Assembly (NCBI GenBank): GCA_016783155.1
Contig: JADHXB010000001.1
Coordinates: 1,228 to 65,227, forward strand
Direction of reading: 5' to 3'
Source: Dehalococcoidia bacterium
GTDB lineage: Bacteria; Chloroflexota; Dehalococcoidia; GIF9; UBA5629
Length of the DNA stretch: 64,000 bases
Part shown: positions 1-64,000 of the stretch, in pieces
Position numbering within the stretch: the first letter of the stretch is position 1
Layout: the number at the start of each line of letters is the position of its first letter
Translations under genes and position numbers: made by a program
Notes under the pieces: model-generated
The model's input: the letters and a program-made list of their open reading frames with translations, nothing else
Told to the model about the DNA's origin: nothing
Database searches by the model: none

Positions 1-882
1 AATGATATTGTCCTTTACCAGCCCTATAGGCGTGGCCGGGTCTTCCAGCCAGTATGGCTCGTTGAGGTCGGTGAAGCGCCTCATCCGCCAGCCCCCGACG
101 TCGTCAGTCTTCATGTAATCCATGAATTTCTTGAACCATTCCTTGCCTTTTTCTGATTGCTGGAGTTTGGCGAGGATGGATTGGGGCTTGTTTTTCTTAA
201 AGACGTCTTCCAGGTTCATTTCGATGGCTAGCTGTCCAAATTCCCACATCTTCTTGTCCATCTGATAGACCTTATTGTTGAAGCCTCGCATCATATCTTG
301 GAACTCAGGGTCCTGATCACTTATGCCGAAGCGCTCCTTAGTCATTGTCTCGAGCAATAGCCAGGTGTTAAATGAGGAATACATCGCCATAAAGTGGATT
401 TCCCACATTCTCATGTAGGCGCGCATCAAATCGTAGTTGTGATAGTACAGCTGGAGATTGGTGGCATTGTCAACATCAAGCTCAAGTAGCTTGATGTAAA
501 TGCTCAGGAGTTCTTGCTTGTAACCAGCCCACAGGCTGTCGAAGTCCTCAATCCAGGGGCGTAGCGCCTGGCGGAATTTGACTTCGCGTTCGGCAATTTC
601 CTTCTGGTCTCTCACTACGTGGAGGGCACAATAGATACCACTGTTCAAAATACGGATCTCCCAACCTTTGCAGGTGGGGATGCTCAACTCGGTACAAGCG
701 AACTTCAGTCCGTGGCTGCAGAATCTTGCCCACTGGTATCCGAACATGGTTGTCACTGGCGGTATGCTGTGCGTTCCGTCATGGAACCAGGAAGGCATCT
801 CGGCAAGGTCAATCTCTTTGATGAAGTCGTATCCGGGTGTTCCATCCCAGATTTTAACCTTTTGCTGCTTTTTCTCCGACAC
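1..882 (-). CDS. PpsA-like protein, N-terminal/central domain (paralog of 5116-6831 product); C-terminus truncated by window edge
   Basis: Minus-strand reading frame runs off the left edge with no stop, so it is absent from the ORF track. Its translation (..GKEWFKKFMDYMKTDDVGGWRMRRFTDLNEPYWLEDPATP..) aligns with residues of the 571-aa protein (..GKEWVEKDLNDFLLVKGCGWRSPRMMEFIIPSWWEDPTP..). Likely GTG start at 882 preceded by GGAGAAAAA; the alternative TTG at 933 would overlap the upstream gene. Confidence 0.55.
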   Translation of the reverse strand, partial: MSEKKQQKVKIWDGTPGYDFIKEIDLAEMPSWFHDGTHSIPPVTTMFGYQWARFCSHGLKFACTELSIPTCKGWEIRILNSGIYCALHVVRDQKEIAEREVKFRQALRPWIEDFDSLWAGYKQELLSIYIKLLELDVDNATNLQLYYHNYDLMRAYMRMWEIHFMAMYSSFNTWLLLETMTKERFGISDQDPEFQDMMRGFNNKVYQMDKKMWEFGQLAIEMNLEDVFKKNKPQSILAKLQQSEKGKEWFKKFMDYMKTDDVGGWRMRRFTDLNEPYWLEDPATPIGLVKDNII

Positions 883-929
883 TTTTTCTCCTACGACTAG
901 TTCGAGACTAGGCAGAATGGTATTTTTCG

Positions 930-1970
930 TCAAGGACTATAGAATCTTTTAGCAATCAGGTCAATCATACGGTCGGTGACCGATTCTGGTTTCTTGGCTG
1001 CCACCTTTGCTGGGCGGGTCTGTAGAACAAATACGTTATTGGGTGGGGTGGATTCAGGGTCAATAGCCCATTCTATGTCCTGCGGCTCACCCAGGCGCTC
1101 CTCGAGTAACATGGCCAGTTTAGCTACTGCTACTATCTCATCATTGCTCATGCACGGTATTGATTGCTTCTCCAGAGGCACGTCGTCCCAGTAGGCCCCT
1201 CTTTTCCTGGTTATTACCTGCTTTGCTTTTTTGCCAACATAGGTGTCTAATATAGCGAAGGCCTCTTTGTCCACTACGAACCTGTCCACATTCTCCGCCC
1301 CGCTGACCACTCCTTCTCCCAGGCCCCAGTTGGCATCAATTATTATCTTGGAGGTGTCACCGGTAACCGGGTTCACGGTGAAGGCGATGCCGGCTGAACG
1401 GGCATTTACCATCTTGGAGACAGCAACACCGAGTTCGTCTCCTACGATGGGGATATCTTTATTGACTCGGAAGGCAATAGCCCGGCTAGTATATGCACTT
1501 CCCCATACCTTCCTTATTTTGTCCACCACATCTTCGATGCCGATAACGTTCAGGTAGGTTTCAAACATGCCGGGTCGGCTTTCCGTCCCCGATGACCGCA
1601 CCGAGACGGCGACATTGGGGATTACCACCTTGTTGCACAGCTCTTCGTAGTATGAACCAACCATTCTCTTTATGTCTTCCGGTACCTCTTTGTCTTCAAT
1701 CGTGCTTTGGATATTCTGGCTCAATTCGTCAAAGATGGCAACGTTCTGACCTTTAAGCTCGCCAAGGCTGCTCACGTAGTGGGAAGTTTCCTCAGCCCAC
1801 CCGGTTTCCGCAGCAAATTTCCTGTACACTGCAATGGAAATGGCGAAGCCCGGCGGGACAGGTAAGCCCATTCGAACCATTTCTCCCAGGTTAGCGCATT
1901 TCTTGCCTACCAGGTTGTTATGCTCCTGCCCTAGTTCTTCGAACCGAAATATTAATTTGCCAGAGCTCAT
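930..1970 (-). CDS. PEP synthase/pyruvate phosphate dikinase N-terminal ATP-binding domain protein (phenylphosphate synthase PpsB-like, stand-alone)
   Basis: 346 aa; contains FEELGQEHNNLVGKKCANLGEM...GLPVPPGF, the hallmark of the PPDK_N/ATP-grasp nucleotide-binding domain. It has no phosphohistidine or PEP/pyruvate domains, so it is a split dikinase component. Sits directly upstream of the PpsA-like gene at 1-882. Confidence 0.85.
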   Translation of the reverse strand: MSSGKLIFRFEELGQEHNNLVGKKCANLGEMVRMGLPVPPGFAISIAVYRKFAAETGWAEETSHYVSSLGELKGQNVAIFDELSQNIQSTIEDKEVPEDIKRMVGSYYEELCNKVVIPNVAVSVRSSGTESRPGMFETYLNVIGIEDVVDKIRKVWGSAYTSRAIAFRVNKDIPIVGDELGVAVSKMVNARSAGIAFTVNPVTGDTSKIIIDANWGLGEGVVSGAENVDRFVVDKEAFAILDTYVGKKAKQVITRKRGAYWDDVPLEKQSIPCMSNDEIVAVAKLAMLLEERLGEPQDIEWAIDPESTPPNNVFVLQTRPAKVAAKKPESVTDRMIDLIAKRFYSP

Positions 1971-2560
1971 TTTTCCTCTGTCTCGACAATATTTGGCGCA
2001 AAGAGTTCAACTATGTTTTAGTAACTATAGTGGACGTTATTCACCTTTAATGTGCTGTCTATCCTCTATCAACACGGCGGAAACCTGGCAGGTGATGTAA
2101 GAGGAATCGCCCGAGGCCAAGTATAACAGCAAACTGTTTAGTTCGTCCATATCCCCCTTACTTTTTTAAGAAATTACACAAAACATGTTTTGGTTTCCCA
2201 GCCTACACGATGGTTGACAAATTTGCTAGACATGTGAAATAATACCCGTCGCGCATATCCACTTTTGGTTGGATACTGATTATAGCGTATAAACTACAAG
2301 AAATGAAATAGGCTCTTCTGTTATACACAGATGGCAGGGAACAGCTTGTAAAACGAGAGCAAGGCTACATTGAGGAATTAACCCGGTAGTCTTGGAATCC
2401 CCAACAAGTCAGGCAGAATTCTTAACTTAAATTGTGTATGATGCTTGGGGGAATTCAAGCGCAGTAAGGTCCTTAAGAGAGCATACTTGGGTGATAGGTC
2501 CTGCCAAAGATGAAAGCTCTCAATAACCTAAAGTGCAGCGGGAAGGGATAACAGACAAAG

Positions 2561-3337
2561 TTGTTGCTCCAAGGAAAGGTTGCGGTCATTACAGGCTCAA
2601 CGTCAGGTATTGGCAAGGCTGGTGCCATTGTATTTGCTCAAGAAGGCGCAAAAAGCGTCGTTAGTGGTAGAAATCGCCAACGAGGGGAGGAGGTTGTGAG
2701 CATAATAAGGGAACAAGGCAATGAGGCAAGCTTCATTCCGGCTGATATGCTCGTAGTGGCTGATATTGAGCGGCTCGTTAAAATAACTGTTGATACTTAT
2801 GGTCGGCTGGATATCTTTTGGCATAATGCCGGCATAGTCGAGCCAGACTATATCGAAAATATCACAGAAGAAATATATGATAATATGATGGCAGCACACT
2901 TGAAAGCAGGTGTCTTCGGTGCAAAATTTGCCGTTCCTGAAATGCGTAAAGCCGGGGGAGGGTCCATTCTATTCACTAGTTCGGTTGCCGGGCTGAAGCA
3001 ATCCGGCTATTCATTGACCTATTCGCTGGCAAAGACTGGGCTTGTAATGCTAACCAAGAAACTCGCGGTAGATTTGGCTAAAGATAACATCCGAGTCAAT
3101 TCTATCTGTCCGGGTAGGGTTGAAACATCTATGAGATTATCTATTGCCGAGCAAAGAGGGCGAGCGATGGGCATTGACCAGGAGGAATGGGTGAGGAGAG
3201 ACAAGAAGCGTATACCTATGGGCAGGTACATCACCGAAAAGGAAGTAGTTGATGGGGCATTATTCCTTGTCTCAGATAGAGCCTCCTCAATTACGGGCGT
3301 TGCCCTCCCCATTGACGGTGGCTTCTTGGCGGTATAA
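2561..3337 (+). CDS. short-chain dehydrogenase/reductase (SDR)
   Basis: GKVAVITGSTSGIGKA Rossmann motif. Start is a TTG in the ORF track, so the true start is uncertain. Confidence 0.8.
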   Translation: MLLQGKVAVITGSTSGIGKAGAIVFAQEGAKSVVSGRNRQRGEEVVSIIREQGNEASFIPADMLVVADIERLVKITVDTYGRLDIFWHNAGIVEPDYIENITEEIYDNMMAAHLKAGVFGAKFAVPEMRKAGGGSILFTSSVAGLKQSGYSLTYSLAKTGLVMLTKKLAVDLAKDNIRVNSICPGRVETSMRLSIAEQRGRAMGIDQEEWVRRDKKRIPMGRYITEKEVVDGALFLVSDRASSITGVALPIDGGFLAV

Positions 3338-3452
3338 TATTTCGTCTGGAAATATTGGGTCAGCTTTACTGCTCCCTCTGGAACGAAGGTTTCCAGAGAG
3401 GTCGGTTAGCTGATTGGTGACATCGAATAAATAATATAGAAAGGAGATTTCA

Positions 3453-4202
3453 ATGGGAAGATTAGATGGGAAAGTGGCCATAGTGACCGGTGGGGGCAAG
3501 GGCTTGGGTAGGGCTTTTTGCTTTGGCCTTGCCAAAGAGGGGGCTAAGGTGGTGATGGCAGTACACCGCCTTGATGAAGAGGCAACGAAAGCAGCCAAGG
3601 AAATAGAGACTAAAGGCGGTTACGCTCTGGAAGTTGACGTTACTAAAGAAGAAGATACCCAGCGCATGGCTGAGGAGACAGTTAAGAAATTTGGGCGAAT
3701 CGATATTCTGGTTAACAATGCTGCCTACTACTATGGGGTGGGTAGGAAGCTGTTTTACGAGGTTTCGTCTGAAGAATGGGACCGGGCGTTGGCGGTGGGT
3801 GCCAAGGGAGCCTGGCTGTGCGCTAAAGCAGTATTCCCTCAGATGAAGAAACAGGGGAAGGGTAAAATTATTAACCTATCTTCCGAGACAGTATTTTCAC
3901 CTACCAAGGGTATGATTCACTACGTTACTTCCAAGGCTGCGGTTATCGGTATCACCCGGGTTCTTGCCGGAGAACTGGGGCAATATGGCATCTGTGTTAA
4001 TGCCGTAGCTCCTGGTTTTACTGATACTGCGGCAAGCCGAACTATAGGCAGTATCGAGAAGTTCGACGTAAGCTCTATCCCTCTGGGGCGTGTCGGAGTA
4101 CCCGAGGATGTAATTGGTAGCGTCATCTTCTTTGCCAGCGATGATAGCGACTTCGTTAGCGGACAAACATTACTGGTCGATGGTGCAAGGCGGGTGCACT
4201 AG
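3453..4202 (+). CDS. short-chain dehydrogenase/reductase (SDR), tandem paralog A
   Basis: GKVAIVTGGGKGLGRA glycine-rich NAD(P)-binding motif and a Tyr/Lys active-site region (HYVTSKAAV). GGAGA RBS before the ATG. Confidence 0.85.
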   Translation: MGRLDGKVAIVTGGGKGLGRAFCFGLAKEGAKVVMAVHRLDEEATKAAKEIETKGGYALEVDVTKEEDTQRMAEETVKKFGRIDILVNNAAYYYGVGRKLFYEVSSEEWDRALAVGAKGAWLCAKAVFPQMKKQGKGKIINLSSETVFSPTKGMIHYVTSKAAVIGITRVLAGELGQYGICVNAVAPGFTDTAASRTIGSIEKFDVSSIPLGRVGVPEDVIGSVIFFASDDSDFVSGQTLLVDGARRVH

Positions 4203-4267
4203 AGGGCGCTGGCATTCAATTGATGTGGTTTTCTAGCTGAATAACATTTTGTTACGAGGAGCCTTAA

Positions 4268-5020
4268 ATGGGAAGATTAAAAAATAAGGTAGCCATAGTG
4301 ACTGGTGGTGGCAGGGGGTTGGGTAAAACCTATTGCCTGAGAATGGCTGAGGAAGAAGCCAAAATAGTTGTGGCAGATATCCTTGACCGAGAGGCAGAGG
4401 AAACAGTCAGTGAAATCAAGGCAAAGGGTGGCAACGCCATTGCAATAAAAGCTGATGTGACCTCCGAAGCTGATACCCAGCGCATGGCTGAGGAAACAGT
4501 TAAGAAGTTTGGTCGAATCGATATCCTGGTTAACAGCGCTGGCTATTACTATGGGATGGTGAGGAAGCCATTTAATGAGGTCTCGTCAGAAGAGTGGGAC
4601 AAGGCGATGCTGGTGAATGCCAAGGGAACATGGCTTTGCTGCAAAGCAGTATTTCCCCAGATGAAAAAACAGGGGAAAGGTAAAATTATCAATGTATCCT
4701 CCGAGGCAGTTTTTGCCCCGACTAAGGGTTTTATTCACTACACTGCTTCCAAGGCTGCGGTTATCGGTATCACCCGGGTTCTTGCCGGAGAGCTGGGGCA
4801 ATATGGCATCTGTGTTAATGTGATAGTCCCTGGTGTCGTCGATACTGCGGCGACCAGAACCTACATCAATATCGAGAAGTTCGATATAGGTTCTGTCCCT
4901 CTGGGGCGTGTTGAACTGCCGGAGGATGTGGTTGGTAGCGTCGTCTTCTTTGCCAGCGATGATAGCGACTTTGTTAGCGGTCAGTCACTGCTAATCGATG
5001 GCGCGAGGCGGGTGCACTAG
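4268..5020 (+). CDS. short-chain dehydrogenase/reductase (SDR), tandem paralog B
   Basis: 250 aa, about 75% identical to the 3453-4202 product. Several nucleotide tracts are near-identical over more than 70 nt. Same SDR motifs. Confidence 0.85.
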   Translation: MGRLKNKVAIVTGGGRGLGKTYCLRMAEEEAKIVVADILDREAEETVSEIKAKGGNAIAIKADVTSEADTQRMAEETVKKFGRIDILVNSAGYYYGMVRKPFNEVSSEEWDKAMLVNAKGTWLCCKAVFPQMKKQGKGKIINVSSEAVFAPTKGFIHYTASKAAVIGITRVLAGELGQYGICVNVIVPGVVDTAATRTYINIEKFDIGSVPLGRVELPEDVVGSVVFFASDDSDFVSGQSLLIDGARRVH

Positions 5021-5115
5021 AGGGAATGAGTGGATGTGATAGAGAATAATGAAGTATTTGACTATCAAACAGACTTACGGTATTGTATTAAGTAAAAATT
5101 AAGGAGGGAAAAAAG

Positions 5116-6831
5116 ATGTCCTGGACGTGGAACTTGTATGTCAGAGAATTTATGCCTCAAAGAGACCTGAAGAAATACCCGATGTGGTTCATGAACTTTG
5201 GCCATAGCTACCCGGCGTGGACGCCCCTATTTGGCTGGCACTGGAATTATGCCTTAGCTCACGGTCTCACATACGGCGTTAATGAGACATGGATACCTAC
5301 CATCAGGGGGAGTGAGGTTCGAAATATAGAAGGGTGTGCCCTAGCTGCCGCTTCCAGGATTAGTGATGAGGCTGAGATTGCGGAAAGAGAAAAGAAATTC
5401 AAAAAGTACATACTTGAAGAGTACGCTCCCAATTGGGACAAGCTTTATAAAGGTATGGAAGACGAAATAAATGGACTTTCTAAAAAGTTCAGGACTTATG
5501 ATTACGAAAAGGCAACACAGTACGAGTTGTACAAGGTATTCAGGGAGGCGGTACAGTATCTCTACCGTTCTTGGGAAGGTCACTTCTATATGATGTTTCC
5601 CATGTATACCGCCTACTGGTATTGTGACGAGATTGCTGCGGAATACGGCGGTGTACAGGAGTTTTCTCCCACATGGCATAAAATAATACGAGGCTATGAC
5701 AATGACCTTTTTGCGCAGGACAAAGCGCTATGGGGACTCCGTACCCGTGTCTTGGAGCTTAAGATTGAGGATATCTTCACTGAGAATGCTGCCTCCGAGG
5801 TAATCCCGGCTCTAAAAAAGACTGCGGCTGGTAAGGAATGGGTGGAGAAGGATCTAAACGATTTTTTGCTGGTAAAGGGCTGCGGTTGGCGCTCGCCGCG
5901 GATGATGGAGTTTATCATTCCTTCATGGTGGGAAGACCCAACGCCAGCCATAAATCACATTCAGCAATACCTCTCGCTGTCAAAGGACGTTAAAGCTCCA
6001 TTCCTACTTGATACCATAAGACCCCGCTTGGTCAAGGAGCGGGAAGAATTAACCCGTGACTTAATCGACAAAGTGAAGGCCGCCGGCTATCCCGACATGG
6101 ACTGGTTTCTGGCGCTCCTTAACGTGAGTCAGAGGACAAGCTCTTACAGCGAAAGTCATGATGTGGCATGGGAACAGGGGTGCTTGACCACCTTCCGCTA
6201 CTGTGTGAGGAAGATTGGAGAGAGGCTGGTAAAGTTTGGCACTATTGGAACTCCTGATGACATGTTCTTTTTCATTCCTGATGAACTGGAGTTATTTATT
6301 GCTTATCCCGACGCATACGATGTCAAAGACCTTGCTGAGGAACGCAAGAAAACCTGGACGGCACAGAAGGAATATAGCTCACGGCCGCCTATTTTTACCA
6401 GTGGACCATTAACACCGGAGGATATAAATAAGCATCAGGTTAGTGTTCACGATGCCATAGTTTCCAAGGTTGTTGCTGGTGTGGAAGCTGCCCGCAGGCC
6501 TGAAACCGGCGCCATCTGCTTTGGTAATTGCGGTAGTCCTGCTGGCACTGTCGAAGGCAGAGCACATCTGGTACTAGCAAATGAAGATGTATTTGCAGTG
6601 CAACCAGGCGATATTCTGATTTGTCCCTCTATGTCTTCGGGGTGGACTCCGGTGCTACCGCTGGCTAAAGCAATAGTCACTAATGGTGGCGGTTCTCTCA
6701 GCCATGCTTGCATTCACGGCAGAGAATATGATATTCCAGTAGTATCAAACACGCGTGATGCCACGATGGTTATCAAAGAAGGCGAAAAAATCCGGGTTGA
6801 TGCTACTGAGGGACTTGTCTTCCGAGTATAA
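5116..6831 (+). CDS. PEP-utilizing-enzyme mobile (phosphohistidine) domain protein, phenylphosphate synthase PpsA-like
   Basis: 571 aa. C-terminus TNGGGSLSHACIHGREYDIPVVS...IRVDATEGLVF matches the PEP-utilizers swivel domain with the phospho-His region. About 440 aa of N-terminal domain is unassigned. Strong RBS AAGGAGGG. Confidence 0.8.
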   Translation: MSWTWNLYVREFMPQRDLKKYPMWFMNFGHSYPAWTPLFGWHWNYALAHGLTYGVNETWIPTIRGSEVRNIEGCALAAASRISDEAEIAEREKKFKKYILEEYAPNWDKLYKGMEDEINGLSKKFRTYDYEKATQYELYKVFREAVQYLYRSWEGHFYMMFPMYTAYWYCDEIAAEYGGVQEFSPTWHKIIRGYDNDLFAQDKALWGLRTRVLELKIEDIFTENAASEVIPALKKTAAGKEWVEKDLNDFLLVKGCGWRSPRMMEFIIPSWWEDPTPAINHIQQYLSLSKDVKAPFLLDTIRPRLVKEREELTRDLIDKVKAAGYPDMDWFLALLNVSQRTSSYSESHDVAWEQGCLTTFRYCVRKIGERLVKFGTIGTPDDMFFFIPDELELFIAYPDAYDVKDLAEERKKTWTAQKEYSSRPPIFTSGPLTPEDINKHQVSVHDAIVSKVVAGVEAARRPETGAICFGNCGSPAGTVEGRAHLVLANEDVFAVQPGDILICPSMSSGWTPVLPLAKAIVTNGGGSLSHACIHGREYDIPVVSNTRDATMVIKEGEKIRVDATEGLVFRV

Positions 6832-6967
6832 TAAACTAAAGTAGTACCAGAGCTTGGGAAGCAAGGGTCTAGTCTTGTTATCGGAGACTAAGGCGATTGT
6901 TGTCTCAGCTAAGTATTCGACTTATTGACTAAGCGCTTTTACTGGTAAGAGAGCATTTACAGGTGAA

Positions 6968-7240
6968 ATGAGTGTCAGGGTCAAGTTGCCATCTGTCCTG
7001 CAAGAGTTTAGCTGTGGCGCTGAGACATGTGAGGTAACCGGCAAAACGGTTGGTGAATGCATTAAGAGCCTTGAGATGCGATTTCCCGATATCAAAAACC
7101 ACCTGTTCGATAGGCAGGGGAAGCTACTTCGAATATTTGGCATTTATTTAAAGTCCGATGGTATTTATCCTGTGGACATAGATACTCCTGTGCAGGACAA
7201 CGACGAGCTTATCATCTTAAACTTCATTATGGGTGGCTAG
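6968..7240 (+). CDS. MoaD/ThiS-like ubiquitin-fold protein with C-terminal GlyGly
   Basis: 90 aa ending ..NFIMGG. Beta-grasp-like pattern. Lies immediately upstream of the AOR gene, as with the AorD/AorE-type partners of bacterial AOR operons. Confidence 0.6.
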   Translation: MSVRVKLPSVLQEFSCGAETCEVTGKTVGECIKSLEMRFPDIKNHLFDRQGKLLRIFGIYLKSDGIYPVDIDTPVQDNDELIILNFIMGG

Positions 7241-7276
7241 TACTCACCCGGCTAATATTAACTTTGGAGGTGAAAA

Positions 7277-9118
7277 ATGCGTGGTTATACTGGCAAGCTT
7301 TTGCGTATTAATCTAAGTAACCGTAGGAGCCAAGTCGAGGATATACCTGAGCAATTGATGAAGGATTTCCTTGGGGGGCGAGGTCTTGCTGTTAAGTATC
7401 TTTACAGCGAGCTTAAGCCTGGGGTAGACGCATTAGGGCCGGACAACAAATTGTTGTTCATGATGGGGCCCCTTGGTGCTACTACCGCCATGTCTGTTTC
7501 CAGAATAGCTGTAGTAACCAAGAGCCCTATCACTGGATGTATAGCTAAATCTATCGCAGGTGGCAACTTCGGTGCCTTCCTTAAGTTCGCTGGTTTCGAC
7601 GGGGTAATATTAGAAGGTAAGGCTGAGAAGCCAACTTATATCCATATTGATGGCGATGGGGTTCATATGCTGGATGCGGATGAAATTTGGGGGCTGGATA
7701 CTGAAGAAACTCAAATGAAACTGCGGCAGATGCATGGCAACTCAACGAAGACTATTTGTATCGGGCCAGCTGGGGAGAAGCTGGTTCGCTATGCCATAGT
7801 TATTAGCGAGCTCCGCTGTGGTGGGCGTACTGGCGTGGGTACCGTGATGGGAGCCAAAAACTTAAAGGCTATAGCTGTCAACTCATCCGGACCACTCGGT
7901 GTATATGACTCGCAGCAATTCAAAAGTTTAGCCAGGGAGCAGATCGAAGGCTTAAGGACAAGTCCCCGGCGGATTCAGATGACCGATTTTGGAACATCAT
8001 ACCTGACCTTAGGCTTTGAGAAGATGGGTATATTCCCGGTGAAGAACTTTCAGGAGGGACATCTTGAAGGTGTCGAGAAGATAAGCGATGAAGCATTCGC
8101 TAAGATAAAGGTCGGGAACAATGGTTGCTATGGCTGTATGACAAAGTGCGGTCAAGAACGCAGGGTAACTGAAGGCCCCTATGCCGGCGCCTTTAGCGAA
8201 GGACCTGATTATGAGTCCATCTGGTCTTTGGGTGGCAATTGGGCCAATACTAATTTGGGTTCTATAATAGCGGCAGACTCCCTCTGTGACAAGCTCGGCA
8301 TGGATACTATCAGCGCGGGTAGCGCTGTTGGCTTCGCCTGCGAGCTATTTGAAAGAGGGATAATTACCAAGAAAGATACCGATGGACTTGACCTTACCTG
8401 GGGTAACCATGGCGATATGCTAAAGCTAGTGGAGAAGATTGGCAGACGGGAAGGGTTTGGAGAGTTGCTTGGTGAAGGTACCAAACGAGCCGCCGAACAT
8501 ATTGGCAAGGGTGCTGAAGCCTATGCTATGCATGTCAAGGGCCTTGAGATTCCAGCCTATGAACCGCGCGCTGTTAAGGGCTATGGACTAATGTTTGCTA
8601 CTTCAAACATAGGTGCCAACCATATGTATGGTCGACCTAGGGAAGAACTAGCTGGCAAGGTGGATAGATTTGCTGATGAAGGCAAGGGCAAAGACATTGC
8701 CCGCAACCAAATAGCACAGGCAGTGGAAGACTCGGTTGTTCAGTGCAGCTTTACGCCTGCTACCGGGCTTACTCCCGAGTCACGTGCGAAGCTCCTTGTG
8801 GCAGCTACTGGGTTCAACGAGTTTAGTGACCCGGCCTATTTGGACCTGATAGGGGAAAGAATTCTTTGCCTTGAGCGTTCGTTTAATGTGCGTGATGGGT
8901 TCAGTCGCAAGGATGACACCCTCCCTGCCAGGATGCTAACCGAGCCCTTAAAGAATGCTGGCCCAGCTACGGGACAGGTAGTACGGAAGCTGGATACGCT
9001 TCTGGATGAGTATTATGATGCCCTTGGCTATTCTCCTCAAGGCATACCTACAACGGAGAAGCTGGGGCAAATAGGCTTAGACTGGGTGATAGAGGATATC
9101 AAGGGATTTGTTAAGTGA
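7277..9118 (+). CDS. aor: tungsten/molybdenum aldehyde:ferredoxin oxidoreductase (AOR family) #1
   Basis: 613 aa. N-terminus MRGYTGKLLRINLS typical of AOR_N; Cys-containing cluster region NNGCYGCMTKCG; C-terminal AOR catalytic domains. GGAGGTG RBS. Confidence 0.92.
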   Translation: MRGYTGKLLRINLSNRRSQVEDIPEQLMKDFLGGRGLAVKYLYSELKPGVDALGPDNKLLFMMGPLGATTAMSVSRIAVVTKSPITGCIAKSIAGGNFGAFLKFAGFDGVILEGKAEKPTYIHIDGDGVHMLDADEIWGLDTEETQMKLRQMHGNSTKTICIGPAGEKLVRYAIVISELRCGGRTGVGTVMGAKNLKAIAVNSSGPLGVYDSQQFKSLAREQIEGLRTSPRRIQMTDFGTSYLTLGFEKMGIFPVKNFQEGHLEGVEKISDEAFAKIKVGNNGCYGCMTKCGQERRVTEGPYAGAFSEGPDYESIWSLGGNWANTNLGSIIAADSLCDKLGMDTISAGSAVGFACELFERGIITKKDTDGLDLTWGNHGDMLKLVEKIGRREGFGELLGEGTKRAAEHIGKGAEAYAMHVKGLEIPAYEPRAVKGYGLMFATSNIGANHMYGRPREELAGKVDRFADEGKGKDIARNQIAQAVEDSVVQCSFTPATGLTPESRAKLLVAATGFNEFSDPAYLDLIGERILCLERSFNVRDGFSRKDDTLPARMLTEPLKNAGPATGQVVRKLDTLLDEYYDALGYSPQGIPTTEKLGQIGLDWVIEDIKGFVK

Positions 9119-9155
9119 ACCGCTTGCTCCTTAAAGCTCTTTTTTCTGCCCAGCT

Positions 9156-10001
9156 CTACTGCTTCTGGCGTTGCCGGTAAGCTTCAATGTAACGTCTGGC
9201 ATGTCTATCGCGACCCAGGATGAGGTCAGTGGCCACAATGGCTGGTCGCACCTTGGCTGCATCTGTGATGAGGCAGGTGATACCTGCGGCAACAGCCATA
9301 GCTACGAAGGCATTATTGAGCAAGCCGCGGTCAGGCAAGCCAAAAGAGATATTGCTGGCTCCCAGTGTCATGTTCACTCCCAATTCAGCCTTAATCCTCC
9401 GAATGGCTTCTATGACTTCCGGTCCAGAGCTGGTATCGGCTCCTACGGCGAAAGCCAGGCAATCAATGACAATGTTCTCTCGGGCGATACCAGCTGCCTC
9501 AGCACGCTCCACTATCTTATGGGCAATGCTTACCCTACGTCCTGCATCCTTTGGTATACCATCATCGTCTTGTACCAAACCAACGACTGCTGCTCCATAT
9601 TCTTTCACCATAGGTAGAACCCTGGTTAAGGAGTGTTCTTCACCGCTAACAGAGTTGATGAGCGGTTTGCCCTTGTAGATTTTGAGAGCTGCTTCCAAAG
9701 CCGCCGGATTATTACTGTCAAGGCATAGAGGTATATCTACGGTGTCCATCACTGCCTGCACTGCCTGGGGGAGCAGTGTTACCTCGTTCACGCCGAATGT
9801 GCCTACGTTAACATCAAGAATGTCAGCCCCGGCTTGTACTTGAGCCAGGGCTTCACTGCGTACAATATCCAAGTTGCCCGCCTTCAGAGCCTCTTGAAGT
9901 TTTGTTTTCCCGGCAGGATTGATACGCTCGCCGATAAGCACTGTGGGTTGGGCATCACCGATTATTACTTCTTTTGTGGGGCTTGACACTATCGTTTCCA
10001 T
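9156..10001 (-). CDS. pterin-binding methyltransferase (MtrH/AcsE-like; methyl-corrinoid:tetrahydrofolate methyltransferase, MT-II)
   Basis: 281 aa with a pterin-binding TIM-barrel pattern (..VLIGERINPAGK..DILDVNVG..PLCLDSNN..). Last gene of the corrinoid operon; start overlaps the RACo stop. Confidence 0.8.
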   Translation of the reverse strand: METIVSSPTKEVIIGDAQPTVLIGERINPAGKTKLQEALKAGNLDIVRSEALAQVQAGADILDVNVGTFGVNEVTLLPQAVQAVMDTVDIPLCLDSNNPAALEAALKIYKGKPLINSVSGEEHSLTRVLPMVKEYGAAVVGLVQDDDGIPKDAGRRVSIAHKIVERAEAAGIARENIVIDCLAFAVGADTSSGPEVIEAIRRIKAELGVNMTLGASNISFGLPDRGLLNNAFVAMAVAAGITCLITDAAKVRPAIVATDLILGRDRHARRYIEAYRQRQKQ

Positions 10002-11887
10002 CAGTCGATTTCCTCCCTTTTACCGTCTATAATCCTGTATTGTCCCAGGTAACTCGCCTGGATGAAGGTCTGATCAAAGCCAGGAGCACCGGCTAATTCA
10101 ATGTACTTGACTCGGGAGGCAACAACCTGCGCCTCAGCTCGCTTGGTAAGGGAAATCAGTGCCAGTTTGGCTCCCATGCCGGCAGCGTTTCCTGCCTGTT
10201 GGAAACGGTTTAGAGGCAGTGATGGCAACATGCCAATTGTTACCGCACTGGCCACATCGATGTAGGTGCCAAAGGCTCCGGCGATAATCACCTGCTTAAT
10301 TTTGTCTTCAGGGCAGCCGCTCGCTTCTAAAAGTGTCTGGATACCGCTGCGGATGGCAGCCTTGGCCAGTTGCAGTTCTCTGATATCGTGCTGAGTGATA
10401 GTGATGGCTGGCTTCCCTCCTCGTTCTTCTTTACCAACCAATACAAACTCGCGTTGCCCTTTGTAGGTACGAACACGAGGGTGGTTGTCCGTTATTCTGC
10501 CGCCTTCATCGATGACTTTAGTCAGATAAAGCTGGGATAGGGCATCTAGTATACCAGACCCGCAAATGCCGATTGGTGGTGCTCCGTCAATCGTCTGGTA
10601 CTGTATGATATCATCTACAATTCGTAGGCGTTCGATAGCGCCAGTGGCAGCCCGCATACCATACTTGATATGACCGCCTTCGAATGCTGGACCCGAGGCA
10701 CAGGAGGTGGAAGTAATCTTCCCATCATGTATCAGAGAAACCTCGGTATTAGTCCCGATGTCCAGAGCCACTACTGGTATTTTGGCTGGCAGTACTTCAG
10801 TTGCCAGCAACATGGCTACATGGTCGGCACCAACGAAACCGGCGATGTTGGGCAGCAAGTGAACATATGCCCCGGGAGAAATATGCAAGCCCAGGTCGCC
10901 AGCCTTAACGTCCACAGCCCTGCTAACCGCAGGGACAAAGGGAGACAGAGCCAGTTGTTTTACTGGCAAACCGAGGAAAAGGTGGTGCATGGCGGTATTG
11001 CCGACTACTACTGCCTCGACAATCTCCTCTATGCCGGCGTTAGCTTCGGCACACAGGTCAGCGCAAAGTCCGTTGATTGCCTCGACAGCCAGCTTTTGTA
11101 ACAGCATGCCATCATCCGGCGAGTGTACGACACCAGTAATACGGCTGATGATGTCCTCTCCGTGGCTGATTTGGGGGTTCATGACCCCTTTGGCTGCTAA
11201 AGTCAGGCCATCGCTCAGATTAATCAGATAGCCGGCAATCTTGGTTGTGCCCAGGTCTATGGCTAACCCCAGTTGGTGGCTTGACTGGGGAAGAAGAGCT
11301 ATTACTTCGTCATTGCGGACTACAGCCTGGAACTCCCAGTTCCAAGAACGTATTTGTGTGGAAAGGACACGCAGGACATTAATGTCAATTTTGCCGCAGT
11401 TTAATTGGTGTTGCTGGTTTAGCACCTGGAGCAAACGGTCGGCATCAGCGTCTGGTGCCGACAACGATGGAGCTTCCATCTGAATGCGGTAGGCTCGAAC
11501 AGGCGGCTCCGGATGAACTTTTACCTCTAATCCCTCTACCTGGATTCGCTGGGTGGTGGTCATCGACTCGGGTGGCACAGTCAATTTGCAGTCACTAAGA
11601 GGATAAGTCTGACAGGCTAGACGCCAGCCCTCCTTCAGTTCTTGGGATGTAAATGCCTCCCGCTCGTTAGGCGTTGGTTTTGAGACAGTGCCACTTAGAA
11701 CTTGAACCTTGCATGAGTGGCATGTTCCCTTGCCTCCGCATACGCTACTGATACCCACGCCGAGCCGGCGAGCACAAGCCAGAAGGGACTCGTTGTTTTG
11801 ACATTCCCCTCTTCGACCTACCGGCTCAAAATCAATTGTACAAGCGGTCATTCTCTTTCTGCCTTGGCTTTTATCTTGTTGCTCCAC
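10001..11887 (-). CDS. reductive activator of corrinoid proteins (RACo; [2Fe-2S] ferredoxin + ASKHA ATPase)
   Basis: 628 aa. N-terminal plant-type ferredoxin Cys cluster (CGGKGTCHSCKV), then a long ATPase domain typical of corrinoid activation proteins. Translationally coupled to its neighbours. Confidence 0.85.
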   Translation of the reverse strand: MEQQDKSQGRKRMTACTIDFEPVGRRGECQNNESLLACARRLGVGISSVCGGKGTCHSCKVQVLSGTVSKPTPNEREAFTSQELKEGWRLACQTYPLSDCKLTVPPESMTTTQRIQVEGLEVKVHPEPPVRAYRIQMEAPSLSAPDADADRLLQVLNQQHQLNCGKIDINVLRVLSTQIRSWNWEFQAVVRNDEVIALLPQSSHQLGLAIDLGTTKIAGYLINLSDGLTLAAKGVMNPQISHGEDIISRITGVVHSPDDGMLLQKLAVEAINGLCADLCAEANAGIEEIVEAVVVGNTAMHHLFLGLPVKQLALSPFVPAVSRAVDVKAGDLGLHISPGAYVHLLPNIAGFVGADHVAMLLATEVLPAKIPVVALDIGTNTEVSLIHDGKITSTSCASGPAFEGGHIKYGMRAATGAIERLRIVDDIIQYQTIDGAPPIGICGSGILDALSQLYLTKVIDEGGRITDNHPRVRTYKGQREFVLVGKEERGGKPAITITQHDIRELQLAKAAIRSGIQTLLEASGCPEDKIKQVIIAGAFGTYIDVASAVTIGMLPSLPLNRFQQAGNAAGMGAKLALISLTKRAEAQVVASRVKYIELAGAPGFDQTFIQASYLGQYRIIDGKREEID

Positions 11888-12577
11888 TTATGCCTGGATT
11901 CTATAAGGACAGGTTTTCCTGAGACTGCAGCGGGTACAGACTTCAGCTCGTGTCCACGTTGCCATTTGTGGTCCTATGCCGATGACCATGGAAACTGATT
12001 TGCGGGGAACCATTATTCCTGAGGCGGTCAGGCTCACGCCGATTTCTTGTGTGTTGACCAGTTCAAATAAATTCCACTGCTCGGTAAGGGGCAAGCCAGG
12101 CCAACCCGGGCTAACAGGACTGCTTGTTTGATGCCCGTGCGATGTGGCCCGGCTGGCGATGAGTCTGCAGGCTTCTGGAGCCAGCATGTCCACGGCGGCG
12201 CTCCCGATGCCGTCCAGAATCATCCCGCGCAGAGTCTCGCCGCTTTTGCTGTAGTCTGTTACCTGTTTTTCCAGCTTGGGGCCGATGGTGCAAACGAGTG
12301 CGGCAAGCTCTTTTGCCTCCGGGAAGATTGTGGGTAGTAATGAGCCGTGTATCGCTTTGTCACCCTCCAGCGATACTTGGCCGGAGCTCATCCCGGTTAC
12401 CTGATAGTATTCATAGGCCACCGCTGGCTCCAGGAGATGAGTGTTCTCCACAGTGGCTAGTAGTTCAAGAATTAGATTTTTTATCTCAGGCCTGATTTTA
12501 GAATGTCCCCTGAATCCCTGCCGTCGCAGCACTTCCCCGGTCTTCAAGCTCAGGGGGATATCACGAATTGCAGGCAT
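11888..12577 (-). CDS. methionine synthase (MetH) activation-domain-like protein
   Basis: 229 aa. The segment SPGWPGLPLTEQWNLFELVNTQEIGVSLTASGIMVPRKSVSMVIGIG parallels the MetH reactivation-domain core (..[43 protein letters not shown]..). C-terminal CTRCSLRKTCPY Cys motif. Confidence 0.6.
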   Translation of the reverse strand: MPAIRDIPLSLKTGEVLRRQGFRGHSKIRPEIKNLILELLATVENTHLLEPAVAYEYYQVTGMSSGQVSLEGDKAIHGSLLPTIFPEAKELAALVCTIGPKLEKQVTDYSKSGETLRGMILDGIGSAAVDMLAPEACRLIASRATSHGHQTSSPVSPGWPGLPLTEQWNLFELVNTQEIGVSLTASGIMVPRKSVSMVIGIGPQMATWTRAEVCTRCSLRKTCPYRIQA

Positions 12578-12679
12578 GTATTTCTCTTTCGGGGCCTTGC
12601 CAGTGGCGATAGCATGCCATCAGCATGGCCCCGATACACAGCCTCTCCTCCACCATTATAACCTCAGCCCGTCGAGTAT

Positions 12680-14017
12680 CTATTTGTATACGCCGTATTC
12701 CTTGACGGTGTCAACTATCACCTTGAGATTCTCAAACTTGACCTCATCGAAGAACGCACCATTGGCCATGATATAACCGCCGCCTTTGCCGCAAGTATCG
12801 ATGAGTTTCTTGGCGTAAGCTTTCGAGTCCTCGGGTGTGCCTACGGTCAACAAATCCATGGGCATGTTGCCGCCGACGCAGGCAATGCCATCCAGTGCTT
12901 TCTTGGCTTTAGCCATATCTGTCTGGTCGAACAACCATGCAGTCTTACCTTTAGGTAAGTCCCGGATAACCTCCAGGCGCGAGTTATAGCCTCCCTCAGC
13001 CCAAATAAATGGTACCACTCCCTCATCAACTAAGCCCATGATGACCTTTCTAAGGGTAGGCCAGTAGAATTTCTTGAACTGCTCATCGGAGAGGAAACCA
13101 TCAGCGCCCTTGTGCAGGGGCATGAAAATCAGGGGGCATCCGTTCTGTTTTGCTGCGCCTACTCCCAGCTGAATAAACATTGGCGTTAGTGCTTCCATGG
13201 CCTGGATGAGCTTATCCGGCTGCCGGTACATATCCAGCATTATACCTCTAGTTCCCCTGAGGGTATCGCCAATCACGTCAAAAGGAGCTTTGGTAGCGCC
13301 AGCCTGGTAGGCGGGAAATCCTAATGCGGGCATCTCGTGGAGGAAAGCACCGACAGCCCCTATCCATTTCAGGGCTTCATCGCCGGCTTCAAGAAGAGCC
13401 TTATAGGCGGCTTTAACGGGAGGTAGACCATAGGGAATAAAAGGAAGGCTAACTCCATACATTTCGGTTAGTCCGGCGAGAGGAGGCAGTGTCTGGAGGG
13501 GCTCCAGCGCTCCGAATACGCGCGACGGCCAGATGTAGTATAAGAAGTACAACGCGTTATGAATCAAGATATCATATTCATCCGCCTTCATGTATTCGCC
13601 TTCAATACACTGGTAAGTGGTTTCAGGCGGAACCCCATGGCCGGGCCACTGGTATAATTTGAAGTCAAGAATCTCAACGAATTTCCCCGGGCTAGGCACA
13701 AAGGGGCCACCGTGCGCATCCGGCTGAAAGTCCGTGTAGAATTTTTTCCATGCCGGTGCGATTTTGTCATAGTTATACATGACATCGTGAGGGGTTAATC
13801 CGGAATAATAAGCGGGGGCAAAGCTAGGAATTAGAAAGACCGGCACCCTGTCAGGCAATTTCTTCAGTTGAATAGCATCTTTTATCCTGGTTGCTCTCTC
13901 CTTGTATAACTTCTCGGCTTCGGGGCTGGCAAACTCTACGCCCTGTGGTGAAAGCCACCCTTGAAACAGGGCTTCCTGCTTTTCATCTGATGTCATATCT
14001 TCCCATTTCTTTTCCAT
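12680..14017 (-). CDS. uroporphyrinogen-decarboxylase-family corrinoid methyltransferase (MT-I, substrate:corrinoid methyltransferase)
   Basis: 445 aa with a URO-D/MtaA-like TIM-barrel pattern (PDRVPVF..., PFDVIGD, IWAEGG). Sits between the corrinoid protein and activation genes. Confidence 0.7.
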   Translation of the reverse strand: MEKKWEDMTSDEKQEALFQGWLSPQGVEFASPEAEKLYKERATRIKDAIQLKKLPDRVPVFLIPSFAPAYYSGLTPHDVMYNYDKIAPAWKKFYTDFQPDAHGGPFVPSPGKFVEILDFKLYQWPGHGVPPETTYQCIEGEYMKADEYDILIHNALYFLYYIWPSRVFGALEPLQTLPPLAGLTEMYGVSLPFIPYGLPPVKAAYKALLEAGDEALKWIGAVGAFLHEMPALGFPAYQAGATKAPFDVIGDTLRGTRGIMLDMYRQPDKLIQAMEALTPMFIQLGVGAAKQNGCPLIFMPLHKGADGFLSDEQFKKFYWPTLRKVIMGLVDEGVVPFIWAEGGYNSRLEVIRDLPKGKTAWLFDQTDMAKAKKALDGIACVGGNMPMDLLTVGTPEDSKAYAKKLIDTCGKGGGYIMANGAFFDEVKFENLKVIVDTVKEYGVYK

Positions 14018-14053
14018 ATTTTATTTCCTCCTGTATATCTTTGCTAAGGATTC

Positions 14054-14686
14054 TTATCCAGCGCCGGCCCATTTCTTGGCCAGGGATACCCCTGCCATAG
14101 CATCCAGGCCGTAAGCATCAGCGCCGGTATATTTCCTTATCTCCTCGCTGATTTGGCCACCGCCAATCATGACCTTCACATTGTCTCTCAAGCCGGCAGC
14201 TTGTATGGCCTCTATAGTCTGTTTCATTGAATCGAAAGCCAACGCCAAAAAGCCGCTTAAGCCAACAATAGGGGCACCGCTCTCTTTTATCTTTTCCACG
14301 AACTTCTGCGCCGGGACATCCACGCCCAGGTCGTATACCTCGAAACCGTTAACATCGAGCATAAAGACGACGATATCCTTGCCGATATCATGTATATCCC
14401 CGGCAACAGTGCCAAAAACAACCTTGCCCACACGCTTAATCTCCGCTTCCTTGCTCATCCTCGGCTTAACCATGTCGGTTACTGCTTTCAGTATCTCACC
14501 GGAGTATACCAGGTCGGGCATGAAATACTCGCTGCTGGCAAAGCGCTTGCCCACGAGTTCCATAGCTTTCCTGGCATCTTCCAGAATTTTGAGTGGCTCT
14601 TCACCAGCACTCAGCCTGCCTTCAACGATCTTAAGAGCTTCTTGTTCCTTCAAATCAGCTAATGTGCTAACTAGGTCTTTAGCCAT
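14054..14686 (-). CDS. cobalamin-binding corrinoid protein (B12-binding_2 cap + Rossmann B12 domain)
   Basis: 210 aa. DxHxxG motif present (GDIHDIGKDIV) and GGG...cobalamin-binding region. First gene of the operon, with an AT-rich promoter region upstream (14687-15036). Confidence 0.9.
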   Translation of the reverse strand: MAKDLVSTLADLKEQEALKIVEGRLSAGEEPLKILEDARKAMELVGKRFASSEYFMPDLVYSGEILKAVTDMVKPRMSKEAEIKRVGKVVFGTVAGDIHDIGKDIVVFMLDVNGFEVYDLGVDVPAQKFVEKIKESGAPIVGLSGFLALAFDSMKQTIEAIQAAGLRDNVKVMIGGGQISEEIRKYTGADAYGLDAMAGVSLAKKWAGAG

Positions 14687-15036
14687 GTTTCTTTAACCTC
14701 CTTAATCTATATTGGGCTCTTTAGTCTGCTAGCGTTATTATATTGAACTTATTCGGCACCTCCCTTGTTATCTTTCTTAATCTTCTCGACCTAAAATAAT
14801 AAAGAACTCAAGATATGCCATATTCTATACCGTATTATTTAGGTCTTATTTTCCGTAACCTTCGCATCCCTGGCATATCTAGGTGCTACACATTTTGTAA
14901 CATTTGGTGATGATTGTCAATACCTTTTCTCGGTGCCCGTAATGCAGGAAGCCGGTATCCCTGGACCAAGTAGAAAATCCCATACCTTTTGAATAGGTGC
15001 CTTCACACTAAACTTACCTTCGATTAGCATTCTGAA

Positions 15037-15297
15037 TCAGGTCTTCTTTTGACGACTTTCGGGGTCAATGGCAAACGGGTCTATGGCACTAGCTGGGATT
15101 TTTAACGGTATTTCAAATTTCTGATTTGCTCTTGCTCCGGGGGTGAACGGAAAATCTGCCTTGGTGCCCGTTCCCGGTTTACTAAGATGTCCACGGTATT
15201 TTTCGCAGAAACACAAAAAGTAATGCCTGCCCCTGTAGAGGGCGCATTCCTCACACACCTTATTCGAAAATGGGCACATCATCTCTGTCTTGGCCAC
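15037..15297 (-). CDS. small Cys-rich hypothetical protein
   Basis: 86 aa. CPFSNKVCEECALYRGRHYFLCFCEKYRGH may bind metal. GTG start with GAGGAG SD 7 nt upstream. No family recognised. Confidence 0.35.
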   Translation of the reverse strand: MAKTEMMCPFSNKVCEECALYRGRHYFLCFCEKYRGHLSKPGTGTKADFPFTPGARANQKFEIPLKIPASAIDPFAIDPESRQKKT

Positions 15298-15409
15298 TGG
15301 CTATCTCCTCGGTTTCGATAAGACGTAACGATAAAAGAAGACAAGTGTCCTGCTGCCGCTGGTAATTATTCAAGCCTTCTGATAGTTATACCTCTGCATA
15401 CCAGCAGGA

Positions 15410-17014
15410 TTACGACAGCTTAGGTAATTCTGGGCTTTCCCAATCCTTTTGCGGATGCAACCACTTGGCCCGCTCTACAAATACGTCATGGTTTAGAGGC
15501 ACAGGTGGGTGGCAGATAAACTGCGGGTCAAACTCGTCCTTTATTTTCAAGAGCCATTTATGATAGTTTGGTCCGTATGCAGGCCCTGTCAAGTAGAGGG
15601 GCTGGTGCGAACCCAGGAGCGAGGTATAGAAGCGCTTTCTTATGTTTTCCTTAGATGTTTCCAGATAGAACTGGTCAACGCCGTCGGTATTTTCGTCTGG
15701 GTCCCAGTAGACAAGAAACTCAGAGTAGCCCTGATGGCCTAGCTCAAAGCTTTGGAACCAGCCCGGGTCCCCATAATCAGGCATCAGCGGCGGCGTAAAA
15801 TTCCTCTTCAGTTTGGCGTAGTTCTCGCCATGGGGTATCGAGTGCTCAAGCGTTTCTATGACATAATCCACGGAAACATACCCACCACACATAAGCCACA
15901 TACCAGCCGAGTCTGCATTCTTGAACCAGGATTCGTCCGTCGGACGGGTTCGCCGTGCTTCACCTCCGAGTGGAGTTATTATATCCATCAATACTCGCTC
16001 TTCGTATTCAAGCTGCTCCTCCGAAGTAAATCCTATGAGCAATACGCGAAGAACATGGAAGTTTTTGATTGTTTCTTCAGTCTCCTTTGACCACAGCTCC
16101 CAGAACTCCTCCTTAGACTTCGCACGGGCAATCACGCGCCAGAATATTGGTACCTTAGTGACTCCGGCTCCTATCTCTGCTTTTGCCATCTCAACCATGG
16201 TTTGTCTCATGGCATCTTTGCTGGGCATAGTAAAATTGATCCACCTTACTCTATTGACGGGAAGCTGCAGGCTGGTATGTGGTGAGATGCCACTTGGCAC
16301 AAGCCTTTCCGGTTGGAATGGCAGCAGCTTTATAGCCATTTTAGTTACAATTCCAAGGAATCCTCTATGCCCGGTGAAACCTCGCAGCAAGCCCCTGAGG
16401 TCTGGCCCTGGCCCCTCACTCCAGAAAGAGTCATCCTGGAAAGCTAACGAACCTAGCCTGACCAGTTCGCCATCAGGCAAGATGAGCTCAGTTCCCAGTA
16501 TCCGTCGATGAGGTAGACCAACGCGGTAGCTGAGTGGTGACCATCCATCACCTATCATATTGGCAATAGCGGACACTTGCGAGCCGCCCCCACCAATAAC
16601 AATATATAGTCCTCTTTTCATTGCCTCTTCTTGGAGTTGCGAGTAGATAACCCCAGAGCCGACAACGGCGTAGAGATGCTTATCATCAATCTCGAAATCG
16701 TCCATTCTCTTTAGGTCTATAAGCAAGGCATCAGAGACATGTGGATGAGAGCGGGGGCCATAGAATCCGGTGCTATATGGCACATACGGAATTTTATAGC
16801 GGTTGCAAGCCTTTACTATTTTCTGAACCTCCTCTGTGGTTCGTGGCATGGCAACACAGCCCGGGACCCTGGTCATCACCCTCTCATATCCCAAGCCACA
16901 CTCATATCCTCCCGGTCCAGCCCGATAACCCTCACAAATTGCCGGGTCAGCCGAAATATATTCAGCACCGACGATAGATTCCAGTACTTTATATGCTTCT
17001 TTAGATATAGCCAT
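15410..17014 (-). CDS. FAD-linked oxidase (GlcD/GlcE-like FAD-binding dehydrogenase subunit)
   Basis: 534 aa. N-terminal FAD_binding_4-type pattern (..RVPGCVAMPRTTEEVQKIVKACNRYKIPYVP..GGGG..). Third gene of a GlcD-GlcF-GlcD-like cluster. Confidence 0.75.
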   Translation of the reverse strand: MAISKEAYKVLESIVGAEYISADPAICEGYRAGPGGYECGLGYERVMTRVPGCVAMPRTTEEVQKIVKACNRYKIPYVPYSTGFYGPRSHPHVSDALLIDLKRMDDFEIDDKHLYAVVGSGVIYSQLQEEAMKRGLYIVIGGGGSQVSAIANMIGDGWSPLSYRVGLPHRRILGTELILPDGELVRLGSLAFQDDSFWSEGPGPDLRGLLRGFTGHRGFLGIVTKMAIKLLPFQPERLVPSGISPHTSLQLPVNRVRWINFTMPSKDAMRQTMVEMAKAEIGAGVTKVPIFWRVIARAKSKEEFWELWSKETEETIKNFHVLRVLLIGFTSEEQLEYEERVLMDIITPLGGEARRTRPTDESWFKNADSAGMWLMCGGYVSVDYVIETLEHSIPHGENYAKLKRNFTPPLMPDYGDPGWFQSFELGHQGYSEFLVYWDPDENTDGVDQFYLETSKENIRKRFYTSLLGSHQPLYLTGPAYGPNYHKWLLKIKDEFDPQFICHPPVPLNHDVFVERAKWLHPQKDWESPELPKLS

Positions 17015-17017
17015 GAC

Positions 17018-18328
17018 TTACCTCCTTTTACCTGTGCTTCCAATCGATGAGAGTACGAGTTCCGAGAAGTCGAGTACCTTCAAGCTTCCGCCGTTATTGC
17101 TAGCGGCTTTGGCGAAATTGTCCTTGCACCAGGGACAGGCTGAGACGATAGCTTCAGCGCTTACTTCTTTTGCCTCTACTAACCTTTGCTCTGCTGCCCA
17201 TGAAGCAAATTCTGGGAATGCCTCTTTAGTTCCACGGCCGGCTCCACAACAAAAAGCATTCTCTCTCATACGGGGCATTTCCACCAGCTCTACTCCAGGG
17301 ATAGAATTCAGAGTATCCCTCGGCGGCTGATAAATCCCGTTAGTACCTCGTCTACGCTCTAGAGGAGGATTCACCACTCCCCATAATCCGCGTTCTCCTT
17401 TCCACGGTACCCACGGTTCACTAAGCCGGCTCAAGCTACACGGGTCGTGGTATGTAAGTCGCAAATTAATCTTATTAGCAAGTTTTAGAGCGCCTTTTTT
17501 GATTAATTCGTCTACATACTCTGTAAGATGTACCACCTTGAAACCAAGGTCGGCAGTTGACATATTTAGTATCTTGGGGTAATCAACCTTCCACATTCGG
17601 TAGCCCTCAGCGCAACTGGTCAGAAGTGTTTTGGCGCCGGTTTTCCTAACAGCGTCAATATTACGCTTAGCCAACTTCCGTGCTTCATCAATCATCCCCA
17701 CGGAATAGAGCATATTGCCGCAACACCACTCGTCAGGTAGCAGCATAAATGGAGTCCCGGAAGCATCTAGTATCTTCGCCGTTGCCTGGGCTATCTCGGG
17801 ATGGATATAAGAAGCAGAGCAGCCAACGAAGTAGAGCACATCGGCTTTCGGAGAAGGCTTGATTTCTTTGGGGAGCCACTTTCTTCGATTCTCGTGAGGA
17901 GAGCCGAAGAAGTTATGTTGCTTCATTATTTTCTGGGCAATCTTTTTGTGTTCAGGCATAGGGCCTTTGCCATCTTTTACTGCCTTTATTCTGAGCGCCT
18001 CGAGGGTAAGCTCTATTTCCAGGTCAAGGTTCCGCTTGCAGCCCACATCGCAAGCGCCGCAGAGGGTGCAGGCATAAAGTATCTTTAAGAGTTCATCCGA
18101 GTAGTCTAGCCTGCCTTCGACCAATGCCAGCCCGATTCTCATTTTCCCATACGCGCCATAGGAATCAAACAAATACTTTGTGGCGCTGGGGCATCTTGTG
18201 CTGTACTTCACACCTGGCATGTATATGTGGTCCACCCAGGTACATCCTTTACATTTGATGCACCTACTCATATCAAAGATAAAGTTCTCTACTTGCGTTA
18301 CATCAAGGCTCACTTTCGATTTAGGCAT
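17018..18328 (-). CDS. Fe-S oxidoreductase with two CCG domains (GlcF / heterodisulfide-reductase-D-like)
   Basis: 436 aa. Two ferredoxin-type Cys clusters (CIKCKGC...CP, CTLCGACDVGC). CCG-domain signatures (FVGCSAS..WCCG, HDPCSL..AFCCGAG). Confidence 0.8.
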   Translation of the reverse strand: MPKSKVSLDVTQVENFIFDMSRCIKCKGCTWVDHIYMPGVKYSTRCPSATKYLFDSYGAYGKMRIGLALVEGRLDYSDELLKILYACTLCGACDVGCKRNLDLEIELTLEALRIKAVKDGKGPMPEHKKIAQKIMKQHNFFGSPHENRRKWLPKEIKPSPKADVLYFVGCSASYIHPEIAQATAKILDASGTPFMLLPDEWCCGNMLYSVGMIDEARKLAKRNIDAVRKTGAKTLLTSCAEGYRMWKVDYPKILNMSTADLGFKVVHLTEYVDELIKKGALKLANKINLRLTYHDPCSLSRLSEPWVPWKGERGLWGVVNPPLERRRGTNGIYQPPRDTLNSIPGVELVEMPRMRENAFCCGAGRGTKEAFPEFASWAAEQRLVEAKEVSAEAIVSACPWCKDNFAKAASNNGGSLKVLDFSELVLSSIGSTGKRR

Positions 18329-18338
18329 TTTATCCTCC

Positions 18339-19799
18339 TTAGAAGCACAGATTTCCGGGGTTCATAATATTGTTGGGGTCGAATATCTTCTTCACCCTTC
18401 TTAACGTCATGGTATAATCGGCTGCTCTCTCGTATACGAGCTTGGTCAATTCCTCCCCATAAGGCCTGGTGAAAAGAGCTCCTTCGCTCAGCAAAATCTT
18501 GGCAGCTTCATCGTATAAGCTTCGAACTCTTTCTGCCTCCGAGTGGCTGGCCGGATCATAGAAGAAGTTGAATTCCAAATGGCAAGCTCGGTTATGCTCT
18601 ATGGGCTGTAGATAGCCTCCGATATCGCTTATCGGGTAACCGTGTTTAGCAGCTATTTCCTCAATCTTAGTGATGAATTTTGAAGCTGAGGTAGGCTTGG
18701 TGATGAAGAAAAGGCTCTGGCATCCACCCTTATACCGTTTCTTCCAGTAGGTAACTTTTTTGGGCCACGGTTTGCGAAGCATTGGTAGTAGTTTCTTGCC
18801 CAGGCTGGGGAATCCGGGGAGATTGTTGGCAAGGTGAATTTCCGGAAATTCATTTCTTAGAATCTTGTCTAGTGCTTGCTCCTCATATTGTATTTTCCCC
18901 TCTGGGTCTCTCTGCATTCCACTTATTACTAAAATCAGGGTCCAGGGTGGTAAGGAGGCACGCAGCTTTTCGAAATCAGTAGACCAATCGTCTGCGATTA
19001 CGGTAGCCAAGTTGGTGTTGTTTAAGAGAAGGCACTCTTGACCTATTCTAATTCTCAGAACTCTATACAGAAACTCGATAGCGTAGTCGAGTTCACGAAC
19101 AGGAGCGAAAAGAATCTTGTCTATCTTAGGCAGGCATTCAATCTTCAAGTTTGCCCAGGTTACTACCCCCATTGTGCCTTGAGCGCCCTGGAGTAAGCGG
19201 TAAAAGTCCAAACCTGGTCCAGACGGCATGCCACCCTTTGACGGCGAATCAGGGTAGCCGGTTACACTGGCAGAACCAGTCCTGAAGATTTCTCCGGTGG
19301 GCCAAACCACCTCCATGCCTTGGAGGGGTTCACCGTAATCATACACCGTATTGGTAGGCATTTCTCTTTCCAGATAGTCGGTAACCACAGAACGCAAGGG
19401 GTGAGGTAATAGCGGCATTATCATTCTGAAGCCCTTTTTCCCTAGTTCGCTTGTGAGTTGCTCCCAGGTTACCCCGGCTTCTATCCTAACCCTTCTGTTA
19501 AGCTCATCGATTTCGAATATCTTGTTCATTCCGGTTAGGTCCAGGACGATGCCACCTTGTTTTGGAATAGTAGTGCCATAAAAATGTGCGCTGGAGCTTA
19601 CAGGAATTACAGGTATTGAATGCTCATTTGCGAATTTGATGACCCTTTGAACATCTTCAGTCTTTTTGGGTTTTACAACATAGTTCGGCACTCCCGATGG
19701 TGCAAGGCTGAAGTCCGTAGAATATTCCTTTAGAACCTTGGGGTCATCGGTGAACTTCTCTGACCCTACCAGTTTCAGGAGTCCTTCTCTTATACTCAT
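18339..19799 (-). CDS. FAD-linked oxidase (GlcD-like) with C-terminal FAD-oxidase_C domain
   Basis: 486 aa. FAD-binding PCMH-type N-terminal pattern (..VVKPKKTEDVQRVIKFANEHSIPVIPVSS..). Confidence 0.8.
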   Translation of the reverse strand: MSIREGLLKLVGSEKFTDDPKVLKEYSTDFSLAPSGVPNYVVKPKKTEDVQRVIKFANEHSIPVIPVSSSAHFYGTTIPKQGGIVLDLTGMNKIFEIDELNRRVRIEAGVTWEQLTSELGKKGFRMIMPLLPHPLRSVVTDYLEREMPTNTVYDYGEPLQGMEVVWPTGEIFRTGSASVTGYPDSPSKGGMPSGPGLDFYRLLQGAQGTMGVVTWANLKIECLPKIDKILFAPVRELDYAIEFLYRVLRIRIGQECLLLNNTNLATVIADDWSTDFEKLRASLPPWTLILVISGMQRDPEGKIQYEEQALDKILRNEFPEIHLANNLPGFPSLGKKLLPMLRKPWPKKVTYWKKRYKGGCQSLFFITKPTSASKFITKIEEIAAKHGYPISDIGGYLQPIEHNRACHLEFNFFYDPASHSEAERVRSLYDEAAKILLSEGALFTRPYGEELTKLVYERAADYTMTLRRVKKIFDPNNIMNPGNLCF

Positions 19800-20094
19800 A
19801 GTTTAACCTCCTCCTTTTAAATGACTAACTTAAAAGCTGCGCAATAGGGCAGGACGCCTGGTTTATTGCCTTTGATGAAGTCTGCTCTACTAGACTAAAA
19901 AGCAAGCGATCAAAAATAGGTAACTTATCAAAGAGCTGACATTTATCCGGGATTTCTCCAGATAACTCCCCGGGCTGCCTAATAATATATCTACCTTTTC
20001 AAACCCTGTCAAGTTTCCTGCCCTTAGAATTCAAGCCTGGTTCCACTAGCTCATGCACCTCAGAAATCAGCTCCTGACTCTCGAATATTGGTAA

Positions 20095-21660
20095 CTAATC
20101 CCTTAACTTGTGGCGCATTATCTTGCCGGTGCTGGTCTTGGGAAGGTCTTTAGCGAACTCTATCCACCTGGGATACTTATAAGGCGCTATGTTTTTCTTT
20201 ACAAATGCTTGAATATCCTTGGACAGATCCTCGGATGGCTGGTGACCTTTTTTCAGCACTATGTATGCCTTGGGCTTGATTAGATTATGCTCGTCCTTCT
20301 TAGCAACTACGGCGGCTTCGAGCACTGCGGGGTGGGAAATCAAGGCATCTTCGACCTCGATAGGGGAGACCCAAATGCCACCCACCTTGAGCATGTCATC
20401 GCCTCTGCCGCAGTAATAGTAGTAACCTTCGGCGTCCCTATAATACTTATCTCCAGTATCAAACCACTCTCCCAGCATGGAGGTTTTCCACTTATCGTGC
20501 TGGCGATAGTAATAGGCTGCGGTTGATTCTCCCTTTACCTGGAGCGTACCGATTTGACCGCCAGGCACTTCTTCACCATTATCATCGACAATCCTGGCGT
20601 GATATCCCGGTACTATTTTGCCCGAGCTTCCCGGCTTGACGTCACCCGGACGATTTGAAATAAAAATGTGTAACAGCTCAGTGGAGCCTATGCCATCCAG
20701 GATTTCTATACCAAACCGTCTTTTCCATTCATGGAAAATTTCCTGTGGCAGAGCCTCACCCGCTGAGGTACAAATGCGCAGGGAGGAGAGGTCGTATTTT
20801 TTCTCGGCGTCTTCTATTCTCAGCATATTGGAGTACAGCGTTGGCACGCCGAAAAATGCTGTGGGATGATAATGATTGATGGTGGCGAATATGGCTTCTG
20901 GCCGGGGCCGGTCAGGGAGCAGAACTACCGATCCTCCGATGCCGAGGGGATAAAAGAAGCTGTTACCCAATCCGTAGGCAAAAAAGAATTTTGATGCCGA
21001 GAAGAGTATGTCGTCTTGGGTAAGCCCCAGTATCCCCTTGGCGTAGCTGTCAATGCAAGTGAAGACATCATGTTGAAGGTGAACAGCGGCTTTAGGAACG
21101 CCGGTGCTGCCGGAGGTGTAACCCCAGAAAGCGGTATCCTCGAAGGTGGTATAAGCCACATCAAGTTTATCGGAACAGCGGTTAACGATGTCGTAGAATG
21201 AGATATGATAAGCCCTTGCTTTCTTGCCTACGATGATAGTGTTTTCCAGATATAGAAACCTGTCCTTGAAGCCTTCAATCTCCTCAATAAAATCCTCATC
21301 GGCTATAAGAGTTCGTGCCCGGCTATTGTTCAGCAGATAGCGATAGTCGTGCATGGTGTACATGTAGTTAACCGGTACAGGAATAGCTCCGATTTTTATG
21401 GCGCCATAAAAGCTGGCCATAGCTTCAGGGCAATCGTACATGACCAGCATTACACGCTCTTCCATATGCACGCCGAGAATCTTCAGCGCGTTTCCTACCT
21501 TATTTATCAGGCTTTGCATTTCACTGAAGGTATAGGTCTTATCCTGGTAGTATACAGCCACTTTATCACCCAACCCCTTTTCTACCATTTCATCTATCAG
21601 TTTCGTAGTTACATTATAATATTGGGGAATAAAACTCTGGTATTTGTAGTGACTTTCCAT
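20095..21660 (-). CDS. aromatic acid-CoA ligase (benzoate/4-hydroxybenzoate-CoA ligase family, AMP-forming)
   Basis: AMP-binding motifs TSGSTGVPK and GEALPQEIFHEWKRRFGIEILDGIGSTE resemble benzoate-CoA ligases. ORF track starts at 21699, but the ATG at 21660 (MESHYK) has a perfect AAGGAGG RBS, so the start is placed there. Confidence 0.85.
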   Translation of the reverse strand: MESHYKYQSFIPQYYNVTTKLIDEMVEKGLGDKVAVYYQDKTYTFSEMQSLINKVGNALKILGVHMEERVMLVMYDCPEAMASFYGAIKIGAIPVPVNYMYTMHDYRYLLNNSRARTLIADEDFIEEIEGFKDRFLYLENTIIVGKKARAYHISFYDIVNRCSDKLDVAYTTFEDTAFWGYTSGSTGVPKAAVHLQHDVFTCIDSYAKGILGLTQDDILFSASKFFFAYGLGNSFFYPLGIGGSVVLLPDRPRPEAIFATINHYHPTAFFGVPTLYSNMLRIEDAEKKYDLSSLRICTSAGEALPQEIFHEWKRRFGIEILDGIGSTELLHIFISNRPGDVKPGSSGKIVPGYHARIVDDNGEEVPGGQIGTLQVKGESTAAYYYRQHDKWKTSMLGEWFDTGDKYYRDAEGYYYYCGRGDDMLKVGGIWVSPIEVEDALISHPAVLEAAVVAKKDEHNLIKPKAYIVLKKGHQPSEDLSKDIQAFVKKNIAPYKYPRWIEFAKDLPKTSTGKIMRHKLRD

Positions 21661-22039
21661 ATTGCCTCCTTTAGGTGGGGTACGGAAATATGATAGCAAA
21701 ATGGGATGAATTTAGCACTAAAGGGAATAAGAGGACAACCATATTTGGCTATGCTCGGGTGTAGCTTAATTTATTCATAATAAACATCTCACTGAGGAAG
21801 TCTCTTGATTATTTATCGACCACGTTCTTTTCTCCAGCCCCGGGGATATAATGTGCTACTGGCATTGCACCTTCGGCAATAATCACGGCATCTGGCTTTC
21901 GCAACAGCTTTGGCGTATACTTTGTTTAAAGTCTGCTGTTCAAGCTCAATTTGTTCGTGGTTGACATAATATATGCTGCTATAGGAGATAATAGTTGGTT
22001 TCAAAGAAGAGAAATACTTTTGAATGGGGGCGATTAAAG

Positions 22040-22408
22040 ATGGCAGGAATAAAGATAAAACAGGGAGAGGAACTCAATGGTCTGGGTGAGATGCTCAAGG
22101 AGATAATAGACGGGAATCTAAAAGACCCCAAAAAGTATAGAAGCGTTGAGAGGTTGAAGGCCAGTGTAGTTATAAGGGAGGCTACCAGTGGTGTGGCTAT
22201 TACGCTTCATTTCAAGCAGGGCGAGGTAGAGATACAGAATGATGCCGTTGATGAGCCAACAGCATGCATGGAAGCTGGATTTGAAAACCTGGCTTACATT
22301 AGCTCGGGGCAACTTAGTCCGATAAAAGCTATACTTACCGGGAAACTCAAGGCCAGTGGTAATCTATTAACATTGCTGAAGATTTCGAGCATAACGGTGC
22401 TGAAGTAG
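22040..22408 (+). CDS. SCP2 (sterol-carrier-protein-2-like) domain protein
   Basis: C-terminus AILTGKLKASGNLLTLLKI matches the SCP2 signature. Start uncertain between 21995 and 22040. Confidence 0.6.
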   Translation: MAGIKIKQGEELNGLGEMLKEIIDGNLKDPKKYRSVERLKASVVIREATSGVAITLHFKQGEVEIQNDAVDEPTACMEAGFENLAYISSGQLSPIKAILTGKLKASGNLLTLLKISSITVLK

Positions 22409-22572
22409 GGCAGTTTACTCCTTCTCGAGATGGGCTTTGAAACCTGGAATCTTTGCTTTTTAAAAAGTCAGTGCTGAGATGCAGAAGGGGGGTGGGAGTG
22501 GCTATTTAATAACTCTAGATTGACTCAGAAGAATGCTATAATTTGGAGTGAAGTTCTTTAGGAGGTTTGAAA

Positions 22573-22983
22573 ATGGCTATTTTGTTCGGATCACAGGAAT
22601 GGGCAGATAAGGTATGCGAAGAACTCAACAGCAGCCAGATTTACAAGGAGGCAGCCAAGAATTGGGAAGGAGATATGTACATCATCGTTGAGCCGGACGC
22701 AACTTTTAAGCAAAGAATCATTGTCTACTTCGACCTTTGGCATGGTGACTGCCGTTCCGCTTGTATAGTCAAAGATGAAAATGAGAAGTCACCGAAATAT
22801 CGAATCTGTGGCCCCTTCGCCATAATGAAGCAGATATTGGACAAAAAAGTAGACTCTGTCCAGGCGATGATGACGGGTAGGCTGAAAGTCAAGGGGGACA
22901 TGGCGCAAATCATGAGGATGCCCAGAGCCGCCGTAGAGTTTGTGAACGGTATGACCACGTTCGAAACCGTTTTCCCTGATTAA
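22573..22983 (+). CDS. SCP2 domain protein
   Basis: AMMTGRLKVKGDMAQIMRM SCP2 signature. AGGAGG RBS before the ATG at 22573; the ORF track starts two codons earlier at a TTG. Confidence 0.7.
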   Translation: MAILFGSQEWADKVCEELNSSQIYKEAAKNWEGDMYIIVEPDATFKQRIIVYFDLWHGDCRSACIVKDENEKSPKYRICGPFAIMKQILDKKVDSVQAMMTGRLKVKGDMAQIMRMPRAAVEFVNGMTTFETVFPD

Positions 22984-23050
22984 CTAGAATCGAACTTTGA
23001 ACTGAATTTAGGTGACTTCAGGCCTTTGAACTTTTGTAGAGGAGATAGCT

Positions 23051-24217
23051 ATGTGGTACTTTGTTGTTCCTGAGGTGGTTTTTGGGCAAGATGCGCTAAC
23101 TCGTTTGGCTGAGTTGCAGGGAAAGTCAGCTTTCATAGTCACTGATAAAAATATAGTAAGTTTGGGCTTCGTTGACAAGGTAAAGGAGCAGCTTTCTCAG
23201 GCGGGAATCAAAAGTAACGTTTTTGACGAGGTTGAGCCCGACCCATCGCTCCAGACGGTAAAGAAAGGCGTGGCCTTAATGAACCAGTACGGGCCGGACT
23301 TGGTGGTGGCGGTGGGTGGGGGCTCAGTTATGGATGCAGCTAAGGCAATGCGGGTAGAATACGAAAGGCCAGACTTGAAGGCAGAAGAGATAAACCCGTT
23401 CATTTCAGATTTGGGGCTAGGTGCAAAGTGCAAACTTGTTTGTATACCCACAACTTCAGGAACAGGTGCCGAAGCAACCTTTGCCATAGTGCTTACCGAC
23501 ACAGATGACCAGAGGAAGCTAAGCCTTATCAACCGCGAGATTGCCACTGATATAGCCATTGTGGATCCTGCCCTTGCTGCAGCAATGCCTGCGGGGCTTA
23601 CTTCGAGTACAGGCATGGATGTCCTGACCCATGCTGTGGAGGCATTTAGCTGTACCTGGAAGAACGATTTTACTGATGGCCTTTGTATCAGGGCTATTCA
23701 GCTTGTTTTTGAATACCTTCCCAGAGCCGTAAAAGATGGGCAGGACATGGAAGCCAGAGAGAAGATGCATAATGCTGCCACTATTGCCGGTATCGGCTTT
23801 ACCAATTCGCTCACGGCAATGGCACATGCTACTGGCCATTCTCTGGGGGCTGTATTCCACGTGCCACATGGTAGGGCTGTGGGGTTGCTATTGCCCTATA
23901 CTATTGAGTTCGTTGGAGACATTCGTGAAGATATCTGGGCGGAGATAAGTTATGCCCTTAAGCTTAATATACCAAAGGGGGAAAAAGCAGGACTGGTTCT
24001 AGCCCGGGCGATACGAGGACTGGCTAACAGTATTAAGGAGCCGTTGAGCCTCAAAGAGTTGGGTATACCAGTTGATAAGCTTGATAGTTCTATGGATAAA
24101 CTAATAGACAATGCTATGGCGGATGGTTCATTGATTGTTAGTGCCAGAGTGCCTAGTGTTGCAGAAACTGAAAAGTTCCTCCGCTATGCGTACGAGGGAA
24201 AATCCATAGATTTTTAA
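23051..24217 (+). CDS. iron-containing (group III) alcohol dehydrogenase
   Basis: 388 aa. GGGSVMDAAKA NAD-binding motif and His-rich metal site (HAxxH...HG) typical of Fe-ADH. GAGGAG RBS. Confidence 0.85.
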   Translation: MWYFVVPEVVFGQDALTRLAELQGKSAFIVTDKNIVSLGFVDKVKEQLSQAGIKSNVFDEVEPDPSLQTVKKGVALMNQYGPDLVVAVGGGSVMDAAKAMRVEYERPDLKAEEINPFISDLGLGAKCKLVCIPTTSGTGAEATFAIVLTDTDDQRKLSLINREIATDIAIVDPALAAAMPAGLTSSTGMDVLTHAVEAFSCTWKNDFTDGLCIRAIQLVFEYLPRAVKDGQDMEAREKMHNAATIAGIGFTNSLTAMAHATGHSLGAVFHVPHGRAVGLLLPYTIEFVGDIREDIWAEISYALKLNIPKGEKAGLVLARAIRGLANSIKEPLSLKELGIPVDKLDSSMDKLIDNAMADGSLIVSARVPSVAETEKFLRYAYEGKSIDF

Positions 24218-24282
24218 CCTACATAGTTCGGCTATGTTAACTAAAAGAAATTCCGGGAGGGAACCATAAGGAGGTAAGGGCA

Positions 24283-24546
24283 ATGCCACGCTTTCTAGTT
24301 GTTCACACAGCACCGTTTACTGCAGAGGAGTTGATTGCACGTGCCAAGGCCGCACCCAGTTACATGCCAAAAGACGTCACTTGGAGGTGTAGCTACTGTG
24401 CCTTCAAAGACAACAAGCACTTCTGTGAGTGGGAGGCACCTGATGAGAAGATACTCAGACGAGTCCTTGACCTAACGAAAACGCCGTTTGAGGCAATTTA
24501 TCCTGTGCGGCGACTTGATATTGCCAAAGCAGAATTTGAGACGTGA
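24283..24546 (+). CDS. small DUF4242-like (SCO4226-type) protein
   Basis: 87 aa. MPRFLVVHT...TAEEL...YC...APDE pattern reminiscent of the DUF4242 nickel-binding-like family. AAGGAGG RBS. Assigned from memory only. Confidence 0.4.
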   Translation: MPRFLVVHTAPFTAEELIARAKAAPSYMPKDVTWRCSYCAFKDNKHFCEWEAPDEKILRRVLDLTKTPFEAIYPVRRLDIAKAEFET

Positions 24547-24593
24547 TAAAGCTCATTTTCAGGGTACATGCGAGTGAATAAAAGGGGGCAACT

Positions 24594-26450
24594 ATGTTTG
24601 GCTACATGGGAAAAATCTTGAGAGTTGATTTGTCGGAGTCGAAAATATCGGAGGAGGCTCTTTCGGAGGATGCGTGCAAGATGTTTCTGGGTGGGAGCGG
24701 GCTGGCAACCAAGTACCTCTTTGATGAAGTGCCAAAAGGTGCTGACCCATTAGGCCCGGACAATGAGCTGATCTTTATGACCGGACCTTTAACCGGGACG
24801 GAATCACCGAGTGCTGGAAGATATTCTGTCGTTGCCAAGTCTCCTCTTACCGGCTTTTGGGGCGAGGCAAATTCAGGCGGAAATTGGGGAGTTTATCTTA
24901 AAATTTCAGGCTTTGATGGGATTATCTTCAAGGGTATTTCACCGAAGCCGGTCTATCTGGTGATCGATGATGGAAAAGCTGAGCTTAGAGATGCCAAGGA
25001 TATCTGGGGCAAAAGTGTTTCAGAAACGACAAGAATGCTACAAGAGGAGCTGGGTGAGGACTGCAATGTTGCCTGCATTGGGATTGCCGGTGAGAATCTA
25101 GTTAGATATGCCGGTATTATTAACGATGTTCACCGTGCTGCGGGGAGGTGTGGTCTGGGTACTGTTATGGGCTCAAAACGCCTGAAAGCTATTGCTGCCA
25201 GAGGGACACAGGAGATCAAGGTGGCAAATAAGGACGTCTTCAGTAAAATCTCAAAGACAAATTATGACTTGGTTAATGAGAGTATGTTGAAGATTACACT
25301 TGAAACGTATGGAACCTCTATGACCACTGATTTGATTAATGTTAGAGGTGGATTTCCTACCAGGAACTGGCAAACTGGGGTTTTTCCTGACATAGAAAAA
25401 ATAAGTGGAATTACGCTGGAAAGCACACTCCTGGTGGACAGGAAGCATTGTTACGCCTGCCCAATTAGCTGTGGAAGGGTAAGCGTAGTTAAAAGCGGCC
25501 CCTATGCCTGCAAGGGTGAAGGGCCGGAATTTGAGACCATCGGCGCGTTCGGTGCCATGTGCGCAGTCGAGAGTCTGGAGGCTATAACGCTGGCACATAA
25601 CTTGTGTGACGAGTATGGGCTGGATGTGATCTCTACGGGGAGTACAATAGCCTTTGCCATGGAGTGCTACGAAAGGGGAATGCTGACCAAGACTGATACC
25701 GGTGGGCTTGAATTGAGATTTGGAGACGCCGATGTTGTCATTCAGCTTATACATATGATAGCCAAGAGAGAAGGCATCGGAGATTTACTAGCTGAAGGAA
25801 CAAAGAGGATGGCGGAAAAGGTTGACAAGGGCTCGGAGAGATTTGCCATGCATGTTAAGGGCCTGGAGTTGCCGGCCTATGACCCCAGGGCGGCTAAGAT
25901 ATGCGGTCTGGCATTTGCTACGGCAAATCGTGGTGGCGACCACATCACAGCTTATATCGAAGGCCCAGCCTTTATCGATATTCCTTTCCTCATCGTTGAA
26001 GACAGCAGAATCGAGGACCCGATTGTGGAAAATCCTGCCGAGGCTAAAGTCGTTAAAGACTTAGAGGATGCCCTGACAGTTTTTGACTCGGTGGGGACAT
26101 GTAAATTCATGGGTATGGCCCTGGCTACGGATGATTGGGTTGATATGATAGCTAATTGCGTCGGCTGGGAGTTTAATGTCAGTGATTTCAGGAAAGCTGG
26201 AGAGAGGGTCTATAACCTGGCAAGAGCTTTCAGTGTAAGAGAAGGATTGACCAGGGCTGATGATACGCTGCCCAAGCGGTTGTTGGAAGAGCCATTGCCT
26301 GAAGGTGCTGCCGAAGGACATAGAGTGGAGAAGTTGGACCAGTCGCTGGATGCCTATTATGAATTTCGCGGCTGGGATAAAAAGACCGGCAAGCCGACTC
26401 CGGAGAAACTTAAGGAATTGGGTCTGGGTGACATAATAGATAAAATGTAA
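24594..26450 (+). CDS. aor: aldehyde:ferredoxin oxidoreductase (AOR family) #2
   Basis: 618 aa. N-terminus MFGYMGKILRVDLSE and full-length similarity to the other AOR paralogs. Confidence 0.92.
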   Translation: MFGYMGKILRVDLSESKISEEALSEDACKMFLGGSGLATKYLFDEVPKGADPLGPDNELIFMTGPLTGTESPSAGRYSVVAKSPLTGFWGEANSGGNWGVYLKISGFDGIIFKGISPKPVYLVIDDGKAELRDAKDIWGKSVSETTRMLQEELGEDCNVACIGIAGENLVRYAGIINDVHRAAGRCGLGTVMGSKRLKAIAARGTQEIKVANKDVFSKISKTNYDLVNESMLKITLETYGTSMTTDLINVRGGFPTRNWQTGVFPDIEKISGITLESTLLVDRKHCYACPISCGRVSVVKSGPYACKGEGPEFETIGAFGAMCAVESLEAITLAHNLCDEYGLDVISTGSTIAFAMECYERGMLTKTDTGGLELRFGDADVVIQLIHMIAKREGIGDLLAEGTKRMAEKVDKGSERFAMHVKGLELPAYDPRAAKICGLAFATANRGGDHITAYIEGPAFIDIPFLIVEDSRIEDPIVENPAEAKVVKDLEDALTVFDSVGTCKFMGMALATDDWVDMIANCVGWEFNVSDFRKAGERVYNLARAFSVREGLTRADDTLPKRLLEEPLPEGAAEGHRVEKLDQSLDAYYEFRGWDKKTGKPTPEKLKELGLGDIIDKM

Positions 26451-26460
26451 GGAATATGAA

Positions 26461-28149
26461 ATGATGGTTTCTGTGGCTGATAAACCATGGTTCAAAAGTT
26501 ACAAGCTAGGACCATATAAACTCCCTCAGACAAAACAACCTTATCCTGTGGCAACTATTCATAGCCTTCTGGACGCTGCAGCGGCTGAGTATCCTGATAA
26601 CCCTGTGTGTTTCTATCTGGGAAACGAAATTAGCTATAAAGACTTGAAGCTGGAGGCAGATAGGTTTGCCGCTGCACTTGCTGATTTGGGCATAAGAAAG
26701 GGCGATAAAGTAGCCACTATCTTGCCCAACTGCCCGCAGTACCTAATCAGCGATTTTGGGATATTGAAAGCTGGAGCGGTGCATGTTCCGTGCAGCATTT
26801 TGCACAAAGCCGCTGATTTGATATACGAGATCGGCGACTCAGGAGCTGAGACGGTAATCTGCTCTGAAATGTCTATCGAACTGGTCAATTCAATAAAAGA
26901 CAAGACCAAAATCGAGAGGATAATCCTTACCTCTCTCATGGATTATTCGCTGGAGAAGCCAGAGTTGAAGCAGGTGCCGGGCGCATATCAGTTTCGCGAT
27001 TTGATAGCCAGCCATGAGCCCAACCTGCCGGATGTTGAAATCGACCCGATGGCAGATTTAGCCGTCCTGGTATTCACCGGTGGAGCTACCGGGCTGCCCA
27101 AGGGGGTAATGTTAACTCACTACAACCGACTGGCAGCTATAACCCATGTCGTGTGGTACATGGAACCCCTGAAGGTAGGAGTTAAAGGGAAAACCTCTAT
27201 GATGTTGCCGATTCCGCTGTTCCATCAGTATGGCCACATGATGATGCATTTTGCTGTTTACTGGGGGCTCAAGATGTATCTGCTGCCTGACCCAAGAGAT
27301 ATAGATACACTTTTCCAGCTGTTGACAAAATATCGGCCTTTCCTATGTGCCTGTGTGCCCACTCAATACTCGATACTGGTTTCGAAAGGGCTGGGAAGGA
27401 TAAACACTATGTTCATGTCCGGTGCCGCTGCCCTGGCTCCAGAAATTGCCCAGAAGTTCAAGCAGCAAACCGGCATGCCGATAACGGAGGCTTATGGTCT
27501 GACGGAGACGGCGGGTGGAGGCACCCATATTAACCTATCTTCCTTCTCAAAAATCACTGGTTTTGTGTCTGCCGAAAACCTTGGTTCCATAGGCATACCA
27601 GTGCCGGATACAGAAGTCAAAATAATAGACCTGGAGACAAACGAGGAGGCATCTCCCGGAAAAGAGGGAGAGCTGTGGGTTCGTGGCCCACAGGTTATGA
27701 AAGGTTACTGGCCTGAACTGGGCAAAGGGTTGGTTGATGGCTGGCTGGCCACCGGTGATGTGATGAGGATGGATGATGCCGGCTATTTCTATATCACAGA
27801 CCGTATCAAAGATATGGCAAATGTTTCCGGATTTAAAGTCTACACAAGGCTGGTGGACGATGTGCTTTATGAACATCCCGCGGTTGCTGATGGGGTGGCA
27901 ATCGGAATTCCAGACCCGGAGCGCCCGGGCAGCGATAGGATAAAGGCTTTCATAAGATTGAAACCGGAGTATGAAGGCAAGGTGACTGCTGAAGATATAA
28001 TCGGCCATTGCCGTGAGAAGCTGCCGCCTTATGCTGTGCCGAGGTTTGTTGACTTCAGGAAAGACTTGCCTCTGACTGTTACGGAGAAGATCTTCAAGAG
28101 GCAACTAAGGGAGGAGGAGATAGCTAAGATGAAAGCTAAAACCGAATAG
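26461..28149 (+). CDS. AMP-dependent acyl-CoA synthetase (FadD-like)
   Basis: 562 aa. AMP-binding motifs FTGGATGLPKGV and YGLTETAGGG, plus a C-terminal PKT...GKI-type region. Lies 10 nt after the AOR#2 stop. Confidence 0.85.
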   Translation: MMVSVADKPWFKSYKLGPYKLPQTKQPYPVATIHSLLDAAAAEYPDNPVCFYLGNEISYKDLKLEADRFAAALADLGIRKGDKVATILPNCPQYLISDFGILKAGAVHVPCSILHKAADLIYEIGDSGAETVICSEMSIELVNSIKDKTKIERIILTSLMDYSLEKPELKQVPGAYQFRDLIASHEPNLPDVEIDPMADLAVLVFTGGATGLPKGVMLTHYNRLAAITHVVWYMEPLKVGVKGKTSMMLPIPLFHQYGHMMMHFAVYWGLKMYLLPDPRDIDTLFQLLTKYRPFLCACVPTQYSILVSKGLGRINTMFMSGAAALAPEIAQKFKQQTGMPITEAYGLTETAGGGTHINLSSFSKITGFVSAENLGSIGIPVPDTEVKIIDLETNEEASPGKEGELWVRGPQVMKGYWPELGKGLVDGWLATGDVMRMDDAGYFYITDRIKDMANVSGFKVYTRLVDDVLYEHPAVADGVAIGIPDPERPGSDRIKAFIRLKPEYEGKVTAEDIIGHCREKLPPYAVPRFVDFRKDLPLTVTEKIFKRQLREEEIAKMKAKTE

Positions 28150-28173
28150 CGGCTTTCGGGATATTTCACATTT

Positions 28174-29286
28174 ATGGCGAGTTACGAAGACTTAGAAGCC
28201 AAAGTAATAAATACCGGTATATGTACAGTTTGTGGGGCATGCATTTTAGCGTGCCCCACCTCACATGTTAAGTTTATAGAAGGTAAGCCGACGAGGTCCA
28301 AGAGGGCAATGGACTGTGTCGGCTGCAGTACTTGCTACGAAGCTTGTTATATGCTCAGGCATGATTTGATAAGGAACATAGAGGGGAATATTCTGGGTTG
28401 GGGCAAGAAGGACAGCGTTGGGATATACAAGCGTATCGTGGTGGCAAGGACAAGAGAGCAAGACATAAAGAAAGCTTGCCAGGACGGTGGAATCGTAACT
28501 GCGTTGTTAATTTATGCGTTAGGTAAGTCCATTATAGATGGGGCTTTGGCGGTCGGCAGTGATTCCTGGATGCCGGTAGCCAGTATCGCCAAAACCAGAG
28601 ATGATGTTATATTAGCCGCCGGCACCAAATACGGTGTAGTACCGGTGTTGAAGGAGCTGAGGTCTGCTGTTATCGACCATGGTCTCAGCAAAATCTGCGT
28701 CGTAGGCTCGCCCTGCCATATTCAGTCTGTAAGATATCTCAAGCACAAAGGCTTGCCATTAGCCTCGTCGGTTAAACTCACCGTGAGCTTGTTCTGCCGC
28801 GAGAATTATGACTACCAGTGCATGATGGAAAAAGCCAACGAGAAAGGGCTAAATGTTGATCAGATAGACAAGCTCAATGTTGCGGAGGAGTTTAGTGTAT
28901 ATGCTGGCGGGAAGAGATTATCCTTTCCTATAACTGAGGTTAAGAGCTGTGTCCCTAAGCACTGCCTGGTTTGCGAAGATTTCGCCGGCGAACTGGCTGA
29001 TGTCTCCATCGGTAGTGATGGCTCACCCGAAGGATGGTCGACGGTTATCATCAGAACTGAGGAGGGGGAGGCTGTTTTTTCGGGTCTTGAAACAGAAGGT
29101 CTTGTAGAGACAAAGGTGGGGGGTGACCTGGTTTACATAAAGGAAATAGCCCAGAGGAAAAAGGAGAAAGGGAAGCAGACGAAGGACATCTTCAAACTGA
29201 AAGAAGGAGGGTTAGGTGGGAAGGAGATTGCGGCCAAACTCGGGATAACGGAGGATAGGGTATCCTACAGGCTGGAGGGGTTATAG
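28174..29286 (+). CDS. FrhB/FdhB-family flavo-iron-sulfur protein (N-terminal 2x[4Fe-4S] ferredoxin + F420-hydrogenase-beta-like domain) with C-terminal HTH-like tail
   Basis: 370 aa. Two CxxCxxCxxxCP motifs. QDGGIVTALL matches the FrhB_N signature. The last ~30 aa (GGKEIAAKLGITEDRVSYRLEGL) resemble a LuxR/sigma-70-region-4 helix-turn-helix. Confidence 0.65.
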   Translation: MASYEDLEAKVINTGICTVCGACILACPTSHVKFIEGKPTRSKRAMDCVGCSTCYEACYMLRHDLIRNIEGNILGWGKKDSVGIYKRIVVARTREQDIKKACQDGGIVTALLIYALGKSIIDGALAVGSDSWMPVASIAKTRDDVILAAGTKYGVVPVLKELRSAVIDHGLSKICVVGSPCHIQSVRYLKHKGLPLASSVKLTVSLFCRENYDYQCMMEKANEKGLNVDQIDKLNVAEEFSVYAGGKRLSFPITEVKSCVPKHCLVCEDFAGELADVSIGSDGSPEGWSTVIIRTEEGEAVFSGLETEGLVETKVGGDLVYIKEIAQRKKEKGKQTKDIFKLKEGGLGGKEIAAKLGITEDRVSYRLEGL

Positions 29287-29559
29287 TGATAAATACCAGG
29301 TTCCCAAAATACCAACATTCGAATTTAGTAGCCCGTGCAGGAATCGGGCCCGCAACACCGTGATTAAAAGGAAGAGGCTGGCTCTTAATACTTAAAATCA
29401 CGTATGATATAATCCATCTGCGGGAAGTGCTCCAGGAATCAGAAGAATGCTGAATTGGCGTGAATTTGAAGCTTGTAACAGAGCTTTTCAAAATTAAGTG
29501 ACCTTAGGGTTTGTAATTTCAGAGGCTTCATAGCTTAAGCGAAAAAAGGAGATATTTAG

Positions 29560-30753
29560 ATGACAAAGAGGACGAATGCCGTAATAGTTGGTGGGGGAGT
29601 GAGTAAATTTGGCGTAAGAGAAGCACATATACTTGATCTCTTCCAAGAGGCAGCCAAGGCCTGCTCTGATGATATCTCGACACTGAAGCCCACAGATATC
29701 GATGGGCTCATCGTTTGTTCTACAATGGCGGGAAGACATTCCTCAGCCCTAAACACAGCCCCTCTTGTGGCTCATAGGCTAGGATTGAAACCGACATCAA
29801 TTTGCATCCGGATTGATACTCTTTGTGCTGGCTCCAATTCTGGAATTATTGTGGCTAAGGGAATGATAGAAAGCGGCATTGCCGAGGTAATTCTGGTGAC
29901 AGGCGCCGAGAAGGTTTATATGCCACAGAGATGGGAAACAAACTACACACAATTAATGGTCAATGACCACGACTGGGACTCCGCCATGGGGTTAGGAGTA
30001 CCCCCACCGTTTTTTGCCATGATTGCCAAAATGCATATGAAACGTTATGGGACAACCAAGGAACAAATGGCGCATGTCGCCGTAGCCAATTACAATTATG
30101 GCGCTACCAATCCGAAAGGGCACTTTTACCCAAGGACTCTTACCATGGATGAGGCGCTTAGTGCCAGACTAATTGCTGACCCCTTCGGTCTTTTTGACTG
30201 CTGCCCTCTGTCCGATGGCGCTTCCGCCGTGATAATTGCCTCTGAGCAGAGAGCCAAAGGCCTGTCTGACAGGCCGCTGGTCTATATTCGTGGCACCGGA
30301 CAGCATGCCACACATAGCATGTCGGCAGGTTGGCCAGGCGAAACCCTGGCCGAGTGGCCTCATCTGAAGAAAGCAGCTGAAGTGGCTTATAAAAATGCTC
30401 AGGTCAGCGCTAAAGATATAGATGTGGCCCAGGTCCACGATTGCTTTACCATCTCTGAGATTATAGAAGTTGAAGAGCTTGGTTTCTGCAAGAAAGGGGA
30501 AGGCGGCGATTATATAGCCTCAGGTGCCGTTAATATTGACGGCGAACGTCCTATAAATACTGACGGCGGACTGCTTAGTCATGGGCATCCCTTTGGTGCC
30601 TCCGGAGCCCGCCAGTCTCTCGAGCTGTGCAAGCAGCTTCAAGGGAGGGCTACGAATCAAGTTAAAGATCCCAAGATTGCTCTGGCGCATAATCTAAGCG
30701 GCACCTGTGCCCAGCATACGGTGGTAATATACGGGACGGAGCCGGTTGAGTAA
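29560..30753 (+). CDS. SCP-x-type thiolase (thiolase-like, non-condensing)
   Basis: 397 aa. Thiolase fold pattern with active-site Cys region (TLCAGSNSG) and C-terminal GHPFGASGAR motif. Paired with a DUF35 gene downstream. Confidence 0.8.
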   Translation: MTKRTNAVIVGGGVSKFGVREAHILDLFQEAAKACSDDISTLKPTDIDGLIVCSTMAGRHSSALNTAPLVAHRLGLKPTSICIRIDTLCAGSNSGIIVAKGMIESGIAEVILVTGAEKVYMPQRWETNYTQLMVNDHDWDSAMGLGVPPPFFAMIAKMHMKRYGTTKEQMAHVAVANYNYGATNPKGHFYPRTLTMDEALSARLIADPFGLFDCCPLSDGASAVIIASEQRAKGLSDRPLVYIRGTGQHATHSMSAGWPGETLAEWPHLKKAAEVAYKNAQVSAKDIDVAQVHDCFTISEIIEVEELGFCKKGEGGDYIASGAVNIDGERPINTDGGLLSHGHPFGASGARQSLELCKQLQGRATNQVKDPKIALAHNLSGTCAQHTVVIYGTEPVE

Positions 30754-30784
30754 GCCATATAAGGTTTAGATAAGGAGAATAGAG

Positions 30785-31297
30785 ATGGCAGACATACAAA
30801 CAGCAAGAATAGTAGGGACTCCAGCTCTGGAGGGCACCTATATCTCTGAAATGGATATGTGGCCATTGGAATGCCGGGAATTTAACCGGAACTACCAGTT
30901 TTATGATAATCTCAGGGAAGGAAGGTTTACAACGACCAAGTGCCAAAAGTGCGGGCATATTGCCTTCCCACCGGGTGTTATATGCCCCAAGTGCTGGTCT
31001 GAAGAACTGGAATGGGTGGACCTGCCGCAGAGAGCCACGGTGGTTGCCGTTACCGAAACGCAAGCCGGGGCCCCACTTGGCTTTCCTTTGCCGCTAATCA
31101 TTGCCTGGCTTAATTTTGGCAAGGACAGTCCGATAAAGCACCTGCTGGGTCGCGTCATAAATTGTGCCGAGGGCGAGCTTAAAGATGGCGATGAAGTTAA
31201 GTTTGTGGTATTCGATGTTCCAGCGCATCCGATAGATGTCAAGAAAGAAACCAAGGTATGCGATAGGGTGTATTATGCTTTCGAGCGTGTGAAATAA
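30785..31297 (+). CDS. DUF35 OB-fold / rubredoxin-like zinc-ribbon protein (thiolase partner, BbsA-like)
   Basis: 170 aa. CQKCGHIAFPPGVICPKCWS zinc ribbon followed by an OB-fold region. Canonical partner of SCP-x thiolases. Confidence 0.75.
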   Translation: MADIQTARIVGTPALEGTYISEMDMWPLECREFNRNYQFYDNLREGRFTTTKCQKCGHIAFPPGVICPKCWSEELEWVDLPQRATVVAVTETQAGAPLGFPLPLIIAWLNFGKDSPIKHLLGRVINCAEGELKDGDEVKFVVFDVPAHPIDVKKETKVCDRVYYAFERVK

Positions 31298-31353
31298 ACG
31301 ACTTGAAAACAATGTTAAACTGCCAGCAACTTTATTGAAGGAGGAAAAGACAC

Positions 31354-32109
31354 ATGCCATTGGAAGGAAAAGTTGCATTCGTCAGCGGGGCATCGAGACC
31401 CAAAGGAATCGGGCGAGCTATTGCTCTTACCTTAGCTAATCTGGGAGCCGATGTTGCCGTTAGCGGTAAGTCGCACTTTGAAGGGGCAATATCCGTAGCC
31501 GAGGAAATAAAACAGATAGGCAGAAACTCCGTAGCTATCAAGATGGATGCCACTGATTATGAGGATGTGAAAAAGGGGTTCGCCGAGGTTAAGCAGAAAC
31601 TAGGAGCCGTCACTATCTTAATAAACAACGCTGCCCAAATGGGCCGTTTCGTACCCATCCATAAGATTATTATTGAGGATTGGGACGATGAGGTTAAGAC
31701 TTGTCTTAACTCTGCTTTCTATTGTATTAAAGAGTCCTGGGCGGATATGTGTGCCAATAAATGGGGTCGCATTGTTAACATTACGTCGGTGGCTGGGGTT
31801 ATGGGAGGATATGGGCAGACTAGTTACGGCGCAGCCAAGGCGGGTCTAATCTCCCTAGCCAAATCGGTTGCCCTGGAGGGAGCCAGGTTTAATATAACCA
31901 GTAATGCCGTGCTGGTGGGGGTAGCCAATACAGGTGCCCCACTTGCTGATGAGGTGCGCCAGAAGCTTGAAAGCAGGATACTCACGCGTCGCCTGGCTGA
32001 GCCGCAGGAGATTGCCAATGCTGTCGCCTATCTAGTGTCAGATGAGGCAGAGTATATGACTGGTGCTGTAATGAACATGATGGGTGGTCTCGACCTGTTT
32101 GTGTTTTAA
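31354..32109 (+). CDS. short-chain dehydrogenase/reductase (FabG-like)
   Basis: 251 aa. GKVAFVSGASRPKGIGRA NAD(P) motif and YGAAKAG catalytic motif. Confidence 0.85.
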   Translation: MPLEGKVAFVSGASRPKGIGRAIALTLANLGADVAVSGKSHFEGAISVAEEIKQIGRNSVAIKMDATDYEDVKKGFAEVKQKLGAVTILINNAAQMGRFVPIHKIIIEDWDDEVKTCLNSAFYCIKESWADMCANKWGRIVNITSVAGVMGGYGQTSYGAAKAGLISLAKSVALEGARFNITSNAVLVGVANTGAPLADEVRQKLESRILTRRLAEPQEIANAVAYLVSDEAEYMTGAVMNMMGGLDLFVF

Positions 32110-32207
32110 ATGGTCAAGCTTACCACAAGATAACGACTGACCCTGTCGATGGAATAGAAGTCTGCTCTACTAACCACAGGCAACCTGGGTGAATGTAGGA
32201 GACATTA

Positions 32208-33542
32208 ATGAAAACAGCGGAGCAATACTGGAATCCAATTCTAGAAACATTGCCTCGTGAACAACTTCAAAAGTTGCAACTCAGAAAATTTCAGAACGTA
32301 CTCAAATGGGCATACGAGAACTCTAAATTTTATCACAAGCTATACAGTGATGCAGGTATAGAGCCTGGCGACATCAGAACATTTGATGATATAAGAAAGG
32401 TGCCCAAGGTAGAGAAATCCATGTTGAGGGGTATTCAAGGTAGAGAGCCGTACCCTTATGGCGATATTTTGTGTGTACCTCTGGAGCAGGTCACTGAATA
32501 TCACCAGACCAGCGGCACGACTGGGCAGCCAGTATTTCAGGCTGATACCTGGCAGGATTGGGAGTGGTGTGCTGAAAGTTGGGCTTATATATTATATGCC
32601 CAAGGCTACCGGAATCATGACCGGGTTTTTTTACCCTTTGGTTATCATACCGCAATTGCCTTTTGGCAGGCTCACTATGCCTCGGAAAAAATAGGTTGCG
32701 AGGTAATCTCCGGCGGCGTATTAAATACCGAGGCACGGATACTTAAGATGCAGGAACTCAGAGCTACTGCCATGATGGCGACTCCAACCTATGTGCTGGG
32801 CATGGCTGACGTTGCCAAAAGGAAGCTTGGTATAGATCCGGCTAAGGATTTACAGATAAAGAAAATAACCGTTGCCGGTGAACCTGGAGGTAGCATTCCA
32901 GCAACTAAGAAAAGAATGGAGGAGGCTTGGGGAGCCAAAGTCTATGACCATATAGGTGCTACTGAGATAGGTGCCTGGAGTTTTGAGTGTACCTACCAGT
33001 CTGGTCTACATGTTAATGACGCTTTGTTCATAGTTGAGATAGAGGACCCCGATACTGGTGAACTTATTACTGAGCCTGGCAGGAAAGGTAAGATGGTCAT
33101 CACTGCCTTCGACCGCATAGCTCAACCATGCATCAGGTTTGATTCTAAGGATATTATCGGATGGAGTCCTGATGAATGTGAGTGTGGGCGCACCTTCAGG
33201 CTGATTAAGGGGGGAGTTCTCGGCAGGGCTGATGATATTACTAAGGTAAAGGGGGTATTGCTGGCTCCAACTTCCATAGAGGAAGTGGTCAGAAGTATCC
33301 CAGAACTCGGCGATGAATATGAAGTGCTAGTAACCAAGAAAGGTGATATAGATAATATCACGCTAAAAGTGGAGCTGATACCAGGGCAAGAGAGTAATAT
33401 TGATTTAGTTAAGACTAAACTGGTCGACCAGCTTAGTCTAAAGACGAATTTAGGGTATAACATAGAATTTCATAAGTATAATACCTTACCTAGATATGAT
33501 GTTAAGAGCAAGAGGTTCAAGGACCTGCGACACAAGGAGTAA
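32208..33542 (+). CDS. phenylacetate-CoA ligase family (PaaK / coenzyme F390 synthetase-like)
   Basis: 444 aa. TSGTTGQP P-loop-like AMP motif; size and pattern of the PaaK family (..ATPTYVLG.., ..GEPG..). Confidence 0.85.
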   Translation: MKTAEQYWNPILETLPREQLQKLQLRKFQNVLKWAYENSKFYHKLYSDAGIEPGDIRTFDDIRKVPKVEKSMLRGIQGREPYPYGDILCVPLEQVTEYHQTSGTTGQPVFQADTWQDWEWCAESWAYILYAQGYRNHDRVFLPFGYHTAIAFWQAHYASEKIGCEVISGGVLNTEARILKMQELRATAMMATPTYVLGMADVAKRKLGIDPAKDLQIKKITVAGEPGGSIPATKKRMEEAWGAKVYDHIGATEIGAWSFECTYQSGLHVNDALFIVEIEDPDTGELITEPGRKGKMVITAFDRIAQPCIRFDSKDIIGWSPDECECGRTFRLIKGGVLGRADDITKVKGVLLAPTSIEEVVRSIPELGDEYEVLVTKKGDIDNITLKVELIPGQESNIDLVKTKLVDQLSLKTNLGYNIEFHKYNTLPRYDVKSKRFKDLRHKE

Positions 33543-33546
33543 TAGG

Positions 33547-33726
33547 ATGGGGCAAGAATACAACATAAAAGGAATGACCGAAAAGATTCAAGCCATTAAA
33601 GAAGCGGCAACCGAACTAAAGCACATCTCGGGTGGCATTCAAGCCGTAGACAGGAATGTTGACCGTATTCTGGCAAGTGTTAAGATGCTGGAAATAAATA
33701 TCAGCGACATAGCAAACATCATTTGA
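33547..33726 (+). CDS. small hypothetical protein
   Basis: 59 aa from an ATG with AAGGAG SD. Predicted helical; no family recognised. The ORF track's longer form (33496) overlaps the paaK 3' end. Confidence 0.3.
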   Translation: MGQEYNIKGMTEKIQAIKEAATELKHISGGIQAVDRNVDRILASVKMLEINISDIANII

Positions 33727-33787
33727 AGAACAGCCGAAATTCTTGATACTATCATATAAATTTTCTGCTAGATTGGAGGAATAAACA

Positions 33788-35626
33788 ATGGCAGGTTATC
33801 AGAATCGCATTCTTCGAGTTGACCTGACGGAGCGTACGTTCTCTGAGGAATCACTGAGTAAGGATCTCACCCATGACTTTATTGGTGGACGTGGCTTTGG
33901 TGTCAAACTCCTGTATGATGAGCTAAAACCTGGTGTTGACCCTCTGGGCGAAGAGAGCGAGTTGATATTCGTTTCCGGGCCTCTCGCGGGGACAAATGCC
34001 CAGTCCTTCGGTCGCTATAAGGTCTTCTTTAAGTCACCTCTTACAGGCAGTTATTTTAAGTCCAGCAGCGGTGGGTATCTGGCATCGGAAATGAAGTTTG
34101 CTGGACTTGATGTCATCATCGTCAAGGGAATCGCTGACAAACCTGTCTTTCTCTGGGTTCATGATGGACAATATGAGCTTCGGGATGCTACATATCTGTG
34201 GGGGCTTGATTGCGATGACACTCATACCTTGATCCGCGAGGAACTGAGCGACCCGCATATTCGGGTCGCTTGCATTGGTCCGGCTGGCGAGCGGGGAGTG
34301 AAATATGCCGGTATATTCAGTGACCGACGTGCCTGTGGTCGGGGTGGTGGTGGCACCGTTATGGGCAGTAAAAACCTCAAGGCTATTGCCATCCGGGGTA
34401 ACCAACGGATTGAGCTAGCTGACCGAGAGGCCTTTGCCGCCGCGGTAAAAGAGCAAATAAAGGAGTGTCAGAATAGTCCCGAGTTCGCAAACTTTTCCAA
34501 ATCGGGGACACAGATGGGGGAGTTTACCAATATCCTGGGCATGTTTCCTACCAAGAACTTCCAAGAGGGCGTCTTACCAAACTGGGAGCAGATAGAGCGC
34601 ACCGAATACGATAAGTTGCGCGTGCGCAAGACAAGGTGTTACAGCTGCATGCTTCATTGTGGGAGCATCACCAAGATGGGGATAGGAAATTATGCCGGAG
34701 CATGGTCTGAAGGGCCGGAGTACGAGACTATCTGGGCATTTACAGGGCCTGTGGCGCTGGCCGATATCGGCTTGACCATTGCTGCCGATAAGCTGTGCGA
34801 CGACCTGGGACTGGATACCATCTCTACCGGCAATACCATCGGCTTTGCCTATGAACTGTATGAGCGAGGCCTCATTACCAAGAAGGACACCGGCGGTCTG
34901 GAGCTTACTTACGGTAATAATAAGCCGGTTATGCAGCTAATCAGACAGATTGCCTATCGGCAAGGCCTGGGCGACATACTGGCTGAGGGTACCCGCGAGG
35001 CAGCCCGCCGCATCGGCCATGGTGCCGAGCAATATGCGATACAAGTAAAAGGGCTGGAAATGCCTGCCTACGACCCACGTGGTGCCAAGTCCCACGGCCT
35101 CAACTTGATGACATCGAACATCGGGGCGGATCACAATACCGGTTATGCCCCTCAAGAAATATTCGGTGCCCCCGTACCCAGGGAGGTCGACCGTTTTGCC
35201 GTCGAGGGGAAGGGTGAATTGACCAAGTGGAATCAGGACTTAACTGCACTCTTCGAAACAGGCATTCTATGCAGCTTCGTGCCATCAATGGGCATGCTTA
35301 GTGAGGAGGTGTACGGCAGGCTACTCTCGGCAGCGACCGGAGTTGCCGATTTCTCAGATCCAGCCTATCTGTGGCAAGTAGGGGAGAGGATATTCAACTT
35401 GGAACGGATGTTTAATGTGCGAGAGGGGTTTGGTATTAAAGACGATGTTTTTCCCAAGCGGCTTACCGGGGAACCAATGCCTGCCGGACCATCAGCAGGC
35501 CAGGTCTTTGAAGCTGAGCCTATGCTGATAGACTATTATCAGGTACGTGGATGGGATGTCAAGACCGGTATTCCCACCAAAGCCAAGCTAGATGAGCTGG
35601 GACTTGGCTTTACCATAGGTAAATAG
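33788..35626 (+). CDS. aor: aldehyde:ferredoxin oxidoreductase (AOR family) #3
   Basis: 612 aa. MAGYQNRILRVDLTERTF N-terminus. Paralog of AOR #1/#2. Confidence 0.92.
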   Translation: MAGYQNRILRVDLTERTFSEESLSKDLTHDFIGGRGFGVKLLYDELKPGVDPLGEESELIFVSGPLAGTNAQSFGRYKVFFKSPLTGSYFKSSSGGYLASEMKFAGLDVIIVKGIADKPVFLWVHDGQYELRDATYLWGLDCDDTHTLIREELSDPHIRVACIGPAGERGVKYAGIFSDRRACGRGGGGTVMGSKNLKAIAIRGNQRIELADREAFAAAVKEQIKECQNSPEFANFSKSGTQMGEFTNILGMFPTKNFQEGVLPNWEQIERTEYDKLRVRKTRCYSCMLHCGSITKMGIGNYAGAWSEGPEYETIWAFTGPVALADIGLTIAADKLCDDLGLDTISTGNTIGFAYELYERGLITKKDTGGLELTYGNNKPVMQLIRQIAYRQGLGDILAEGTREAARRIGHGAEQYAIQVKGLEMPAYDPRGAKSHGLNLMTSNIGADHNTGYAPQEIFGAPVPREVDRFAVEGKGELTKWNQDLTALFETGILCSFVPSMGMLSEEVYGRLLSAATGVADFSDPAYLWQVGERIFNLERMFNVREGFGIKDDVFPKRLTGEPMPAGPSAGQVFEAEPMLIDYYQVRGWDVKTGIPTKAKLDELGLGFTIGK

Positions 35627-35631
35627 AAACA

Positions 35632-35901
35632 GTGAATGTTGAAGTACTCTTTTTCGGTCAGCTTAGGGAGCTAACTGCCGTTCGCCAAACGACTGTTGGC
35701 ATGAACGATGGTACCAGGCTCGTTGATTTGATCGAACATTTGGGTGAGGAATATGGCGATGCCTTTCGTCATGAGGTAAACACTATCCGGCGTTTGCAAA
35801 TCTTGATAAACGGTCAACAACACACTTTTTTAGGTGGCATTGAGGCATCCCTAAAGGATGGGGACACGGTGGTTTTTCTACCACCTATTTTCGGCGGTTG
35901 A
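35632..35901 (+). CDS. MoaD-like sulfur-carrier/ubiquitin-fold protein (GlyGly C-terminus)
   Basis: 89 aa. VEVLFFGQLRE...INGQ...LKDGDTVVFLPPIFGG is the classic MoaD pattern. GTG start 6 nt after the AOR#3 stop. Confidence 0.7.
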   Translation: MNVEVLFFGQLRELTAVRQTTVGMNDGTRLVDLIEHLGEEYGDAFRHEVNTIRRLQILINGQQHTFLGGIEASLKDGDTVVFLPPIFGG

Positions 35902-36068
35902 TGGTGACAGCCGGGAGGAAGACAAATCATCCAGCAGGTTCAACTTGTCTGGCGCGTGATTGCACTTTTGGAAGTTTTGGTAGCTTGTTGATTTCTCACT
36001 GGCGCTGATTGTTAAGAGCCTACAGGCCTTTCGTTTTCAATCATCCCCAATGAACTTGAGACAATGAT

Positions 36069-37031
36069 TCACTTGATCTTCAGGAGTTTTTTTGCATTTC
36101 CCCCAAGTATTTTCTCCATATCTTGAGGTGGTATATCCATAGCCTTAACACCGGCCAGATTGTCTCTAATATAAGCCTCGCCTGTCTCAGCACCAAATGG
36201 ATAGTCTGAGCCGTACATCAAACGGTCAGGTCCAAAAAAAGCATAACCACAGGGGTAGGCGGTAACTGTTCCGTCTATGGCTGTATCGCCATAAATATTG
36301 TTCCAGTACTGAGAAATGTGCCGTGGTAGCTTATCCCTCAAATGTAGATTAAAGGTTGATTCGATTCTCCGAACGAAATAAGGAAGCATGGCTCCCATAT
36401 GATGGGTAACGACCTTCAAAGAAGGATAACGGTCAATCACACCACCAAAAATAAGTCTCCATACAGCCTGAGTGGTATCAAAAGGCCATCCAAACACATG
36501 CATCATTCGCCACGCTTTATCCATATCGACCAGCGGATAAGACTCCCAGTGAGTGGGGTGGATAAGAAGGGGCAAGTCATGCTCTACCAATTTCTCATAA
36601 AACTGAAAATACTCAGGAGAGTCGAGCCCTTTGCCATTCTGGTTTGATGAAACGGTGACTCCGCGACAGTCGAGCTCATTTATCGAACGGTCGAGCTCTT
36701 TCATGGCGCTGCCCATATCGAGAAGAGAAATGATGCAGATGTTTACAAATCTGTCAGGGTATGCCTTGCAAAGGGCATAATTGTCGTCATTTGAAAGTCT
36801 GCATATCTCAGTTGCATCCTCGGGACCAAATCCCATCAGGACTGGCGTTGTTTGGCTGAGAGCTTGTACATCAATCCCGTACCTTTCCATCAGGTTCAGG
36901 CGAACTTCGGGGTCCGCGTTTTGGATAGGGTGGTAATATTGCCTACCTTCACCAAAATATTTACCTTTTTCTATCAGTTTTCCGACTGATGCCGAAATGT
37001 GATGAGAGAATATATCGATGATCATTTTCAT
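36069..37031 (-). CDS. amidohydrolase-2 (ACMSD-family) metal-dependent hydrolase/decarboxylase
   Basis: 320 aa. MKMIIDIFSHH N-terminus (metal His pair), LLIHPTHW and YGSDYPF motifs typical of the ACMSD / hydroxybenzoate non-oxidative decarboxylase family. Confidence 0.8.
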   Translation of the reverse strand: MKMIIDIFSHHISASVGKLIEKGKYFGEGRQYYHPIQNADPEVRLNLMERYGIDVQALSQTTPVLMGFGPEDATEICRLSNDDNYALCKAYPDRFVNICIISLLDMGSAMKELDRSINELDCRGVTVSSNQNGKGLDSPEYFQFYEKLVEHDLPLLIHPTHWESYPLVDMDKAWRMMHVFGWPFDTTQAVWRLIFGGVIDRYPSLKVVTHHMGAMLPYFVRRIESTFNLHLRDKLPRHISQYWNNIYGDTAIDGTVTAYPCGYAFFGPDRLMYGSDYPFGAETGEAYIRDNLAGVKAMDIPPQDMEKILGGNAKKLLKIK

Positions 37032-37192
37032 CCCTTTCTCTTTATGTTTCTCGGCTTTTCACACAATGCGTCTGCATCGAACTGTCCTCGTTTTCTTAGG
37101 GAGAATAAGATATCCGTGCTCGAATGTCAATATCTTGACTCATATTGCACTTTTTGAGAAAAGTGTTGGAGCAAGGTAATGACATTGCCTTC

Positions 37193-37267
37193 TGGTAGGC
37201 CGTACAGGATTCGAACCTGTGACACCCTGATTAAAAGTCAGTGCGTCTCCTGGTCCATCCCGGGCCT
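37193..37267 (-). tRNA. tRNA-Lys(UUU)-like sequence, probably a degenerate/partial tRNA (3' ~50 nt intact, 5' half non-canonical)
   Basis: Minus-strand sequence ...ACTGACTTTTAATCAGGGTGTCACAGGTTCGAATCCTGTACGGCCTACCA has a perfect T-arm (GGTTCGAATCC), an anticodon loop CUUUUAA and an encoded CCA. The 5' 25 nt cannot form a D-arm, and the acceptor stem has two mismatches. Confidence 0.4.
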
Positions 37268-37457
37268 ATAATTCGTAGCTAAATCCGACAAAACCACCCT
37301 GAATTTTTCACCGAATCAGGGTATCACCTTCACTACCTCCACAGGACTTTTTACTTGTCTGGATTATACCATACTTGCCTCGAAGGCAAGTAAGAAAAAG
37401 AGCAAAAAGGCCGCGGTAGGGACATCGAATTTGATTATGGTTAATTACGGGGTTATA

Positions 37458-37886
37458 TTAACGTTTAAGACCAATAGAACGCCCCACGGAATTGAATAGT
37501 TTTTCGATATCGGTGGCGGTGATGTTTTTGTTAAAATGGGCTAAAGCTAGGCCGATTCTCATAACGATTTCGGCGCTGGGATTATTGCGACCGCCGTTTC
37601 TGAGACGACTGATATACGCCTGATCCAAATGAGCATACTCGCTGATTTTGTAGCAGGATGCCCCGGTCTTATCTATGAGTTCGGAAAAGACACGAGAGAA
37701 GTCGTTCGAGTAAAGTCCTTCTGCCATCTTATCCAGTCCAAGATCTCTTCGATAGTCATATCTCCGGCTATCTGTTTGATAAACCTGGTAAAGAAAAAGG
37801 CGAGAAGGACTAACCCTCCTCGCCTTTCTGTCTCTGCTCCACGCGAGATCGAGATCATAGCACCAGTTGGTGCTAAGCATATTCAA
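37458..37886 (-). CDS. XRE-family helix-turn-helix transcriptional regulator
   Basis: HTH_3 pattern YKISEYAHLDQAYISRLRNGGRNNPSAEIVMRIGLAL. The true start may be the internal ATG at 37727 (89 aa), which puts the HTH near the N-terminus. No strong SD for either start. Confidence 0.55.
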   Translation of the reverse strand: MNMLSTNWCYDLDLAWSRDRKARRVSPSRLFLYQVYQTDSRRYDYRRDLGLDKMAEGLYSNDFSRVFSELIDKTGASCYKISEYAHLDQAYISRLRNGGRNNPSAEIVMRIGLALAHFNKNITATDIEKLFNSVGRSIGLKR

Positions 37887-38114
37887 TTAGTTTTAATGGT
37901 AGCACATTGAAAATGTATTTTCAAGTTTTCGGTTTCATAGTTGCTTTATTATGCTGCAAGGCACAAAACGATGAACTGTGTCATAGAAGGTTCTCTATAA
38001 TGAACCGAGAGTAGAATCTAATAAAGTCCCTTGATTCTCAGGCTAGGAATTTATTTAGCCTGTGTAGTTCTTTATAATATATGGTAATGATTCGAAAGAT
38101 AAGGAGGTAGGATA

Positions 38115-39500
38115 ATGGACAATCCCAGTTACAAGATTGCTAGAACGTTGCGCTGCAAAAACGCTAACATCCCTGGCACCTTAGGCAAGTTGGCTAAAAC
38201 GATTGGTAGAGTCGGGGGGGATATTGGGAATATAACAACAGTGCATTTGGGACACCATTACACGGTCAGGGACATCGAGGTGCTCTTGGATAACAAAAGG
38301 CATCTCGAACACTTAATAGATGAAGTGTCGAAAATTAAAGAGGTCATCGTTCTCGAAGCCAGAGATGAGGTGCTTGACCTCCACAAAGGCGGAAAGATTA
38401 AGATGGTCAGCACTATTCCTATCACATCGGAAGATGTTCTCAGAAGGGTGTATACTCCGGGAGTGGCTGAGGTATGTAATTTAATCACGGATCGGCCAAG
38501 TAATAGGGATACTTACACTAGCATCGCCTATTCTGTGGCTGTCGTTACTGATGGAACAGCTATTCTTGGATTGGGAAACATTGGCCCTGTGGCAGGAATG
38601 CCGGTTATGGAAGGAAAGGCTGCACTACTCCAGCAATTGGTCGGAATCAGTGGGATACCTATCTTGCTAGACACTACTGACCCTGATGAGATTGTGGAGA
38701 CGGTGAAACACATTGCTCCGACATTTGGTGGCATTCATCTGGAAGATATAGCATCGCCAAGATGCTTCCTTATTCAGGACAGGCTAGAGAACGAACTCAA
38801 TATTCCTGTTATGCACGATGACCAACAGGGAACTGCCGTGGTAGTACTAGCAGCTTTAATCAATGCCTGTAAGCTTACTAAACTCACACTAGAAGAGGCA
38901 AAAATCGGGCTTATTGGTCTGGGTGCTGCTGGTCTCGCTATTGGGAAATTTCTGTTGCGGTACACAGGTAATCCTACGTTAGGGGTAGCAAAGACCGAGG
39001 CCAGTGTGAGACGGCATGCCGAGCAGCAAGGAGGCATTCCATCCAGCTTTGATGAGATTATGAAAACAGCTGATATTGTCATTGCTACGAGTGGGGTAAA
39101 AGGGCTCATCCAACCAAGAATGGTGAGAAGAGGGCAGATTATCTTTGCCTTATCGAATCCATATCCAGAAATAGACCCAGAGCTTGCCAGAGCATCAGGT
39201 GCTACACTGGCTGTCGACGGCAGAGCAGTTAACAACTTGCTCGGCTATCCTGGAATTTGGCGTGGCACATTAGATGCATTGGCTAACAAGATCACCTATG
39301 AGATGTACAGGGCTGCTGCCTTAGCCATTGTCTGTGCTACCTCTGAGGGAGAACTTGTACCAAACCCCCTTGACCCTAAAGCACACTTGGCGGTGACTCA
39401 TGGAGTGGCGAAGGCCGCTATAGAGTCAGGCGTTGCCCAGCGGCCTCTAGACGATGACTATTTTGAAAATACAAATATTAAAGAGCCTCCTTGCGTATGA
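38115..39500 (+). CDS. NAD(P)-dependent malic enzyme with N-terminal ACT domain
   Basis: 461 aa. VYTPGVAEV malic-enzyme signature. Rossmann GLGAAG. N-terminal ~75 aa form an ACT-like regulatory domain. AAGGAGG RBS. Confidence 0.85.
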   Translation: MDNPSYKIARTLRCKNANIPGTLGKLAKTIGRVGGDIGNITTVHLGHHYTVRDIEVLLDNKRHLEHLIDEVSKIKEVIVLEARDEVLDLHKGGKIKMVSTIPITSEDVLRRVYTPGVAEVCNLITDRPSNRDTYTSIAYSVAVVTDGTAILGLGNIGPVAGMPVMEGKAALLQQLVGISGIPILLDTTDPDEIVETVKHIAPTFGGIHLEDIASPRCFLIQDRLENELNIPVMHDDQQGTAVVVLAALINACKLTKLTLEEAKIGLIGLGAAGLAIGKFLLRYTGNPTLGVAKTEASVRRHAEQQGGIPSSFDEIMKTADIVIATSGVKGLIQPRMVRRGQIIFALSNPYPEIDPELARASGATLAVDGRAVNNLLGYPGIWRGTLDALANKITYEMYRAAALAIVCATSEGELVPNPLDPKAHLAVTHGVAKAAIESGVAQRPLDDDYFENTNIKEPPCV

Positions 39501-39883
39501 AGTCCGCTACACAAACTGACAATATACATGGTCTTCTGTTCAGGGGGAGCTGAGAATCAACGGCTTGAAGAGCGTGGCAAGTATCCCTATCCAAAAGACG
39601 AGGGAAGGCCGGTTGTAAGTGGCAACAAAGGTTGCCACGAGTGCCATGCCGGTGCCATCGGTAATTGCCCCTCTTTATATAGGGGGAAGTGGACGAAGTA
39701 GAGAAAGCTACCCAGCGTGACCTCGACCAGTCCCCAGATAGAGCCGAAGACCACCACCGCGATTACGGCCCCTAAAAGGCTTTCTGATGCTGAGTCCTTT
39801 ATTTTGTTGGCGAGTTGCACTTTTCCACTCCTTTTAATATAAGCTTCGGTTATCACCCGCCGAATTATGTGAGTGATTACCTT

Positions 39884-40714
39884 TCAGCGAGACAAGAATA
39901 TGGCTCCTAGGTAGTTGTCTGTCTTCAGTTGAACGTCAATCGTTTTTGCCACGTATCCGGCGCACTTAAGCTGCACTACGTACTTGCCGGCATCAAGGCC
40001 ATCAAATTCGAACTCTCCGTACTTATTGGTCGTTGTGTTCATAGCCTTGCCGCTGGCCCGCTCGGTCAGCGTTACCGTTATCCCCTCCGCACATTCATCC
40101 ATATCCCCATATACCACGCTGCCAGCAATAAAGTGCTTCGGTATGCCTATGTAGTACACTCTCGGCTTGGTCTTAAGTTCGGGATTGAGAACCTCGGTCT
40201 TCCCGGAAGTTAAGATTCTGTAGACTTCGCTTTTGGGGTCATCGAGGTCGCCGAAAATCAAGGCTCCGCTCGGACATACCTGCACGCACCTGGGGGTCTT
40301 ACCCTGCTCAAGCCGGTGGACGCAGAAAGTACACTTTTGTGGAAGCTTCTTTTCTTCATTCCAGAAGATAACGTGATAGGGGCAGGCATCCACTATTTTC
40401 TTTTGAGTAACCGCCTTCTGCGGGTCGATGATCACGATTCCGTCTGGTCGTTTGTAAAGGGCGCCATCACTAGCAGCCTTAATGCAGGGAGCATTGTCAC
40501 AGTGGACGCAAAGAACCGGCATGTGAGCGACTTTTATGAAGGGATGTGAACCTCGTTCTTTGGTATCGATGTTTATCCAGAATTGTCCATGCTTCGGCTG
40601 GGCTGCGGAGTAGGGAGGATAATCATTATCCCAGTGCTCGTCTTTGCAGGCGGTAAAACAGTTATAGCAGCCGGTGCATTTTGGTATATCGATGATCATA
40701 CCCCACTTAGGCAT
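39884..40714 (-). CDS. molybdoenzyme Fe-S beta subunit, pyrogallol-hydroxytransferase small-subunit (BthL)-like
   Basis: 276 aa. Three to four Cys clusters (CTGCYNC, CVHCDNAPC, CPYHV, CTFCVHRL..CVQVCPSGA). The C-terminal ~90 aa form a beta-rich (transthyretin/carboxypeptidase-regulatory-like) domain, as in transhydroxylase beta. Starts 3 nt after the alpha gene. Confidence 0.85.
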   Translation of the reverse strand: MPKWGMIIDIPKCTGCYNCFTACKDEHWDNDYPPYSAAQPKHGQFWINIDTKERGSHPFIKVAHMPVLCVHCDNAPCIKAASDGALYKRPDGIVIIDPQKAVTQKKIVDACPYHVIFWNEEKKLPQKCTFCVHRLEQGKTPRCVQVCPSGALIFGDLDDPKSEVYRILTSGKTEVLNPELKTKPRVYYIGIPKHFIAGSVVYGDMDECAEGITVTLTERASGKAMNTTTNKYGEFEFDGLDAGKYVVQLKCAGYVAKTIDVQLKTDNYLGAIFLSR

Positions 40715-40717
40715 CTT

Positions 40718-43312
40718 TTAAGCTCCTTCCTTCACTATTTCAACCAGGCATGAATTTGGTGCCATACCACAGGCATTCTTAGACATGAAGCGGTGATTGG
40801 TCAGGAGATTAATGCAGCCGCCTTTGTCTGGAGATTCACCCGGTTCGCCAATTGGTTGGTACTCAGCAGAGGATTCATATGAGTGTACCACTCCGGGTGG
40901 GACACGCCCGGTAACCTGAGCAGCACATAATACGGCACCCCGTTCGTTAAAGACCTTTACTATATCTCGGTTCTTGATGCCCCTCTTTTTGGCATCCTCT
41001 TTGTTGATTCGAATCACCCAGTAGTAATGACCATCTTTTGCCTTGATCCGGTGTTCTGGTATCTCGTTCATCCAGCTTTCTTTCCCATCATACATCGTAT
41101 GGAAGCTAAACCGTGGATGTGGTGAGATCAGCTGCAGCGGATATTTTTCATAAAGTTCCTTGGTGTGATGACCTTCCCACGAAGGGATGTACTTGGGAAC
41201 AAGTGGTCTCTCCGGGTCATCAGGATCAAAGCGCTTGAGGCTCTCAGATTCAAACTCGATTTTGCCGGTCTGGGTAGTCAGGTTCCCTTCCCGGTCGGGC
41301 AGGCCTTCTACAGCTCCACCAACAGGCCCCCAGTCCGGTGTATCCCTGTGCCTGTTCTCGGCAAACCATCTGAGTGCCGGCGTTGGTTTATAATCGTCAG
41401 GCAGGGGAACCACATAGTAGCCCTTCTTCTCGAAATCTTCCCAGGAGATGTGTTTCGGTAGATCGGTTACCTCGTACATCCTCTTGACCCGGTCCAATTC
41501 AGTCATGCCTCCCTCGGTGAACTTGTCATAGAAGCCAAGCCGGTCAGCAATCATGGCAAATATATCATAGTCTGACTTTGACTCTCCGAGAGGTTCAATA
41601 CACTTCTTCTCAAAGATGATAATACGGTGGTTTGTCTGATACGAGTTATGAGGTATGTAGCCCGAGCAGTGAGCCCACTCACCAATATCCCACCGTTCAA
41701 AGTTGGTACAGGCGGGAAGTATCAGGTCAGCAAATTGTGCTTCGCCCTCCATCCAGATAGACTGGTTAACCACAAATTCCAGGTTGGGGCTCTGGTACAT
41801 CTTGACCCAACGGTTGGTGTTGTTCATGGTGCCGATATAGGCACCACCATACCGCCAGAACATCTTGCACTCGGAAAATCCATCTTCAGGGTACTTGTAC
41901 TTCTTGAACTGGAATTCAGTAGAGGCACCACAGAACCCCTTGCCTCGCCATTCTTGAGGTGGTTCGCTAATGCACTCGGGAACTAGAATCCGCGGCATAT
42001 GCTGCCCGCCAGGATTGTTAATTGCCGAAGTCACCGGAGCCATAGTCACTCCCCTCTGAATCATCTGGAATCCAGCGGCGCTGTTTAGCGCGTCACCGGA
42101 TATCCCGCCTTCAGCATATCCTGGAAAGAGAAAATTGGCATTAAAGGGAGCACCGCCAGTGGTTGACCAGATATTAATGCCTGGTTTGCCCAGACCCTGC
42201 ATGGCCTGAAGCAGTACCATCATTCTGGCCCATTCGGTTCCGTAGGCGGTTCGGCAGGCTCCTCCCCAGCCACCAAGCCCTCCGGCAGCCAGCATGGTCT
42301 TCTTCTTCGCCCATTCTCTGGCCAGGGCTTTAATCTCCCGAGCTGGTATCCCGGTCTCCTTCTCCGCCCATTCGGGTGTCTTGGGAAAACCACCGTCATC
42401 GCCGAGAATGTAGTCACGCCATTTTTCAAAGCCGTGGGTCCGATTGGCAATGTATTCCTTATCATACAGGTTCTCAGTCATCCATACATAGGCGATAGCT
42501 GCAGCTAAAGCCGTATCGGTACCTGGTCGGGGCGCAAACCATTTATCGCAGAAATTAGTCGCCGTGAAATTATAGTATGGGTCAATAAAGACCATTTTTA
42601 CGCCCAGGTCTTTCAGCCAGAAGCGTCTTGGGGTTGACTCCTGCCCGGAATATATTCCGCTGGTGGATTCGGGGTCACTGGACCAGAACACAATCATTTC
42701 CGTGTTCTTTAAGGCATCTTCCAAAAGGTCATATTGTTCTGGAACCCCCAACCTCCAGGCAAAACCCCAAGTGTGCATAGCACCCCAGTGCCAGCCTTCC
42801 CAGCTGTCCGGGTTGTGGTCACAATAGGTATAGCCGAGGATGCCCATAAATCTGAAATAGGTGCTGTGTCGATAACCTATATTGCCCCAGGTATGGTGTG
42901 AGGAAGCCGTGCTGGCGATAACCCCCGGTCCGTATTTTGTGTGGATACGCTGTATTTCCGAACAAAGAATGTCCAGGGTTTCCTTCCAGCTGATTCGCTC
43001 ATAGCGCGATTTGCCTCTATTCTGCGGATTCCTGTTTCCCTTGGGGTCAAAGTCCACTCTCTTCAGGGGATAGAGGAGCCGGTTAGGTGCATATATTTTT
43101 GCCCTCTCAGTCAATGTATATGGTGAAAGCAACGCTTTTCTGGGAGGAGAGAACTTCTTTCCTCGTGCCTCGATCACCCATGATTTGGCATCATCATCAT
43201 CGAGTTCCAGAGGTTCTATTCGGGTTATTCTGCCATCCTTCACGTAAACATAAACGGGGCCGCCGACAGTACAGTTAGTAAAAACTTGTTCACCATTTGT
43301 CGAATAAGCCAT
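40718..43312 (-). CDS. molybdopterin (DMSO-reductase-family) catalytic alpha subunit, pyrogallol-phloroglucinol transhydroxylase (AthL)-like
   Basis: 864 aa. No twin-arginine signal and no N-terminal Cys4 cluster motif, as in cytoplasmic transhydroxylase alpha. Molybdopterin domains I-IV pattern. Paired with the BthL-like beta. Confidence 0.85.
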   Translation of the reverse strand: MAYSTNGEQVFTNCTVGGPVYVYVKDGRITRIEPLELDDDDAKSWVIEARGKKFSPPRKALLSPYTLTERAKIYAPNRLLYPLKRVDFDPKGNRNPQNRGKSRYERISWKETLDILCSEIQRIHTKYGPGVIASTASSHHTWGNIGYRHSTYFRFMGILGYTYCDHNPDSWEGWHWGAMHTWGFAWRLGVPEQYDLLEDALKNTEMIVFWSSDPESTSGIYSGQESTPRRFWLKDLGVKMVFIDPYYNFTATNFCDKWFAPRPGTDTALAAAIAYVWMTENLYDKEYIANRTHGFEKWRDYILGDDGGFPKTPEWAEKETGIPAREIKALAREWAKKKTMLAAGGLGGWGGACRTAYGTEWARMMVLLQAMQGLGKPGINIWSTTGGAPFNANFLFPGYAEGGISGDALNSAAGFQMIQRGVTMAPVTSAINNPGGQHMPRILVPECISEPPQEWRGKGFCGASTEFQFKKYKYPEDGFSECKMFWRYGGAYIGTMNNTNRWVKMYQSPNLEFVVNQSIWMEGEAQFADLILPACTNFERWDIGEWAHCSGYIPHNSYQTNHRIIIFEKKCIEPLGESKSDYDIFAMIADRLGFYDKFTEGGMTELDRVKRMYEVTDLPKHISWEDFEKKGYYVVPLPDDYKPTPALRWFAENRHRDTPDWGPVGGAVEGLPDREGNLTTQTGKIEFESESLKRFDPDDPERPLVPKYIPSWEGHHTKELYEKYPLQLISPHPRFSFHTMYDGKESWMNEIPEHRIKAKDGHYYWVIRINKEDAKKRGIKNRDIVKVFNERGAVLCAAQVTGRVPPGVVHSYESSAEYQPIGEPGESPDKGGCINLLTNHRFMSKNACGMAPNSCLVEIVKEGA

Positions 43313-43502
43313 ATGCCACCTCCTAATCTTTTTGTTGTCTTAATTACTACGTCCCGTGTTGGATAAGCCAATCTGGTGCTCTGTTTGACAGGTACCTCGC
43401 ACCCCCTCGCATTAGAGTGTAGACTACCGCTTACAATTGGCCACTAGGCGGTGATTCAAGCATTATTGGTATAGCTCCAGCTATAGCTAATGCCAGTCCT
43501 GG

Positions 43503-43733
43503 TTATCTGGTAGGTTGACTTGCTTTCTGGCTGTTTCCTTTCTGAGTTTTCCCGAAAGCTTCCTTCTCAGGTACACCTAGGTAAAAGCCTGATTTTGAGG
43601 CGAACGCTGAGATCAACTTTTCACCCTGAGTTCCACATGGGGGACAAAAAGCTGGCTTGTCAGCTTGGCTCATTAGGCGCATTAAATCGAACTCCCTTCC
43701 GCACTTGGGGCAGAAGAATTCATATATAGGCAT
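43503..43733 (-). CDS. FmdB-family zinc-ribbon protein
   Basis: 76 aa. MPIYEFFCPKCGREFD...CPPCG, the canonical FmdB CxxC...CxxC ribbon. Directly upstream of the alpha gene. Confidence 0.75.
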   Translation of the reverse strand: MPIYEFFCPKCGREFDLMRLMSQADKPAFCPPCGTQGEKLISAFASKSGFYLGVPEKEAFGKTQKGNSQKASQPTR

Positions 43734-44017
43734 TGGGCTTTCTCACATGCGTACGACTATAGTTGCTTCGGTATCAGAAAGCTGTTGACCTCGGAGAGGT
43801 GTTCCGGGCATAATTAGGAAATATCGCTGGGCGCCGTCTCTGCCAGAGACACTAACACCATATTCATCGGTAACGGTCAACGCTCTCGCCCCGCTATCTG
43901 TCCACTCCCCTACCAATCGGTTAGGCACAGCTATGCTGATCCCATGCGTTCCATCCCGTATAGTCGCTACTCTAACCGTTATGCTAGCTTCACGCCCTTG
44001 TTAACAGCAGTGTGTTA

Positions 44018-44374
44018 CTATTGCCGCGGAGGTGCCATCCACACGACGAACCTGAGAGTTTCTGTTCCTATTGGCTTAATGCCGTGTTTGGCTCCTGGGG
44101 GAATATAAAGGCAATCACCAGGCTCTACCTTAATTTCCTCACCCTCAACCTTGGCCAGTCCTCTTCCAGAGAGAATGAAATAGGCATGCTCAGAAATTGG
44201 GTGGACATCCTCTTCGGCTTCCCCACCTGGGCGAATTTCGGTGAGGAAGAACTCGATGCTCTTGCACCCAACCGTAGCTTTATTCGCCAAAACAAAGGCA
44301 TCCGTGTTAGTGTGTTTTGGTGGACAAACTGACTGGACATCCCTCATCCGCCTTAAAATTGCTTTGTCTGCCAT
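44018..44374 (-). CDS. cupin-domain protein
   Basis: 118 aa. HxH...E...H-type cupin_2 pattern (HPISEHAYFILSGRG...PPGAKHG). Confidence 0.7.
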   Translation of the reverse strand: MADKAILRRMRDVQSVCPPKHTNTDAFVLANKATVGCKSIEFFLTEIRPGGEAEEDVHPISEHAYFILSGRGLAKVEGEEIKVEPGDCLYIPPGAKHGIKPIGTETLRFVVWMAPPRQ

Positions 44375-44424
44375 ATCAGTAATCTCCTCCTTTTTTATTT
44401 AGAATCTTATTTAACTGCAAATTT

Positions 44425-45309
44425 CTAATGCTTTATGCCTGCAACTTCCTCCATTAGCATAACTAAGGCTGAAAAATCCAAATCGCCTTTACCTGTTGCC
44501 TGAAGCATGCCGAGAAATTGACGTACTAGGGCAATGGTAGGCATAGGTGCTCCTAGTTTTTGCCCGGCGGCAAGAGCCAGGTCAAAGTCCTTTGCCATCA
44601 TGGACACAGTAAACGCTGGGGCAAAACTTCGCTTAGCCAGTGGTCCAACCTTGTAGCCAACAAGTGGTGAGGCTACAACGCTGTTTGCGATAATGTCTAA
44701 CAACTGCTCCCACTGCAGGCCTGCTTTTTCGCCAAAAGTTACTGCTTCAGCCAGCATCTGTAAGGTTGTCCCTACCATCATATTCAGGACAAGCTTGAGA
44801 TAACGTGCCTCATCTCCAGTTCCCACGTGGAACATTTTTTGCCCCATGGCACCAAAGATATCCTGACAATTATCATATGCCTGTTTATCTCCTGAAACAA
44901 AGATAGTCAACTTGCCGCCTGCTGCCAGTACAGTGCTCCCGGATACTGGTGCTCGGAGCATTTTCACTCCTTTCGCCTCTGCTGCTTTGGCTACCTCGGC
45001 AGAACTCTCGGGGTCAACAGTGCTCATGTCAACCAAGATACTTCCTGATTTGGCGCCAGCAAGAGCTCCATTAGCGCCCAGAGTCATCTCTTTCAGGACA
45101 GGGCCATCTGAAATCATAGTGATGGTCACGTCTGATTGGTCAGCTACTTCTTTGGGAGAACCAGCAACCTTGGCACCCTTTTTGGCTAGCTCCTCTGTCT
45201 TGGCTTTTGTCCGGTTCCACACCGTAAGGGAAAAGCCGGACTCCAGCAGTCTCCCCGCCATGGGTTGCCCCATAGTTCCCAAACCAATAAACCCTACTTT
45301 CTTGCTCAT
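44425..45309 (-). CDS. NAD(P)-dependent beta-hydroxyacid dehydrogenase (3-hydroxyisobutyrate/2-hydroxy-3-oxopropionate reductase family)
   Basis: 294 aa. N-terminal GFIGLGTMGQPMAGRL Rossmann motif and 6PGDH-like C-terminal domain. Confidence 0.85.
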   Translation of the reverse strand: MSKKVGFIGLGTMGQPMAGRLLESGFSLTVWNRTKAKTEELAKKGAKVAGSPKEVADQSDVTITMISDGPVLKEMTLGANGALAGAKSGSILVDMSTVDPESSAEVAKAAEAKGVKMLRAPVSGSTVLAAGGKLTIFVSGDKQAYDNCQDIFGAMGQKMFHVGTGDEARYLKLVLNMMVGTTLQMLAEAVTFGEKAGLQWEQLLDIIANSVVASPLVGYKVGPLAKRSFAPAFTVSMMAKDFDLALAAGQKLGAPMPTIALVRQFLGMLQATGKGDLDFSALVMLMEEVAGIKH

Positions 45310-45522
45310 ATTCCCTCCTGTGTTACATATTGGCTACTTCTTTCTTCAAATACCAATTTCGGCTTTAGAATGACCCTATCTTAGAATTTCATCCCCCCTT
45401 TCTTTATATTCATTAGATGATTTCTGGAATTCGCTCACACCATTGTACTTTATCGAAGCATATTCCCCCAAAGAAATATACATCTTTTGGGTATTAATCA
45501 GGCTGGGTTTGGAATCTCTACT

Positions 45523-46752
45523 TCAATAAGCCATGGATCCAGGAAGCCCGCAAGAGATCAGTTCGTCACAAGGGAACTTAAACAGTCTTTCGCATCCGTC
45601 TTTGGTGACCATAACCTCCTCTTCAATTCTGGCTGCTCCATTTCCATCCGCGGATTGGCAATAAGTTTCGAGAGCGAATGTCATTCCTTCTTTAATAGGA
45701 AACGGTTTATCTAACGAAAAGAGCCTGGATATAACTGGTTTCTCCCAAATGCTCATTCCAACACCATGGCCAAATTGAAGCAAAAATGCCTCGCGTTCAT
45801 CTTTAAATCCGAATTCTTCCGCTTTGGGCCAGCATTTTGCTACGTCCGCCGTGGTTGCTCCGGGCTTGACTGCGTCCATAGATTTTTTCAACCATGTCCA
45901 GGCTTTTTCATAAGCCTCAAGTTGTGCTTTGGAGGGCTTGCCACAGATGAAGGTGCGATAATAACACGTTCGATAGCCATTAAAAGAGTGCATAATATCC
46001 AGGAAAACCATGTCTCCCGGCCGGATAATCCTATCGCCAAAAGTGTGGGGGTGAGGTTGAGCTCGAGGTCCAGAAACACTGTTCACACACTCTACCAGAT
46101 CAGACCCGAGGGTGAACAGCAAATGGTTGGCGATTGCAACCAGGTCATTTTCCCGTATCCCTGGTCTAATATTCTTAACAATTTCTGCGTAGGCTGCGTC
46201 CACCATGGCGCAGGCAAGCTTTAAGAGCTCAATTTCGTCTTTGGTCTTGATGATCCTGGCATCCAACATTGCCTGCTGGCCATCTACTACCTTTACATTC
46301 TCTTTTTCCAGCGACCTGAGAAACGGAACATCTACAATGTCAACACCCAGCGGGTCGTTGGCTACTCCGTAATCTGAAAGGACTTTTTTTACTGACTTAG
46401 CTAAGGCTTCGACATTTCCCACCTCAGGTGGTATGGCACCTCTCATCGACCCAACCGCAGGGAAAACCCGGTCAGCTATCCATGGTGCGCTCTTTCGCTT
46501 TGCCGGGGCAGCCGGGTCATAGAGAAGAGGGTCTGAATCCTTGGGGAGAATCACGTATCGCTGCATTTTATTCCTGGCCCATTCTCCCACATGGGTTCCA
46601 GTAATATAGCGGATATTGTCAAAATCGTAGCATAGGATGGCTCCTAGGCCGTGTGCCTTAAGCTGCTCTTTCGCTTTTGCCAAACGTTCCCGGCGCAACC
46701 TGTCATAGTTAATTCTCTCTTCAAAGTCAACCGCCATAGTGCCAACGGTCAT
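45523..46752 (-). CDS. M24-family metallohydrolase (creatinase/Xaa-Pro aminopeptidase-like; creatinase_N + pita-bread fold)
   Basis: 409 aa. Creatinase-N-like first ~150 aa, then M24 metal-ligand pattern (D..D..H..E..E contexts: FLDIMHSFNGY, FGHGVGMSIWE, ALETY). Confidence 0.75.
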   Translation of the reverse strand: MTVGTMAVDFEERINYDRLRRERLAKAKEQLKAHGLGAILCYDFDNIRYITGTHVGEWARNKMQRYVILPKDSDPLLYDPAAPAKRKSAPWIADRVFPAVGSMRGAIPPEVGNVEALAKSVKKVLSDYGVANDPLGVDIVDVPFLRSLEKENVKVVDGQQAMLDARIIKTKDEIELLKLACAMVDAAYAEIVKNIRPGIRENDLVAIANHLLFTLGSDLVECVNSVSGPRAQPHPHTFGDRIIRPGDMVFLDIMHSFNGYRTCYYRTFICGKPSKAQLEAYEKAWTWLKKSMDAVKPGATTADVAKCWPKAEEFGFKDEREAFLLQFGHGVGMSIWEKPVISRLFSLDKPFPIKEGMTFALETYCQSADGNGAARIEEEVMVTKDGCERLFKFPCDELISCGLPGSMAY

Positions 46753-46938
46753 TTTAATCCCTCCTCAATAAGATTATTATTATGATATCACTTCATTTCT
46801 AATTAACCAAATAACTAGTTAGCACCTCAAGCTCGTAGCGTATTGAGTATTATCGAACAAAGGCAACATAAGAATTTGGGCTTCAATAATTTTGGTGCTT
46901 GTGCCTTGGTTGTTTTAGAAAACTGGCTCACGCCGCCG

Positions 46939-46951
46939 CCCCCCCCCGGGG
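46939..46951. repeat. homopolymeric C9G4 tract in divergent intergenic region
   Basis: Sequence ccccccccc gggg lies between the M24 gene (ends 46752, minus) and the E1-alpha gene (starts 47128, plus). Confidence 0.6.
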
Positions 46952-47127
46952 ATTTTTGGACTATACTCGTATTATAGAAATATGTGTTGGCTGTGTCAAA
47001 GTCTACTAAACTCTGCTCAAATTGACCCACTACCCAAAATTGACAAGGCGGCACTAATCTGACACAATTTTATTCGACTACGACTTTCTATGCCCACTGT
47101 GCTAACCTTCAGAAGAAAGTTGAAGGA

Positions 47128-48108
47128 ATGAATATGCAGAAAATAGGTAGTGAAAAGCTTAAGGAAATTTTTATCAAAATGTTAAGGATCCGTGCCTTTG
47201 AAGAAAGGGCAATTGCGGAATATCGCAAAGGCATCTTACCTGGCTTTATACATTCTTCAATTGGACAAGAGGCAATCCCGTCTTCTGTCTGCGCATTCCT
47301 GAGGGATGATGACTACATCTTGACTACGCATAGAGGCCACGGCGATATCATCGCTAAGGGAGCCAAATTCGATAAGATGATGGCAGAGCTTTATGCCAAG
47401 GAGACAGGGTATAACAAAGGTAGAGGAGGCTCTATGCATATCGTGGCAGCAGACCTCAACATGCTTGGAGCCACCGCAATTGTTGGTGCCGGTGTTCCTA
47501 TAGCCAGCGGCGTTGCACTGGGTTGCAAGATGCAAAACCTCGATAGAGTAACTGTATGCTTCACGGGCGATGCTGCAACTTGTACCGGTGCCTTCCACGA
47601 GGGCGTTGGTCTGGCAGCAATATGGAACCTGCCAGTAATCTTTGTCGTCGAGAACAACCAGTACGGAATGAGCACTCCGGTAAAATATTATTGTAAGCTT
47701 GAGCAACTGTCTGATAGAGCCAAAGCCTACGGGATTCCCGGGGTAACTGTTGACGGAAATGATGCTGAGGCTATTGCCAATGTTGCCAGTGAGGCAATAG
47801 ATAGAGCCAGAAAAGACGGAGGCCCTACCCTTATTGATGCTATCACTTATAGATATTATGGACACCATATGGGCGACCCCGGTACTAGCTATAGGACTAA
47901 AGAGGAAATTGAGGAGTGGAAACGACACGATCCTATCGAAAGATTTCAAGGTCGCCTTTTAAAGGCAAAGGTAATCACTAAATCGGAAATTCAGGAGATC
48001 CAGGCTAGCATAAATAGAGAGCTTGATGAGGCAGTCAAGTTCGCCATGGAGAGCCCGGAACCTAGGATAGAAGATGCCCTTAATAACATCTACTGTCCAT
48101 CAGCATAA
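47128..48108 (+). CDS. 2-oxoacid dehydrogenase E1 alpha subunit (TPP-dependent; pyruvate/acetoin/branched-chain type)
   Basis: 326 aa. TPP-binding GDG...N motif region (GDAATCTGAFHEG...NNQYGMS). Confidence 0.88.
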   Translation: MNMQKIGSEKLKEIFIKMLRIRAFEERAIAEYRKGILPGFIHSSIGQEAIPSSVCAFLRDDDYILTTHRGHGDIIAKGAKFDKMMAELYAKETGYNKGRGGSMHIVAADLNMLGATAIVGAGVPIASGVALGCKMQNLDRVTVCFTGDAATCTGAFHEGVGLAAIWNLPVIFVVENNQYGMSTPVKYYCKLEQLSDRAKAYGIPGVTVDGNDAEAIANVASEAIDRARKDGGPTLIDAITYRYYGHHMGDPGTSYRTKEEIEEWKRHDPIERFQGRLLKAKVITKSEIQEIQASINRELDEAVKFAMESPEPRIEDALNNIYCPSA

Positions 48109-48128
48109 AAGTCAAGGGGGGGGTATAG

Positions 48129-49133
48129 ATGCGAGATTTAACCTACAGAGAAGCAGTACGTGAAGCTCTTGGGGAGGAACTGAGACGCGACAAGTCAGTT
48201 TTCCTTTTGGGTGAAGATATTGCGGAATATAGTGGGGCATACAAGGTAACCCAGGGGCTACTAGAGGAATTCGGTCGAGAGAGGATAAGGAACACAAACT
48301 TAGCTGAATCGGCGATAGCGGGTGCTGCACTGGGAGCCGCCCTGGTAGGCACACGACCAGTGGCTGAAATAATGTACATTGACTTCTCTCTCCTCGCCCT
48401 GGACCAAATCTTCAACCAGATAGCCAAGTTCCGCTACATGACCGGTGGTATGGTAAAGGTACCACTGGTGATTCGGACTCAGGGTGGTGGGGGTAAAGCT
48501 GCAGGACTTCACCATTCCCAATCCCTAGAAGCACTCTATACACATATTCCAGGACTTATAGTGGTTATGCCATCCACTCCTTATGATGCTAAAGGACTGC
48601 TGAAATCAAGCATAAGAGACGATAATCCAGTTATATTTATTGAACACAAGGGGCTTTATAATGAATCAGGTCCGGTTCCTGAGGAAGAGTACATGATACC
48701 ATTGGGGAAAGCAGAAGTTAAACGCCAGGGTAAAGATATCACCGCTGTCGCCTATTCCAAAAGCCTTCTTCTAACCTTGAAAGCTGCCGAAACCCTAGAA
48801 AAATATGGCATTTCTTTGGAGGTAATCGACCCACGGACTCTGAAACCATTAGACCAGGACACTATACTGAATTCAGTAGAGAAGACAAGCAGATTAATGA
48901 TAGTTCACGAAGCTTGTAAAACGGGAGGATTTGGTGCAGAAATAGCCGCTATCGTTGCTGAAAAGGGTATTGACTATTTGGATGCACCGATCAAACGAGT
49001 GGCAGCCTTAGACTCACCTATCCCCTTCAATCCTAGGTTGGAAGATTATGTCCTGCCCAACGAGAATGACATCATCAAGGGAGCATTTGAATTGACGGGT
49101 AAAGAAATACCAGCCGAGCTAAAACTTGGCTAA
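48129..49133 (+). CDS. 2-oxoacid dehydrogenase E1 beta subunit (transketolase-like)
   Basis: 334 aa. Transketolase pyrimidine-binding and C-terminal domains. Sits between E1 alpha and E2. Confidence 0.9.
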   Translation: MRDLTYREAVREALGEELRRDKSVFLLGEDIAEYSGAYKVTQGLLEEFGRERIRNTNLAESAIAGAALGAALVGTRPVAEIMYIDFSLLALDQIFNQIAKFRYMTGGMVKVPLVIRTQGGGGKAAGLHHSQSLEALYTHIPGLIVVMPSTPYDAKGLLKSSIRDDNPVIFIEHKGLYNESGPVPEEEYMIPLGKAEVKRQGKDITAVAYSKSLLLTLKAAETLEKYGISLEVIDPRTLKPLDQDTILNSVEKTSRLMIVHEACKTGGFGAEIAAIVAEKGIDYLDAPIKRVAALDSPIPFNPRLEDYVLPNENDIIKGAFELTGKEIPAELKLG

Positions 49134-49189
49134 ACTAATGCATTAATCTCAAAGGCAAGAACTGATAGAAAACTAGTGGAGATGGAGAG

Positions 49190-50434
49190 ATGGCTACTGC
49201 AATAATACTACCAAAACTCGATGAGGCAATGCGCACGGGGAAAATCGTGAAGTGGCTGAAAAAGGAGGGGGATCTGGTCAAAAAGGGTGAGGGTGTTGTC
49301 CAAATAGAAACTGAGAAGGTAACTTTCGAGATTGAAGCAGAGGGATCAGGCATCTTAGGCAAGATAATGGCCAAAGAGGGAGAAGAGCTGCCTGTAGGAA
49401 CAATCATCGCCTATATTATTCAGCCAGGAGAAAAAGTGCCTGAGGCGCCGGTGTTGGTAGCCACAGCTAGGGAAGCAGCAAGAACTCAAAAGCCTGTAAC
49501 TGTGCCAAAGGAAGAAGCGCGAGCTAAAGTGTTTGAGGCACCGACAGAAGGCCGAGCCATAAAGGCTTCTCCACTGGCAAAGAGAATAGCCAGGGAACAT
49601 AACATCGATATAACCTCTATCAGAGGAACAGGTCCAAGTGGTAGAATAGTCAGGGAAGATGTCCTGCGGGTTATGGAGGAAAGCAAGATAGCAGTGGCTC
49701 GACCTACCCGGGAAGAGGTGGAATTGGCTGATGAGCAAGTTGCATCGCTGTCATCCATGCGCAAGGTTATCGCCAGGCGTATGACGGAGAGCTTCCAATC
49801 ACCGCATTTCTATCTCACGGTAGAAGTTGAAACCCAGGAATTGATGAAGACCAATAAACAGTTGGTGCCGCTTATAGAGAACAAAATCGGAATACGTTCG
49901 ACCATCACTGATTTGCTTATTAAGATGGTAGCGAAAGCATTGGAGGATAACCCCTCCATGAATTGTGCCTACTTTGATGGGTCTGTCAAGTTCTTCAGAC
50001 GAATAGATATAGGATTGGTTACCTCTGTTGAAGGAGGGCTTGTTGTCCCTGTTATTCGCCAGGCTAATAGGAAATCATTAACCGAGATTGCCCGAGCCAG
50101 GGCTGAGCTAGTTCAGAAAGCCAGAGAAGGCAAACTCAGCATGGCAGAAATGAAGGGCAGTACTTTCACTCTTTCCAATCTGGGGATGTATGGGATAGAC
50201 CAGTTCAGTGCTATCCTCCAACCCCCCGAGGCAGCCATTTTGGCTGTTGGTCGCATTGCGGACAAGGCAGTGGTAAGAGAGGGGCAAATAGTAATCCGAC
50301 CCATGATGACAATGACCTTGTCTATTGACCACCGTGTTCTGGATGGCACTATCGGAGCACAATTTCTAAAGAGCCTGAAAGATTACATCGAAAACCCTGC
50401 ACTTATGTTTTATAGCGTCTTAGTTAGTCCCTAA
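49190..50434 (+). CDS. dihydrolipoamide acyltransferase E2 (lipoyl domain + E3-binding + catalytic domain)
   Basis: 414 aa. N-terminal lipoyl-lysine context (VQIETEKVTFEIEA) and C-terminal DHRxxDG catalytic motif (SIDHRVLDG). Confidence 0.88.
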   Translation: MATAIILPKLDEAMRTGKIVKWLKKEGDLVKKGEGVVQIETEKVTFEIEAEGSGILGKIMAKEGEELPVGTIIAYIIQPGEKVPEAPVLVATAREAARTQKPVTVPKEEARAKVFEAPTEGRAIKASPLAKRIAREHNIDITSIRGTGPSGRIVREDVLRVMEESKIAVARPTREEVELADEQVASLSSMRKVIARRMTESFQSPHFYLTVEVETQELMKTNKQLVPLIENKIGIRSTITDLLIKMVAKALEDNPSMNCAYFDGSVKFFRRIDIGLVTSVEGGLVVPVIRQANRKSLTEIARARAELVQKAREGKLSMAEMKGSTFTLSNLGMYGIDQFSAILQPPEAAILAVGRIADKAVVREGQIVIRPMMTMTLSIDHRVLDGTIGAQFLKSLKDYIENPALMFYSVLVSP

Positions 50435-50452
50435 ACTTAAGAGGTAAAAATA

Positions 50453-51832
50453 ATGGCCAATAGCATCACAATAGTTGGTGGTGGACCCGGTGGCTATGTA
50501 GCCGCCATCAGAGCAGCCCAACTGGGCACACAAGTTACCTTAATTGAGAAGGACGCTCTCGGGGGAACTTGTCTCAACCGCGGTTGCATCCCCACCAAAG
50601 CATTACTGCAATCAGCTGACCTTCTCGAGAAAATCAAGCATTCCGAAACCTTTGGTATCTCAGCGGAGAAGATATCTCTGGATTTCTCAGCGGTAATCAA
50701 GCGGAAGGAAGCTGTAGTAAAGCGGTTGGTAGATGGCGTTGCCTATCTGATGAGAAAGAACAAGATTAAGGTCATTAAAGGCACCGGTGCTCTGATTGAT
50801 TCCAAGACAGTGGGAATTTTAGGAGGAAACGATAGAATAAGTTCTGACAGCATCATTATTGCCACGGGCTCGAAGCCCTCTACAGTTCCCATTAAGGGCA
50901 TCGATGAGCCCGGTGTCATAAGCAGTGATGAAGCTTTGGCCATGGGCCAGCTTCCCAAAAGCATGGCCATCATCGGTGGAGGGGTGATTGGGTTGGAATT
51001 CGCCCAGATCATACACAAGATGGGAGGCAAGGTAACTATTATAGAGATGATGCCTCAAATACTGCCCGCCGAGGATGCAGAAATTGCCCGCATGCTCGAG
51101 GATATATTGAAGAAAGAAGGTATTGAAGTCTTCACTGATGCCATGGTCACCAACATCGGGAGCGACAAACAAGGTAAGAAAGTTTCTTTCACCACCAAAG
51201 ATGGTAGTAAACAAGAAATAGCAACAGATAAGGTACTGATCGCTGTAGGAAGACAACCCTGTACCGATGACCTTGGAGTAAATAAACTGGGTCTTGCCAT
51301 GGATAAAAGTAGGCTAGTTGTCAATGAATACCTGAGGACTAATGTTCCGAATGTCTATGCCATCGGTGACGTAACAGGAGGGCTCATGCTGGCTCATAAG
51401 GCCATGGAAGAGGGTAAATGTGCAGTGGAGAATGCACTAGGTGCTGAGAGCAAGATGGATTATCGCACTGTCCCCCGGTGTGTTTATACTTCCCCTGAAG
51501 TAGCAGGGGTTGGGCTAACTGAAACTTTAGCCAGAGAGGAGTATGGGAATATTAAGGTCGGGCGATTCCCCTTTACCGCTAGCGGTAGGGCAGTAATACA
51601 AAATGAGACAGCGGGTATAGTGAAAATTATTGCCGATGCCAAATATGGGGAAATTCTGGGCATACACATAATCGGCCCTCAAGCCACTGAGTTAATCGCT
51701 GAGGCTGTTCTCGGAATGAAATTGGAAGCCACTTTTGAAGACATTGCCTCTACCATTCATGCGCACCCCACCCTATCGGAAGCAGTGATGGAAGCTGCTC
51801 TAAATGTTGAAGGAAAAACCATCCATTCCTAA
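50453..51832 (+). CDS. lpdA: dihydrolipoamide dehydrogenase E3
   Basis: 459 aa. GGGPGGY FAD motif, redox-active disulfide GGTCLNRGCIPTK, and C-terminal HAHPTLSE interface motif. Confidence 0.9.
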   Translation: MANSITIVGGGPGGYVAAIRAAQLGTQVTLIEKDALGGTCLNRGCIPTKALLQSADLLEKIKHSETFGISAEKISLDFSAVIKRKEAVVKRLVDGVAYLMRKNKIKVIKGTGALIDSKTVGILGGNDRISSDSIIIATGSKPSTVPIKGIDEPGVISSDEALAMGQLPKSMAIIGGGVIGLEFAQIIHKMGGKVTIIEMMPQILPAEDAEIARMLEDILKKEGIEVFTDAMVTNIGSDKQGKKVSFTTKDGSKQEIATDKVLIAVGRQPCTDDLGVNKLGLAMDKSRLVVNEYLRTNVPNVYAIGDVTGGLMLAHKAMEEGKCAVENALGAESKMDYRTVPRCVYTSPEVAGVGLTETLAREEYGNIKVGRFPFTASGRAVIQNETAGIVKIIADAKYGEILGIHIIGPQATELIAEAVLGMKLEATFEDIASTIHAHPTLSEAVMEAALNVEGKTIHS

Positions 51833-52538
51833 TCCACAGAGAGGATTCACCTCTAAGACAAGCCTGTGTCAGGTATATGATCTCGGCACAGTTGATTATG
51901 AGAAAGCCCTGCAACTGCAAAATAAGCTGGTGTCAGCCCGCATTGCCGCTGAAATTCCAGATACAATCCTGTTTCTTCAGCACCCTTCAGTACTGACGAT
52001 TGGAGTGTCTGGAAATGAGGAAGGCGTCATTGCCTCGAGAGATCTGCTGGCTCAAGAAAGAATAGCTATCTTCCATATCGACCGCGGAGGAGGCATTACC
52101 TACCATGGCCCAGGGCAGTTAGTAGGATATCCGATTATCGATCTCAGGACAAAAGGAATAGGGCCAACGCAATATGTGCGTCACCTGGAGGAGGTAATCA
52201 TACGAGCCTTGGCTACCTTCTCTATTACTGCCAATCGCGACCCTGAATATCCTGGTGTCTGGGTAGGACAGGACGAGATTTGCGCCCTGGGAATTCGGGT
52301 GATTCACTGGGTCACCATGCACGGATTCGCTCTGAATGTGAACACCGACCTGAAGTACTTCACCTACATTACTCCTTGCGGTATTACCGATAGGCAGGCA
52401 ACCTCGATGTCGCGGTTGCTGGCACACGACATTGCTTTAGAGAATGTAGTTCCGTGTATAATTGAGCAGTGGGCACAGGTTTTTAATATGAAGATTAGGC
52501 AAGAATCTGCCGAGGAGCTATTACGCTATGTCCAGTAA
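51804..52538 (+). CDS. lipB: lipoyl(octanoyl) transferase
   Basis: 244 aa. HIDRGGGITYHGPGQLVGYPI matches the LipB active-site region. Overlaps the E3 3' end, so the true start may be later. Confidence 0.8.
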   Translation: MLKEKPSIPNPQRGFTSKTSLCQVYDLGTVDYEKALQLQNKLVSARIAAEIPDTILFLQHPSVLTIGVSGNEEGVIASRDLLAQERIAIFHIDRGGGITYHGPGQLVGYPIIDLRTKGIGPTQYVRHLEEVIIRALATFSITANRDPEYPGVWVGQDEICALGIRVIHWVTMHGFALNVNTDLKYFTYITPCGITDRQATSMSRLLAHDIALENVVPCIIEQWAQVFNMKIRQESAEELLRYVQ

Positions 52539-53388
52539 ACATCCAGGGTGGATGATAAAGAAGACTCCATCCACATCCATCATTGCTGAGATGAGCGTGC
52601 TAATCGATGGGCTATCGCTTCATACCGTCTGTCAGAGTGCTCTATGCCCCAACCTGGGGGAGTGTTTTTCGCATCAAACTGCTACCTTCCTGATCATGGG
52701 AAATATTTGCACTCGTAATTGCAGTTTTTGTGCTATCAACAAAGGAAAAGGTTTTGCCCTTGATCCAGATGAGCCCTGGAACGTCGCCCGGGCCGTCAGT
52801 AAACTGAAGTTGCACCATGTCGTCGTTACTTCAGTAACCAGGGACGACCTTCCCGATGGAGGAGCCACACACTTCACCAGAACGATAAACGCCATCAGGC
52901 AAACCAGTCCCCAGGCTACCATCGAGGTTCTCATTCCTGATTTTAAGGGCTCCCTCGAGGCGCTCAAAACTGTTGTGGATAGCTCCCCAGAAGTTGTCAA
53001 TCATAATGTGGAAACTGTGCCACGCCTATACTCCGAGGTACGCCCCAAAGCTGATTACCATCGCTCCTTGAATCTATTACGGACAGTGAAATCCCTGAAC
53101 AGAAACATATTAACCAAATCTGGGCTGATGGTGGGGTTGGGAGAGGAACATGACGAGATAGTAAATGTAATGGAAGAGCTCCGCACAGTACAGTGTGATT
53201 TCCTGACTATCGGACAATACCTGGCACCATCACCGAAGCACTACCCAGTGGCAAGGTATGTTACTCCCCAGGAGTTCGAAGAGTATAAGAGCTTAGGGGA
53301 GAGGATGGGCTTTAGCTATGTAGCGTCAGGCCCCTTCGTGCGTAGTTCTTTCAGGGCAGCGGAAATGGTGGCATCTAAGCCGCATTAA
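52528..53388 (+). CDS. lipA: lipoyl synthase (radical SAM)
   Basis: 286 aa. CPNLGEC auxiliary cluster motif and CTRNCSFCA radical-SAM CxxxCxxC motif. Confidence 0.9.
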   Translation: MSSKHPGWMIKKTPSTSIIAEMSVLIDGLSLHTVCQSALCPNLGECFSHQTATFLIMGNICTRNCSFCAINKGKGFALDPDEPWNVARAVSKLKLHHVVVTSVTRDDLPDGGATHFTRTINAIRQTSPQATIEVLIPDFKGSLEALKTVVDSSPEVVNHNVETVPRLYSEVRPKADYHRSLNLLRTVKSLNRNILTKSGLMVGLGEEHDEIVNVMEELRTVQCDFLTIGQYLAPSPKHYPVARYVTPQEFEEYKSLGERMGFSYVASGPFVRSSFRAAEMVASKPH

Positions 53389-53510
53389 GGCACACAAGAT
53401 GGATTGCGGATAAGCAAGTAACCTTTATGCAATTTAACTAAATCTACGAATCGAGATATTCGAAGTAGTGAACTCTGCAGCCAGCTAGGTATATAAGAGA
53501 AGGGAAAAAG

Positions 53511-55274
53511 ATGAAAGGGTTTTTTAATAAAGTACTACATGTGGATTTAACTGGTCGAACCTACTGGGTGGAAGAGCTAAAAGACGAGGCATTATCTTCC
53601 TGGCTAGGAGGGCGAGGGTTGGGCTGCTATCTTCTCTGGAAGACCCTGAAAACGGGCATCGATCCCCTATCTCCCGAGAATTCACTCATTTTTGCCACAG
53701 GTCCAGCTGCAGCAACAAAAATGCCAGGATCCAGCCGCTACGGCGTCTATAGTAAATCACCCCTGACCAATTTTTTCGCTGATTCCTATGCCGGAGGTCA
53801 TCTCGCTCCGCAGATGAAAAAAACTGGTTACGATGCTATTATCGTTCATGGGGCCTCCTCGTCGCCAGTGTTCCTGGAAATCTCATCCGATGGAGCTAGA
53901 TTTTGGGATGCTTCTGACCTATGGGGAAATAGCACCTACGAGACAGAGGAGCAATGTCTGAGCAAAGTTAACATCCCTGGAGCCCAGGCTTTGGTAATCG
54001 GCCCTGCTGGTGAGAATCTGGTAAGATTTGCTTGTATTGTGAACAATCGCTGGCGTAATGCCGGCCGAACAGGGATGGGAGCAATCATGGGCTCCAAGAA
54101 GCTCAAGGCCATGGTCTTTCACGGAGAAAAGGAATGTGAAATAGCCGATCCAGGATTGCTGGATAGTCTGGTACATGACCTTACAGAGCGAGGAAAAAAC
54201 GACCCTACAGTTCGAAGGTACCGGGAATTGGGGACACCAATGCTGGTGGCAACAACTAATCTGGCTGGCGCTTTTCCTGCTGAGTATTGGTCGAAGGGAA
54301 CACTTCCGGGATGGGAAAAGATTTCTGCAGAAACTATGCAAAGAGATTTCGAGGTAAAAGCAAGGGCTTGTACACGTTGCTTTCTTGCTTGCGGGAAACT
54401 AACCACAGTAACCCAGGGAAGACACAGGGGGCTGACTCTTGAAGGGCCAGAGTACGAGACCATTTATAGTTTCGGAGGCTTATGCAAGATCCTGGATCTG
54501 GCAGAAATCATATACCTGAATGACATCTGTGATAGGCTCGGAATAGATACCATAACTGCCGGTAATATAGTGGCTTTCTGCATGGAGTTATCCAAGAGAG
54601 GAAAACTTTCTGAAAAGGTTGATTATGGTAATCCCGACCATGCTGCGGAGTTGCTACACAAAATTTGCCAGAGGGAAGGATTGGGTGATACGCTGGCAGA
54701 AGGGATAAATAAAGCGAGTCAAGTTCTGGGTGCCGAAGACCTGGCTATCCATGTTAAAGGATTAGAGCCGGCTGGATATGACCCCCGCGTGCTTAAAGGT
54801 ATGGCACTCGGTTATGGTATATCACCACGCGGAGCCTGTCACCTGCCAGCAACATATTATATCTTTGAACTACGCGGGGTAGTAAATCCATCAGAAATAC
54901 AAGGAAAAGCAGAGTCGTACATTGGTTATGAAGACAGGCTTACAATTATGGATACCATGATTCTCTGTCGGTTCTTTAGGGACATGATCGGTTGGCCAGA
55001 GTTAATTAAGCTTATCAAAGCTACGACTGGTTTGGAATTCGATGAGTCAGGGCTAAGAGAGCTAGCTAATAATATAACTACCCTGAGGCATTTAATAAAC
55101 ATCCGGGAAGGATGGAACAAAGAAAATGATATGCTGCCAGCACGCTTATTAGATGAGCCCATCAATGGGCATCGGGTTACCAAAGACGAGCTTAACTACA
55201 TGGTGAATGAATACTATCAACTAAGGGGTTGGGATGAGGATGGTAAACCACTTAAAGAGCTTAGCATTGAGTAA
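53511..55274 (+). CDS. aldehyde:ferredoxin oxidoreductase family protein #4 (shorter, divergent paralog)
   Basis: 587 aa. MKGFFNKVLHVDLTGRTYWVEE N-terminus and AOR-like domain order, but clearly more divergent than AOR #1-3. Confidence 0.82.
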   Translation: MKGFFNKVLHVDLTGRTYWVEELKDEALSSWLGGRGLGCYLLWKTLKTGIDPLSPENSLIFATGPAAATKMPGSSRYGVYSKSPLTNFFADSYAGGHLAPQMKKTGYDAIIVHGASSSPVFLEISSDGARFWDASDLWGNSTYETEEQCLSKVNIPGAQALVIGPAGENLVRFACIVNNRWRNAGRTGMGAIMGSKKLKAMVFHGEKECEIADPGLLDSLVHDLTERGKNDPTVRRYRELGTPMLVATTNLAGAFPAEYWSKGTLPGWEKISAETMQRDFEVKARACTRCFLACGKLTTVTQGRHRGLTLEGPEYETIYSFGGLCKILDLAEIIYLNDICDRLGIDTITAGNIVAFCMELSKRGKLSEKVDYGNPDHAAELLHKICQREGLGDTLAEGINKASQVLGAEDLAIHVKGLEPAGYDPRVLKGMALGYGISPRGACHLPATYYIFELRGVVNPSEIQGKAESYIGYEDRLTIMDTMILCRFFRDMIGWPELIKLIKATTGLEFDESGLRELANNITTLRHLINIREGWNKENDMLPARLLDEPINGHRVTKDELNYMVNEYYQLRGWDEDGKPLKELSIE

Positions 55275-55293
55275 ATAGTAAAAAAAATTCTTT

Positions 55294-55908
55294 TCACTCC
55301 TCGTGTGTAGTTCCGGGATTATGCGGAATTTGAGATACCACGTAAGGGGCTTCGCCCTGGCAGCCAAGGCATATTTCCCCATCAGCAAGCGGATAAGCTT
55401 CTTTACAGCTGGGACAAATGGCAAATCCAGTTCTATGCAGCTTTTTCAGGAAACGGGGTGCAATCTTAACTTGCTGGATACTGCAAATATTTGCTCCGGC
55501 TTCCTTAATCTGTTTCATCAAGAGTTGAGAGTCCTGTTCCTTCTTGGGCTTCAGGTTGAAAAACCAGCTTTTAATCTCGGGCCATGATTCTACCTTAGCC
55601 GAATCCAGAAAAACTCGTATCCCTTTACCATTGTATTTATCGTAAAGAGTCATGGCATAACGGCCCATATTGATGACTCTAAGCCAGCCGTTCCCGACAG
55701 TGCAGGGCGTGAGAAGCTGTATGGCATCTGGTAGACAGTGGGCAGTTTCGCTGATAGCATCAAATAGTCCTTCTTCAGGAAGGTGCTGGTACGCTAGATC
55801 TATCATAAACCCGCCAATGATCACGCCCGGAGCGACAAAGCCATGGAAGCATTGGATCCGCTCAATATATTCTTCAAAGGTATAGGAACAAATATTCATG
55901 GACACCAC
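55294..55908 (-). CDS. FmdE-family protein with C-terminal zinc ribbon
   Basis: 204 aa. FHGFVAPGVIIGG...ETAHCLPDAIQLLTPCTVGNG matches the FmdE core. C-terminal CPSCK...CLGC ribbon. Lies between AOR#4 and the second Mo-enzyme operon. Confidence 0.75.
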   Translation of the reverse strand: MVSMNICSYTFEEYIERIQCFHGFVAPGVIIGGFMIDLAYQHLPEEGLFDAISETAHCLPDAIQLLTPCTVGNGWLRVINMGRYAMTLYDKYNGKGIRVFLDSAKVESWPEIKSWFFNLKPKKEQDSQLLMKQIKEAGANICSIQQVKIAPRFLKKLHRTGFAICPSCKEAYPLADGEICLGCQGEAPYVVSQIPHNPGTTHEE

Positions 55909-55929
55909 TCTGCAAATAGCTGGAAAATG

Positions 55930-56772
55930 TTAGAGGTAGATCGTCCCAGCATAAAGGCTTTTCTTTAGGTTAACCTCGATGGTTTTTGTGTCATAACCCG
56001 CATAAGCTATCTGGAACGTGTATTTGCCGCTATTTTCTTCAAGGTTGTCAAACTTAAAATCGCCGTAGTTATCGGTCACACACTGGCTAACTTTCTTATT
56101 GGCGGCATTGAAAATGGTTACTGTAGCGCCTTCGGCACATTCATCTTTGCCATCTACCCGGACCGCAACGCTGCCACCGATGAAACATCGGGTAAACCGA
56201 TGCAGATTCTTGTAATAGACACGAGGGCTGGTTTTATGTTCCGGCTGATAGACTTCAAGCTTCTCGGCCTTGATGATTTCCTGCATCTCAGCGTCCTCGA
56301 CACAATGAACGCTTAATGCCCCTGTAGGGCAGGACTCTACACAGCGGGTTTTCATCCAGCCGTCATCGAGCAAATGGGCACAAAAAGCGCATTTTTGAGG
56401 TACTCCGAGCTCCTCGTTCCACCAAATAGCACCATAGGGGCATGCATTGATAACGTTTTTCTGCCCCTTTGCCTTGACTGGGTCAATAATAATGATGCCA
56501 TCAGGTCTCTTGTATATTGCTCCATCCTTAGCTGCTTTGATACACGGTGCATTGGCACAGTGCATGCACGGTACAGGCAGGTAAGCGACATCGATGAAAG
56601 GATACTGTCCTCGTTCCTTTCCGTGGATGTTTATCCATTTTTGTCCACGATTGGGCTGTGGTGCTGAATATCCCGGCCAATCATTGTCCACGTGCTCGTC
56701 CTTGCAAGACAAAAAACAGTTATTACAGTTTCCACATTTTTCTATGTCAATGATCAAATACCATTTCTTCAT
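55930..56772 (-). CDS. molybdoenzyme Fe-S beta subunit, BthL-like, paralog 2
   Basis: Same Cys-cluster layout and C-terminal beta-domain as the 39884-40714 product. ORF track starts at 56817, but alignment to paralog 1 and an AGGA SD favour the MKKWYLIIDIEKC start at 56772, just after the alpha stop. Confidence 0.82.
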   Translation of the reverse strand: MKKWYLIIDIEKCGNCNNCFLSCKDEHVDNDWPGYSAPQPNRGQKWINIHGKERGQYPFIDVAYLPVPCMHCANAPCIKAAKDGAIYKRPDGIIIIDPVKAKGQKNVINACPYGAIWWNEELGVPQKCAFCAHLLDDGWMKTRCVESCPTGALSVHCVEDAEMQEIIKAEKLEVYQPEHKTSPRVYYKNLHRFTRCFIGGSVAVRVDGKDECAEGATVTIFNAANKKVSQCVTDNYGDFKFDNLEENSGKYTFQIAYAGYDTKTIEVNLKKSLYAGTIYL

Positions 56773-56783
56773 TATAGATTTTC

Positions 56784-59771
56784 CTACCCCGTCCATTTCT
56801 CGATTTGCACAAGGCAAGAATTTGCGGCAAAGCTATGCGATTTTTTGATCATTGGCCGACTTGGGGTCAATATATTCATACATCCGCCACGATCTGGTGA
56901 AAGCCCTGGCTCACCTATCGGATCATATATTGCCGCGGATTCATATGAGTGAACAGTCCCGGGGGGAACCCTTTCGGTCACCTGGGCCGCACAGATAACG
57001 GCACCCCGGTCATTGAACACCTTGACCAGGGCGCTCTCTTTGATTCCACGCGCCTCAGCATCCTTCGAGTTGATCCGCACAATCCAGTAGTAATAACCAT
57101 CAATCGGTACTCTGTGGTCCTTTATATCGTTGATCCAGCTATCTTTACCATCGCCCATAGTATGAAAGCTGTACCTTGGATGAGGGGTTATCAATTGCAA
57201 CGGGTACTTTTGAAACAGTTCAGTGGTATGATGACCCTCCCAAGAGGGAATGTATTTGGTCATAACCGGTCTCTCCGGGTCGTCAGGATCGAACCGTTTC
57301 AGGCTGGAACATACAAATTCCAGCTTGCCCGATTGTGTCTGAAGCCCTCTAAATACTTGTTCGGTGTAGTCAGCCGGTAATGGTGCTATCTCCGGTGTGT
57401 CTTTTAGTCTGTCCTCCGCAAACCACCTAAAGGAGACAGGATGTCTTAACTCCTCCTTGGGTGCGGGGACGACATAGTAGCCCTTCTTCAGGAACTTCTT
57501 CCACGACATGACCTTTGGAACATCTGTGGCATCAAATAATCGCTTGCACCAGTCAAATTCAGTTACACCCTCGGAAAATATAGCAGCAAATCCCAGCCTC
57601 TTCGCCAGCTCAAGAAAAATCTGGAAGTCTGATTTTGATTCGCCTAAAGGTTCGATGCACTTGTGCTGCATGAGGATAACACGATGGTTGCACTGATTGA
57701 AGCTATGCTGGACATATCCGCCGCAGTTAGCAAATTCGCTGATATCCCATCGCTCAAAGCTAGTGCAAGCAGGTAGTATAATATCGGCAAATTTGGCTTC
57801 ACCTTCAAACCAGATGGACTGGTTGACTACAAACTCCAAATTGTCGGACCGGTATGCCCTCACATAGCGGTTTGTCTCAGGCATGGTGCCGATATGAGAG
57901 CCTCCGTATTTATAGTACATCTTGATTGGCGGATAGCCAGGTGCCGGATAGTCAAACCTAAGGAACTGGCCTTCAATTGTCTTCGAGTCAGTGGGATAGC
58001 CGTAGGTGTGGCCATCCAGGATTGCCTCTGGAATATTCAGCCGAGGCACCCGCTGATACACCGTGTTAACAGTGGGGAGCTGTGGGAACCGCGAGAAAAG
58101 ACTAACGCCAAGCGCAGTAGCAGCTAGGTCTCCTGACATGCCTCCCTCGGCATAACCCGGGAAATAAAAGCTGGTGTCGAGCGGTGTTCCTTGCTGCATA
58201 CCGCCCATGTTTACTCCGGGTTTGCCCAAGCCCTGCATAGCCATAAGGCAGACCATAGAACGAGCCCATTCATTACCAGTGGCACAGCGGCAGGCGCTGC
58301 CGAAACCGGTTATTCCTCCTGCTGCCAGGTAAGTCCTTTTGGTTCCCCATTCTCTAGCCAGAGCCCTGACATCTTTGGCCGGAATTCCAGCCTCATTTTC
58401 TTGCCATTCAGGAGTCTTGGGGGTTCCGTCTTCTTTGCCCAATATATAGTCTTTCCATTCGTCAAACCCAATCGTATGCCTGGCAACATACTCTTTGTCG
58501 TAAAGACCCTCGGTAATCCAGACATAGGCAATTGCCAAGGCTAGAGAATTACCTGTTGCCGGCCTGGGAGCAAACCACTTGCCGCCGAATAGAGCTGCTG
58601 TATGGTTATAGAATGGATCTATATGTACCATCTTGATACCCAGTTCTTTCAACCATTGACGGCGGACGGTGCCTTCAAAGGCACCGTAGACACCGCTGGT
58701 AGCTTCCGGATCGCTCGACCAGAATACCACCATTTCACATTCTTTAAGGCAATCTTCAACCGTGCCATAGCTCTCTGGGGCACCAAGCCGCATACTGTGC
58801 CCCCAGTGATGCATGGCTCCCCAGTACCATCCCTCCCAGCTGTCCGGATTATGGACGACAGGGGTCCAGCCAACGTTATTAAAAAATCTCAGTCTGATGC
58901 CTAGCCAGTAGCCCAAGTTTCCCCACAAGTGGTGAGACCCACTGCCATTCAGAATTGCCCCTGGGCCATAATTCCTTTTCACACGCTTTATCTCATTAGC
59001 GACAACATCGAGCGCCTCTTGCCAACTGATGCGCTTGTAACCTGAGATTCCCCGGTTCTGGCAATTTCTTTCACCATTCGGGTCAAAATCGACTCGTTTC
59101 ATAGGGTATAAAATTCTGTCCGGTGAATAGATCATAGATTTAAATACCAAGGTATGAGGCGAGATGGTTGTTTTGCGTGGAGGAGTAAAAGCCCTGCCTC
59201 TTGCTTTAATGGTCCAGGGTTTAGCATCACTGTTGTCAAACTCAATGGGTGTGATCCGTATAATCCTACCATCTTTCACATAGACAAAGACCGGACCGCC
59301 ATTGGTATTGCTGGTATATCTGATGACATCTTTACCAACCTTCGTTCCATATTTGGTGCCAGCGTTCAGCATTAGACTCAGTGTCTCCATCCACCAGTAA
59401 CTTAACTCATCGGTACCGTCCAACCATAATTGAAAGCTTTTCATAGCATTAACCATGGCCAGCTGGTCGCGGGGCGGCACAAGGATATCAAGAGCTATTC
59501 GGGCGCTTCCGAAAATCATGGTAACATCAGGGCTGGCATAAATACCGCTCTTGGAAATAACCTTACCATCACGGATAGCAAAATACCTGCCACGTGAATT
59601 GTCCTTGAGCTTTATTTGCACAGTCAGATTTTTCTCCTTAAGCCGACTCTTGAAGAACGGAAACCTCATTGCCGTCAGCCCAAACAGCATCCTCACGCCA
59701 AGAAGTACTATTGAAAAGAGCAGGTTTGCCAGTGGCAATGATTTTGATAATGTATTCACTATTGATTTCAT
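56784..59771 (-). CDS. molybdopterin catalytic alpha subunit, transhydroxylase (AthL)-like paralog 2, with ~130-aa N-terminal extension
   Basis: 995 aa. Residues ~135-995 align with the 864-aa paralog (..[23 protein letters not shown]..). ATG at 59771 has an AGAGGG SD. The extension carries a hydrophobic helix and an SCP2-like stretch. No RR Tat motif. Confidence 0.85.
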
Positions 59772-59946
59772 GATTTGCCCTCTGTAGATTGTTTTGGAGA
59801 CTGCTAGTTCGTGCTTCGGTTACATTTTGCCCACAGGTAAGGCCTTTGTCAAGAAAGGTCTGGGGCTGAGCAAGGCTGTTTACATGCCAAGATTCGCTTG
59901 CTCCACATGTTGCGTCAAATAGAGTGTTGTCGAATAGGCAATTCTT

Positions 59947-60390
59947 CTATCTCTTAAGCACGGCGATTACATCCATTTCAACCAAGAATTCCGGCCTTGC
60001 CAGAGCAGCGGGCTGCATGAAGGTGCTGGCTGGTGGCTGTTCTACCAACAACGGGGCGTGCTTTTGATAATATTCCAATTCCGTCTTCCGCATAACCTTA
60101 TAGTCCTTCACATCTTTAAGGAGCATTAAGGTCTTGATAATATTATTCATAGTACTGCCTACTTCTTCCAGGGTAACTCTGACTTTGTCAAGAACTACTT
60201 TCATCTGCCCCTCCATGTCATTCACCAATGTCTTGCTAGTCTCTATATCCTGAGCAGTCATACCAGAAACAAAGACGAGATTACCGACCACCACAGCTTT
60301 AGCATATATAGGCGATCCAGGCGGCACGTTGGGATAAACCTGTTTCACTCCAGCATAGTGCATAGGATAATGTTTCACTTCCCAATCCAT
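59947..60390 (-). CDS. RidA/YjgF-family (reactive intermediate deaminase-like) protein
   Basis: 147 aa. YjgF/chorismate-mutase-like fold pattern (..AKAVVVGNLVFVSGM.....EMDVIAVL). Confidence 0.7.
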   Translation of the reverse strand: MDWEVKHYPMHYAGVKQVYPNVPPGSPIYAKAVVVGNLVFVSGMTAQDIETSKTLVNDMEGQMKVVLDKVRVTLEEVGSTMNNIIKTLMLLKDVKDYKVMRKTELEYYQKHAPLLVEQPPASTFMQPAALARPEFLVEMDVIAVLKR

Positions 60391-60553
60391 TCTTATAACC
60401 TCCTAGATTTACTTACTATTGGGGCTACTAGGCAAAACACTAGGCTCAAAACAATCAGTGCTACGAAATCTAATGCTCTTTAACAAGAGACTGACATGGC
60501 GACTTCGCTCGCCATGTCAGTCTCCTTCAGCTTCTCTAACGCCAGTAGTTGTT

Positions 60554-61867
60554 TTATGGCAGAGGGAATATTGGCGTATCTTGCGCTGGTAGGAAATCAT
60601 GCTTGGACAGGGTTATCCTCAACTCCCACTTTTCTGGCATGTCCACCTTGAACCACTGGCCGTAGAGGAGCGGTATACGGTTGAAGTGGTCCTTATTGAA
60701 TTTGACTCGATGATTTATTGAAGGCATATCGAGTGTTGGTATAGCCGCATTAATCTTAGTTGTATCAAGAGACCCAGCCTGTTTTATCGCCTCAAGCCCA
60801 ATTTGGACGCATACATAACCATGCCCGATACCTGGGTTCAGTGGTTGCTTTTTCTCCTTAGCCCATCTCTCAGCCAGCGACTTTGGAGTAGTATCCCCGA
60901 TACCCGGACAATTCGTGAATTCAGGGCTCCACCATACTTCTGTACCCACACCCCATGGCAGATCACCACCCCAAGCAGCTACATCTACATAGAACAGGGC
61001 TGCTCTTCCGATAGCAACTATCTTTGGTTCAAAGCCCATACCTATAGCCTGTTTCCACATTGCTCCAAAAACGGGACCAGGGCAATTGCCCCAGAGTATT
61101 TCAACGTTGTTGGCTTTCCACTCCGCGATTACTGAGGAAAAGTCAGTGGTTTCCATAGGCACCAAGCCAAGATTCTTTTCCATACCTATGACATTGCAAC
61201 CGTAGTCTTTAAGCAGTCCTGGGAAGAGTCCATACCAGCCTCTTCCATCGGGCTCATCCGTGGCAAAAACACCTGCCACTTTATTGGTCTGACCACCATA
61301 TATGTCAAGAAATTCAAACCAGGTGTCTTTTATGGTATATCCGGGCTTATCTCTGAAATCCCCCGGGTCTGGTGGGGTTGCAATAGCAAAACCGCTCAAC
61401 CAATTATACTCCCATGGAGGTGTGGCCTCCATCCGCATACCAGCCCACGGTTCCATGGGACCACCCCCAATAATACTCGGAACCTTGTACCTTTCACCAA
61501 CAATAGCTGCAGGAGCCCACATAGGTGCTGGACAATCAGGTGCTGCATAGAAAACAATTTTTTCGCGAGCCATTAAGTCTTCTGCAAGTCCGCCGACCTT
61601 CGCTGGGTCACTTTCACTATCAAGCACAATAAGTTTGACTTTCATTTTCTTGCCGCCAACATCAAGCCCACCCTGTGCATTGATATCATCAACCGCTGCC
61701 TGCATACCAAAGCCATTGCCCTCACCAAAGCCAGTAAACATCCCGGTCATCGGTAACACTGTGCCAATCTTGATTTCTTCTGGTGCTGTTGGCGCAGCAC
61801 AAGCACTGGCGCCCAATGTCCCAGCCACCACGACAACCATCGCCAAAACTACTACTAATTTTTTCAC
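60554..61867 (-). CDS. ABC transporter periplasmic substrate-binding protein (Liv/Peripla_BP_6 family) with signal peptide
   Basis: 437 aa. N-terminus MKKLVVVLAMVVVVAGTLGASACAAP is a signal peptide, possibly lipoprotein. Type-I periplasmic binding fold pattern. Confidence 0.85.
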   Translation of the reverse strand: MKKLVVVLAMVVVVAGTLGASACAAPTAPEEIKIGTVLPMTGMFTGFGEGNGFGMQAAVDDINAQGGLDVGGKKMKVKLIVLDSESDPAKVGGLAEDLMAREKIVFYAAPDCPAPMWAPAAIVGERYKVPSIIGGGPMEPWAGMRMEATPPWEYNWLSGFAIATPPDPGDFRDKPGYTIKDTWFEFLDIYGGQTNKVAGVFATDEPDGRGWYGLFPGLLKDYGCNVIGMEKNLGLVPMETTDFSSVIAEWKANNVEILWGNCPGPVFGAMWKQAIGMGFEPKIVAIGRAALFYVDVAAWGGDLPWGVGTEVWWSPEFTNCPGIGDTTPKSLAERWAKEKKQPLNPGIGHGYVCVQIGLEAIKQAGSLDTTKINAAIPTLDMPSINHRVKFNKDHFNRIPLLYGQWFKVDMPEKWELRITLSKHDFLPAQDTPIFPLP

Positions 61868-62133
61868 AGATTCCCTCCTTTACCTTACTCAGTTGTGGTA
61901 CGTCTCACGTGTCTCAACGAATGAATCCCGTTATCACCCCTCCCTTCTACAATCACTAGCTTTTGCTCCGTTACAAACGCACTAACTGAACCCTGCAAAG
62001 TACAACTATGGATTTAGGTTCTACAAAAGCAGATTTAATGTGGTTTCAAGCTTATACCTTTATCCCAATGTTGTCAAGAGGTCGTATAGTGACTATAATA
62101 TGTCGTGCTACGCCTTAGGCAAGATATTAGAAT

Positions 62134-62853
62134 ATGAACGAACCGATTCTCTCAATTGATGGCATAACCAAGCACTTTGGAGGTATCGTTGCCCTTGAAG
62201 ATGTAAGTTTTGATGTGCAGAGGGGTGAAATCGTGGGCCTGATGGGTCCAAATGGCGCTGGCAAAACAACCCTGCTAAATATTATAGCCGGTGAATACCC
62301 CCCGGACTCCGGGAAAATCAAGTTTAAGGGGCGTGATATTACAGGTTACCCCTCGCATAAAACTTGCCATCTCGGAATTGCCAGGACTTACCAAATTCCC
62401 CAACCGTTTGTTACGCTATCGGTGCGAGATAATCTTCTTGTTTCGGCAATATTCGGCAGACAAGTTAGCAAGGCTGCTGCTGAGCTTGAACATGACAGGA
62501 TCTTTGACCTAGCAGATCTTTCAGAAAAGAAAGACACTCTGACTGGAGAGTTAACCTCTTTAGCTCTTAAGAAGCTGGAGCTGGCCAGGGCTTTAGCCCG
62601 TGACCCGGAGCTGCTACTGCTAGACGAGGTAGCCGCTGGCTTGACCGAACCTGAGATGCCAAGGATATTAGCCACTATAAAAGAAATCCGCAATATGGGC
62701 AAATCCGTTGTCTTAGTAGAGCACGTCATGAAAGTAATGGTTAATGCGGTGGATCGGATTGTAGTTATAGATAAAGGAATGAAAATTTGCGAAGGCAAGC
62801 CAGAAGCAGTAATGAATGACTGCAAGGTAATCGAAGCTTACTTCGGCGCGTGA
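62134..62853 (+). CDS. ABC transporter ATP-binding protein (LivG-like)
   Basis: Walker A GPNGAGKTT, ABC signature LS..., Walker B LLLLDE. Confidence 0.88.
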   Translation: MNEPILSIDGITKHFGGIVALEDVSFDVQRGEIVGLMGPNGAGKTTLLNIIAGEYPPDSGKIKFKGRDITGYPSHKTCHLGIARTYQIPQPFVTLSVRDNLLVSAIFGRQVSKAAAELEHDRIFDLADLSEKKDTLTGELTSLALKKLELARALARDPELLLLDEVAAGLTEPEMPRILATIKEIRNMGKSVVLVEHVMKVMVNAVDRIVVIDKGMKICEGKPEAVMNDCKVIEAYFGA

Positions 62854-62913
62854 TAGGGTTGGTTTTCGTAGAAACTGAAAAAAACGGTGTATTGTTAAAT
62901 CTCTCGAGAAGTA

Positions 62914-63645
62914 ATGCTGAAAGTTAGAGATATAGACGTATTCCACGAGACTTTTCAAGCCCTATGGAATGTGTCACTGGACGTCAGAAAGGGCGAAATG
63001 CTGGCCCTTATTGGCGCCAATACATCTGGTAAATCCACCCTGCTGGACACGATATCAGGTTTGCTACACCCCACTAAAGGCAGCATTGAATTTGAAGGCA
63101 AGGACATCACTAAGCTAGATCCCTACCAGATAGTTGAACTTGGTATAACGCAGGTCCCGGAAGGAAGAGGAATCTTTCCTGAAATGACTGCTTTAGATAA
63201 CCTCGTCATAGGTTCCTATAGTCGCCAAGCCAGGGCTAAGAGAGAACAGAATCTCAAAAAGGTCTATGAGCATTTCCCCATATTAGAAGGAAGAAAGAAG
63301 CAAACAGCCAAAACGCTTAGTGGCGGAGAGCAGCAAATGCTGTCAATTGGACGCGGTTTAATGGCAGACCCCAAACTCATGCTTCTTGACGAAATGTCAC
63401 TTGGTTTGGCGCCTATCATAGTTAATGAACTCTTCAAAGCGTTGAGAGAAATCAGAGAAACTGGCATCACTATTCTTTTTGTAGAGCAGAATGTAAGGAG
63501 AAGCATACAGGAAGCTGATAGAGCATACATATTAGAGAACGGTCGCGTCACACTCAGTGGCACTTCAGCTGAGCTTTGCGAAGAGGAACAAGTCAAAAAG
63601 GCCTATTTTGGTATCACTACAGCTGAGATTTGCGAAGAGAAATAA
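62914..63645 (+). CDS. ABC transporter ATP-binding protein (LivF-like)
   Basis: Walker A GANTSGKST, signature LSGGEQQM, Walker B LMLLDE. Confidence 0.88.
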   Translation: MLKVRDIDVFHETFQALWNVSLDVRKGEMLALIGANTSGKSTLLDTISGLLHPTKGSIEFEGKDITKLDPYQIVELGITQVPEGRGIFPEMTALDNLVIGSYSRQARAKREQNLKKVYEHFPILEGRKKQTAKTLSGGEQQMLSIGRGLMADPKLMLLDEMSLGLAPIIVNELFKALREIRETGITILFVEQNVRRSIQEADRAYILENGRVTLSGTSAELCEEEQVKKAYFGITTAEICEEK

Positions 63646-63697
63646 GTCAAAAAGGCCCGCTCTAGCATATAGGATCCAAAATGATGGTTATATGTAG

Positions 63698-64000
63698 ATG
63701 ACAGATGTAGGCACCCTAGTTTCTCCCATAATAATGGGGATACTCTTAGGTGGGCTATATGCACTCATCGCATTAGGCCTTTCTATGGTCTTTGGGGTCA
63801 TGCGGTTAATAAACCTCGCCCATGGAGACCTTGTCATTCTGGGAAGCTACATAGCCTTTGCTTGCATGACCTATCTCGGGATGGACCCGATCCTTAGCCT
63901 TGTTATAGCCATACCTGTGCTTTTTGGAATAGGTTTCTTCATACAACAATTCCTGATGAGCCGTGCTTTTGCGATATCAGCTGAAGCGCCGTTAATAATT
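63698..64000 (+). CDS. ABC transporter permease (LivH-like), N-terminal part; truncated by window edge
   Basis: Open frame from ATG 63698 to the window end. GLYALIALGLSMVFGVMRLINLAHGD is the typical LivH N-terminus. No stop in window, so it is absent from the ORF track. Confidence 0.6.
   Translation, partial: MTDVGTLVSPIIMGILLGGLYALIALGLSMVFGVMRLINLAHGDLVILGSYIAFACMTYLGMDPILSLVIAIPVLFGIGFFIQQFLMSRAFAISAEAPLII

Follow-up and report, generated by a model that had tools for sequence, protein, structure and literature searches.

Gene content of the dikinase locus

The left end of the window (the whole 64-kb stretch of DNA that was analysed) carries the genes of a split dikinase: a stand-alone ATP-grasp subunit (I), two paralogous substrate-binding and swivel-histidine subunits (H1 and H2), and three short-chain dehydrogenases (SDRs). 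A sequence-only reading of this DNA had listed a stand-alone ATP-grasp gene, two PpsA-like paralogs, and three SDR genes; all are present at the positions below, as confirmed by domain matches and by the 32% full-length identity between H1 and H2.

1..882, minus strand: H1, first 294 codons of a 570-aa protein; the gene is cut by the window edge
930..1970, minus strand: I, stand-alone ATP-grasp (ATP/AMP-binding) subunit, 346 aa; PPDK_N match
2214..2243, plus strand: promoter-like site; consensus match only
2561..3337, plus strand: SDR1, short-chain dehydrogenase; adh_short and adh_short_C2 matches
3453..4202, plus strand: SDR2, CreG-like short-chain dehydrogenase; SDR identity comparison and locus conservation
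4268..5020, plus strand: SDR3, SDR2 paralog; 73% identity to SDR2
5116..6831, plus strand: H2, substrate-binding and swivel-histidine subunit, 571 aa; PEP-utilizers and PF27448 matches
6968..7240, plus strand: ThiS/MoaD-like small ORF upstream of AOR1, 90 aa; ThiS match
7277..9118, plus strand: AOR1, tungsten-type aldehyde:ferredoxin oxidoreductase; AFOR_N and AFOR_C matches
32208..33542, plus strand: PaaK-like aryl-CoA ligase; AMP-binding_C_2 match

The H1 frame runs for 294 codons without a stop from a GTG at 882, which is preceded by GGAG. The full-length protein was recovered from identical metagenome contigs (L001:11089-12801). Just past the window edge, the neighbour of H1 is an ABC transporter that includes a Peripla_BP_6 binding protein. 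The promoter-like site is located upstream of the plus-strand genes from SDR1 to AOR1 and consists of TTGACA, an 18-nt spacer, and AATAAT, with TG ahead of the second hexamer; as a consensus match, it agrees at 11 of 12 positions and is the top site within positions 1-9300. O-demethylase genes adjoin the dikinase cluster in the window and also in loci L014 and L016.

The carboxylase scan covered window ORFs of at least 150 aa, with a few overlapping ORFs judged spurious left out. No UbiD or UbiX was found among them, in agreement with the sequence-only reading, and the search upstream that it had proposed, run over the gene calls of the 10 kb past the left window edge, gave neither. A PpsC-like CBS protein is not present. 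Unlike in the known two-component systems, neither a P450 nor a biotin carboxylase accompanies this dikinase, and no phosphatase, CrtO-like flavoprotein pair, or other clade-specific partner was found in the window.

Domains and fold of the three subunits

Subunit I matches PPDK_N (E = 4.4e-81, profile positions 2-319 of 328) and no other domain. Its identity to PpsB is 36%, and to a CreI-type protein 40%. It also matches PDB entry 9GOJ (E = 1.7e-50), the HpeI crystal structure according to the depositing paper (PMC12167813). A BLAST search of the window gave no second I homolog. Two H genes per I gene occur here and in loci L008 and L014-L019; from such gene counts within about 20-64 kb, one I is most likely common to H1 and H2.

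The C-terminal part of the H subunits is the PEP-utilizers swivel domain (H2 residues 496-566, E = 1.1e-19; C-terminal end of H1 on the identical contigs, E = 6e-22). The swivel domain and catalytic His528 of H1 fall outside the window. For the remainder, the precomputed Pfam assignment is PF27448 (Rph_4th), given for the N-terminal domain of H2 and for full-length H1. Neither protein has a match to the PEP/pyruvate-binding domain, as the sequence-only reading had expected of an N-terminal domain that it left unassigned; this domain can now be assigned. The AlphaFold2 model of H2 (pLDDT 89.6) gave rifampin phosphotransferase (RPH; 5fbt) as its best PDB match in Foldseek, over the whole chain (E = 1.6e-18, TM 0.65). 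Based on PF27448 and this match, the N-terminal domain of the H proteins is assigned as the substrate-binding domain of rifampin phosphotransferase. The same two results place the system among the two-component small-molecule dikinases, namely PpsAB (phenol), CreHI (4-cresol), and HpeHI (4-hydroxyacetophenone and acetovanillone) (Dexter et al., 2025; PMC12167813).

Alignment located the catalytic His in both paralogs, at H530 of H2 (TNGGGSLSH; codon 6703-6705) and H528 of H1 (TDAGGTLCH), and it is invariant in all 73 aligned H-type proteins. None of the relatives found has the conventional pyruvate, water dikinase form that includes a pyruvate-binding domain, and the fused ones carry a rifampin-phosphotransferase-type domain. 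Loss of the His, or orthologs consistently fused to a pyruvate-binding domain, would have spoken against the sequence-only reading; since the His is present and such fusions are not seen, its phenylphosphate-synthase-type split, with a separate ATP-grasp protein and a swivel-histidine protein devoid of a pyruvate-binding domain, stands.

Clade membership and conserved neighbours

H1 and H2 are 25-26% identical to bona fide PpsA, whereas PpsA and a CreH-type protein share 43%. The NCBIfam PpsA model, which has a cut-off of 723 bits, gives 109 bits for H2 and 140 bits for H1, and neither reaches any of the NCBIfam cut-offs (PpsA and CreH models) exceeded by true PpsA and the CreH-type protein. 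In a neighbour-joining tree, H1 and H2 group in a clade distinct from PpsA and CreH. By these comparisons, the H1/H2 system is a distant relative of the phenol-phosphorylating enzyme. H1 orthologs were found in Dehalococcoidales MAGs (74-79% identity) and in Desulfatiglans anilini, the cultured organism with the nearest orthologs of both H1 (65% identity) and I (58%). Scaffold 15 of D. anilini has the I and H genes side by side, and after them come genes for a CrtO-like flavoprotein, an SDR, and a low-molecular-weight phosphotyrosine phosphatase (PTP). Syntrophorhabdus also carries an H1/H2-type cluster.

Gene neighbours were counted at 34 loci of the H1/H2 clade. The commonest is a CreG-like SDR (SDR2 homolog), which lies beside the dikinase genes in 29 loci. 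An HD or DUF89 phosphatase occurs in 20, the D. anilini locus having the low-molecular-weight PTP in its place, and an AOR1 ortholog or aldehyde dehydrogenase in 18; a pair of CrtO-like flavoproteins is also carried by related loci. A UbiD or Ppc carboxylase was found at none of the 34, compared with four of nine loci (UbiD/UbiX type) in the PpsA/CreH clade. Orthology to phenylphosphate synthase was rejected on the low PpsA identity, the failed cut-offs, the separate clade, and this count. Because the carboxylase is absent from all 34 loci, the suggestion of the sequence-only reading that it lies elsewhere is unlikely, and its other suggestion, a different hydroxylated acceptor, is the one favoured by the conserved neighbours.

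SDR2 is 42% identical to the SDR of the Rhodococcus ruber cre-type cluster (creJ-I-H-G-F-E-D-C), a value that alone is not above its similarity to generic FabG structures in PDB. Cluster-associated SDRs join the two through a chain of 51-63% identity (unrelated SDRs, 26-38%), and only this chain, together with synteny, makes the CreG link specific. SDR2 is a candidate benzylic or side-chain alcohol dehydrogenase, and its PDB matches include (S)-1-phenylethanol dehydrogenase. SDR3 is 37% identical to the CreG-type SDR. SDR1 shares only 27-33% identity with SDR2, SDR3, and the CreG-type SDR; it is kept in position in loci L014-L016 (67-81% identity). AOR1 is 51-57% identical to cluster-linked AORs from other phyla (n = 10), which share 32-49% with the remaining three window AORs; this identifies AOR1, at the level of sequence, as the ortholog of AORs in dikinase clusters of other phyla. 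The ThiS match of the small ORF (E = 1.5e-4) is just above the Pfam cut-off, and this ORF has a counterpart of 71% identity in L014. The PaaK-like ligase, whose top NCBIfam match is PaaK but under the cut-off, is 70-73% identical to ligases that Syntrophorhabdus and other anaerobes have within their dikinase clusters; distant as it is within the window, it may be part of the same pathway. The gene set of the clade resembles that of the 4-cresol (Cre) pathway, and the conserved neighbours speak for oxidation of the side chain of phenolic compounds, not for carboxylation of phenol.

Proposed reaction and comparison with known systems

The reading that we favour, with confidence and doubt in about equal measure, is a three-protein rifampin-phosphotransferase-type dikinase in which one I serves H1 and H2 and phenolic acceptors are phosphorylated before side-chain oxidation by SDR and AOR. 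By analogy with PpsAB, HpeHI, and RPH (family and mechanism, Dexter et al., 2025; PMC12167813), I would bind ATP, the beta-phosphate would be attacked by the swivel His of the H subunit (H530 in H2, H528 in H1), and the gamma-phosphate would be released as Pi. The phospho-histidine would then swing back to the substrate-binding domain of its own subunit and phosphorylate a small-molecule acceptor, giving the predicted net reaction ATP + acceptor + water -> AMP + Pi + acceptor-phosphate. The aryl phosphate would not be carboxylated. Instead, the side chain would be oxidized from alcohol to aldehyde by the adjacent CreG-like SDRs and from aldehyde to acid by AOR1, and then ligated to CoA; methoxy groups would be handled by the neighbouring corrinoid O-demethylase. 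Gene neighbours, the only guide to the acceptor, make a phenolic hydroxyl on monomers derived from lignin or tyrosine the most likely choice, where the monomer has an oxidizable side chain, as in hydroxybenzyl or vanillyl alcohols or aldehydes, or alkylphenols. H1 and H2 most likely differ in acceptor specificity.

An acceptor other than a phenol, be it an alcohol (aliphatic or benzylic) or an SDR-made ketone in its enol form, seems rather unlikely. In that case, phosphorylation would prepare the compound for elimination, isomerization, or C-C bond formation, by providing a leaving group or as an enol phosphate. The SDR is the most constant neighbour, with (S)-1-phenylethanol dehydrogenase among the matches of SDR2. 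Among homologs of the H fold, only RPH has a solved structure; it binds rifampin and phosphorylates an aliphatic hydroxyl of this compound to give rifampin-phosphate. Weak partial NCBIfam matches to PigC and RedH, which activate an aldehyde oxygen, and the amine phosphorylated by the superfamily member phenylphosphoamidate synthase agree with a wider acceptor range. However, the characterized two-component members all act on aromatic ring substituents, namely the phenolic OH for PpsAB, CreHI, and HpeHI (PMC12167813) and the amino group of aniline for Pas (PMC7500099). Moreover, the phosphatases of related loci include the aryl-phosphate-type low-molecular-weight PTP and a CreD-like HD hydrolase, and a lyase or carboxylase partner is not evident. 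The last of these enzymes, the phenylphosphoamidate synthase of D. anilini (Pas-alpha/Pas-beta), raises the question of an arylamine kinase activating aniline-type compounds. Pas-alpha is a short H-type protein (554 aa) whose identity to PpsA, only 27-28%, places it outside the PpsA clade, and H1 and I have their nearest cultured orthologs in D. anilini. Since these orthologs lie on scaffold 15 and the ani cluster on scaffold 58, where Pas-beta and Pas-alpha stand apart and are followed by a carboxylase that the H1/H2 cluster lacks, we regard this reading as very doubtful.

A true phenylphosphate synthase acting on phenol, with its carboxylase encoded elsewhere in the genome, is improbable, if slightly less so than an arylamine kinase. 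The split architecture and catalytic His are those of PpsAB, phenol is weakly turned over by HpeHI (PMC12167813), and in a sister lineage (L042, a Clostridia MAG) the I and H genes are directly followed by PpcB, PpcA, UbiX, and UbiD homologs. Against it stand the distance from PpsA in identity, bit score, and clade, the absence of PpsC and of UbiD/UbiX in the scanned ORFs of the window and 10 kb beyond, the carboxylase counts of the two clades, and the separate canonical Pps-Ppc operon of Syntrophorhabdus (PMC5946492). We give almost no credence to rifamycin-type resistance through a split phosphotransferase that inactivates the antibiotic, or to an ordinary PEP synthase in pieces: the RPH match spans the whole H2 chain and the proteins are named 'pyruvate, water dikinase' by their sources, but RPH identity is 18%, the RPH model, with its cut-off of 999, gives 65 bits, the gene context is a catabolic one that is kept across anaerobes, and the PEP/pyruvate-binding domain is absent.

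The favoured phenolic dikinase shares with PpsAB, CreHI, and HpeHI the separate ATP-grasp subunit, the partner with an RPH-type substrate-binding domain and C-terminal swivel carrying the catalytic His in a T/SxxGGxxxH motif, the lack of a pyruvate-binding domain, and a setting in aromatic-compound catabolism, here read from genes. It differs in having two H subunits per I, in lacking PpsC, UbiD carboxylase, P450, and biotin carboxylase, in an AOR where those systems have an aldehyde dehydrogenase, and in its strictly anaerobic Dehalococcoidia host. Identity of H1 and H2 to either PpsA or the CreH-type protein is only 24-26%; both are about 40 residues shorter (570 versus about 610-640 aa) and fail the NCBIfam PRK08296 cut-offs. 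Pas-alpha/Pas-beta (PMC7500099) is also a split dikinase with a short alpha subunit; unlike H1/H2, it is encoded with a UbiD-type carboxylase in the ani cluster and acts on an amine. RPH (PDB 5FBT, 5HV1) has the same three functional modules and a common substrate-binding and swivel fold, in one polypeptide of about 865 aa with an antibiotic substrate and a resistance role. The ATP-grasp and swivel-histidine modules, like the dikinase chemistry, are also those of PEP synthase and pyruvate, phosphate dikinase, but these enzymes are single polypeptides with a C-terminal PEP/pyruvate-binding TIM barrel. The Cre pathway of Corynebacterium glutamicum and Rhodococcus differs in its P450 system, in place of which related loci have the CrtO-like flavoprotein pair and the window neither, in its phosphatase, which the window lacks, and in the clade of its dikinase. 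As in Cre, the dikinase adjoins a CreG-type SDR and an aldehyde-oxidizing enzyme, and related H1/H2-clade loci have a CreD-like HD phosphohydrolase, joined in facultative bacteria by a CreC-like aldehyde dehydrogenase.

Gene layout and domains of the probable split dikinase

The left end of the window encodes a stand-alone ATP-grasp subunit (I), two substrate-binding and swivel-His subunits (H1, cut by the window edge, and H2), three short-chain dehydrogenases (SDR1-SDR3), and an aldehyde:ferredoxin oxidoreductase (AOR1):

882-1, minus: H1, 294 open codons, GTG start with GGAG ahead, downstream of I on the same strand
930-1970, minus: I, 346 aa, PPDK_N (E 4.4e-81) and no other domain
2214-2243: strong promoter-like site (motif match) inside the 590-bp divergent spacer
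2561-3337, plus: SDR1
3453-4202, plus: SDR2
4268-5020, plus: SDR3
5116-6831, plus: H2, 571 aa, paralog of H1
6968-7240, plus: ThiS/MoaD-like ORF, 90 aa
7277-9118, plus: AOR1

The ORFs and domains bear out the gene content described in the sequence-only reading, namely a separate ATP-grasp protein, two PpsA-like paralogs, and three SDR genes. A scan of the intergenic region 1971-2560 for operators and repeats gave two weak direct repeats and nothing else. On metagenome contigs carrying an identical ATP-grasp gene, H1 is complete (570 aa) and has a C-terminal PEP-utilizers swivel domain. The two H subunits are long diverged (32% identity over the full length), and the gene at 930-1970 is the only I gene in the window.

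The local Pfam copy detected the swivel domain alone in H1 and H2; in the precomputed annotation of a public collection, PF27448 (Rph_4th) is assigned to the N-terminal part in each. H2 was modelled with AlphaFold2 from 22 homologs (pLDDT 89.6, pTM 0.89). The whole-length PDB matches of this model were structures of rifampin phosphotransferase (RPH) only (5fbt: E 1.6e-18, TM 0.65, 18% identity); PPDK, pyruvate kinase, and Enzyme I aligned to the swivel part only. I matched PDB 9GOJ (E 1.7e-50), the deposition of the 2025 HpeHI paper, which gives the crystal structure of HpeI and defines HpeHI, CreHI, and PpsAB as two-component small-molecule dikinases, split homologs of RPH (PMC12167813). Because of PF27448, the RPH fold match, and this family definition, the N-terminal part of about 440 aa, which had been left unassigned, is assigned to an RPH-type acceptor-binding domain.

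The T/SxxGGxxxH motif reads TNGGGSLSH in H2 (His530, codon 6703-6705) and TDAGGTLCH in H1 (His528). Alignment located the catalytic His in both proteins, and it is kept in all 73 aligned H-type proteins. In the H1-like proteins of comparison loci L020-L044 (Thermodesulfobacteriota and others), the swivel motif is VDRGASLSH instead; it has other residues at the hydrogen-bonding Thr/Ser and at one Gly but keeps the His. The window thus encodes the components of a two-component RPH-type dikinase: a separate PPDK_N protein, a swivel-His partner, and an RPH-like N-terminal domain. H1, H2, and I very probably constitute such a split enzyme.

Relation to PpsA, CreH, and RPH

Two reference clusters were used. 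On plasmid pAZKH of Azoarcus sp. KH32C, ppsA-ppsB-ppsC precedes ppcBDAG and genes for UbiD and UbiX. A Rhodococcus ruber plasmid carries genes for P450, creI, creH, SDR, ferredoxin, reductase, HD hydrolase, and aldehyde dehydrogenase, in the same order as the cre genes of C. glutamicum. PpsA is 43% identical to the CreH-type protein, 25% to H2, and 26% to H1. With the PpsA model NF006152 (cut-off 723 bits), H2 and H1 scored 109 and 140 bits versus 1300 for Azoarcus KH32C PpsA; with the CreH model NF006150 (cut-off 650 bits), they scored 107.5 and 163.5 bits versus 1168 for the R. ruber CreH-type protein. NF006153 was passed by both PpsA and the CreH-type protein, and the scores of H2 and H1 across the three models were about 107.5-232 bits. 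The RPH model NF041857 (cut-off 999 bits) gave 64.6 bits for H2 and 184 bits for I. In a neighbour-joining tree, which is distance-based and without bootstrap support, H1 and H2 formed two sister subclades of one clade apart from the PpsA/CreH clade; this split is consistent with the identity values and model scores. The identification as phenylphosphate synthase did not hold, since model scores, 25-26% identity, and a separate clade all argue against PpsA orthology.

An exhaustive HMMER search returned 162 representative proteins with E ≤1e-30. The best 150 of the 162 are mostly about 550-570 aa long and 25-37% identical to H2, and ten distant H-type representatives carry generic labels only. 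Judged by size, identity, and labels, the short H-type proteins form a large, mostly unnamed radiation. At locus L096 (GCA_964500485.1, CAZCNU010000002.1), an H-type subunit and an Oxidored_FMN protein (old-yellow-enzyme family) lie amid nine tandem UPF0261 paralogs, and no ATP-grasp gene is present within 7 kb. Literature searches on phenylphosphate synthase or synthase-like enzymes in Dehalococcoidia/Chloroflexi and on cresol phosphorylation in Syntrophorhabdus found no work on the H1/H2 clade.

Gene neighbourhoods in related loci and in the window

Comparison loci were taken from species-representative genomes, each with about 10 kb on either side, and annotated by BLAST against reference proteins. 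Close homologs come from MAGs of Dehalococcoidia or Dehalococcoidales. Other Dehalococcoidales carry the same cluster, with H1 and H2 each kept at 70-80% identity. The H2 orthologs of Syntrophorhabdus aromaticivorans UI and further Syntrophorhabdaceae are 46-50% identical; their clusters also hold an H1-like gene and only one I gene. H1-like genes (40-46%) accompany I in Desulfomonile, Syntrophaceae, Desulfobacterales, Anaeromyxobacter, and MAGs of Actinomycetes and Proteobacteria. The closest cultured orthologs are those of Desulfatiglans anilini DSM 4660 (L094, AULM01000015.1; I 58%, H1 65%). There, genes for a response regulator, a CrtO-like flavoprotein, an SDR, and a low-molecular-weight phosphotyrosine phosphatase come after I and H1. 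With this cluster, D. anilini has a third dikinase set in addition to its published Pps and Pas systems.

A UbiD or Ppc homolog was found in none of the 34 H1/H2-clade loci and in 4 of the 9 PpsA/CreH-clade loci, where absence means absence nearby given the locus span. PpsC, which is stimulatory and is not known to be essential, had no BLAST homolog in any locus outside the Azoarcus reference (L012). A CreG-like SDR occurs in 29 of the 34 loci, a pair of CrtO-like flavoproteins in 26, an HD or DUF89 phosphatase in 20, and an AOR1-like AOR or a CreC-like aldehyde dehydrogenase in 18 (aldehyde dehydrogenases in 4). The flavoprotein pair (about 546 and 561 aa; L008, 5070-8864, and L017-L044) adjoins H1-like genes, with small ABM-like and unknown 218-aa proteins. 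Its best NCBIfam match is beta-carotene ketolase CrtO, far under the cut-off, and no such pair was found in the window.

SDR2 and SDR3 are 42% and 37% identical to the cre-cluster SDR; unrelated SDRs share 26-38%. The 42% figure was discarded as lone evidence, because FabG proteins in the PDB match SDR2 equally well, and was kept only together with synteny and a chain of identities: SDR2 to L027 62%, L027 to L020 63%, L020 to L033 60%, and L033 to the cre-cluster SDR 55% (51-63% across the chain that joins SDR2 and SDR3 to that SDR). Four AOR paralogs lie in the window:

7277-9118: AOR1
24594-26450: AOR paralog
33788-35626: AOR paralog
53511-55274: AOR paralog

The latter three are 36-46% identical to AOR1. 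Ten AORs from dikinase clusters of other phyla share 51-57% identity with AOR1 and 32-49% with the remaining three, and of the four paralogs only AOR1 is orthologous to these cluster-linked enzymes. A PaaK-like ligase at 32208-33542 is 70-73% identical to ligases within dikinase clusters of Syntrophorhabdus and Thermodesulfobacteriota, which is unusually high for a cross-phylum comparison.

A domain scan of window ORFs of at least 150 aa gave no gene for UbiD, UbiX, a CBS-domain protein (PpsC-like), a P450, or a phosphatase. The statement that the window lacks UbiD/UbiX genes was thus correct, and the 10 kb past the left edge likewise contain none; this flank encodes an ABC transporter with a Peripla_BP_6 binding protein, a CoA ligase, a MarR-like regulator, and CbiX/CbiC. 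The sole candidate aromatic (de)carboxylase in the window is an Amidohydro_2 protein, of a family with non-oxidative hydroxybenzoate (de)carboxylases among its members; its gene at 36069-37031 (minus) is 29 kb away from those of the dikinase. A complete corrinoid O-demethylase-type gene set (9156-14686, minus) adjoins AOR1:

9156-10001, minus: pterin-binding methyltransferase
10001-11887, minus: RACo-type reductive activase
11888-12577, minus: Met_synt_B12-like ORF
12680-14017, minus: URO-D-like methyltransferase
14054-14686, minus: B12-binding protein

At L016, the dikinase cluster directly follows RACo and pterin-binding methyltransferase genes, and ORFs matching the O-demethylase set in size and order are present at L014. 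L001 represents the window locus itself. Beyond this set, the window carries further CoA ligases and two transhydroxylase-like pairs of pyrogallol-phloroglucinol type, each an AhtL-like large molybdoenzyme subunit with a 4Fe-4S/CarboxypepD_reg small subunit:

40718-43312 and 39884-40714: pair 1
56784-59771 and 55930-56817: pair 2, with an FmdE-like gene (55294-55908) beside it

These pairs suggest trihydroxybenzene metabolism in a Dehalococcoidia. Other gene blocks encode an SCP-x-type thiolase, a DUF35/ChsH2 zinc-ribbon protein, an SDR, the PaaK-like ligase, and an AOR (29560-35626), and two FAD_binding_4 flavoproteins around a CCG/4Fe-4S protein (GlcD/GlcF-like) with an adjoining AMP-binding ligase (15410-19799, minus). 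Genes for a 2-oxoacid dehydrogenase complex (E1 alpha, E1 beta, E2, E3), a lipoate-protein ligase, and a radical-SAM protein (47128-53388) stand amid an otherwise strictly anaerobic gene repertoire.

Proposed role and comparison with known dikinase systems

Several substrates may be considered for the enzyme. A true phenylphosphate synthase whose carboxylase lies at a distance is improbable, since it conflicts with the sequence, model-score, clade, and synteny data. A separate canonical Pps-Ppc operon has been reported in Syntrophorhabdus (PMC5946492), so the dikinase cluster there is an extra system and not the phenol system of this genus. An aniline-type acceptor, as in the phenylphosphoamidate synthase of D. 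anilini (Pas-alpha/Pas-beta, H567DRAFT_03871 and 03868), may also be considered: Pas-alpha, compared with H1/H2 by its published description alone, is likewise a short H protein (554 aa) distant from PpsA (27-28% identity; PMC7500099). However, in D. anilini the H1 and I orthologs lie in a cluster other than that of the ani genes, and no carboxylase adjoins the dikinase genes of the window; this acceptor is improbable.

Antibiotic resistance or a split PEP synthase is very unlikely. Domain searches found no PEP/pyruvate-binding domain in I, H1, or H2, and for this reason the PEP synthase was rejected; PEP synthase models match only the ATP-grasp or swivel parts, with scores under their cut-offs. 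A non-phenolic acceptor, either an alcohol or an enol, is possible because the SDR is the most constant partner gene and other superfamily members use such acceptors. From the synteny, we give close to an even chance to a phenolic acceptor that feeds a Cre-like side-chain oxidation.

Dikinase chemistry in this family combines an ATP-grasp subunit with swivel-His transfer to a small molecule (PMC12167813). By homology, ATP would be presented by I and its beta-phosphate taken over by the swivel His of an H subunit, with the gamma-phosphate departing as Pi; the phospho-His would then pass its phosphate to the acceptor in the RPH-type domain. The simplest reading of two H genes with one I gene, a set that recurs in Syntrophorhabdaceae, is one ATP-grasp partner serving two specificity subunits. 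The gene neighbourhood suggests that a side-chain alcohol would be the substrate of the CreG-like SDRs and the aldehyde that of AOR1. As neither a hydroxylase nor a phosphatase is encoded in the window, the substrates are possibly alcohols or aldehydes from the start (hydroxybenzyl or vanillyl type), which may fit the adjacent O-demethylase, and dephosphorylation may be encoded away from the cluster.

Tentatively, and with less confidence than for a phenolic acceptor that feeds Cre-like side-chain oxidation in the window, the H1/H2 clade might be an oxygen-independent counterpart of the Cre pathway, in which the side chain is oxidised on a phospho-protected phenol and one I serves two H subunits. 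Such a pathway would be widespread among strict anaerobes (Dehalococcoidales, Syntrophorhabdus, Desulfatiglans, Desulfomonile, and Syntrophaceae). Phenolic monomers would be phosphorylated first, the CreG-like SDR and a tungsten AOR would then act, and the phosphate would be taken off by a phosphatase of the HD, DUF89, or low-molecular-weight PTP type. The specificity subunits would be interchangeable, both fed by the single ATP-grasp subunit. In most lineages, the CrtO-like flavoprotein pair of the related loci would replace the P450; carotenoid ketolase chemistry is the ground for this suggestion, and the pair could act as an oxygen-independent hydroxylase in its place. In Dehalococcoidia, the module would be coupled to the corrinoid-dependent demethylation of methoxyphenols from lignin, and the p-cresol route of S. 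aromaticivorans might also be of this type.

Not until 2025 were two-component dikinases seen as a family, and the three examples behind this were aerobic or denitrifying (PMC12167813). The locus reveals a deep branch frequently met in strict anaerobes from sediments, peat, and digesters; D. anilini DSM 4660 and S. aromaticivorans UI are cultured carriers of the clade. The logic of the branch differs, with two specificity subunits per ATP-grasp subunit, no carboxylase, and SDR and tungsten AOR as partners. Taking every split "PpsA/PpsB" pair in metagenomes for a sign of phenol carboxylation would be over-annotation. If the proposed role is true, a phosphorylation that protects and traps the substrate would be a general strategy in the anaerobic breakdown of lignin- and tyrosine-derived phenolics.

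In C. glutamicum, 4-cresol is reportedly phosphorylated, its methyl group is oxidised to the alcohol, aldehyde, and acid with the ring still phosphorylated, and a phosphohydrolase then removes the phosphate. The window resembles this pathway in that CreG-type SDRs (SDR2 and SDR3) adjoin the dikinase. It differs in that the NF006150 scores argue against CreH orthology of H1 and H2, and the P450 system (CreJEF) was not found among the scanned window ORFs. Neither a CreD-type phosphohydrolase nor a CreC-type aldehyde dehydrogenase was found in the window, though AOR1 could stand in for CreC and such enzymes occur in part of the related loci. Unlike RPH, which is one polypeptide of three domains, the window system is encoded by separate genes. 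The kind of enzyme is already known; the H1/H2 clade is a new branch of it, with other subunit arithmetic and other pathway partners, in strict anaerobes.

Follow-up and report, generated by a model that had tools for sequence, protein, structure and literature searches.

The gene content of this locus raises the question of whether a Dehalococcoidia bacterium can degrade trihydroxylated aromatic compounds through phloroglucinol, and whether the clustered genes form one pathway. The DNA analysed, a 64-kb stretch referred to here as the window, belongs to an 84.5-kb Chloroflexota/Dehalococcoidia MAG contig. Neither a compositional break nor RNA genes were found within the window, which is a gene neighbourhood in which a mobile island is not demonstrable. 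A sequence-only reading had proposed a pathway for methoxylated or trihydroxylated aromatics, and each gene class that it named was located by Pfam where it had been placed; these classes include four SDRs, three AMP-forming ligases, four aldehyde:ferredoxin oxidoreductases (AORs) and two AthL-like Mo subunits with BthL-like partners (Table 1). The phloroglucinol idea is well supported for the core of the region, while the remainder combines assorted modules for other phenolic compounds. Judged from its genes, the locus would serve the catabolism of plant-derived phenolics in anaerobic Dehalococcoidia, with a core that probably encodes a complete phloroglucinol route.

Table 1. Features predicted in the window, with position, strand and basis or context.
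Feature	Position	Strand	Basis or context
PEP-utilizers/Rph_4th protein, partial	1-933	-	profile search
PPDK_N ATP-binding subunit	930-1970	-	profile search
SDR	2561-3337		three-SDR set, 1-9118 module
SDR, tandem pair member	3453-4202		1-9118 module
SDR, tandem pair member	4268-5020		1-9118 module
PEP-utilizers/Rph_4th protein	5116-6831	+	
ThiS-like ORF	6968-7240		1-9118 module
AOR1	7277-9118		1-9118 module
MT II, pterin-binding	9156-10001	-	Pfam
RACo activator	10001-11851	-	Pfam
Met_synt_B12-like protein, 229 aa	within 9156-14686	-	Pfam
UroD-type MT I	12680-14017	-	Pfam
B12-binding corrinoid protein	14054-14686	-	Pfam
Two FAD_binding_4 flavoproteins, CCG/Fe-S subunit, benzoate-CoA ligase family enzyme (20095-21699)	15410-21699	-	Pfam, NCBIfam, PDB
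Two SCP2 proteins, Fe-ADH, AOR2, acyl-CoA ligase, FrhB-like protein, thiolase+DUF35 (29560-31297), SDR4, PaaK-family ligase, AOR3	21995-35626	+	Pfam, NCBIfam
Amidohydro_2 (ACMSD-family) protein	36069-37031	-	Pfam, PDB comparison
Malic-enzyme-like protein, 461 aa	38115-39500	+	Pfam, NCBIfam
BthL1, Fe-S small subunit of Mo1	39884-40714	-	Fer4_11 + C-terminal CarboxypepD_reg (Pfam)
Mo1, AthL-type molybdopterin large subunit, class I, 864 aa	40718-43312	-	PDB match, identity, active-site residues
Cupin	44018-44374	-	Pfam, NCBIfam, PDB alignments
HIBADH-type beta-hydroxyacid dehydrogenase	44425-45309	-	Pfam, NCBIfam, PDB alignments
M24/creatinase-like hydrolase, D-C-H-E-E ligand set	45523-46752	-	Pfam, NCBIfam, PDB alignments
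E1alpha, E1beta, E2, E3, LipB, LipA (47128-53388), AOR4	47128-55274	+	Pfam, NCBIfam
FmdE-like protein with zinc finger	55294-55899	-	Pfam
BthL2, Fe-S small subunit of Mo2	55930-56772	-	Pfam; 280 aa gene call in L004
Mo2, AthL-type large subunit, class II, 995 aa, N-terminal extension	56784-59771	-	PDB match, residues, AF2/Foldseek
RidA-family protein	59947-60390	-	Pfam
Periplasmic binding protein	60554-61867	-	Pfam
ABC ATPase	62134-62853	+	Pfam
ABC ATPase	62914-63645	+	Pfam

Among characterised enzymes, both Mo enzymes, which are of the AthL/BthL Mo-bis-PGD type, are closest to pyrogallol transhydroxylase, and not to an enzyme of unrelated substrates. Mo1 matches PDB 4v4c_A over its full length (1166 bits, 60% identity) and Mo2 over residues 148-995 (1127 bits, 59% identity); as DMSO/TMAO reductases reach only about 250 bits, these matches are beyond chance. 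Cluster members are named TMAO reductase in JGI/IMG, which would make the Mo enzymes generic S-/N-oxide reductases with no tie to aromatic metabolism. That reading is very improbable in view of the same scores, the AhtL-like first domain (PF21423) found by Pfam together with a BthL-type partner, and the synteny with the phloroglucinol operon described below. All ten active-site positions checked are kept in Mo1 (H144, Y152, R153, H154, D174, S175, W176, W354, Y404 and Y560), a signature identical to that of AthL and of the Holophaga foetida and Eubacterium oxidoreducens copies. Moreover, Mo1 orthologues (83-84% identity) lie immediately downstream of SDR-cyclase-cupin-3HCDH-BKACE genes in the Dehalococcoidia loci L040 and L041. 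By these features, Mo1 is the strongest candidate for a genuine pyrogallol-phloroglucinol transhydroxylase.

The phloroglucinol operon lies beyond the window. The transporter operon at the window end continues into two permeases and then into the phloroglucinol operon, and the same transporter adjoins AthL homologues in L040, L058, L027, L018 and L020. Three independent assemblies (L004, L005 and L006) overlap the window end with 100% identity over 11,087, 10,472 and 5,182 bp. All extend into SDR, Cyclase, Cupin_2 and 3HCDH genes, and the longest extension, in L004, also reaches two CoA_trans genes and BKACE. The order after the ABC permease pair is SDR, cyclase (PF04199), cupin, 3-hydroxyacyl-CoA-dehydrogenase-type enzyme, CoA transferases and BKACE, at window-equivalent 65.7-72.2 kb as placed via identical overlaps from other samples. 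Candidates for phloroglucinol reductase, dihydrophloroglucinol hydrolase and the triacetate-cleaving enzyme, which the sequence-only reading had suggested seeking, are thereby positioned 1.7-8.2 kb past the window end on the same contig.

Against NCBIfam NF053538 (3,5-dioxohexanoate:acetyl-CoA transferase), the BKACE protein reaches 409 bits, slightly below the curated cutoff of 430, compared with 280 bits for the lysine-pathway Kce model. The operon SDR scores 143 bits to 5g4k versus 198 bits to a gluconate 5-dehydrogenase; the 5g4k entry, listed merely as an SDR-family oxidoreductase, is presumably the solved Clostridium phloroglucinol reductase. The cyclase (253 aa) is of the short Mycobacterium/UniRef50_A5U375 type and not of the biochemically tested 336-aa clostridial type. 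Dehalococcoidia DPGC homologues of 253 aa already appear in the supplement of the paper on the C. scatologenes pathway, whose four characterised enzyme families are those of the present operon (PMC10470551). The operon is thus predicted to be a Clostridium scatologenes-type PGR/DPGC/TfD/TAL phloroglucinol operon.

To place these genes in a wider context, the genes within 10 kb of AthL homologues were surveyed in 80 other genomes. A BthL homologue is present, and comes after the AthL homologue, in 74 of the 80 loci; next come the PGR-like SDR (22), BKACE (20), 3HCDH (19), cyclase (15) and cupin (14), so that phloroglucinol-operon genes recur beside AthL homologues in about one quarter of the genomes. 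At least two of them adjoin 15 of 43 class I loci, 5 of 18 class II loci and 1 of 18 class III loci. Trihydroxybenzene catabolism via phloroglucinol is therefore supported by an operon beyond the window whose synteny with AthL homologues recurs across many genomes. In the proposed route, Mo1/BthL1 would isomerise pyrogallol to phloroglucinol, transferring a hydroxyl group with a tetrahydroxybenzene as cosubstrate, and the operon SDR would reduce phloroglucinol with NADPH. The cyclase-family enzyme would then open the ring of dihydrophloroglucinol to give 3-hydroxy-5-oxohexanoate, from which the 3-hydroxyacyl-CoA-dehydrogenase-type enzyme would produce triacetate. BKACE would convert triacetate and acetyl-CoA to acetoacetate and acetoacetyl-CoA, which the CoA transferase would pass on towards acetyl-CoA.

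Mo2 belongs, by sequence, to a distinct clade set off by the substitutions R153W, H154L and W354F at AthL pocket positions and by an SCP2-fold domain. Its extension (residues 1 to about 150), in which a Pfam search found no domain, consists of a hydrophobic N-terminal helix and this SCP2-fold domain; the AF2 model has a pLDDT of 90, and the top Foldseek matches of the extension are UbiJ-SCP2, alkylsulfatase SCP2 domains and SCP2. The extension is common to at least 20 orthologues and also occurs in the proteobacterial class III clade. BthL2 carries the same C-terminal CarboxypepD_reg domain as BthL1. The FmdE-like gene was seen solely beside class II AthL homologues in the surveyed loci, and its product is likely an accessory or maturation factor for the class II enzyme. 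Mo2/BthL2/FmdE is proposed to be a second hydroxyl-transferring or hydroxylating enzyme with a specificity different from that of Mo1, and probably also feeds phloroglucinol.

O-demethylation and ACMSD-type decarboxylation are plausible only at the family level. The corrinoid methyltransferase system is probably an aryl-methyl-ether O-demethylase: it passes the NCBIfam methyl-THF:corrinoid MT model (295 bits, cutoff 259), and the only solved relative of its MT I is CdmB (9rui, E 3e-36), a member of the same UroD clade as the O-demethylase MT I enzymes MtvB, OdmB, VdmB and MtoB (PMC13222342). Corrinoid genes are hardly ever neighbours of AthL homologues: with a 40% identity threshold, 0-3 of 80 loci have them within 10 kb. 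The contig lacks a UbiD-type gallate decarboxylase, and the sole decarboxylase candidate on it is the Amidohydro_2 protein, which may decarboxylate a hydroxybenzoate. Among solved structures this protein is closest to ACMSD (118 bits), followed by LigW (108) and gamma-resorcylate decarboxylase (88). A homologue was found near AthL in 0 of 80 loci, and a 66% homologue abuts an M24 gene in L154.

The 2-oxoacid dehydrogenase, read earlier as a generic source of acetyl-CoA, belongs instead to a cupin-HIBADH-M24-E1E2E3-AOR module (44018-55274) that is widely conserved and uncharacterised. The E-complex genes are divergent from the M24 gene and encode proteins with intact TPP, lipoyl-Lys and DHRVLDG motifs. 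The cupin-HIBADH-M24 order is kept in L087, L088, L085 and many metagenome loci, AOR4-like genes (at least 50% identity) occur in 14 of 80 loci, and the module is also found in strict anaerobes, e.g. Thermoanaerobacteraceae, and in archaea. The complex could instead be an ordinary pyruvate dehydrogenase and M24 an ordinary prolidase or aminopeptidase, both chance neighbours of the aromatic genes: E1beta and E3 exceed their respective NCBIfam cutoffs (PDH and lipoamide dehydrogenase), Pyrococcus prolidase is the solved structure closest to M24, and transhydroxylase or strict phloroglucinol-operon genes occur in only 7 of 32 M24 loci of at least 10 kb. However, E1/E2 adjoin M24 in 22 of these 32 loci, which come from many lineages and frequently include HIBADH, cupin and AOR as well, and on archaeal contigs the module lies inside a phloroglucinol operon. 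E1alpha and E2 also miss the PDH equivalog cutoffs (360 vs 394 and 351 vs 445 bits), and the second metal-binding Asp is exchanged in M24 for Cys263, a residue that does not vary across 128 family members. Chance neighbourhood is thus an unlikely explanation.

The same complex could point to a hydroxyhydroquinone (HHQ)-type route in all or part of the region, as in Aromatoleum anaerobium or Thauera aromatica AR-1, with ACMSD-type decarboxylation of trihydroxybenzoate, a Mo hydroxylase forming HHQ, cleavage of the oxidised ring to acetate and malate by a PDH-like complex, and malic enzyme taking the malate. The TPP/lipoyl E1E2E3 complex, the Amidohydro_2 protein and the malic-enzyme-like gene do flank Mo1; this last gene is divergent from BthL1/Mo1, and its product scores 244 bits in the NCBIfam NADP-malic-enzyme subfamily, far under the 1178-bit cutoff. 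The BqdLMS complex of A. anaerobium is reportedly pyruvate-dehydrogenase-like. It cleaves the ring downstream of an AthL-like hydroxylase (PMC10084136). In a Phaeospirillum genome, genes for a class III AthL-like enzyme and for an aldehyde dehydrogenase are in the same operon as HIBADH-cupin-M24, and the Mo2 extension is common to the class III clade. Against this, a Pfam search of the called genes yielded no BtdLS-like HHQ dehydrogenase (DoxX-type membrane subunit), Mo1 has the full transhydroxylase signature, and Mo1 orthologues as well as class II enzymes adjoin phloroglucinol operons. Since the module is found in strict anaerobes (Thermoanaerobacteraceae, archaea), nitrate-linked oxidation is unlikely there. 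An HHQ-type route is accordingly improbable, and the phloroglucinol route is preferred.

The surrounding genes are separate modules rather than steps in one linear pathway; the remaining window genes occur near AthL in 0-3 of 80 loci (at least 40% identity). Positions 1-9118 are read as a separate phenylphosphate-synthase-like set with three SDRs, and no PPDK_N or PEP-utilizers homologue was found near any AthL or M24 locus surveyed. The tandem SDRs, formerly assigned to ring reduction, sit in this set; they are 73% identical to each other in protein (83% in DNA) and only 41% identical to the operon SDR, and that assignment is not supported. Nor are thiolase+DUF35, the acyl-CoA ligases or the AORs supported as pathway steps, as they almost never lie within 10 kb of AthL (same counts and threshold). 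The putative side-chain or acid-processing module at 21995-35626 showed no synteny with AthL or M24 loci, and none of its proteins reached an NCBIfam equivalog cutoff. The ligase at 20095-21699 passes TIGR02262 (benzoate-CoA ligase family, 620 bits, cutoff 375) beside flavoproteins of which the 534-aa FAD_binding_4 protein is nearest the VAO/PCMH family (top match p-cresol methylhydroxylase, 9h40), and therefore points to a benzoyl-CoA-type route. With this module present, and the tandem SDRs, thiolase+DUF35 and CoA ligases not accompanying AthL, the region is a mosaic of modules.

Compared with known systems, the corrinoid genes share a UroD-type MT I, corrinoid protein, pterin-binding MT II and RACo-type activator with O-demethylases (MtvABC, OdmABCD, Mto) and chloromethane CdmBCA. 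Their MT I is detectably similar to CdmB only in the C-terminal 250 residues, and the substrate (methoxy-aromatic, haloalkane or other) is not readable from sequence. The HHQ pathway of A. anaerobium (RehLS, BtdLS, BqdLMS) likewise combines, within a single neighbourhood, an AthL-like Mo enzyme with a complex of the TPP/lipoyl dehydrogenase type, whereas here no BtdLS equivalent was detected by Pfam among the called genes, E1 is of the two-gene alpha/beta type and the lineage is strictly anaerobic. Transhydroxylase-like genes were previously reported in Chloroflexi RBG-2, RBG-1351 and DEH-C11, and multiple AthLS-like operons in subsurface Chloroflexi were read as pyrogallol use (PMC3971608, PMC4959651); the passages of these reports on such genes do not mention a phloroglucinol-operon link, a class split or an SCP2 extension. 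Both large subunits are 59-60% identical end to end to AthL of Pelobacter acidigallici (AthL/BthL, PDB 4v4c/4v4d/4v4e) and keep the Ser175 Mo ligand, D174, H144, Y404 and Y560, and the BthL-type partners share Fe-S and Ig-like domains. Mo1 equals AthL at all ten checked positions, whereas Mo2 differs by its three substitutions, its 150-residue extension and its FmdE-like neighbour; both occur in a Dehalococcoidia bacterium rather than a Desulfuromonadales fermenter. Finally, as in the C. scatologenes cluster (PGR, DPGC, TfD, TAL, CtfAB; PMC10470551), SDR, cyclase PF04199, 3HCDH, CoA transferase A/B and BKACE form a same-strand operon, and BKACE best matches the 3,5-dioxohexanoate:acetyl-CoA transferase model. 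The Dehalococcoidia operon, outside the window, differs in its short cyclase, in a conserved 112-aa cupin between cyclase and dehydrogenase that is additional to PGR, DPGC, TfD, TAL and CtfAB, in lacking a butyrate-fermentation context, and in its physical linkage to transhydroxylase genes and an ABC transporter.

The 48 non-overlapping ORFs called in the window were all scanned against Pfam. Every gene class named in the sequence-only reading, which had put forward a phloroglucinol-route island at 2561-59771 as a hypothesis, was found at its coordinates, as listed in the table below. AthL and BthL denote the large and small subunits of the Pelobacter acidigallici pyrogallol-phloroglucinol transhydroxylase (PDB 4v4c). 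Since base composition is even along the window and an Rfam scan of its whole length gave no match to RNA genes, the "island" is a neighbourhood and not a mobile element. Some small ORFs were also observed. A ThiS/MoaD-like ORF (90 aa, 6968-7240; Pfam 22.6 bits, at the gathering cutoff) stands directly upstream of AOR1, the 700-bp gap between Mo1 and a cupin gene holds a 76-aa zinc-ribbon ORF (43503-43733; MPIYEFFCPKCG...CPPCG) that by eye resembles FmdB-type putative regulatory proteins, and at 21995-22408 and 22567-22983 there are genes for two stand-alone SCP2 proteins.

Gene classes detected in the window
Feature	Coordinates	Source
Four-part corrinoid methyltransferase set	9156-14686	Pfam
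Amidohydro_2 protein	36069-37031	Pfam
AthL-like molybdopterin subunit and BthL-like Fe-S partner, first pair (Mo1, BthL1)	39884-43312	Pfam
AthL-like molybdopterin subunit and BthL-like Fe-S partner, second pair (Mo2, BthL2)	55930-59771	Pfam
Four SDRs, including a tandem pair	window	Pfam
Thiolase and DUF35 protein	window	Pfam
Three AMP-forming ligases	window	Pfam
Four aldehyde:ferredoxin oxidoreductases (AOR)	window	Pfam
E1alpha/E1beta/E2/E3 set, then LipB and LipA	window	Pfam

Both Mo large subunits matched the 4v4c large subunit end to end, Mo1 with 1166 bits (60% identity to AthL) and Mo2 with 1127 bits (59%); DMSO/TMAO reductases reached about 250 bits. Both have the AhtL-like first domain PF21423 (Pfam). 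The small subunits, encoded directly downstream of the large ones, show the Fe-S and C-terminal beta-barrel parts of the BthL type as Fer4_11 and CarboxypepD_reg domains (Pfam). They share 45-51% identity with the genes that follow AthL in two pyrogallol converters, Holophaga foetida and Eubacterium oxidoreducens. Pyrogallol transhydroxylase is characterized by a redox-neutral hydroxyl transfer that requires 1,2,3,5-tetrahydroxybenzene.

In order to compare active sites, 96 AthL-like ORFs from 80 other genomes were aligned and residues were read at AthL positions 144, 152, 153, 154, 174, 175, 176, 354, 404 and 560, with the numbering verified on the 4v4c sequence. We take Ser175 to be the Mo ligand and H144, R153, D174, W176, W354, Y404 and Y560 to be AthL pocket residues (Messerschmidt 2004). 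In the alignment, Mo1 (40718-43312) keeps all eight, and Mo2 (56784-59771) keeps H144, D174, S175, W176, Y404 and Y560 and bears the substitutions R153W, H154L and W354F. Judged by these residues, Mo2 would work like the AthL family, yet classing it as a pyrogallol transhydroxylase would not be justified. By the ten positions, the homologues fall into three main classes. Class I (HYRHDSWWYY, without extension) comprises AthL, the H. foetida and E. oxidoreducens copies, gut Clostridia and Mo1. Class II (HYWLDSWFYY, with 145-190 extra N-terminal residues) comprises Mo2, Desulfobacterota and other Dehalococcoidia, and among the 80 AthL loci an FmdE-like gene adjoins this class only. Class III (HYY[IL]DSW[LHF]YY) is proteobacterial and extended too. 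The R153/H154/W354 signature is a practical marker by which probable genuine pyrogallol transhydroxylases can be told from members of two further clades, which current annotation lumps together or mislabels as TMAO reductases.

The N-terminal extension is common to classes II and III. In Mo2 it covers residues 1 to about 150 (59322-59771) and has no Pfam match. Its predicted structure, modelled with high confidence from a 50-homologue alignment (pLDDT 90, pTM 0.80), has an SCP2 fold behind a long hydrophobic helix, and the top Foldseek matches were UbiJ-SCP2, alkylsulfatase SCP2-like domains and sterol carrier proteins (E about 1e-5). This predicted combination suggests a hydrophobic ligand, or contact with a membrane or a quinone.

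In the Clostridium scatologenes pathway, PGR is an SDR, DPGC a cyclase-family protein, TfD of 3-hydroxyacyl-CoA-dehydrogenase type and TAL a BKACE (PMC10470551). The Pfam scan of the 48 ORFs detected no cyclase-family, 3HCDH-type or BKACE gene within the window. A look-up of the last window protein yielded three independent assemblies that overlap the window end by 11,087, 10,472 and 5,182 bp at 100% identity. All three run on into two ABC permeases, an SDR (254 aa), a cyclase (PF04199, 253 aa), a Cupin_2 protein (112 aa) and a 3HCDH protein (317 aa), and the longest, L004, adds two CoA_trans genes, a 93-aa ORF and a BKACE gene (311 aa). The SDR, cyclase-family, 3HCDH-type and BKACE genes are co-located at L004 12839-19270, outside the window; candidates for the phloroglucinol-breakdown genes that the sequence-only reading had proposed to seek in the genome therefore lie 1.7-8.2 kb past the window end, as placed by the identical overlaps.

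The BKACE scored 409 bits against NF053538 ("3,5-dioxohexanoate:acetyl-CoA acetone transferase", cutoff 430) and 280 bits against the lysine-pathway model; among the four BKACE models, NF053538 led by 130 bits. The operon SDR gave 143 bits against 5g4k, which we take to be the solved phloroglucinol reductase; 5g4k was not its top match and is listed only as an SDR. SDRs 41-83% identical to the operon SDR adjoin cyclases in other genomes, and support for reading it as a phloroglucinol reductase comes through synteny only. When a solved dihydrophloroglucinol cyclohydrolase was sought for the cyclase, only relatives of kynurenine formamidase and isatin hydrolase were returned, at about 40 bits. 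The supplementary list of DPGC homologues already includes 253-aa Dehalococcoidia and Chloroflexi proteins (PMC10470551). The 112-aa cupin lies between the cyclase and 3HCDH genes (L004 14440-14778, window-equivalent about 67353-67691) and shares 32% identity with the cupin that the window encodes at 44018-44374.

All window proteins and the downstream ones were searched by tblastn against 80 AthL loci (+/-10 kb), a set that does not include the neighbourhood of P. acidigallici itself. The co-occurrence counts were 74 of 80 for BthL, 22 for the operon SDR, 20 for BKACE, 19 for 3HCDH, 15 for the cyclase, 14 for the 112-aa cupin (46-81% identity) and 19-23 for the ABC components. PPDK/PEP-utilizer genes, AORs, corrinoid and FAD/CCG genes, SCP2, Fe-ADH, thiolase/DUF35, Amidohydro_2 and E1/E2/E3 were each present in 0-3 of the 80 loci at an identity of at least 40%. 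In L040 and L041, both from Dehalococcoidia, a Mo1 orthologue (83-84% identity) comes after SDR-cyclase-cupin-3HCDH-BKACE, and class II enzymes abut the phloroglucinol operon in L049, L050, L057 and L063. Of the 43 loci with a class I enzyme, 15 have at least two phloroglucinol genes within 10 kb; the same applies to 5 of 18 loci with class II alone and to 1 of 18 with class III. These counts indicate that the Mo1 and Mo2 clades both travel with the phloroglucinol operon. 

The corrinoid set has all the parts of the O-demethylase type, namely a UroD-superfamily MT I, a corrinoid protein, a pterin-binding MT II and an ATP-dependent activator. The only solved relative of the MT I is CdmB, a member of the UroD clade with O-demethylase MT I enzymes whose own substrate is chloromethane, not methoxy-aromatics (PMC13222342). 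The architecture of the O-demethylation step proposed earlier is borne out, and methoxylated aromatics are no more than possible substrates of the MT I. The Amidohydro_2 protein, proposed as an ACMSD-type decarboxylase, has a fold related to ACMSD, LigW and gamma-RSD, with about 28% identity to anything solved; its family membership stands, and no homologue lies near AthL in the 80 loci. In two other Chloroflexota, MT I homologues (44-50% identity) are no more than 10 kb away from class II AthL genes (L046 4774-5607; L052 16041-17279), and in L154 (5-808) the gene next to M24 encodes a protein 66% identical to the Amidohydro_2 protein. These cases hint weakly at an occasional link between accessory genes and core. 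No UbiD-type gene (gallate decarboxylase, phenylphosphate carboxylase) was found in the window and its flanks of about 9 kb on each side.

None of the SDRs reached an NCBIfam equivalog cutoff that would name a substrate. The tandem pair, assigned to ring reduction in the sequence-only reading, gains no support for that role: it is 41% identical to the operon SDR and sits with PPDK_N and PEP-utilizers/Rph_4th proteins. There, the gene of a PPDK_N ATP-binding protein precedes that of a PEP-utilizers/Rph_4th protein, which runs off the window start (1-1970; L001 11038-12801), and a second PEP-utilizers/Rph_4th protein (5116-6831) lies on the opposite strand after three SDRs. At the domain level the arrangement is like that of phenylphosphate synthase, which has a PPDK_N beta subunit and a His-domain alpha subunit. 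As to thiolysis, assigned earlier to the thiolase and DUF35 pair, the canonical phloroglucinol operon carries its own BKACE and CoA transferase; the window thiolase is an archaeal-type "thiolase domain" protein under all NCBIfam equivalog cutoffs. The ligase at 20095-21699 scored 620 bits against the benzoate-CoA ligase family model (cutoff 375) and adjoins two FAD_binding_4 flavoproteins and a CCG/Fe-S subunit (15410-21699). The larger flavoprotein (534 aa) has p-cresol methylhydroxylase, eugenol oxidase and vanillyl-alcohol oxidase as its best solved relatives. The set at 15410-21699 points away from the phloroglucinol route and to a separate branch, for 4-alkylphenols or of benzoyl-CoA type. 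Upstream lies a Cys-rich ORF of 86 aa (15037-15297).

The M24 protein adjoining Mo1 (45523-46752) belongs to a family at least 70% identical across phyla. It keeps four of five prolidase metal ligands, Cys263 replacing the second metal-binding Asp, and the D-C-H-E-E set is invariant in 128 bacterial and archaeal homologues, all at least 73% identical. In 80 metagenome loci, which are often short and so give lower bounds, M24 occurs with E1alpha (36), E1beta (31), E2 (27), HIBADH (27) and an AOR4-like gene (23), the commonest order being a divergent AOR, then M24-HIBADH-E1alpha-E1beta-E2-E3. Among the 32 M24 loci of at least 10 kb, 22 have E1/E2 and 7 have transhydroxylase or strict phloroglucinol-operon genes. 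Pfam-annotated neighbourhoods include M24-HIBADH-cupin ... E1alpha-E1beta in a Thermoanaerobacteraceae MAG and 3HCDH-BKACE-RidA-PBP-ABC-cupin-M24-HIBADH-E1alpha-E1beta-E2-LipB-cyclase-cupin-SDR on an archaeal contig; other loci have a third arrangement, E1-E2-E3-M24. A Phaeospirillum sp. MAG (L085 8448-22218) encodes on one strand LysR, class III AthL, BthL, HIBADH, cupin, ABC transporter, an M24 60% identical to that of the window and aldehyde dehydrogenase, and is an alphaproteobacterial counterpart of the Mo1-side neighbourhood. RidA-family genes (window 59947-60390; L088, L120, L091) recur beside the ABC transporter, AthL2 (the Mo2-type large subunit) or phloroglucinol genes, in 7 of the 80 M24 loci and with up to 93% identity.

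E1alpha and E2 fall under the PDH equivalog cutoffs (NCBIfam), and their cofactor motifs are intact. Because of these cutoff misses, the recurrent M24-E1/E2 neighbourhoods and M24 Cys263, 44018-55274 is read as one module, which in some loci goes together with AthL-like enzymes or phloroglucinol genes. The 2-oxoacid dehydrogenase, previously taken as the acetyl-CoA maker of the phloroglucinol route, is instead part of this conserved M24-HIBADH-E1E2E3-AOR module. We infer only that its chemistry may lead from a hydrolase through a TPP/lipoyl C-C cleaving or oxidising complex to aldehyde oxidation. A tentative and rather improbable reading takes 44018-55274 as an undescribed, widespread catabolic module that would act downstream of AthL-like enzymes on a hydroxylated ring, by a route not via phloroglucinol. 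One candidate would be a non-oxidative hydroxyhydroquinone (HHQ) route, in which M24 would be a ring- or bond-opening hydrolase, the TPP/lipoyl complex would cleave an alpha-dicarbonyl, acyloin or 2-oxoacid intermediate to acyl-CoA, and the aldehyde product would be handled by the AOR or HIBADH enzyme. On the same reading, Mo2 would in parallel stand for a new SCP2-bearing clade, with a substrate of its own, of enzymes that transfer phenol hydroxyls or hydroxylate. M24 was also considered as the dihydrophloroglucinol hydrolase, a candidate dropped since DPGC is a cyclase-family enzyme (PMC10470551) and a cyclase gene was found downstream. Literature searches found nothing linking M24 to phloroglucinol or transhydroxylases.

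The most likely working scheme centres on the phloroglucinol operon. The substrate would be taken up by the ABC system, and pyrogallol would be converted to phloroglucinol by Mo1/BthL1 through the established transhydroxylase mechanism, carried over by homology. The downstream operon would then convert phloroglucinol to acetoacetate and acetoacetyl-CoA, and further to acetyl-CoA. Mo2/BthL2/FmdE would feed the same operon from another hydroxylated benzene. By family-level analogy with Holophaga, methoxylated acids could be turned into gallate-type substrates by the corrinoid system together with the ACMSD-family protein, and the remaining modules would serve other phenolics.

In anoxic sediments and aquifers, few uncultured bacteria are as abundant as Dehalococcoidia and their Chloroflexota relatives, whose diet is largely inferred. 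With transhydroxylase genes, transporter and the complete, recently characterised phloroglucinol operon physically linked on one contig, the proposal that these bacteria turn over trihydroxybenzenes from tannins and lignin anaerobically has a concrete basis that can be tested. For chemistry without assigned genes as yet, leads are offered by the M24-E1E2E3-AOR module and by the SCP2-fused clade. In the literature searched, no description was found of the residue-based AthL split, the SCP2-fold extension seen in classes II and III or the M24-HIBADH-E1E2E3-AOR module.

Compared with the phenylphosphate synthase/carboxylase system, the window has alpha-like and beta-like genes, similar at the domain level only, and is without the UbiD carboxylase. 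No Pfam family of an HHQ dehydrogenase with a DoxX-type membrane subunit was found on the called genes, with the larger intergenic gaps ORF-checked, and in this the window differs from the oxidative HHQ pathway (RehLS/BtdLS/BqdLMS). The 112-aa operon cupin is absent from the C. scatologenes cluster genes as named in the accessible part of PMC10470551. The phloroglucinol operon itself is characterised, with Chloroflexi homologues listed (PMC10470551). Transhydroxylase-like operons in subsurface Chloroflexi have been reported as well and read as pyrogallol use (PMC3971608, PMC4959651). As both the Chloroflexi transhydroxylases and the phloroglucinol operon have already been reported, the core of the region is a known kind of system.

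Follow-up and report, generated by a model that had tools for sequence, protein, structure and literature searches.

The association of a MoaD-type sulfur-carrier gene with a gene for a tungsten-type aldehyde oxidoreductase (AOR), to which a first-pass annotation of this DNA had drawn attention, has already been described in 2006 (PMC1779556), 2010 (PMC2948915) and 2019 (PMC6365974), and for the AOR-linked MoaD a part in molybdopterin synthesis for the tungsten cofactor has been proposed (PMC1779556; PMC2948915). The products of aorD and aorE are putative maturation factors, absent from the purified enzyme (PMC6365974). TK1065 of T. kodakarensis adjoins an AOR, and Ubl proteins are required there for the tungsten cofactor (PMC11323500). 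P. carbinolicus carries an acoABCSL plus lipB cluster and four aor paralogs, and the cleavage of acetoin yields acetaldehyde, an AOR substrate (PMC3543383). The window studied here, the whole stretch of 64,000 nucleotides that was analysed, is probably a catabolic island in the genome of an uncultured bacterium, probably of the Dehalococcoidia, with four anciently diverged tungsten-type AOR paralogs, each in its own conserved mini-module. The arrangement is ordinary and largely already described; it adds a few new details, among them the CysO-type carrier of AOR1.

Four AOR paralogs in the window

7277..9118, + strand: AOR1, 613 aa, W/Mo-pterin aldehyde oxidoreductase family (AFOR_N, AFOR_C)
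24594..26450, + strand: AOR2, 618 aa (AFOR domains)
33788..35626, + strand: AOR3, 612 aa (AFOR domains)
53511..55274, + strand: AOR4, 587 aa (AFOR domains)

All four are full-length proteins of the AOR family with both AFOR_N and AFOR_C (Pfam E-values 1e-74 to 1e-142), in agreement with the domains and coordinates of the first-pass annotation. Pairwise identity among them is 36-46%, and AOR4, which had been called shorter and divergent, is indeed the shortest (587 aa) and most divergent paralog, with 36-38% identity to the others. Throughout AOR1-4 the four cysteines of the [4Fe-4S] cluster are conserved, as are Thr243, Glu313 and His448 of the catalytic second shell, and Tyr312 is kept in three of the four; AOR2 carries Phe at this position, at which its orthologs retain Tyr.

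The best PDB match of AOR1 was P. furiosus AOR 1aor (436 bits, against 316 for FOR); AOR2 and AOR3 scored 543 and 480 bits against 1aor, and AOR4 scored 373 bits against 9mqx and 372 against 1aor, compared with 319 against FOR. For each paralog the score against AOR sensu stricto exceeded those against FOR, WOR5 and BamB, and the YdhV and GAPOR models gave only sub-threshold matches limited to the N-terminal part, so that, by similarity score, AOR sensu stricto is closer to AOR1-4 than FOR, WOR5, BamB, GAPOR or YdhV. A single substrate clade for all four had been named beforehand as an outcome adverse to the first-pass annotation; they do not group in one subclade and are distributed over three separate AOR subclades (bootstrap 96-100). 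The AOR1 and AOR3 families (bootstrap 100 each) are sisters (joint bootstrap 93); AOR2 joins the genes of loci L007-L012 (bootstrap 100) in a tight subclade spanning bacteria and archaea; and the AOR4 clade is a deep AOR subclade (bootstrap 100). The deep branching order among the subclades received bootstrap values of 32-43.

Neither an AorA polyferredoxin nor an AorC FAD subunit is encoded next to AOR1-4, as had been remarked beforehand, and the same pipeline recognised such subunits in locus L098. Since these subunits are not encoded nearby, the electrons would probably pass to free ferredoxin. Each AOR would most likely oxidise the aldehyde intermediate of its own module to the acid. Because promoter and terminator scans gave no excess over shuffled controls, operon boundaries were drawn from spacing and strand.

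Sulfur-carrier genes beside AOR1 and AOR3

930-1970, - strand: PPDK_N protein (Pfam), upstream of carrier-AOR1
2561-5020, + strand: three SDRs (Pfam), upstream of carrier-AOR1
5116-6831, + strand: PEP-utilizers protein, 571 aa (Pfam), upstream of carrier-AOR1
6968..7240, + strand: 90-aa ThiS-superfamily GlyGly sulfur carrier (MoaD1; Pfam ThiS, C-terminal MGG)
35632..35901, + strand: 89-aa archaeal-type MoaD sulfur carrier (MoaD2; ThiS 54 bits, GTG start, FGG end)

The first carrier gene ends 36 nt before AOR1. Its product is right at the cut-off of Pfam ThiS (22.6 bits) and, at 27.8, under the 49.5 cut-off of TIGR01687. Of the solved relatives, M. tuberculosis CysO (3dwg_C) and 4n6e_B match best, over the full length (E 9e-8 with the single sequence, 1e-11 with the family profile), and canonical MoaD was not matched at E<=1 in this search of PDB relatives. 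The first-pass name MoaD-like thus holds at the superfamily level only; in type, the similarity indicates a CysO-type carrier and not a MoaD-type one. Carrier orthologs (66% identity) lie directly upstream of the AOR1 orthologs in L110 and L111, and the set of PPDK_N, SDR and PEP-utilizers genes also precedes ThiS-AOR1 in L110 (76% identity) and L111 (71%). A first module would accordingly read as a PEP-utilising phosphotransferase and SDRs, followed by the CysO-type carrier and AOR1.

The second MoaD-like gene, reported beforehand just after AOR3, starts 5 nt after it, and its product scores 55.0 against TIGR01687, over the cut-off, with Ta0895, 2m19, 1vjk and E. coli MoaD as PDB relatives. 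An ortholog ending in GG lies directly downstream of the AOR3 orthologs in all four loci compared (L113, L114, L115 and L116), and these AOR3-ThiS loci cover Chloroflexota, a Bacillota genus and a deltaproteobacterial MAG. AOR3 with its archaeal-type MoaD is probably a mobile two-gene cassette, which landed here behind a PaaK-family ligase gene. The CysO-type carrier at AOR1, a new detail, replaces the archaeal-MoaD-type carrier that is kept by the sister AOR3 clade.

Conservation of the carrier and of its GG end had been named beforehand as a test: 120 of 120 MoaD1 homolog clusters among the matches listed end in GG, and a GG-ending carrier directly follows the AOR gene at 5/5 AOR3-family loci, the window included. 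Of the 94 sampled AOR genes with intact flanks, 27 have a GG-ending carrier gene on the same strand no more than 400 nt away. We propose that both GlyGly proteins are sulfur carriers, presumably giving thiocarboxylate sulfur to the metallopterin cofactor of the cognate AOR. Genes for MoaE, MoeB/ThiF, MoeA and a tungstate transporter were found neither in the window nor beside the carrier genes in L110-L116, and the cofactor role therefore draws on gene context and on the literature.

The same proteins might instead be SAMP-type ubiquitin-like modifiers, or carriers for unrelated sulfur metabolites, with an AOR adjacency that is regulatory or incidental. Both give sub-threshold matches to SAMP1 (27-37 bits, cut-off 60), the Ubl proteins of T. 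kodakarensis, AOR-adjacent TK1065 included, are also conjugated to proteins (PMC11323500), CysO, which the AOR1 carrier resembles, serves elsewhere in cysteine and thiosugar synthesis, and the lack of a MoaE or E1 gene nearby would suit such a role. This alternative is nevertheless improbable: the carrier-AOR adjacency is strict and phylogenetically wide, with a spacing of 5-36 nt, genes for a JAMM protease, an E1 enzyme, CysM or Mec are absent from the neighbourhood, and the published reading is tungsten-cofactor synthesis.

Dehydrogenase-complex genes upstream of AOR4

47128..53388, + strand: E1alpha, E1beta, E2, E3 (2-oxoacid/acetoin-type), LipB and LipA (Pfam, NCBIfam)
55294..59771, - strand: FmdE, Fer4_11 small subunit and AhtL-like molybdopterin large subunit (Pfam)

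The genes for E1alpha, E1beta, E2, E3, LipB and LipA lie directly upstream of AOR4 in the same direction, with AOR4 as the terminal gene. The order E2-E3-LipB-LipA-AOR4 is repeated in L090, and LipA-AOR4 in L087; in L045 E1-E2-E3 is followed by an AOR of a different clade, and the E1-E3 context is absent at two close AOR4 orthologs (L088 and L089). The first-pass annotation had placed AOR4 beside FmdE and the Mo-enzyme operon. The position stands, FmdE being 19 nt beyond the AOR4 stop, and the linkage does not: FmdE is convergent on the opposite strand, and the partners of AOR4 are the dehydrogenase-complex and lipoylation genes. FmdE accompanies AhtS/AhtL genes in L104 and is part of the adjoining Mo-enzyme operon, which is separate from AOR4.

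By analogy, the AOR4 operon resembles the acetoin dehydrogenase cluster of Pelobacter, the acetoin-type assignment being putative; the E1 subunit is about 47% similar to aco-type genes and, equally, to genes on plasmids that carry the annotation pdhA. In this module acetoin-type cleavage would release an aldehyde, which AOR4 would then oxidise.

Ligase genes and the direction of the AOR reactions

20095..21699, - strand: benzoate-CoA ligase family protein (TIGR02262 619.8 bits, cut-off 375)
21995..24546, + strand: two SCP2-domain proteins (Pfam), within the block upstream of AOR2
23051-24217, + strand: Fe-dependent alcohol dehydrogenase (Pfam), upstream of AOR2
24283-24546, + strand: SCO4226-like small protein (Pfam), upstream of AOR2
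26461..28149, + strand: FadD-like AMP-forming acyl-CoA ligase (AMP-binding, AMP-binding_C)
28174..29286, + strand: FrhB-family flavoprotein with N-terminal 2x[4Fe-4S] domain (Pfam, NCBIfam)
29560..32109, + strand: SCPx-type thiolase, DUF35/zf-ChsH2 protein and SDR, downstream of the ligase (Pfam, NCBIfam)
32208-33542, + strand: PaaK-family adenylating ligase (AMP-binding_C_2), upstream of AOR3
33547-33726, + strand: 59-aa ORF between PaaK and AOR3, called in the source contig

As stated in the first-pass annotation, the FadD-like ligase gene begins 10 nt past AOR2 and is followed by the FrhB-like gene; the ligase matches fatty-acid-CoA ligase models only below threshold. Its orthologs (616-711 bits) lie directly after the AOR2 orthologs in L007, L008, L009, L010 and L012, and as a frameshifted copy in L054, which makes 6/6 of the orthologous loci that have downstream sequence. 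Since they are conserved in orthologous loci, the AOR2-ligase adjacency and the AOR-carrier adjacencies are not due to chance. SCP2 genes occur near the AOR2 orthologs in L007-L010, L013 and L054, and an Fe-dependent alcohol dehydrogenase gene in L008. The FrhB-like gene is absent beside AOR2 orthologs in the orthologous loci compared, its place after the ligase being taken in L008, L009 and L010 by a MoaD-type GG ORF, and thus nothing marks the FrhB-like protein as an electron partner.

Because the FadD-like ligase is conserved in orthologous loci, AOR2 can soundly be read as part of a route that leads from an aldehyde via the acid to the acyl-CoA. The thiolase, DUF35/zf-ChsH2 protein and SDR are, as judged from their families, predicted to carry out beta-oxidation-like steps. 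The module, composed of SCP2 and Fe-dependent alcohol dehydrogenase genes, AOR2, the FadD-like ligase and the thiolase/DUF35/SDR set, could convert a hydrophobic substrate from alcohol to aldehyde, acid and acyl-CoA, with a final beta-oxidation-like cleavage.

The first-pass annotation had extended this funnelling to all four AORs, pairing every one of them with a different acyl-CoA ligase, so that several aldehydes would pass via their acids to acyl-CoAs. The strong conservation of the AOR2 pairing agrees with such a general model, as do the PaaK-family ligase gene which, as had been reported, precedes AOR3 in the window, the ligase gene directly downstream of the AOR1 ortholog in L111, the ligase genes 2-9 nt upstream of AOR4-like genes (~50% identity) in L092, L094, L096, L097, L098 and L107, and the BCL-like ORF upstream of a frameshifted AOR4-like gene in L103. 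Yet as a pattern for all four paralogs the model is rather unlikely. In the window a ligase adjoins AOR2 and AOR3 only, AOR1 and AOR4 having none, and the remaining ligase, a member of the benzoate-CoA ligase family, has no adjoining AOR and is encoded on the other strand at a distance of 2.9 kb from AOR2. The PaaK-type gene, whose product scores 236 bits against TIGR02155 (cut-off 646), is missing beside the AOR3 orthologs in L113-L116 (four loci, 69-84% identity), which argues against its functional pairing with AOR3; for the 59-aa ORF that follows it no family above threshold was found. Among the 94-106 sampled AOR genes, an adjoining same-strand ligase was seen at only 11-12. As a reading, the funnelling holds for AOR2, the only paralog with a conserved ligase partner.

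The AORs might also run in reverse, reducing acids to aldehydes with reduced ferredoxin, so that the Fe-dependent alcohol dehydrogenase could form alcohols as an electron sink. AOR-family enzymes are able to reduce acids at low rates (PMC6365974), and the dehydrogenase gene does lie upstream of AOR2. However, the reported reverse rates of the archaeal and Moorella enzymes are <0.3% of the forward rates (PMC6365974), the conserved AMP-forming ligase and the thiolase/SDR after AOR2 would fit only an acid that is produced and then activated, and AOR4 follows the genes for a dehydrogenase complex that is oxidative. We consider reversal the least probable of the alternatives, and prefer oxidation of the aldehydes.

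Comparison with known systems

The top-scoring solved relative of all four paralogs is AOR sensu stricto (1aor; bacterial 9g7j and 9mqx), a homodimeric, ferredoxin-dependent enzyme. AOR1-4 share with it the two-Pfam-domain architecture of ~600 aa, the four [4Fe-4S] cysteines, Thr243, Glu313 and His448 (Tyr312 in three of the four), and the lack of adjoining genes for extra redox subunits. They differ in that all lie outside the subclade of the structurally characterised enzymes, AOR2 has Phe at 312 and AOR4 is ~25 residues shorter. Aromatoleum aromaticum AorABCDE (AorB = PDB 8c0z) likewise combines an AOR catalytic subunit with MoaD-superfamily genes (aorD/aorE) (PMC6365974), and AOR1-4 score 289-438 bits against AorB; unlike that operon, the window has neither AorA nor AorC next to an AOR, one carrier gene per AOR instead of two, and a CysO-type carrier at AOR1. 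This carrier aligns end to end, C-terminal GG included, with CysO (3dwg chain C) and with the BexX-bound CysO-like carrier (4n6e chain B), but it has no CysM, Mec/JAMM or MoeZ neighbour, and its gene lies 36 nt before an AOR, a position kept in orthologous loci.

As in P. carbinolicus (PMC3543383), genes for E1alpha, E1beta, E2, E3, lipoyl synthase and octanoyltransferase stand together in the presence of several AOR genes; here, unlike there, an AOR is the last gene of the same string, the paralogs are 36-46% identical as against 72-79% for the P. carbinolicus aor genes, and a Moco riboswitch was not found in the window. The companions frequent in the mobile cluster of a MoaD strictly adjacent to an AOR, described by Iyer, Burroughs and Aravind in 2006 (PMC1779556) and by Makarova and Koonin for archaea in 2010 (PMC2948915), namely MoeB, MoaE, MoaA and pyridine-disulfide oxidoreductase, are absent here, and the AOR1-linked carrier comes from a different superfamily branch. 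AOR3-MoaD2, in contrast, is exactly that cassette: an archaeal-type MoaD with a GG end, immediately after the AOR, in distant phyla and in unrelated surroundings.

Four divergent AOR paralogs

Four genes of the AOR family, designated AOR1 to AOR4 by position, were identified in the window by ORF listing and Pfam search, and their coordinates and spacings in the first-pass annotation proved to be right.

7277-9118, plus strand: AOR1, 613 aa, AFOR_N and AFOR_C
24594-26450, plus strand: AOR2, 618 aa, AFOR_N and AFOR_C
33788-35626, plus strand: AOR3, 612 aa, AFOR_N and AFOR_C
53511-55274, plus strand: AOR4, 587 aa, AFOR_N and AFOR_C

In all four proteins, AFOR_N and AFOR_C (domains 2 and 3) cover the whole Pfam profiles (E 1e-74 to 1e-142). 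The paralogs are judged to be old duplicates, since they are only 36-46% identical in pairs, AOR4 being the most divergent. The [4Fe-4S] ligands (Cys288, 291, 295 and 494 in Pf AOR) are invariant in all four and in all homologs compared. The second-shell set of aldehyde-oxidising enzymes consists of Thr243, Tyr312, Glu313 and His448 (PMC12096430), of which Thr243, Glu313 and His448 are kept in every paralog and Tyr312 in AOR1, AOR3 and AOR4. AOR2 carries Phe at position 312 (codon at 25527-25529) and all six AOR2 orthologs carry Tyr; Phe is also found there in other natural clades (loci L056, L075 and L099). This Phe is not a sequencing error, because the identical AOR2 protein sequence was found on 13 independent contigs; it is also unchanged on contigs of GCA_014382305.1 and several metagenome assemblies. 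Sequences from MAGs labelled Chloroflexi or Dehalococcoidia come closest to AOR1 and AOR3 (up to 92-95% identity).

Bit scores of AOR1/AOR2/AOR3/AOR4 in a comparison with all PDB sequences
P. furiosus AOR (1aor): 436/543/480/372
FOR (1b25): 316/374/294/319
WOR5: 268/271/250/210
BamB: 174/228/228/178

The top score of every paralog was with AOR sensu stricto, A. aromaticum AorB and FOR scoring lower and WOR5 and BamB lower still, and matches to the YdhV and archaeal GAPOR (GAPOR_Arch) models of NCBIfam were N-terminal only and far below threshold for all paralogs. AOR1-AOR4 are thus nearer to AOR sensu stricto than to the other subfamilies compared (FOR, WOR5, BamB, GAPOR and YdhV), and we classify them as putative W/Mo-bis-metallopterin aldehyde oxidoreductases of the AOR/WOR family.

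A neighbour-joining tree was constructed from 104 sequences (the window paralogs, the AORs of the fetched loci and five PDB references), rooted on FOR as the outgroup and bootstrapped 100 times. It contained an AOR2 clade of 7 sequences (bootstrap 100), one clade with both AOR1 and AOR3 (99) and a deep AOR4 clade of 16 sequences (100), none of which included a structurally characterised enzyme; the deep nodes were unresolved (32-43). After addition of more orthologs, the AOR1 and AOR3 families were each supported at 100 and came out as sisters (93) within a larger clade (96). The paralogs thus form three well-supported groups and do not share a single substrate clade, which leaves this part of the first-pass annotation standing. 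Membership of a subclade is no predictor of the substrate, because the characterised AORs are broad-spectrum enzymes (PMC12096430).

The first-pass annotation had also seen no ferredoxin or FAD subunit of the AorABC type beside the AORs, and this was borne out: no gene for a Fer4 polyferredoxin (AorA) or a Pyr_redox_2 protein (AorC) adjoins any of AOR1-AOR4, and the same scan recognised in the control locus L098 a 160-aa Fer4 protein, then an AOR, then a 422-aa Pyr_redox_2 protein. The bacterial three-subunit AorABC type was rejected for AOR1-AOR4 for lack of the flanking AorA and AorC genes. None of the small ORFs near the AORs is a ferredoxin; those at 15037, 39587 and 33547 matched no family above threshold, and that at 44018 is a cupin. 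No Moco/Wco riboswitch was found upstream of the AORs, and no Rfam family reached the gathering threshold in the whole window.

Acyl-CoA ligases and the AOR2 module

For analysis of gene context, species-representative genomes provided 80 AOR loci and metagenomes 23 AOR4-like loci. To these were added 7 contexts of AOR1 and AOR3 orthologs (L110-L112 for AOR1, L113-L116 for AOR3), and the neighbouring genes were scored against the proteins of the window. In this sample, which is biased toward relatives of the window paralogs, an adjacent same-strand ligase accompanies 11 of the 94 AOR genes with intact flanks (12 of all 106), and a same-strand GG-ending sulfur carrier lies within 400 nt of 27 of the 94. 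The claim that each AOR of the window is wired to a different acyl-CoA ligase did not hold, since AOR1 and AOR4 have no adjacent ligase. A third ligase in this region is encoded on the other strand from AOR2.

20095-21699, opposite strand to AOR2 and 2.9 kb off: third ligase, benzoate-CoA ligase family (TIGR02262, 620 bits, above cut-off)
24283-24546, plus strand: SCO4226-like (DUF4242) 87-aa protein, 47 nt upstream of AOR2
Starting 10 nt past AOR2: AMP-binding FadD-like ligase, followed by the FrhB-family protein
28174-29286, plus strand: FrhB/FdhB-family flavoprotein, here bacterial, carrying a 2x[4Fe-4S] domain at its N-terminus

The AOR2-ligase pair is conserved: an orthologous FadD-like ligase (616-711 bits) stands directly 3' of AOR2 in every ortholog with downstream sequence (L007, L008, L009, L010 and L012, with a frameshifted ligase copy in L054), in genomes labelled Desulfatiglandaceae, Bacillota, Syntrophomonadaceae, Desulfomonilaceae, "uncultured delta proteobacterium" and "uncultured archaeon". 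SCP2 genes are mostly close to the AOR2 orthologs, an Fe-ADH gene is present in L008, and in L008, L009 and L010 a MoaD-type GG-ending ORF follows the ligase, in the place held in the window by the FrhB-like gene. The FrhB-like protein was considered as electron partner of AOR2 and dropped, as it stands beside no AOR2 ortholog; the SCO4226-like protein was likewise not found beside them.

The order of the module is SCP2, Fe-ADH, AOR, ligase, thiolase/DUF35 and SDR, and such a set could convert a hydrophobic alcohol to the aldehyde, the acid and the acyl-CoA, followed by thiolytic shortening. The conserved ligase argues for the oxidative direction of AOR2. Shared across domains, the SCP2-AOR-FadD-(MoaD) module suggests that hydrophobic alcohols or aldehydes reach acyl-CoA by a dedicated route; our literature search on AOR plus ligase in Dehalococcoidia returned nothing specific.

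The AOR3 cassette

33547-33726, plus strand: 59-aa ORF, starting 4 nt past the PaaK-like gene and ending 61 nt before AOR3
35632-35901: MoaD2, 89-aa ThiS/MoaD protein with a GTG start, ending FGG, beginning 5 nt past AOR3

A ThiS protein of 89-95 aa ending in GG is located directly 3' of the AOR3 orthologs in L113 (75% identity), L114 (71%, a Thermovenabulum MAG), L115 (69%, a deltaproteobacterial MAG) and L116 (84%), the surroundings of which are otherwise unrelated and include no PaaK gene. In the window, a PaaK-family ligase lies upstream of AOR3 with the 59-aa ORF between them. This ligase scored 236.5 bits with TIGR02155, against an equivalog cut-off of 646.3, and is assigned by its profile score to the PaaK/F390-synthetase family only. 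PaaK-AOR3 as a conserved phenylacetaldehyde module was rejected, as PaaK is absent from L113-L116. AOR3 and its carrier most likely form a portable cassette, whose place behind a PaaK-family ligase is local to this lineage. The 59-aa ORF is an annotated gene in the source contig, has no family above threshold and looks like a coiled coil.

The AOR1 module

6968-7240: MoaD1, 90-aa ThiS-family protein, ending MGG, 36 nt upstream of AOR1
1-936 (minus, running off the window start), 930-1970 (minus) and 5116-6831 (plus): split PEP-synthase-like phosphotransferase genes
2561-5020, plus strand: three SDRs beside the phosphotransferase genes
9156-14686, minus strand: complete corrinoid methyltransferase system, convergent with AOR1

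In L110 and L111, the AOR1 orthologs of which are 71-76% identical, the whole string of SDRs, PPDK_N, 570-aa PEP-utilizers, 90-aa ThiS protein and AOR1 is kept, the ThiS proteins being 66% identical to MoaD1 and ending MGG; L111 has an extra AMP-binding ligase directly 3' of AOR1. The 66%-identical AOR1 relative in L112 has a different gene context. There, the two tandem AORs encoded in 8001-16787 precede genes for a Fer4_11 protein, an Fe-S protein with a CCG domain, an HdrA-like flavoprotein of 1026 aa and FlpD (MvhD-like), which could represent an AOR coupled to an electron-bifurcating module of the heterodisulfide-reductase type.

The PPDK_N protein (346 aa) and the PEP-utilizers/Rph_4th proteins (about 570 aa) of the window resemble phenylphosphate-synthase subunits. 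The corrinoid system is composed of a pterin-binding methyltransferase, the RACo reductive activator, a B12-binding protein and a URO-D-like methyltransferase, and looks like an O-demethylase; similar genes are present near the AOR loci L110 and L113.

Two types of sulfur carrier

Both carriers had been described as MoaD-like, which was upheld for MoaD2 and, at superfamily level only, for MoaD1. MoaD2 passed the archaeal-type MoaD model TIGR01687 (55.0 bits, cut-off 49.5), and the PDB entries matched by its family profile were Ta0895, 2m19, 1vjk of P. furiosus, a homolog of SAMP1, and MoaD of E. coli. MoaD1 failed the same model (27.8 bits), and no canonical MoaD was found among its relatives at E<=1; it matched M. 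tuberculosis CysO (3dwg_C; E 9e-8 with the single sequence, 1e-11 with the profile; residues 1-90 against 1-93) and the CysO-like carrier 4n6e_B (E 9e-8 and 2e-11; residues 1-90 against 1-90), and is thus of CysO type. Neither CysM nor Mec+ (JAMM), the associates of CysO, was found beside MoaD1, its neighbours in the window, L110 and L111 being the PEP-utilizers and AOR1. Homology between MoaD1 and MoaD2 was rejected, as pairwise BLAST and hhalign covered the last 20-21 residues only (hhalign probability 41%), and the two are treated on these profile and pairwise comparisons as different subfamilies. The GG terminus, which in MoaD serves adenylation and thiocarboxylation, is conserved in both, as expected from the first-pass annotation: in 4/4 orthologs of MoaD2 and, for the CysO-like family of 176 clusters, in 120/120 among the clusters listed.

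Almost all AOR-adjacent carriers in the fetched loci are of MoaD type, the CysO type being found with the AOR1 lineage only. The archaeal-type MoaD lies downstream of AOR3 and the CysO-type carrier upstream of AOR1, though the two AORs belong to sister families (bootstrap 93). Since the next outgroup of these sisters also has downstream MoaD-type carriers, the gene orders are most simply read as replacement of the carrier on the branch leading to AOR1, and the difference looks like a non-orthologous displacement.

The carriers presumably donate thiocarboxylate sulfur to the pterin cofactor. This step rests on context and literature, because no MoaE, MoeB or tungstate transporter, including tupABC, is present within the window; domains of MoaE, ThiF/MoeB and MoeA were likewise absent from the scanned ORFs of the window and of L110-L116. 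We regard it as rather unlikely that, given such a displacement, an AOR requires as its neighbour any thiocarboxylate sulfur donor, and not a MoaE-docking subunit of molybdopterin synthase. If this were true, possible roles of the carrier would be the installation or repair of the terminal sulfido ligand on tungsten, or re-sulfuration of the cofactor, and AorD/AorE-type proteins would gain a role distinct from bulk molybdopterin synthesis. Sister AOR clades with swapped carriers, MoaD-type in one and CysO-type in the other, provide a natural experiment on the function of AOR-linked carriers.

AOR4 and the dehydrogenase-complex operon

45523-46752: M24 peptidase-family gene
46999-46971, minus strand: sigma-70-like promoter match, perfect 12/12 consensus
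47040-47068, plus strand: sigma-70-like promoter match, 10/12, with an extended -10 TG
47128-53388: E1alpha, E1beta, E2 and E3 with the genes for lipoyl synthase (LipA) and octanoyltransferase (LipB)
39884-43312 and 55294-59771 (both minus): two pyrogallol-phloroglucinol-transhydroxylase-like Mo enzyme pairs

AOR4 had been placed with FmdE and the Mo enzyme, a misreading that is corrected here. The order E2-E3-LipB-LipA-AOR4 is repeated in L090 and LipA-AOR4 in L087, and E1-E3 genes are nearby in L106; the context of AOR4 differs in L088 and L089. The convergent FmdE and AhtS/AhtL genes are repeated in L104 (95% identity). An AMP-binding ligase lies 2-9 nt upstream of AOR4-like genes of about 50% identity in L092, L094, L096, L097, L098 and L107, and in L103 the AOR4-like gene is frameshifted and preceded by a BCL-like ORF. 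Each of the two Mo enzyme pairs of the window consists of an AhtL-like large subunit and a Fer4_11/CarboxypepD_reg small subunit, one of the pairs being accompanied by FmdE; at least two further AhtL-type pairs and the same FmdE are present in L104.

The E1alpha of the window scored just below the cut-offs of the NCBIfam models for PDH E1alpha (360 vs 394), E1beta scored above the cut-off of its subfamily model, and the best matches of E1 in tblastn searches of annotated plasmids (about 47%) included genes annotated as pdhA as well as aco-like ones accompanied by a sigma-54 regulator. An E1-E3 complex of acetoin type, a putative specificity, would release an aldehyde, and this would explain the location of AOR4 at the end of the operon. 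That an AOR is the last gene of an acetoin-dehydrogenase-like operon could be a useful detail for specialists.

In L045 (Syntrophaceae), E1alpha-E1beta-E2-E3 is followed by an AOR of another clade and accompanied by an ortholog of the window's M24 gene, a gene order that suggests a functional tie between the M24 gene and the E1-E3/AOR module. Region 410-11842 of that locus contains the M24 ortholog (686 bits), a divergent 671-aa AOR, E1alpha-E1beta-E2-E3 and the second AOR. Scans for promoter and terminator consensus sequences, employed to set operon limits, gave counts not above those of shuffled controls, and their only notable feature was the divergent pair of promoter matches at 46971-47068, between the M24 gene and E1alpha.

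Comparison with known systems

By ORF and domain content the window is a dense catabolic island, which also holds GlcD/GlcF-like flavo-Fe-S proteins, an Amidohydro_2 protein and the 2-oxoacid-dehydrogenase-type complex with LipB and LipA. Each AOR would oxidise the aldehyde of its own module and pass the electrons to free ferredoxin, judging by the lack of partner subunits and by how the closest characterised enzymes behave. The observation in the first-pass annotation was largely correct and its interpretation right in part, the two tempting misreadings being that every AOR has its own ligase and that AOR4 belongs with FmdE and the Mo enzyme. The result is mainly an annotation aid: uncultured Dehalococcoidia possess a number of ancient AOR lineages, every one of them linked with a catabolic module of its own. 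Three points hold some interest, namely the SCP2-AOR-ligase(-MoaD) module that spans domains, the AOR ending an aco-like operon and the CysO-/MoaD-type swap in sister clades.

The system is ordinary in kind, as MoaD-AOR adjacency, multiple AOR paralogs and the aco plus lipoylation cluster are already known. A 2006 study described MoaD genes as "strictly adjacent" to AOR in scattered archaea and bacteria and interpreted them as a mobile cluster that provides molybdopterin for the tungsten cofactor (PMC1779556); the link was confirmed for archaea in 2010 (PMC2948915). The purified A. aromaticum enzyme lacks the MoaD-like products of aorD and aorE, which are considered to be maturation factors (PMC6365974), and in T. 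kodakarensis, where a MoaD-family gene adjoins AOR, Ubl proteins contribute to synthesis of the tungsten cofactor (PMC11323500). P. carbinolicus carries several AOR paralogs together with a cluster for acetoin dehydrogenase that includes a dedicated lipoyl synthase gene and lipB, and the gene content of this acoABCSL plus lipB cluster is matched by 47128-53388 of the window (PMC3543383).
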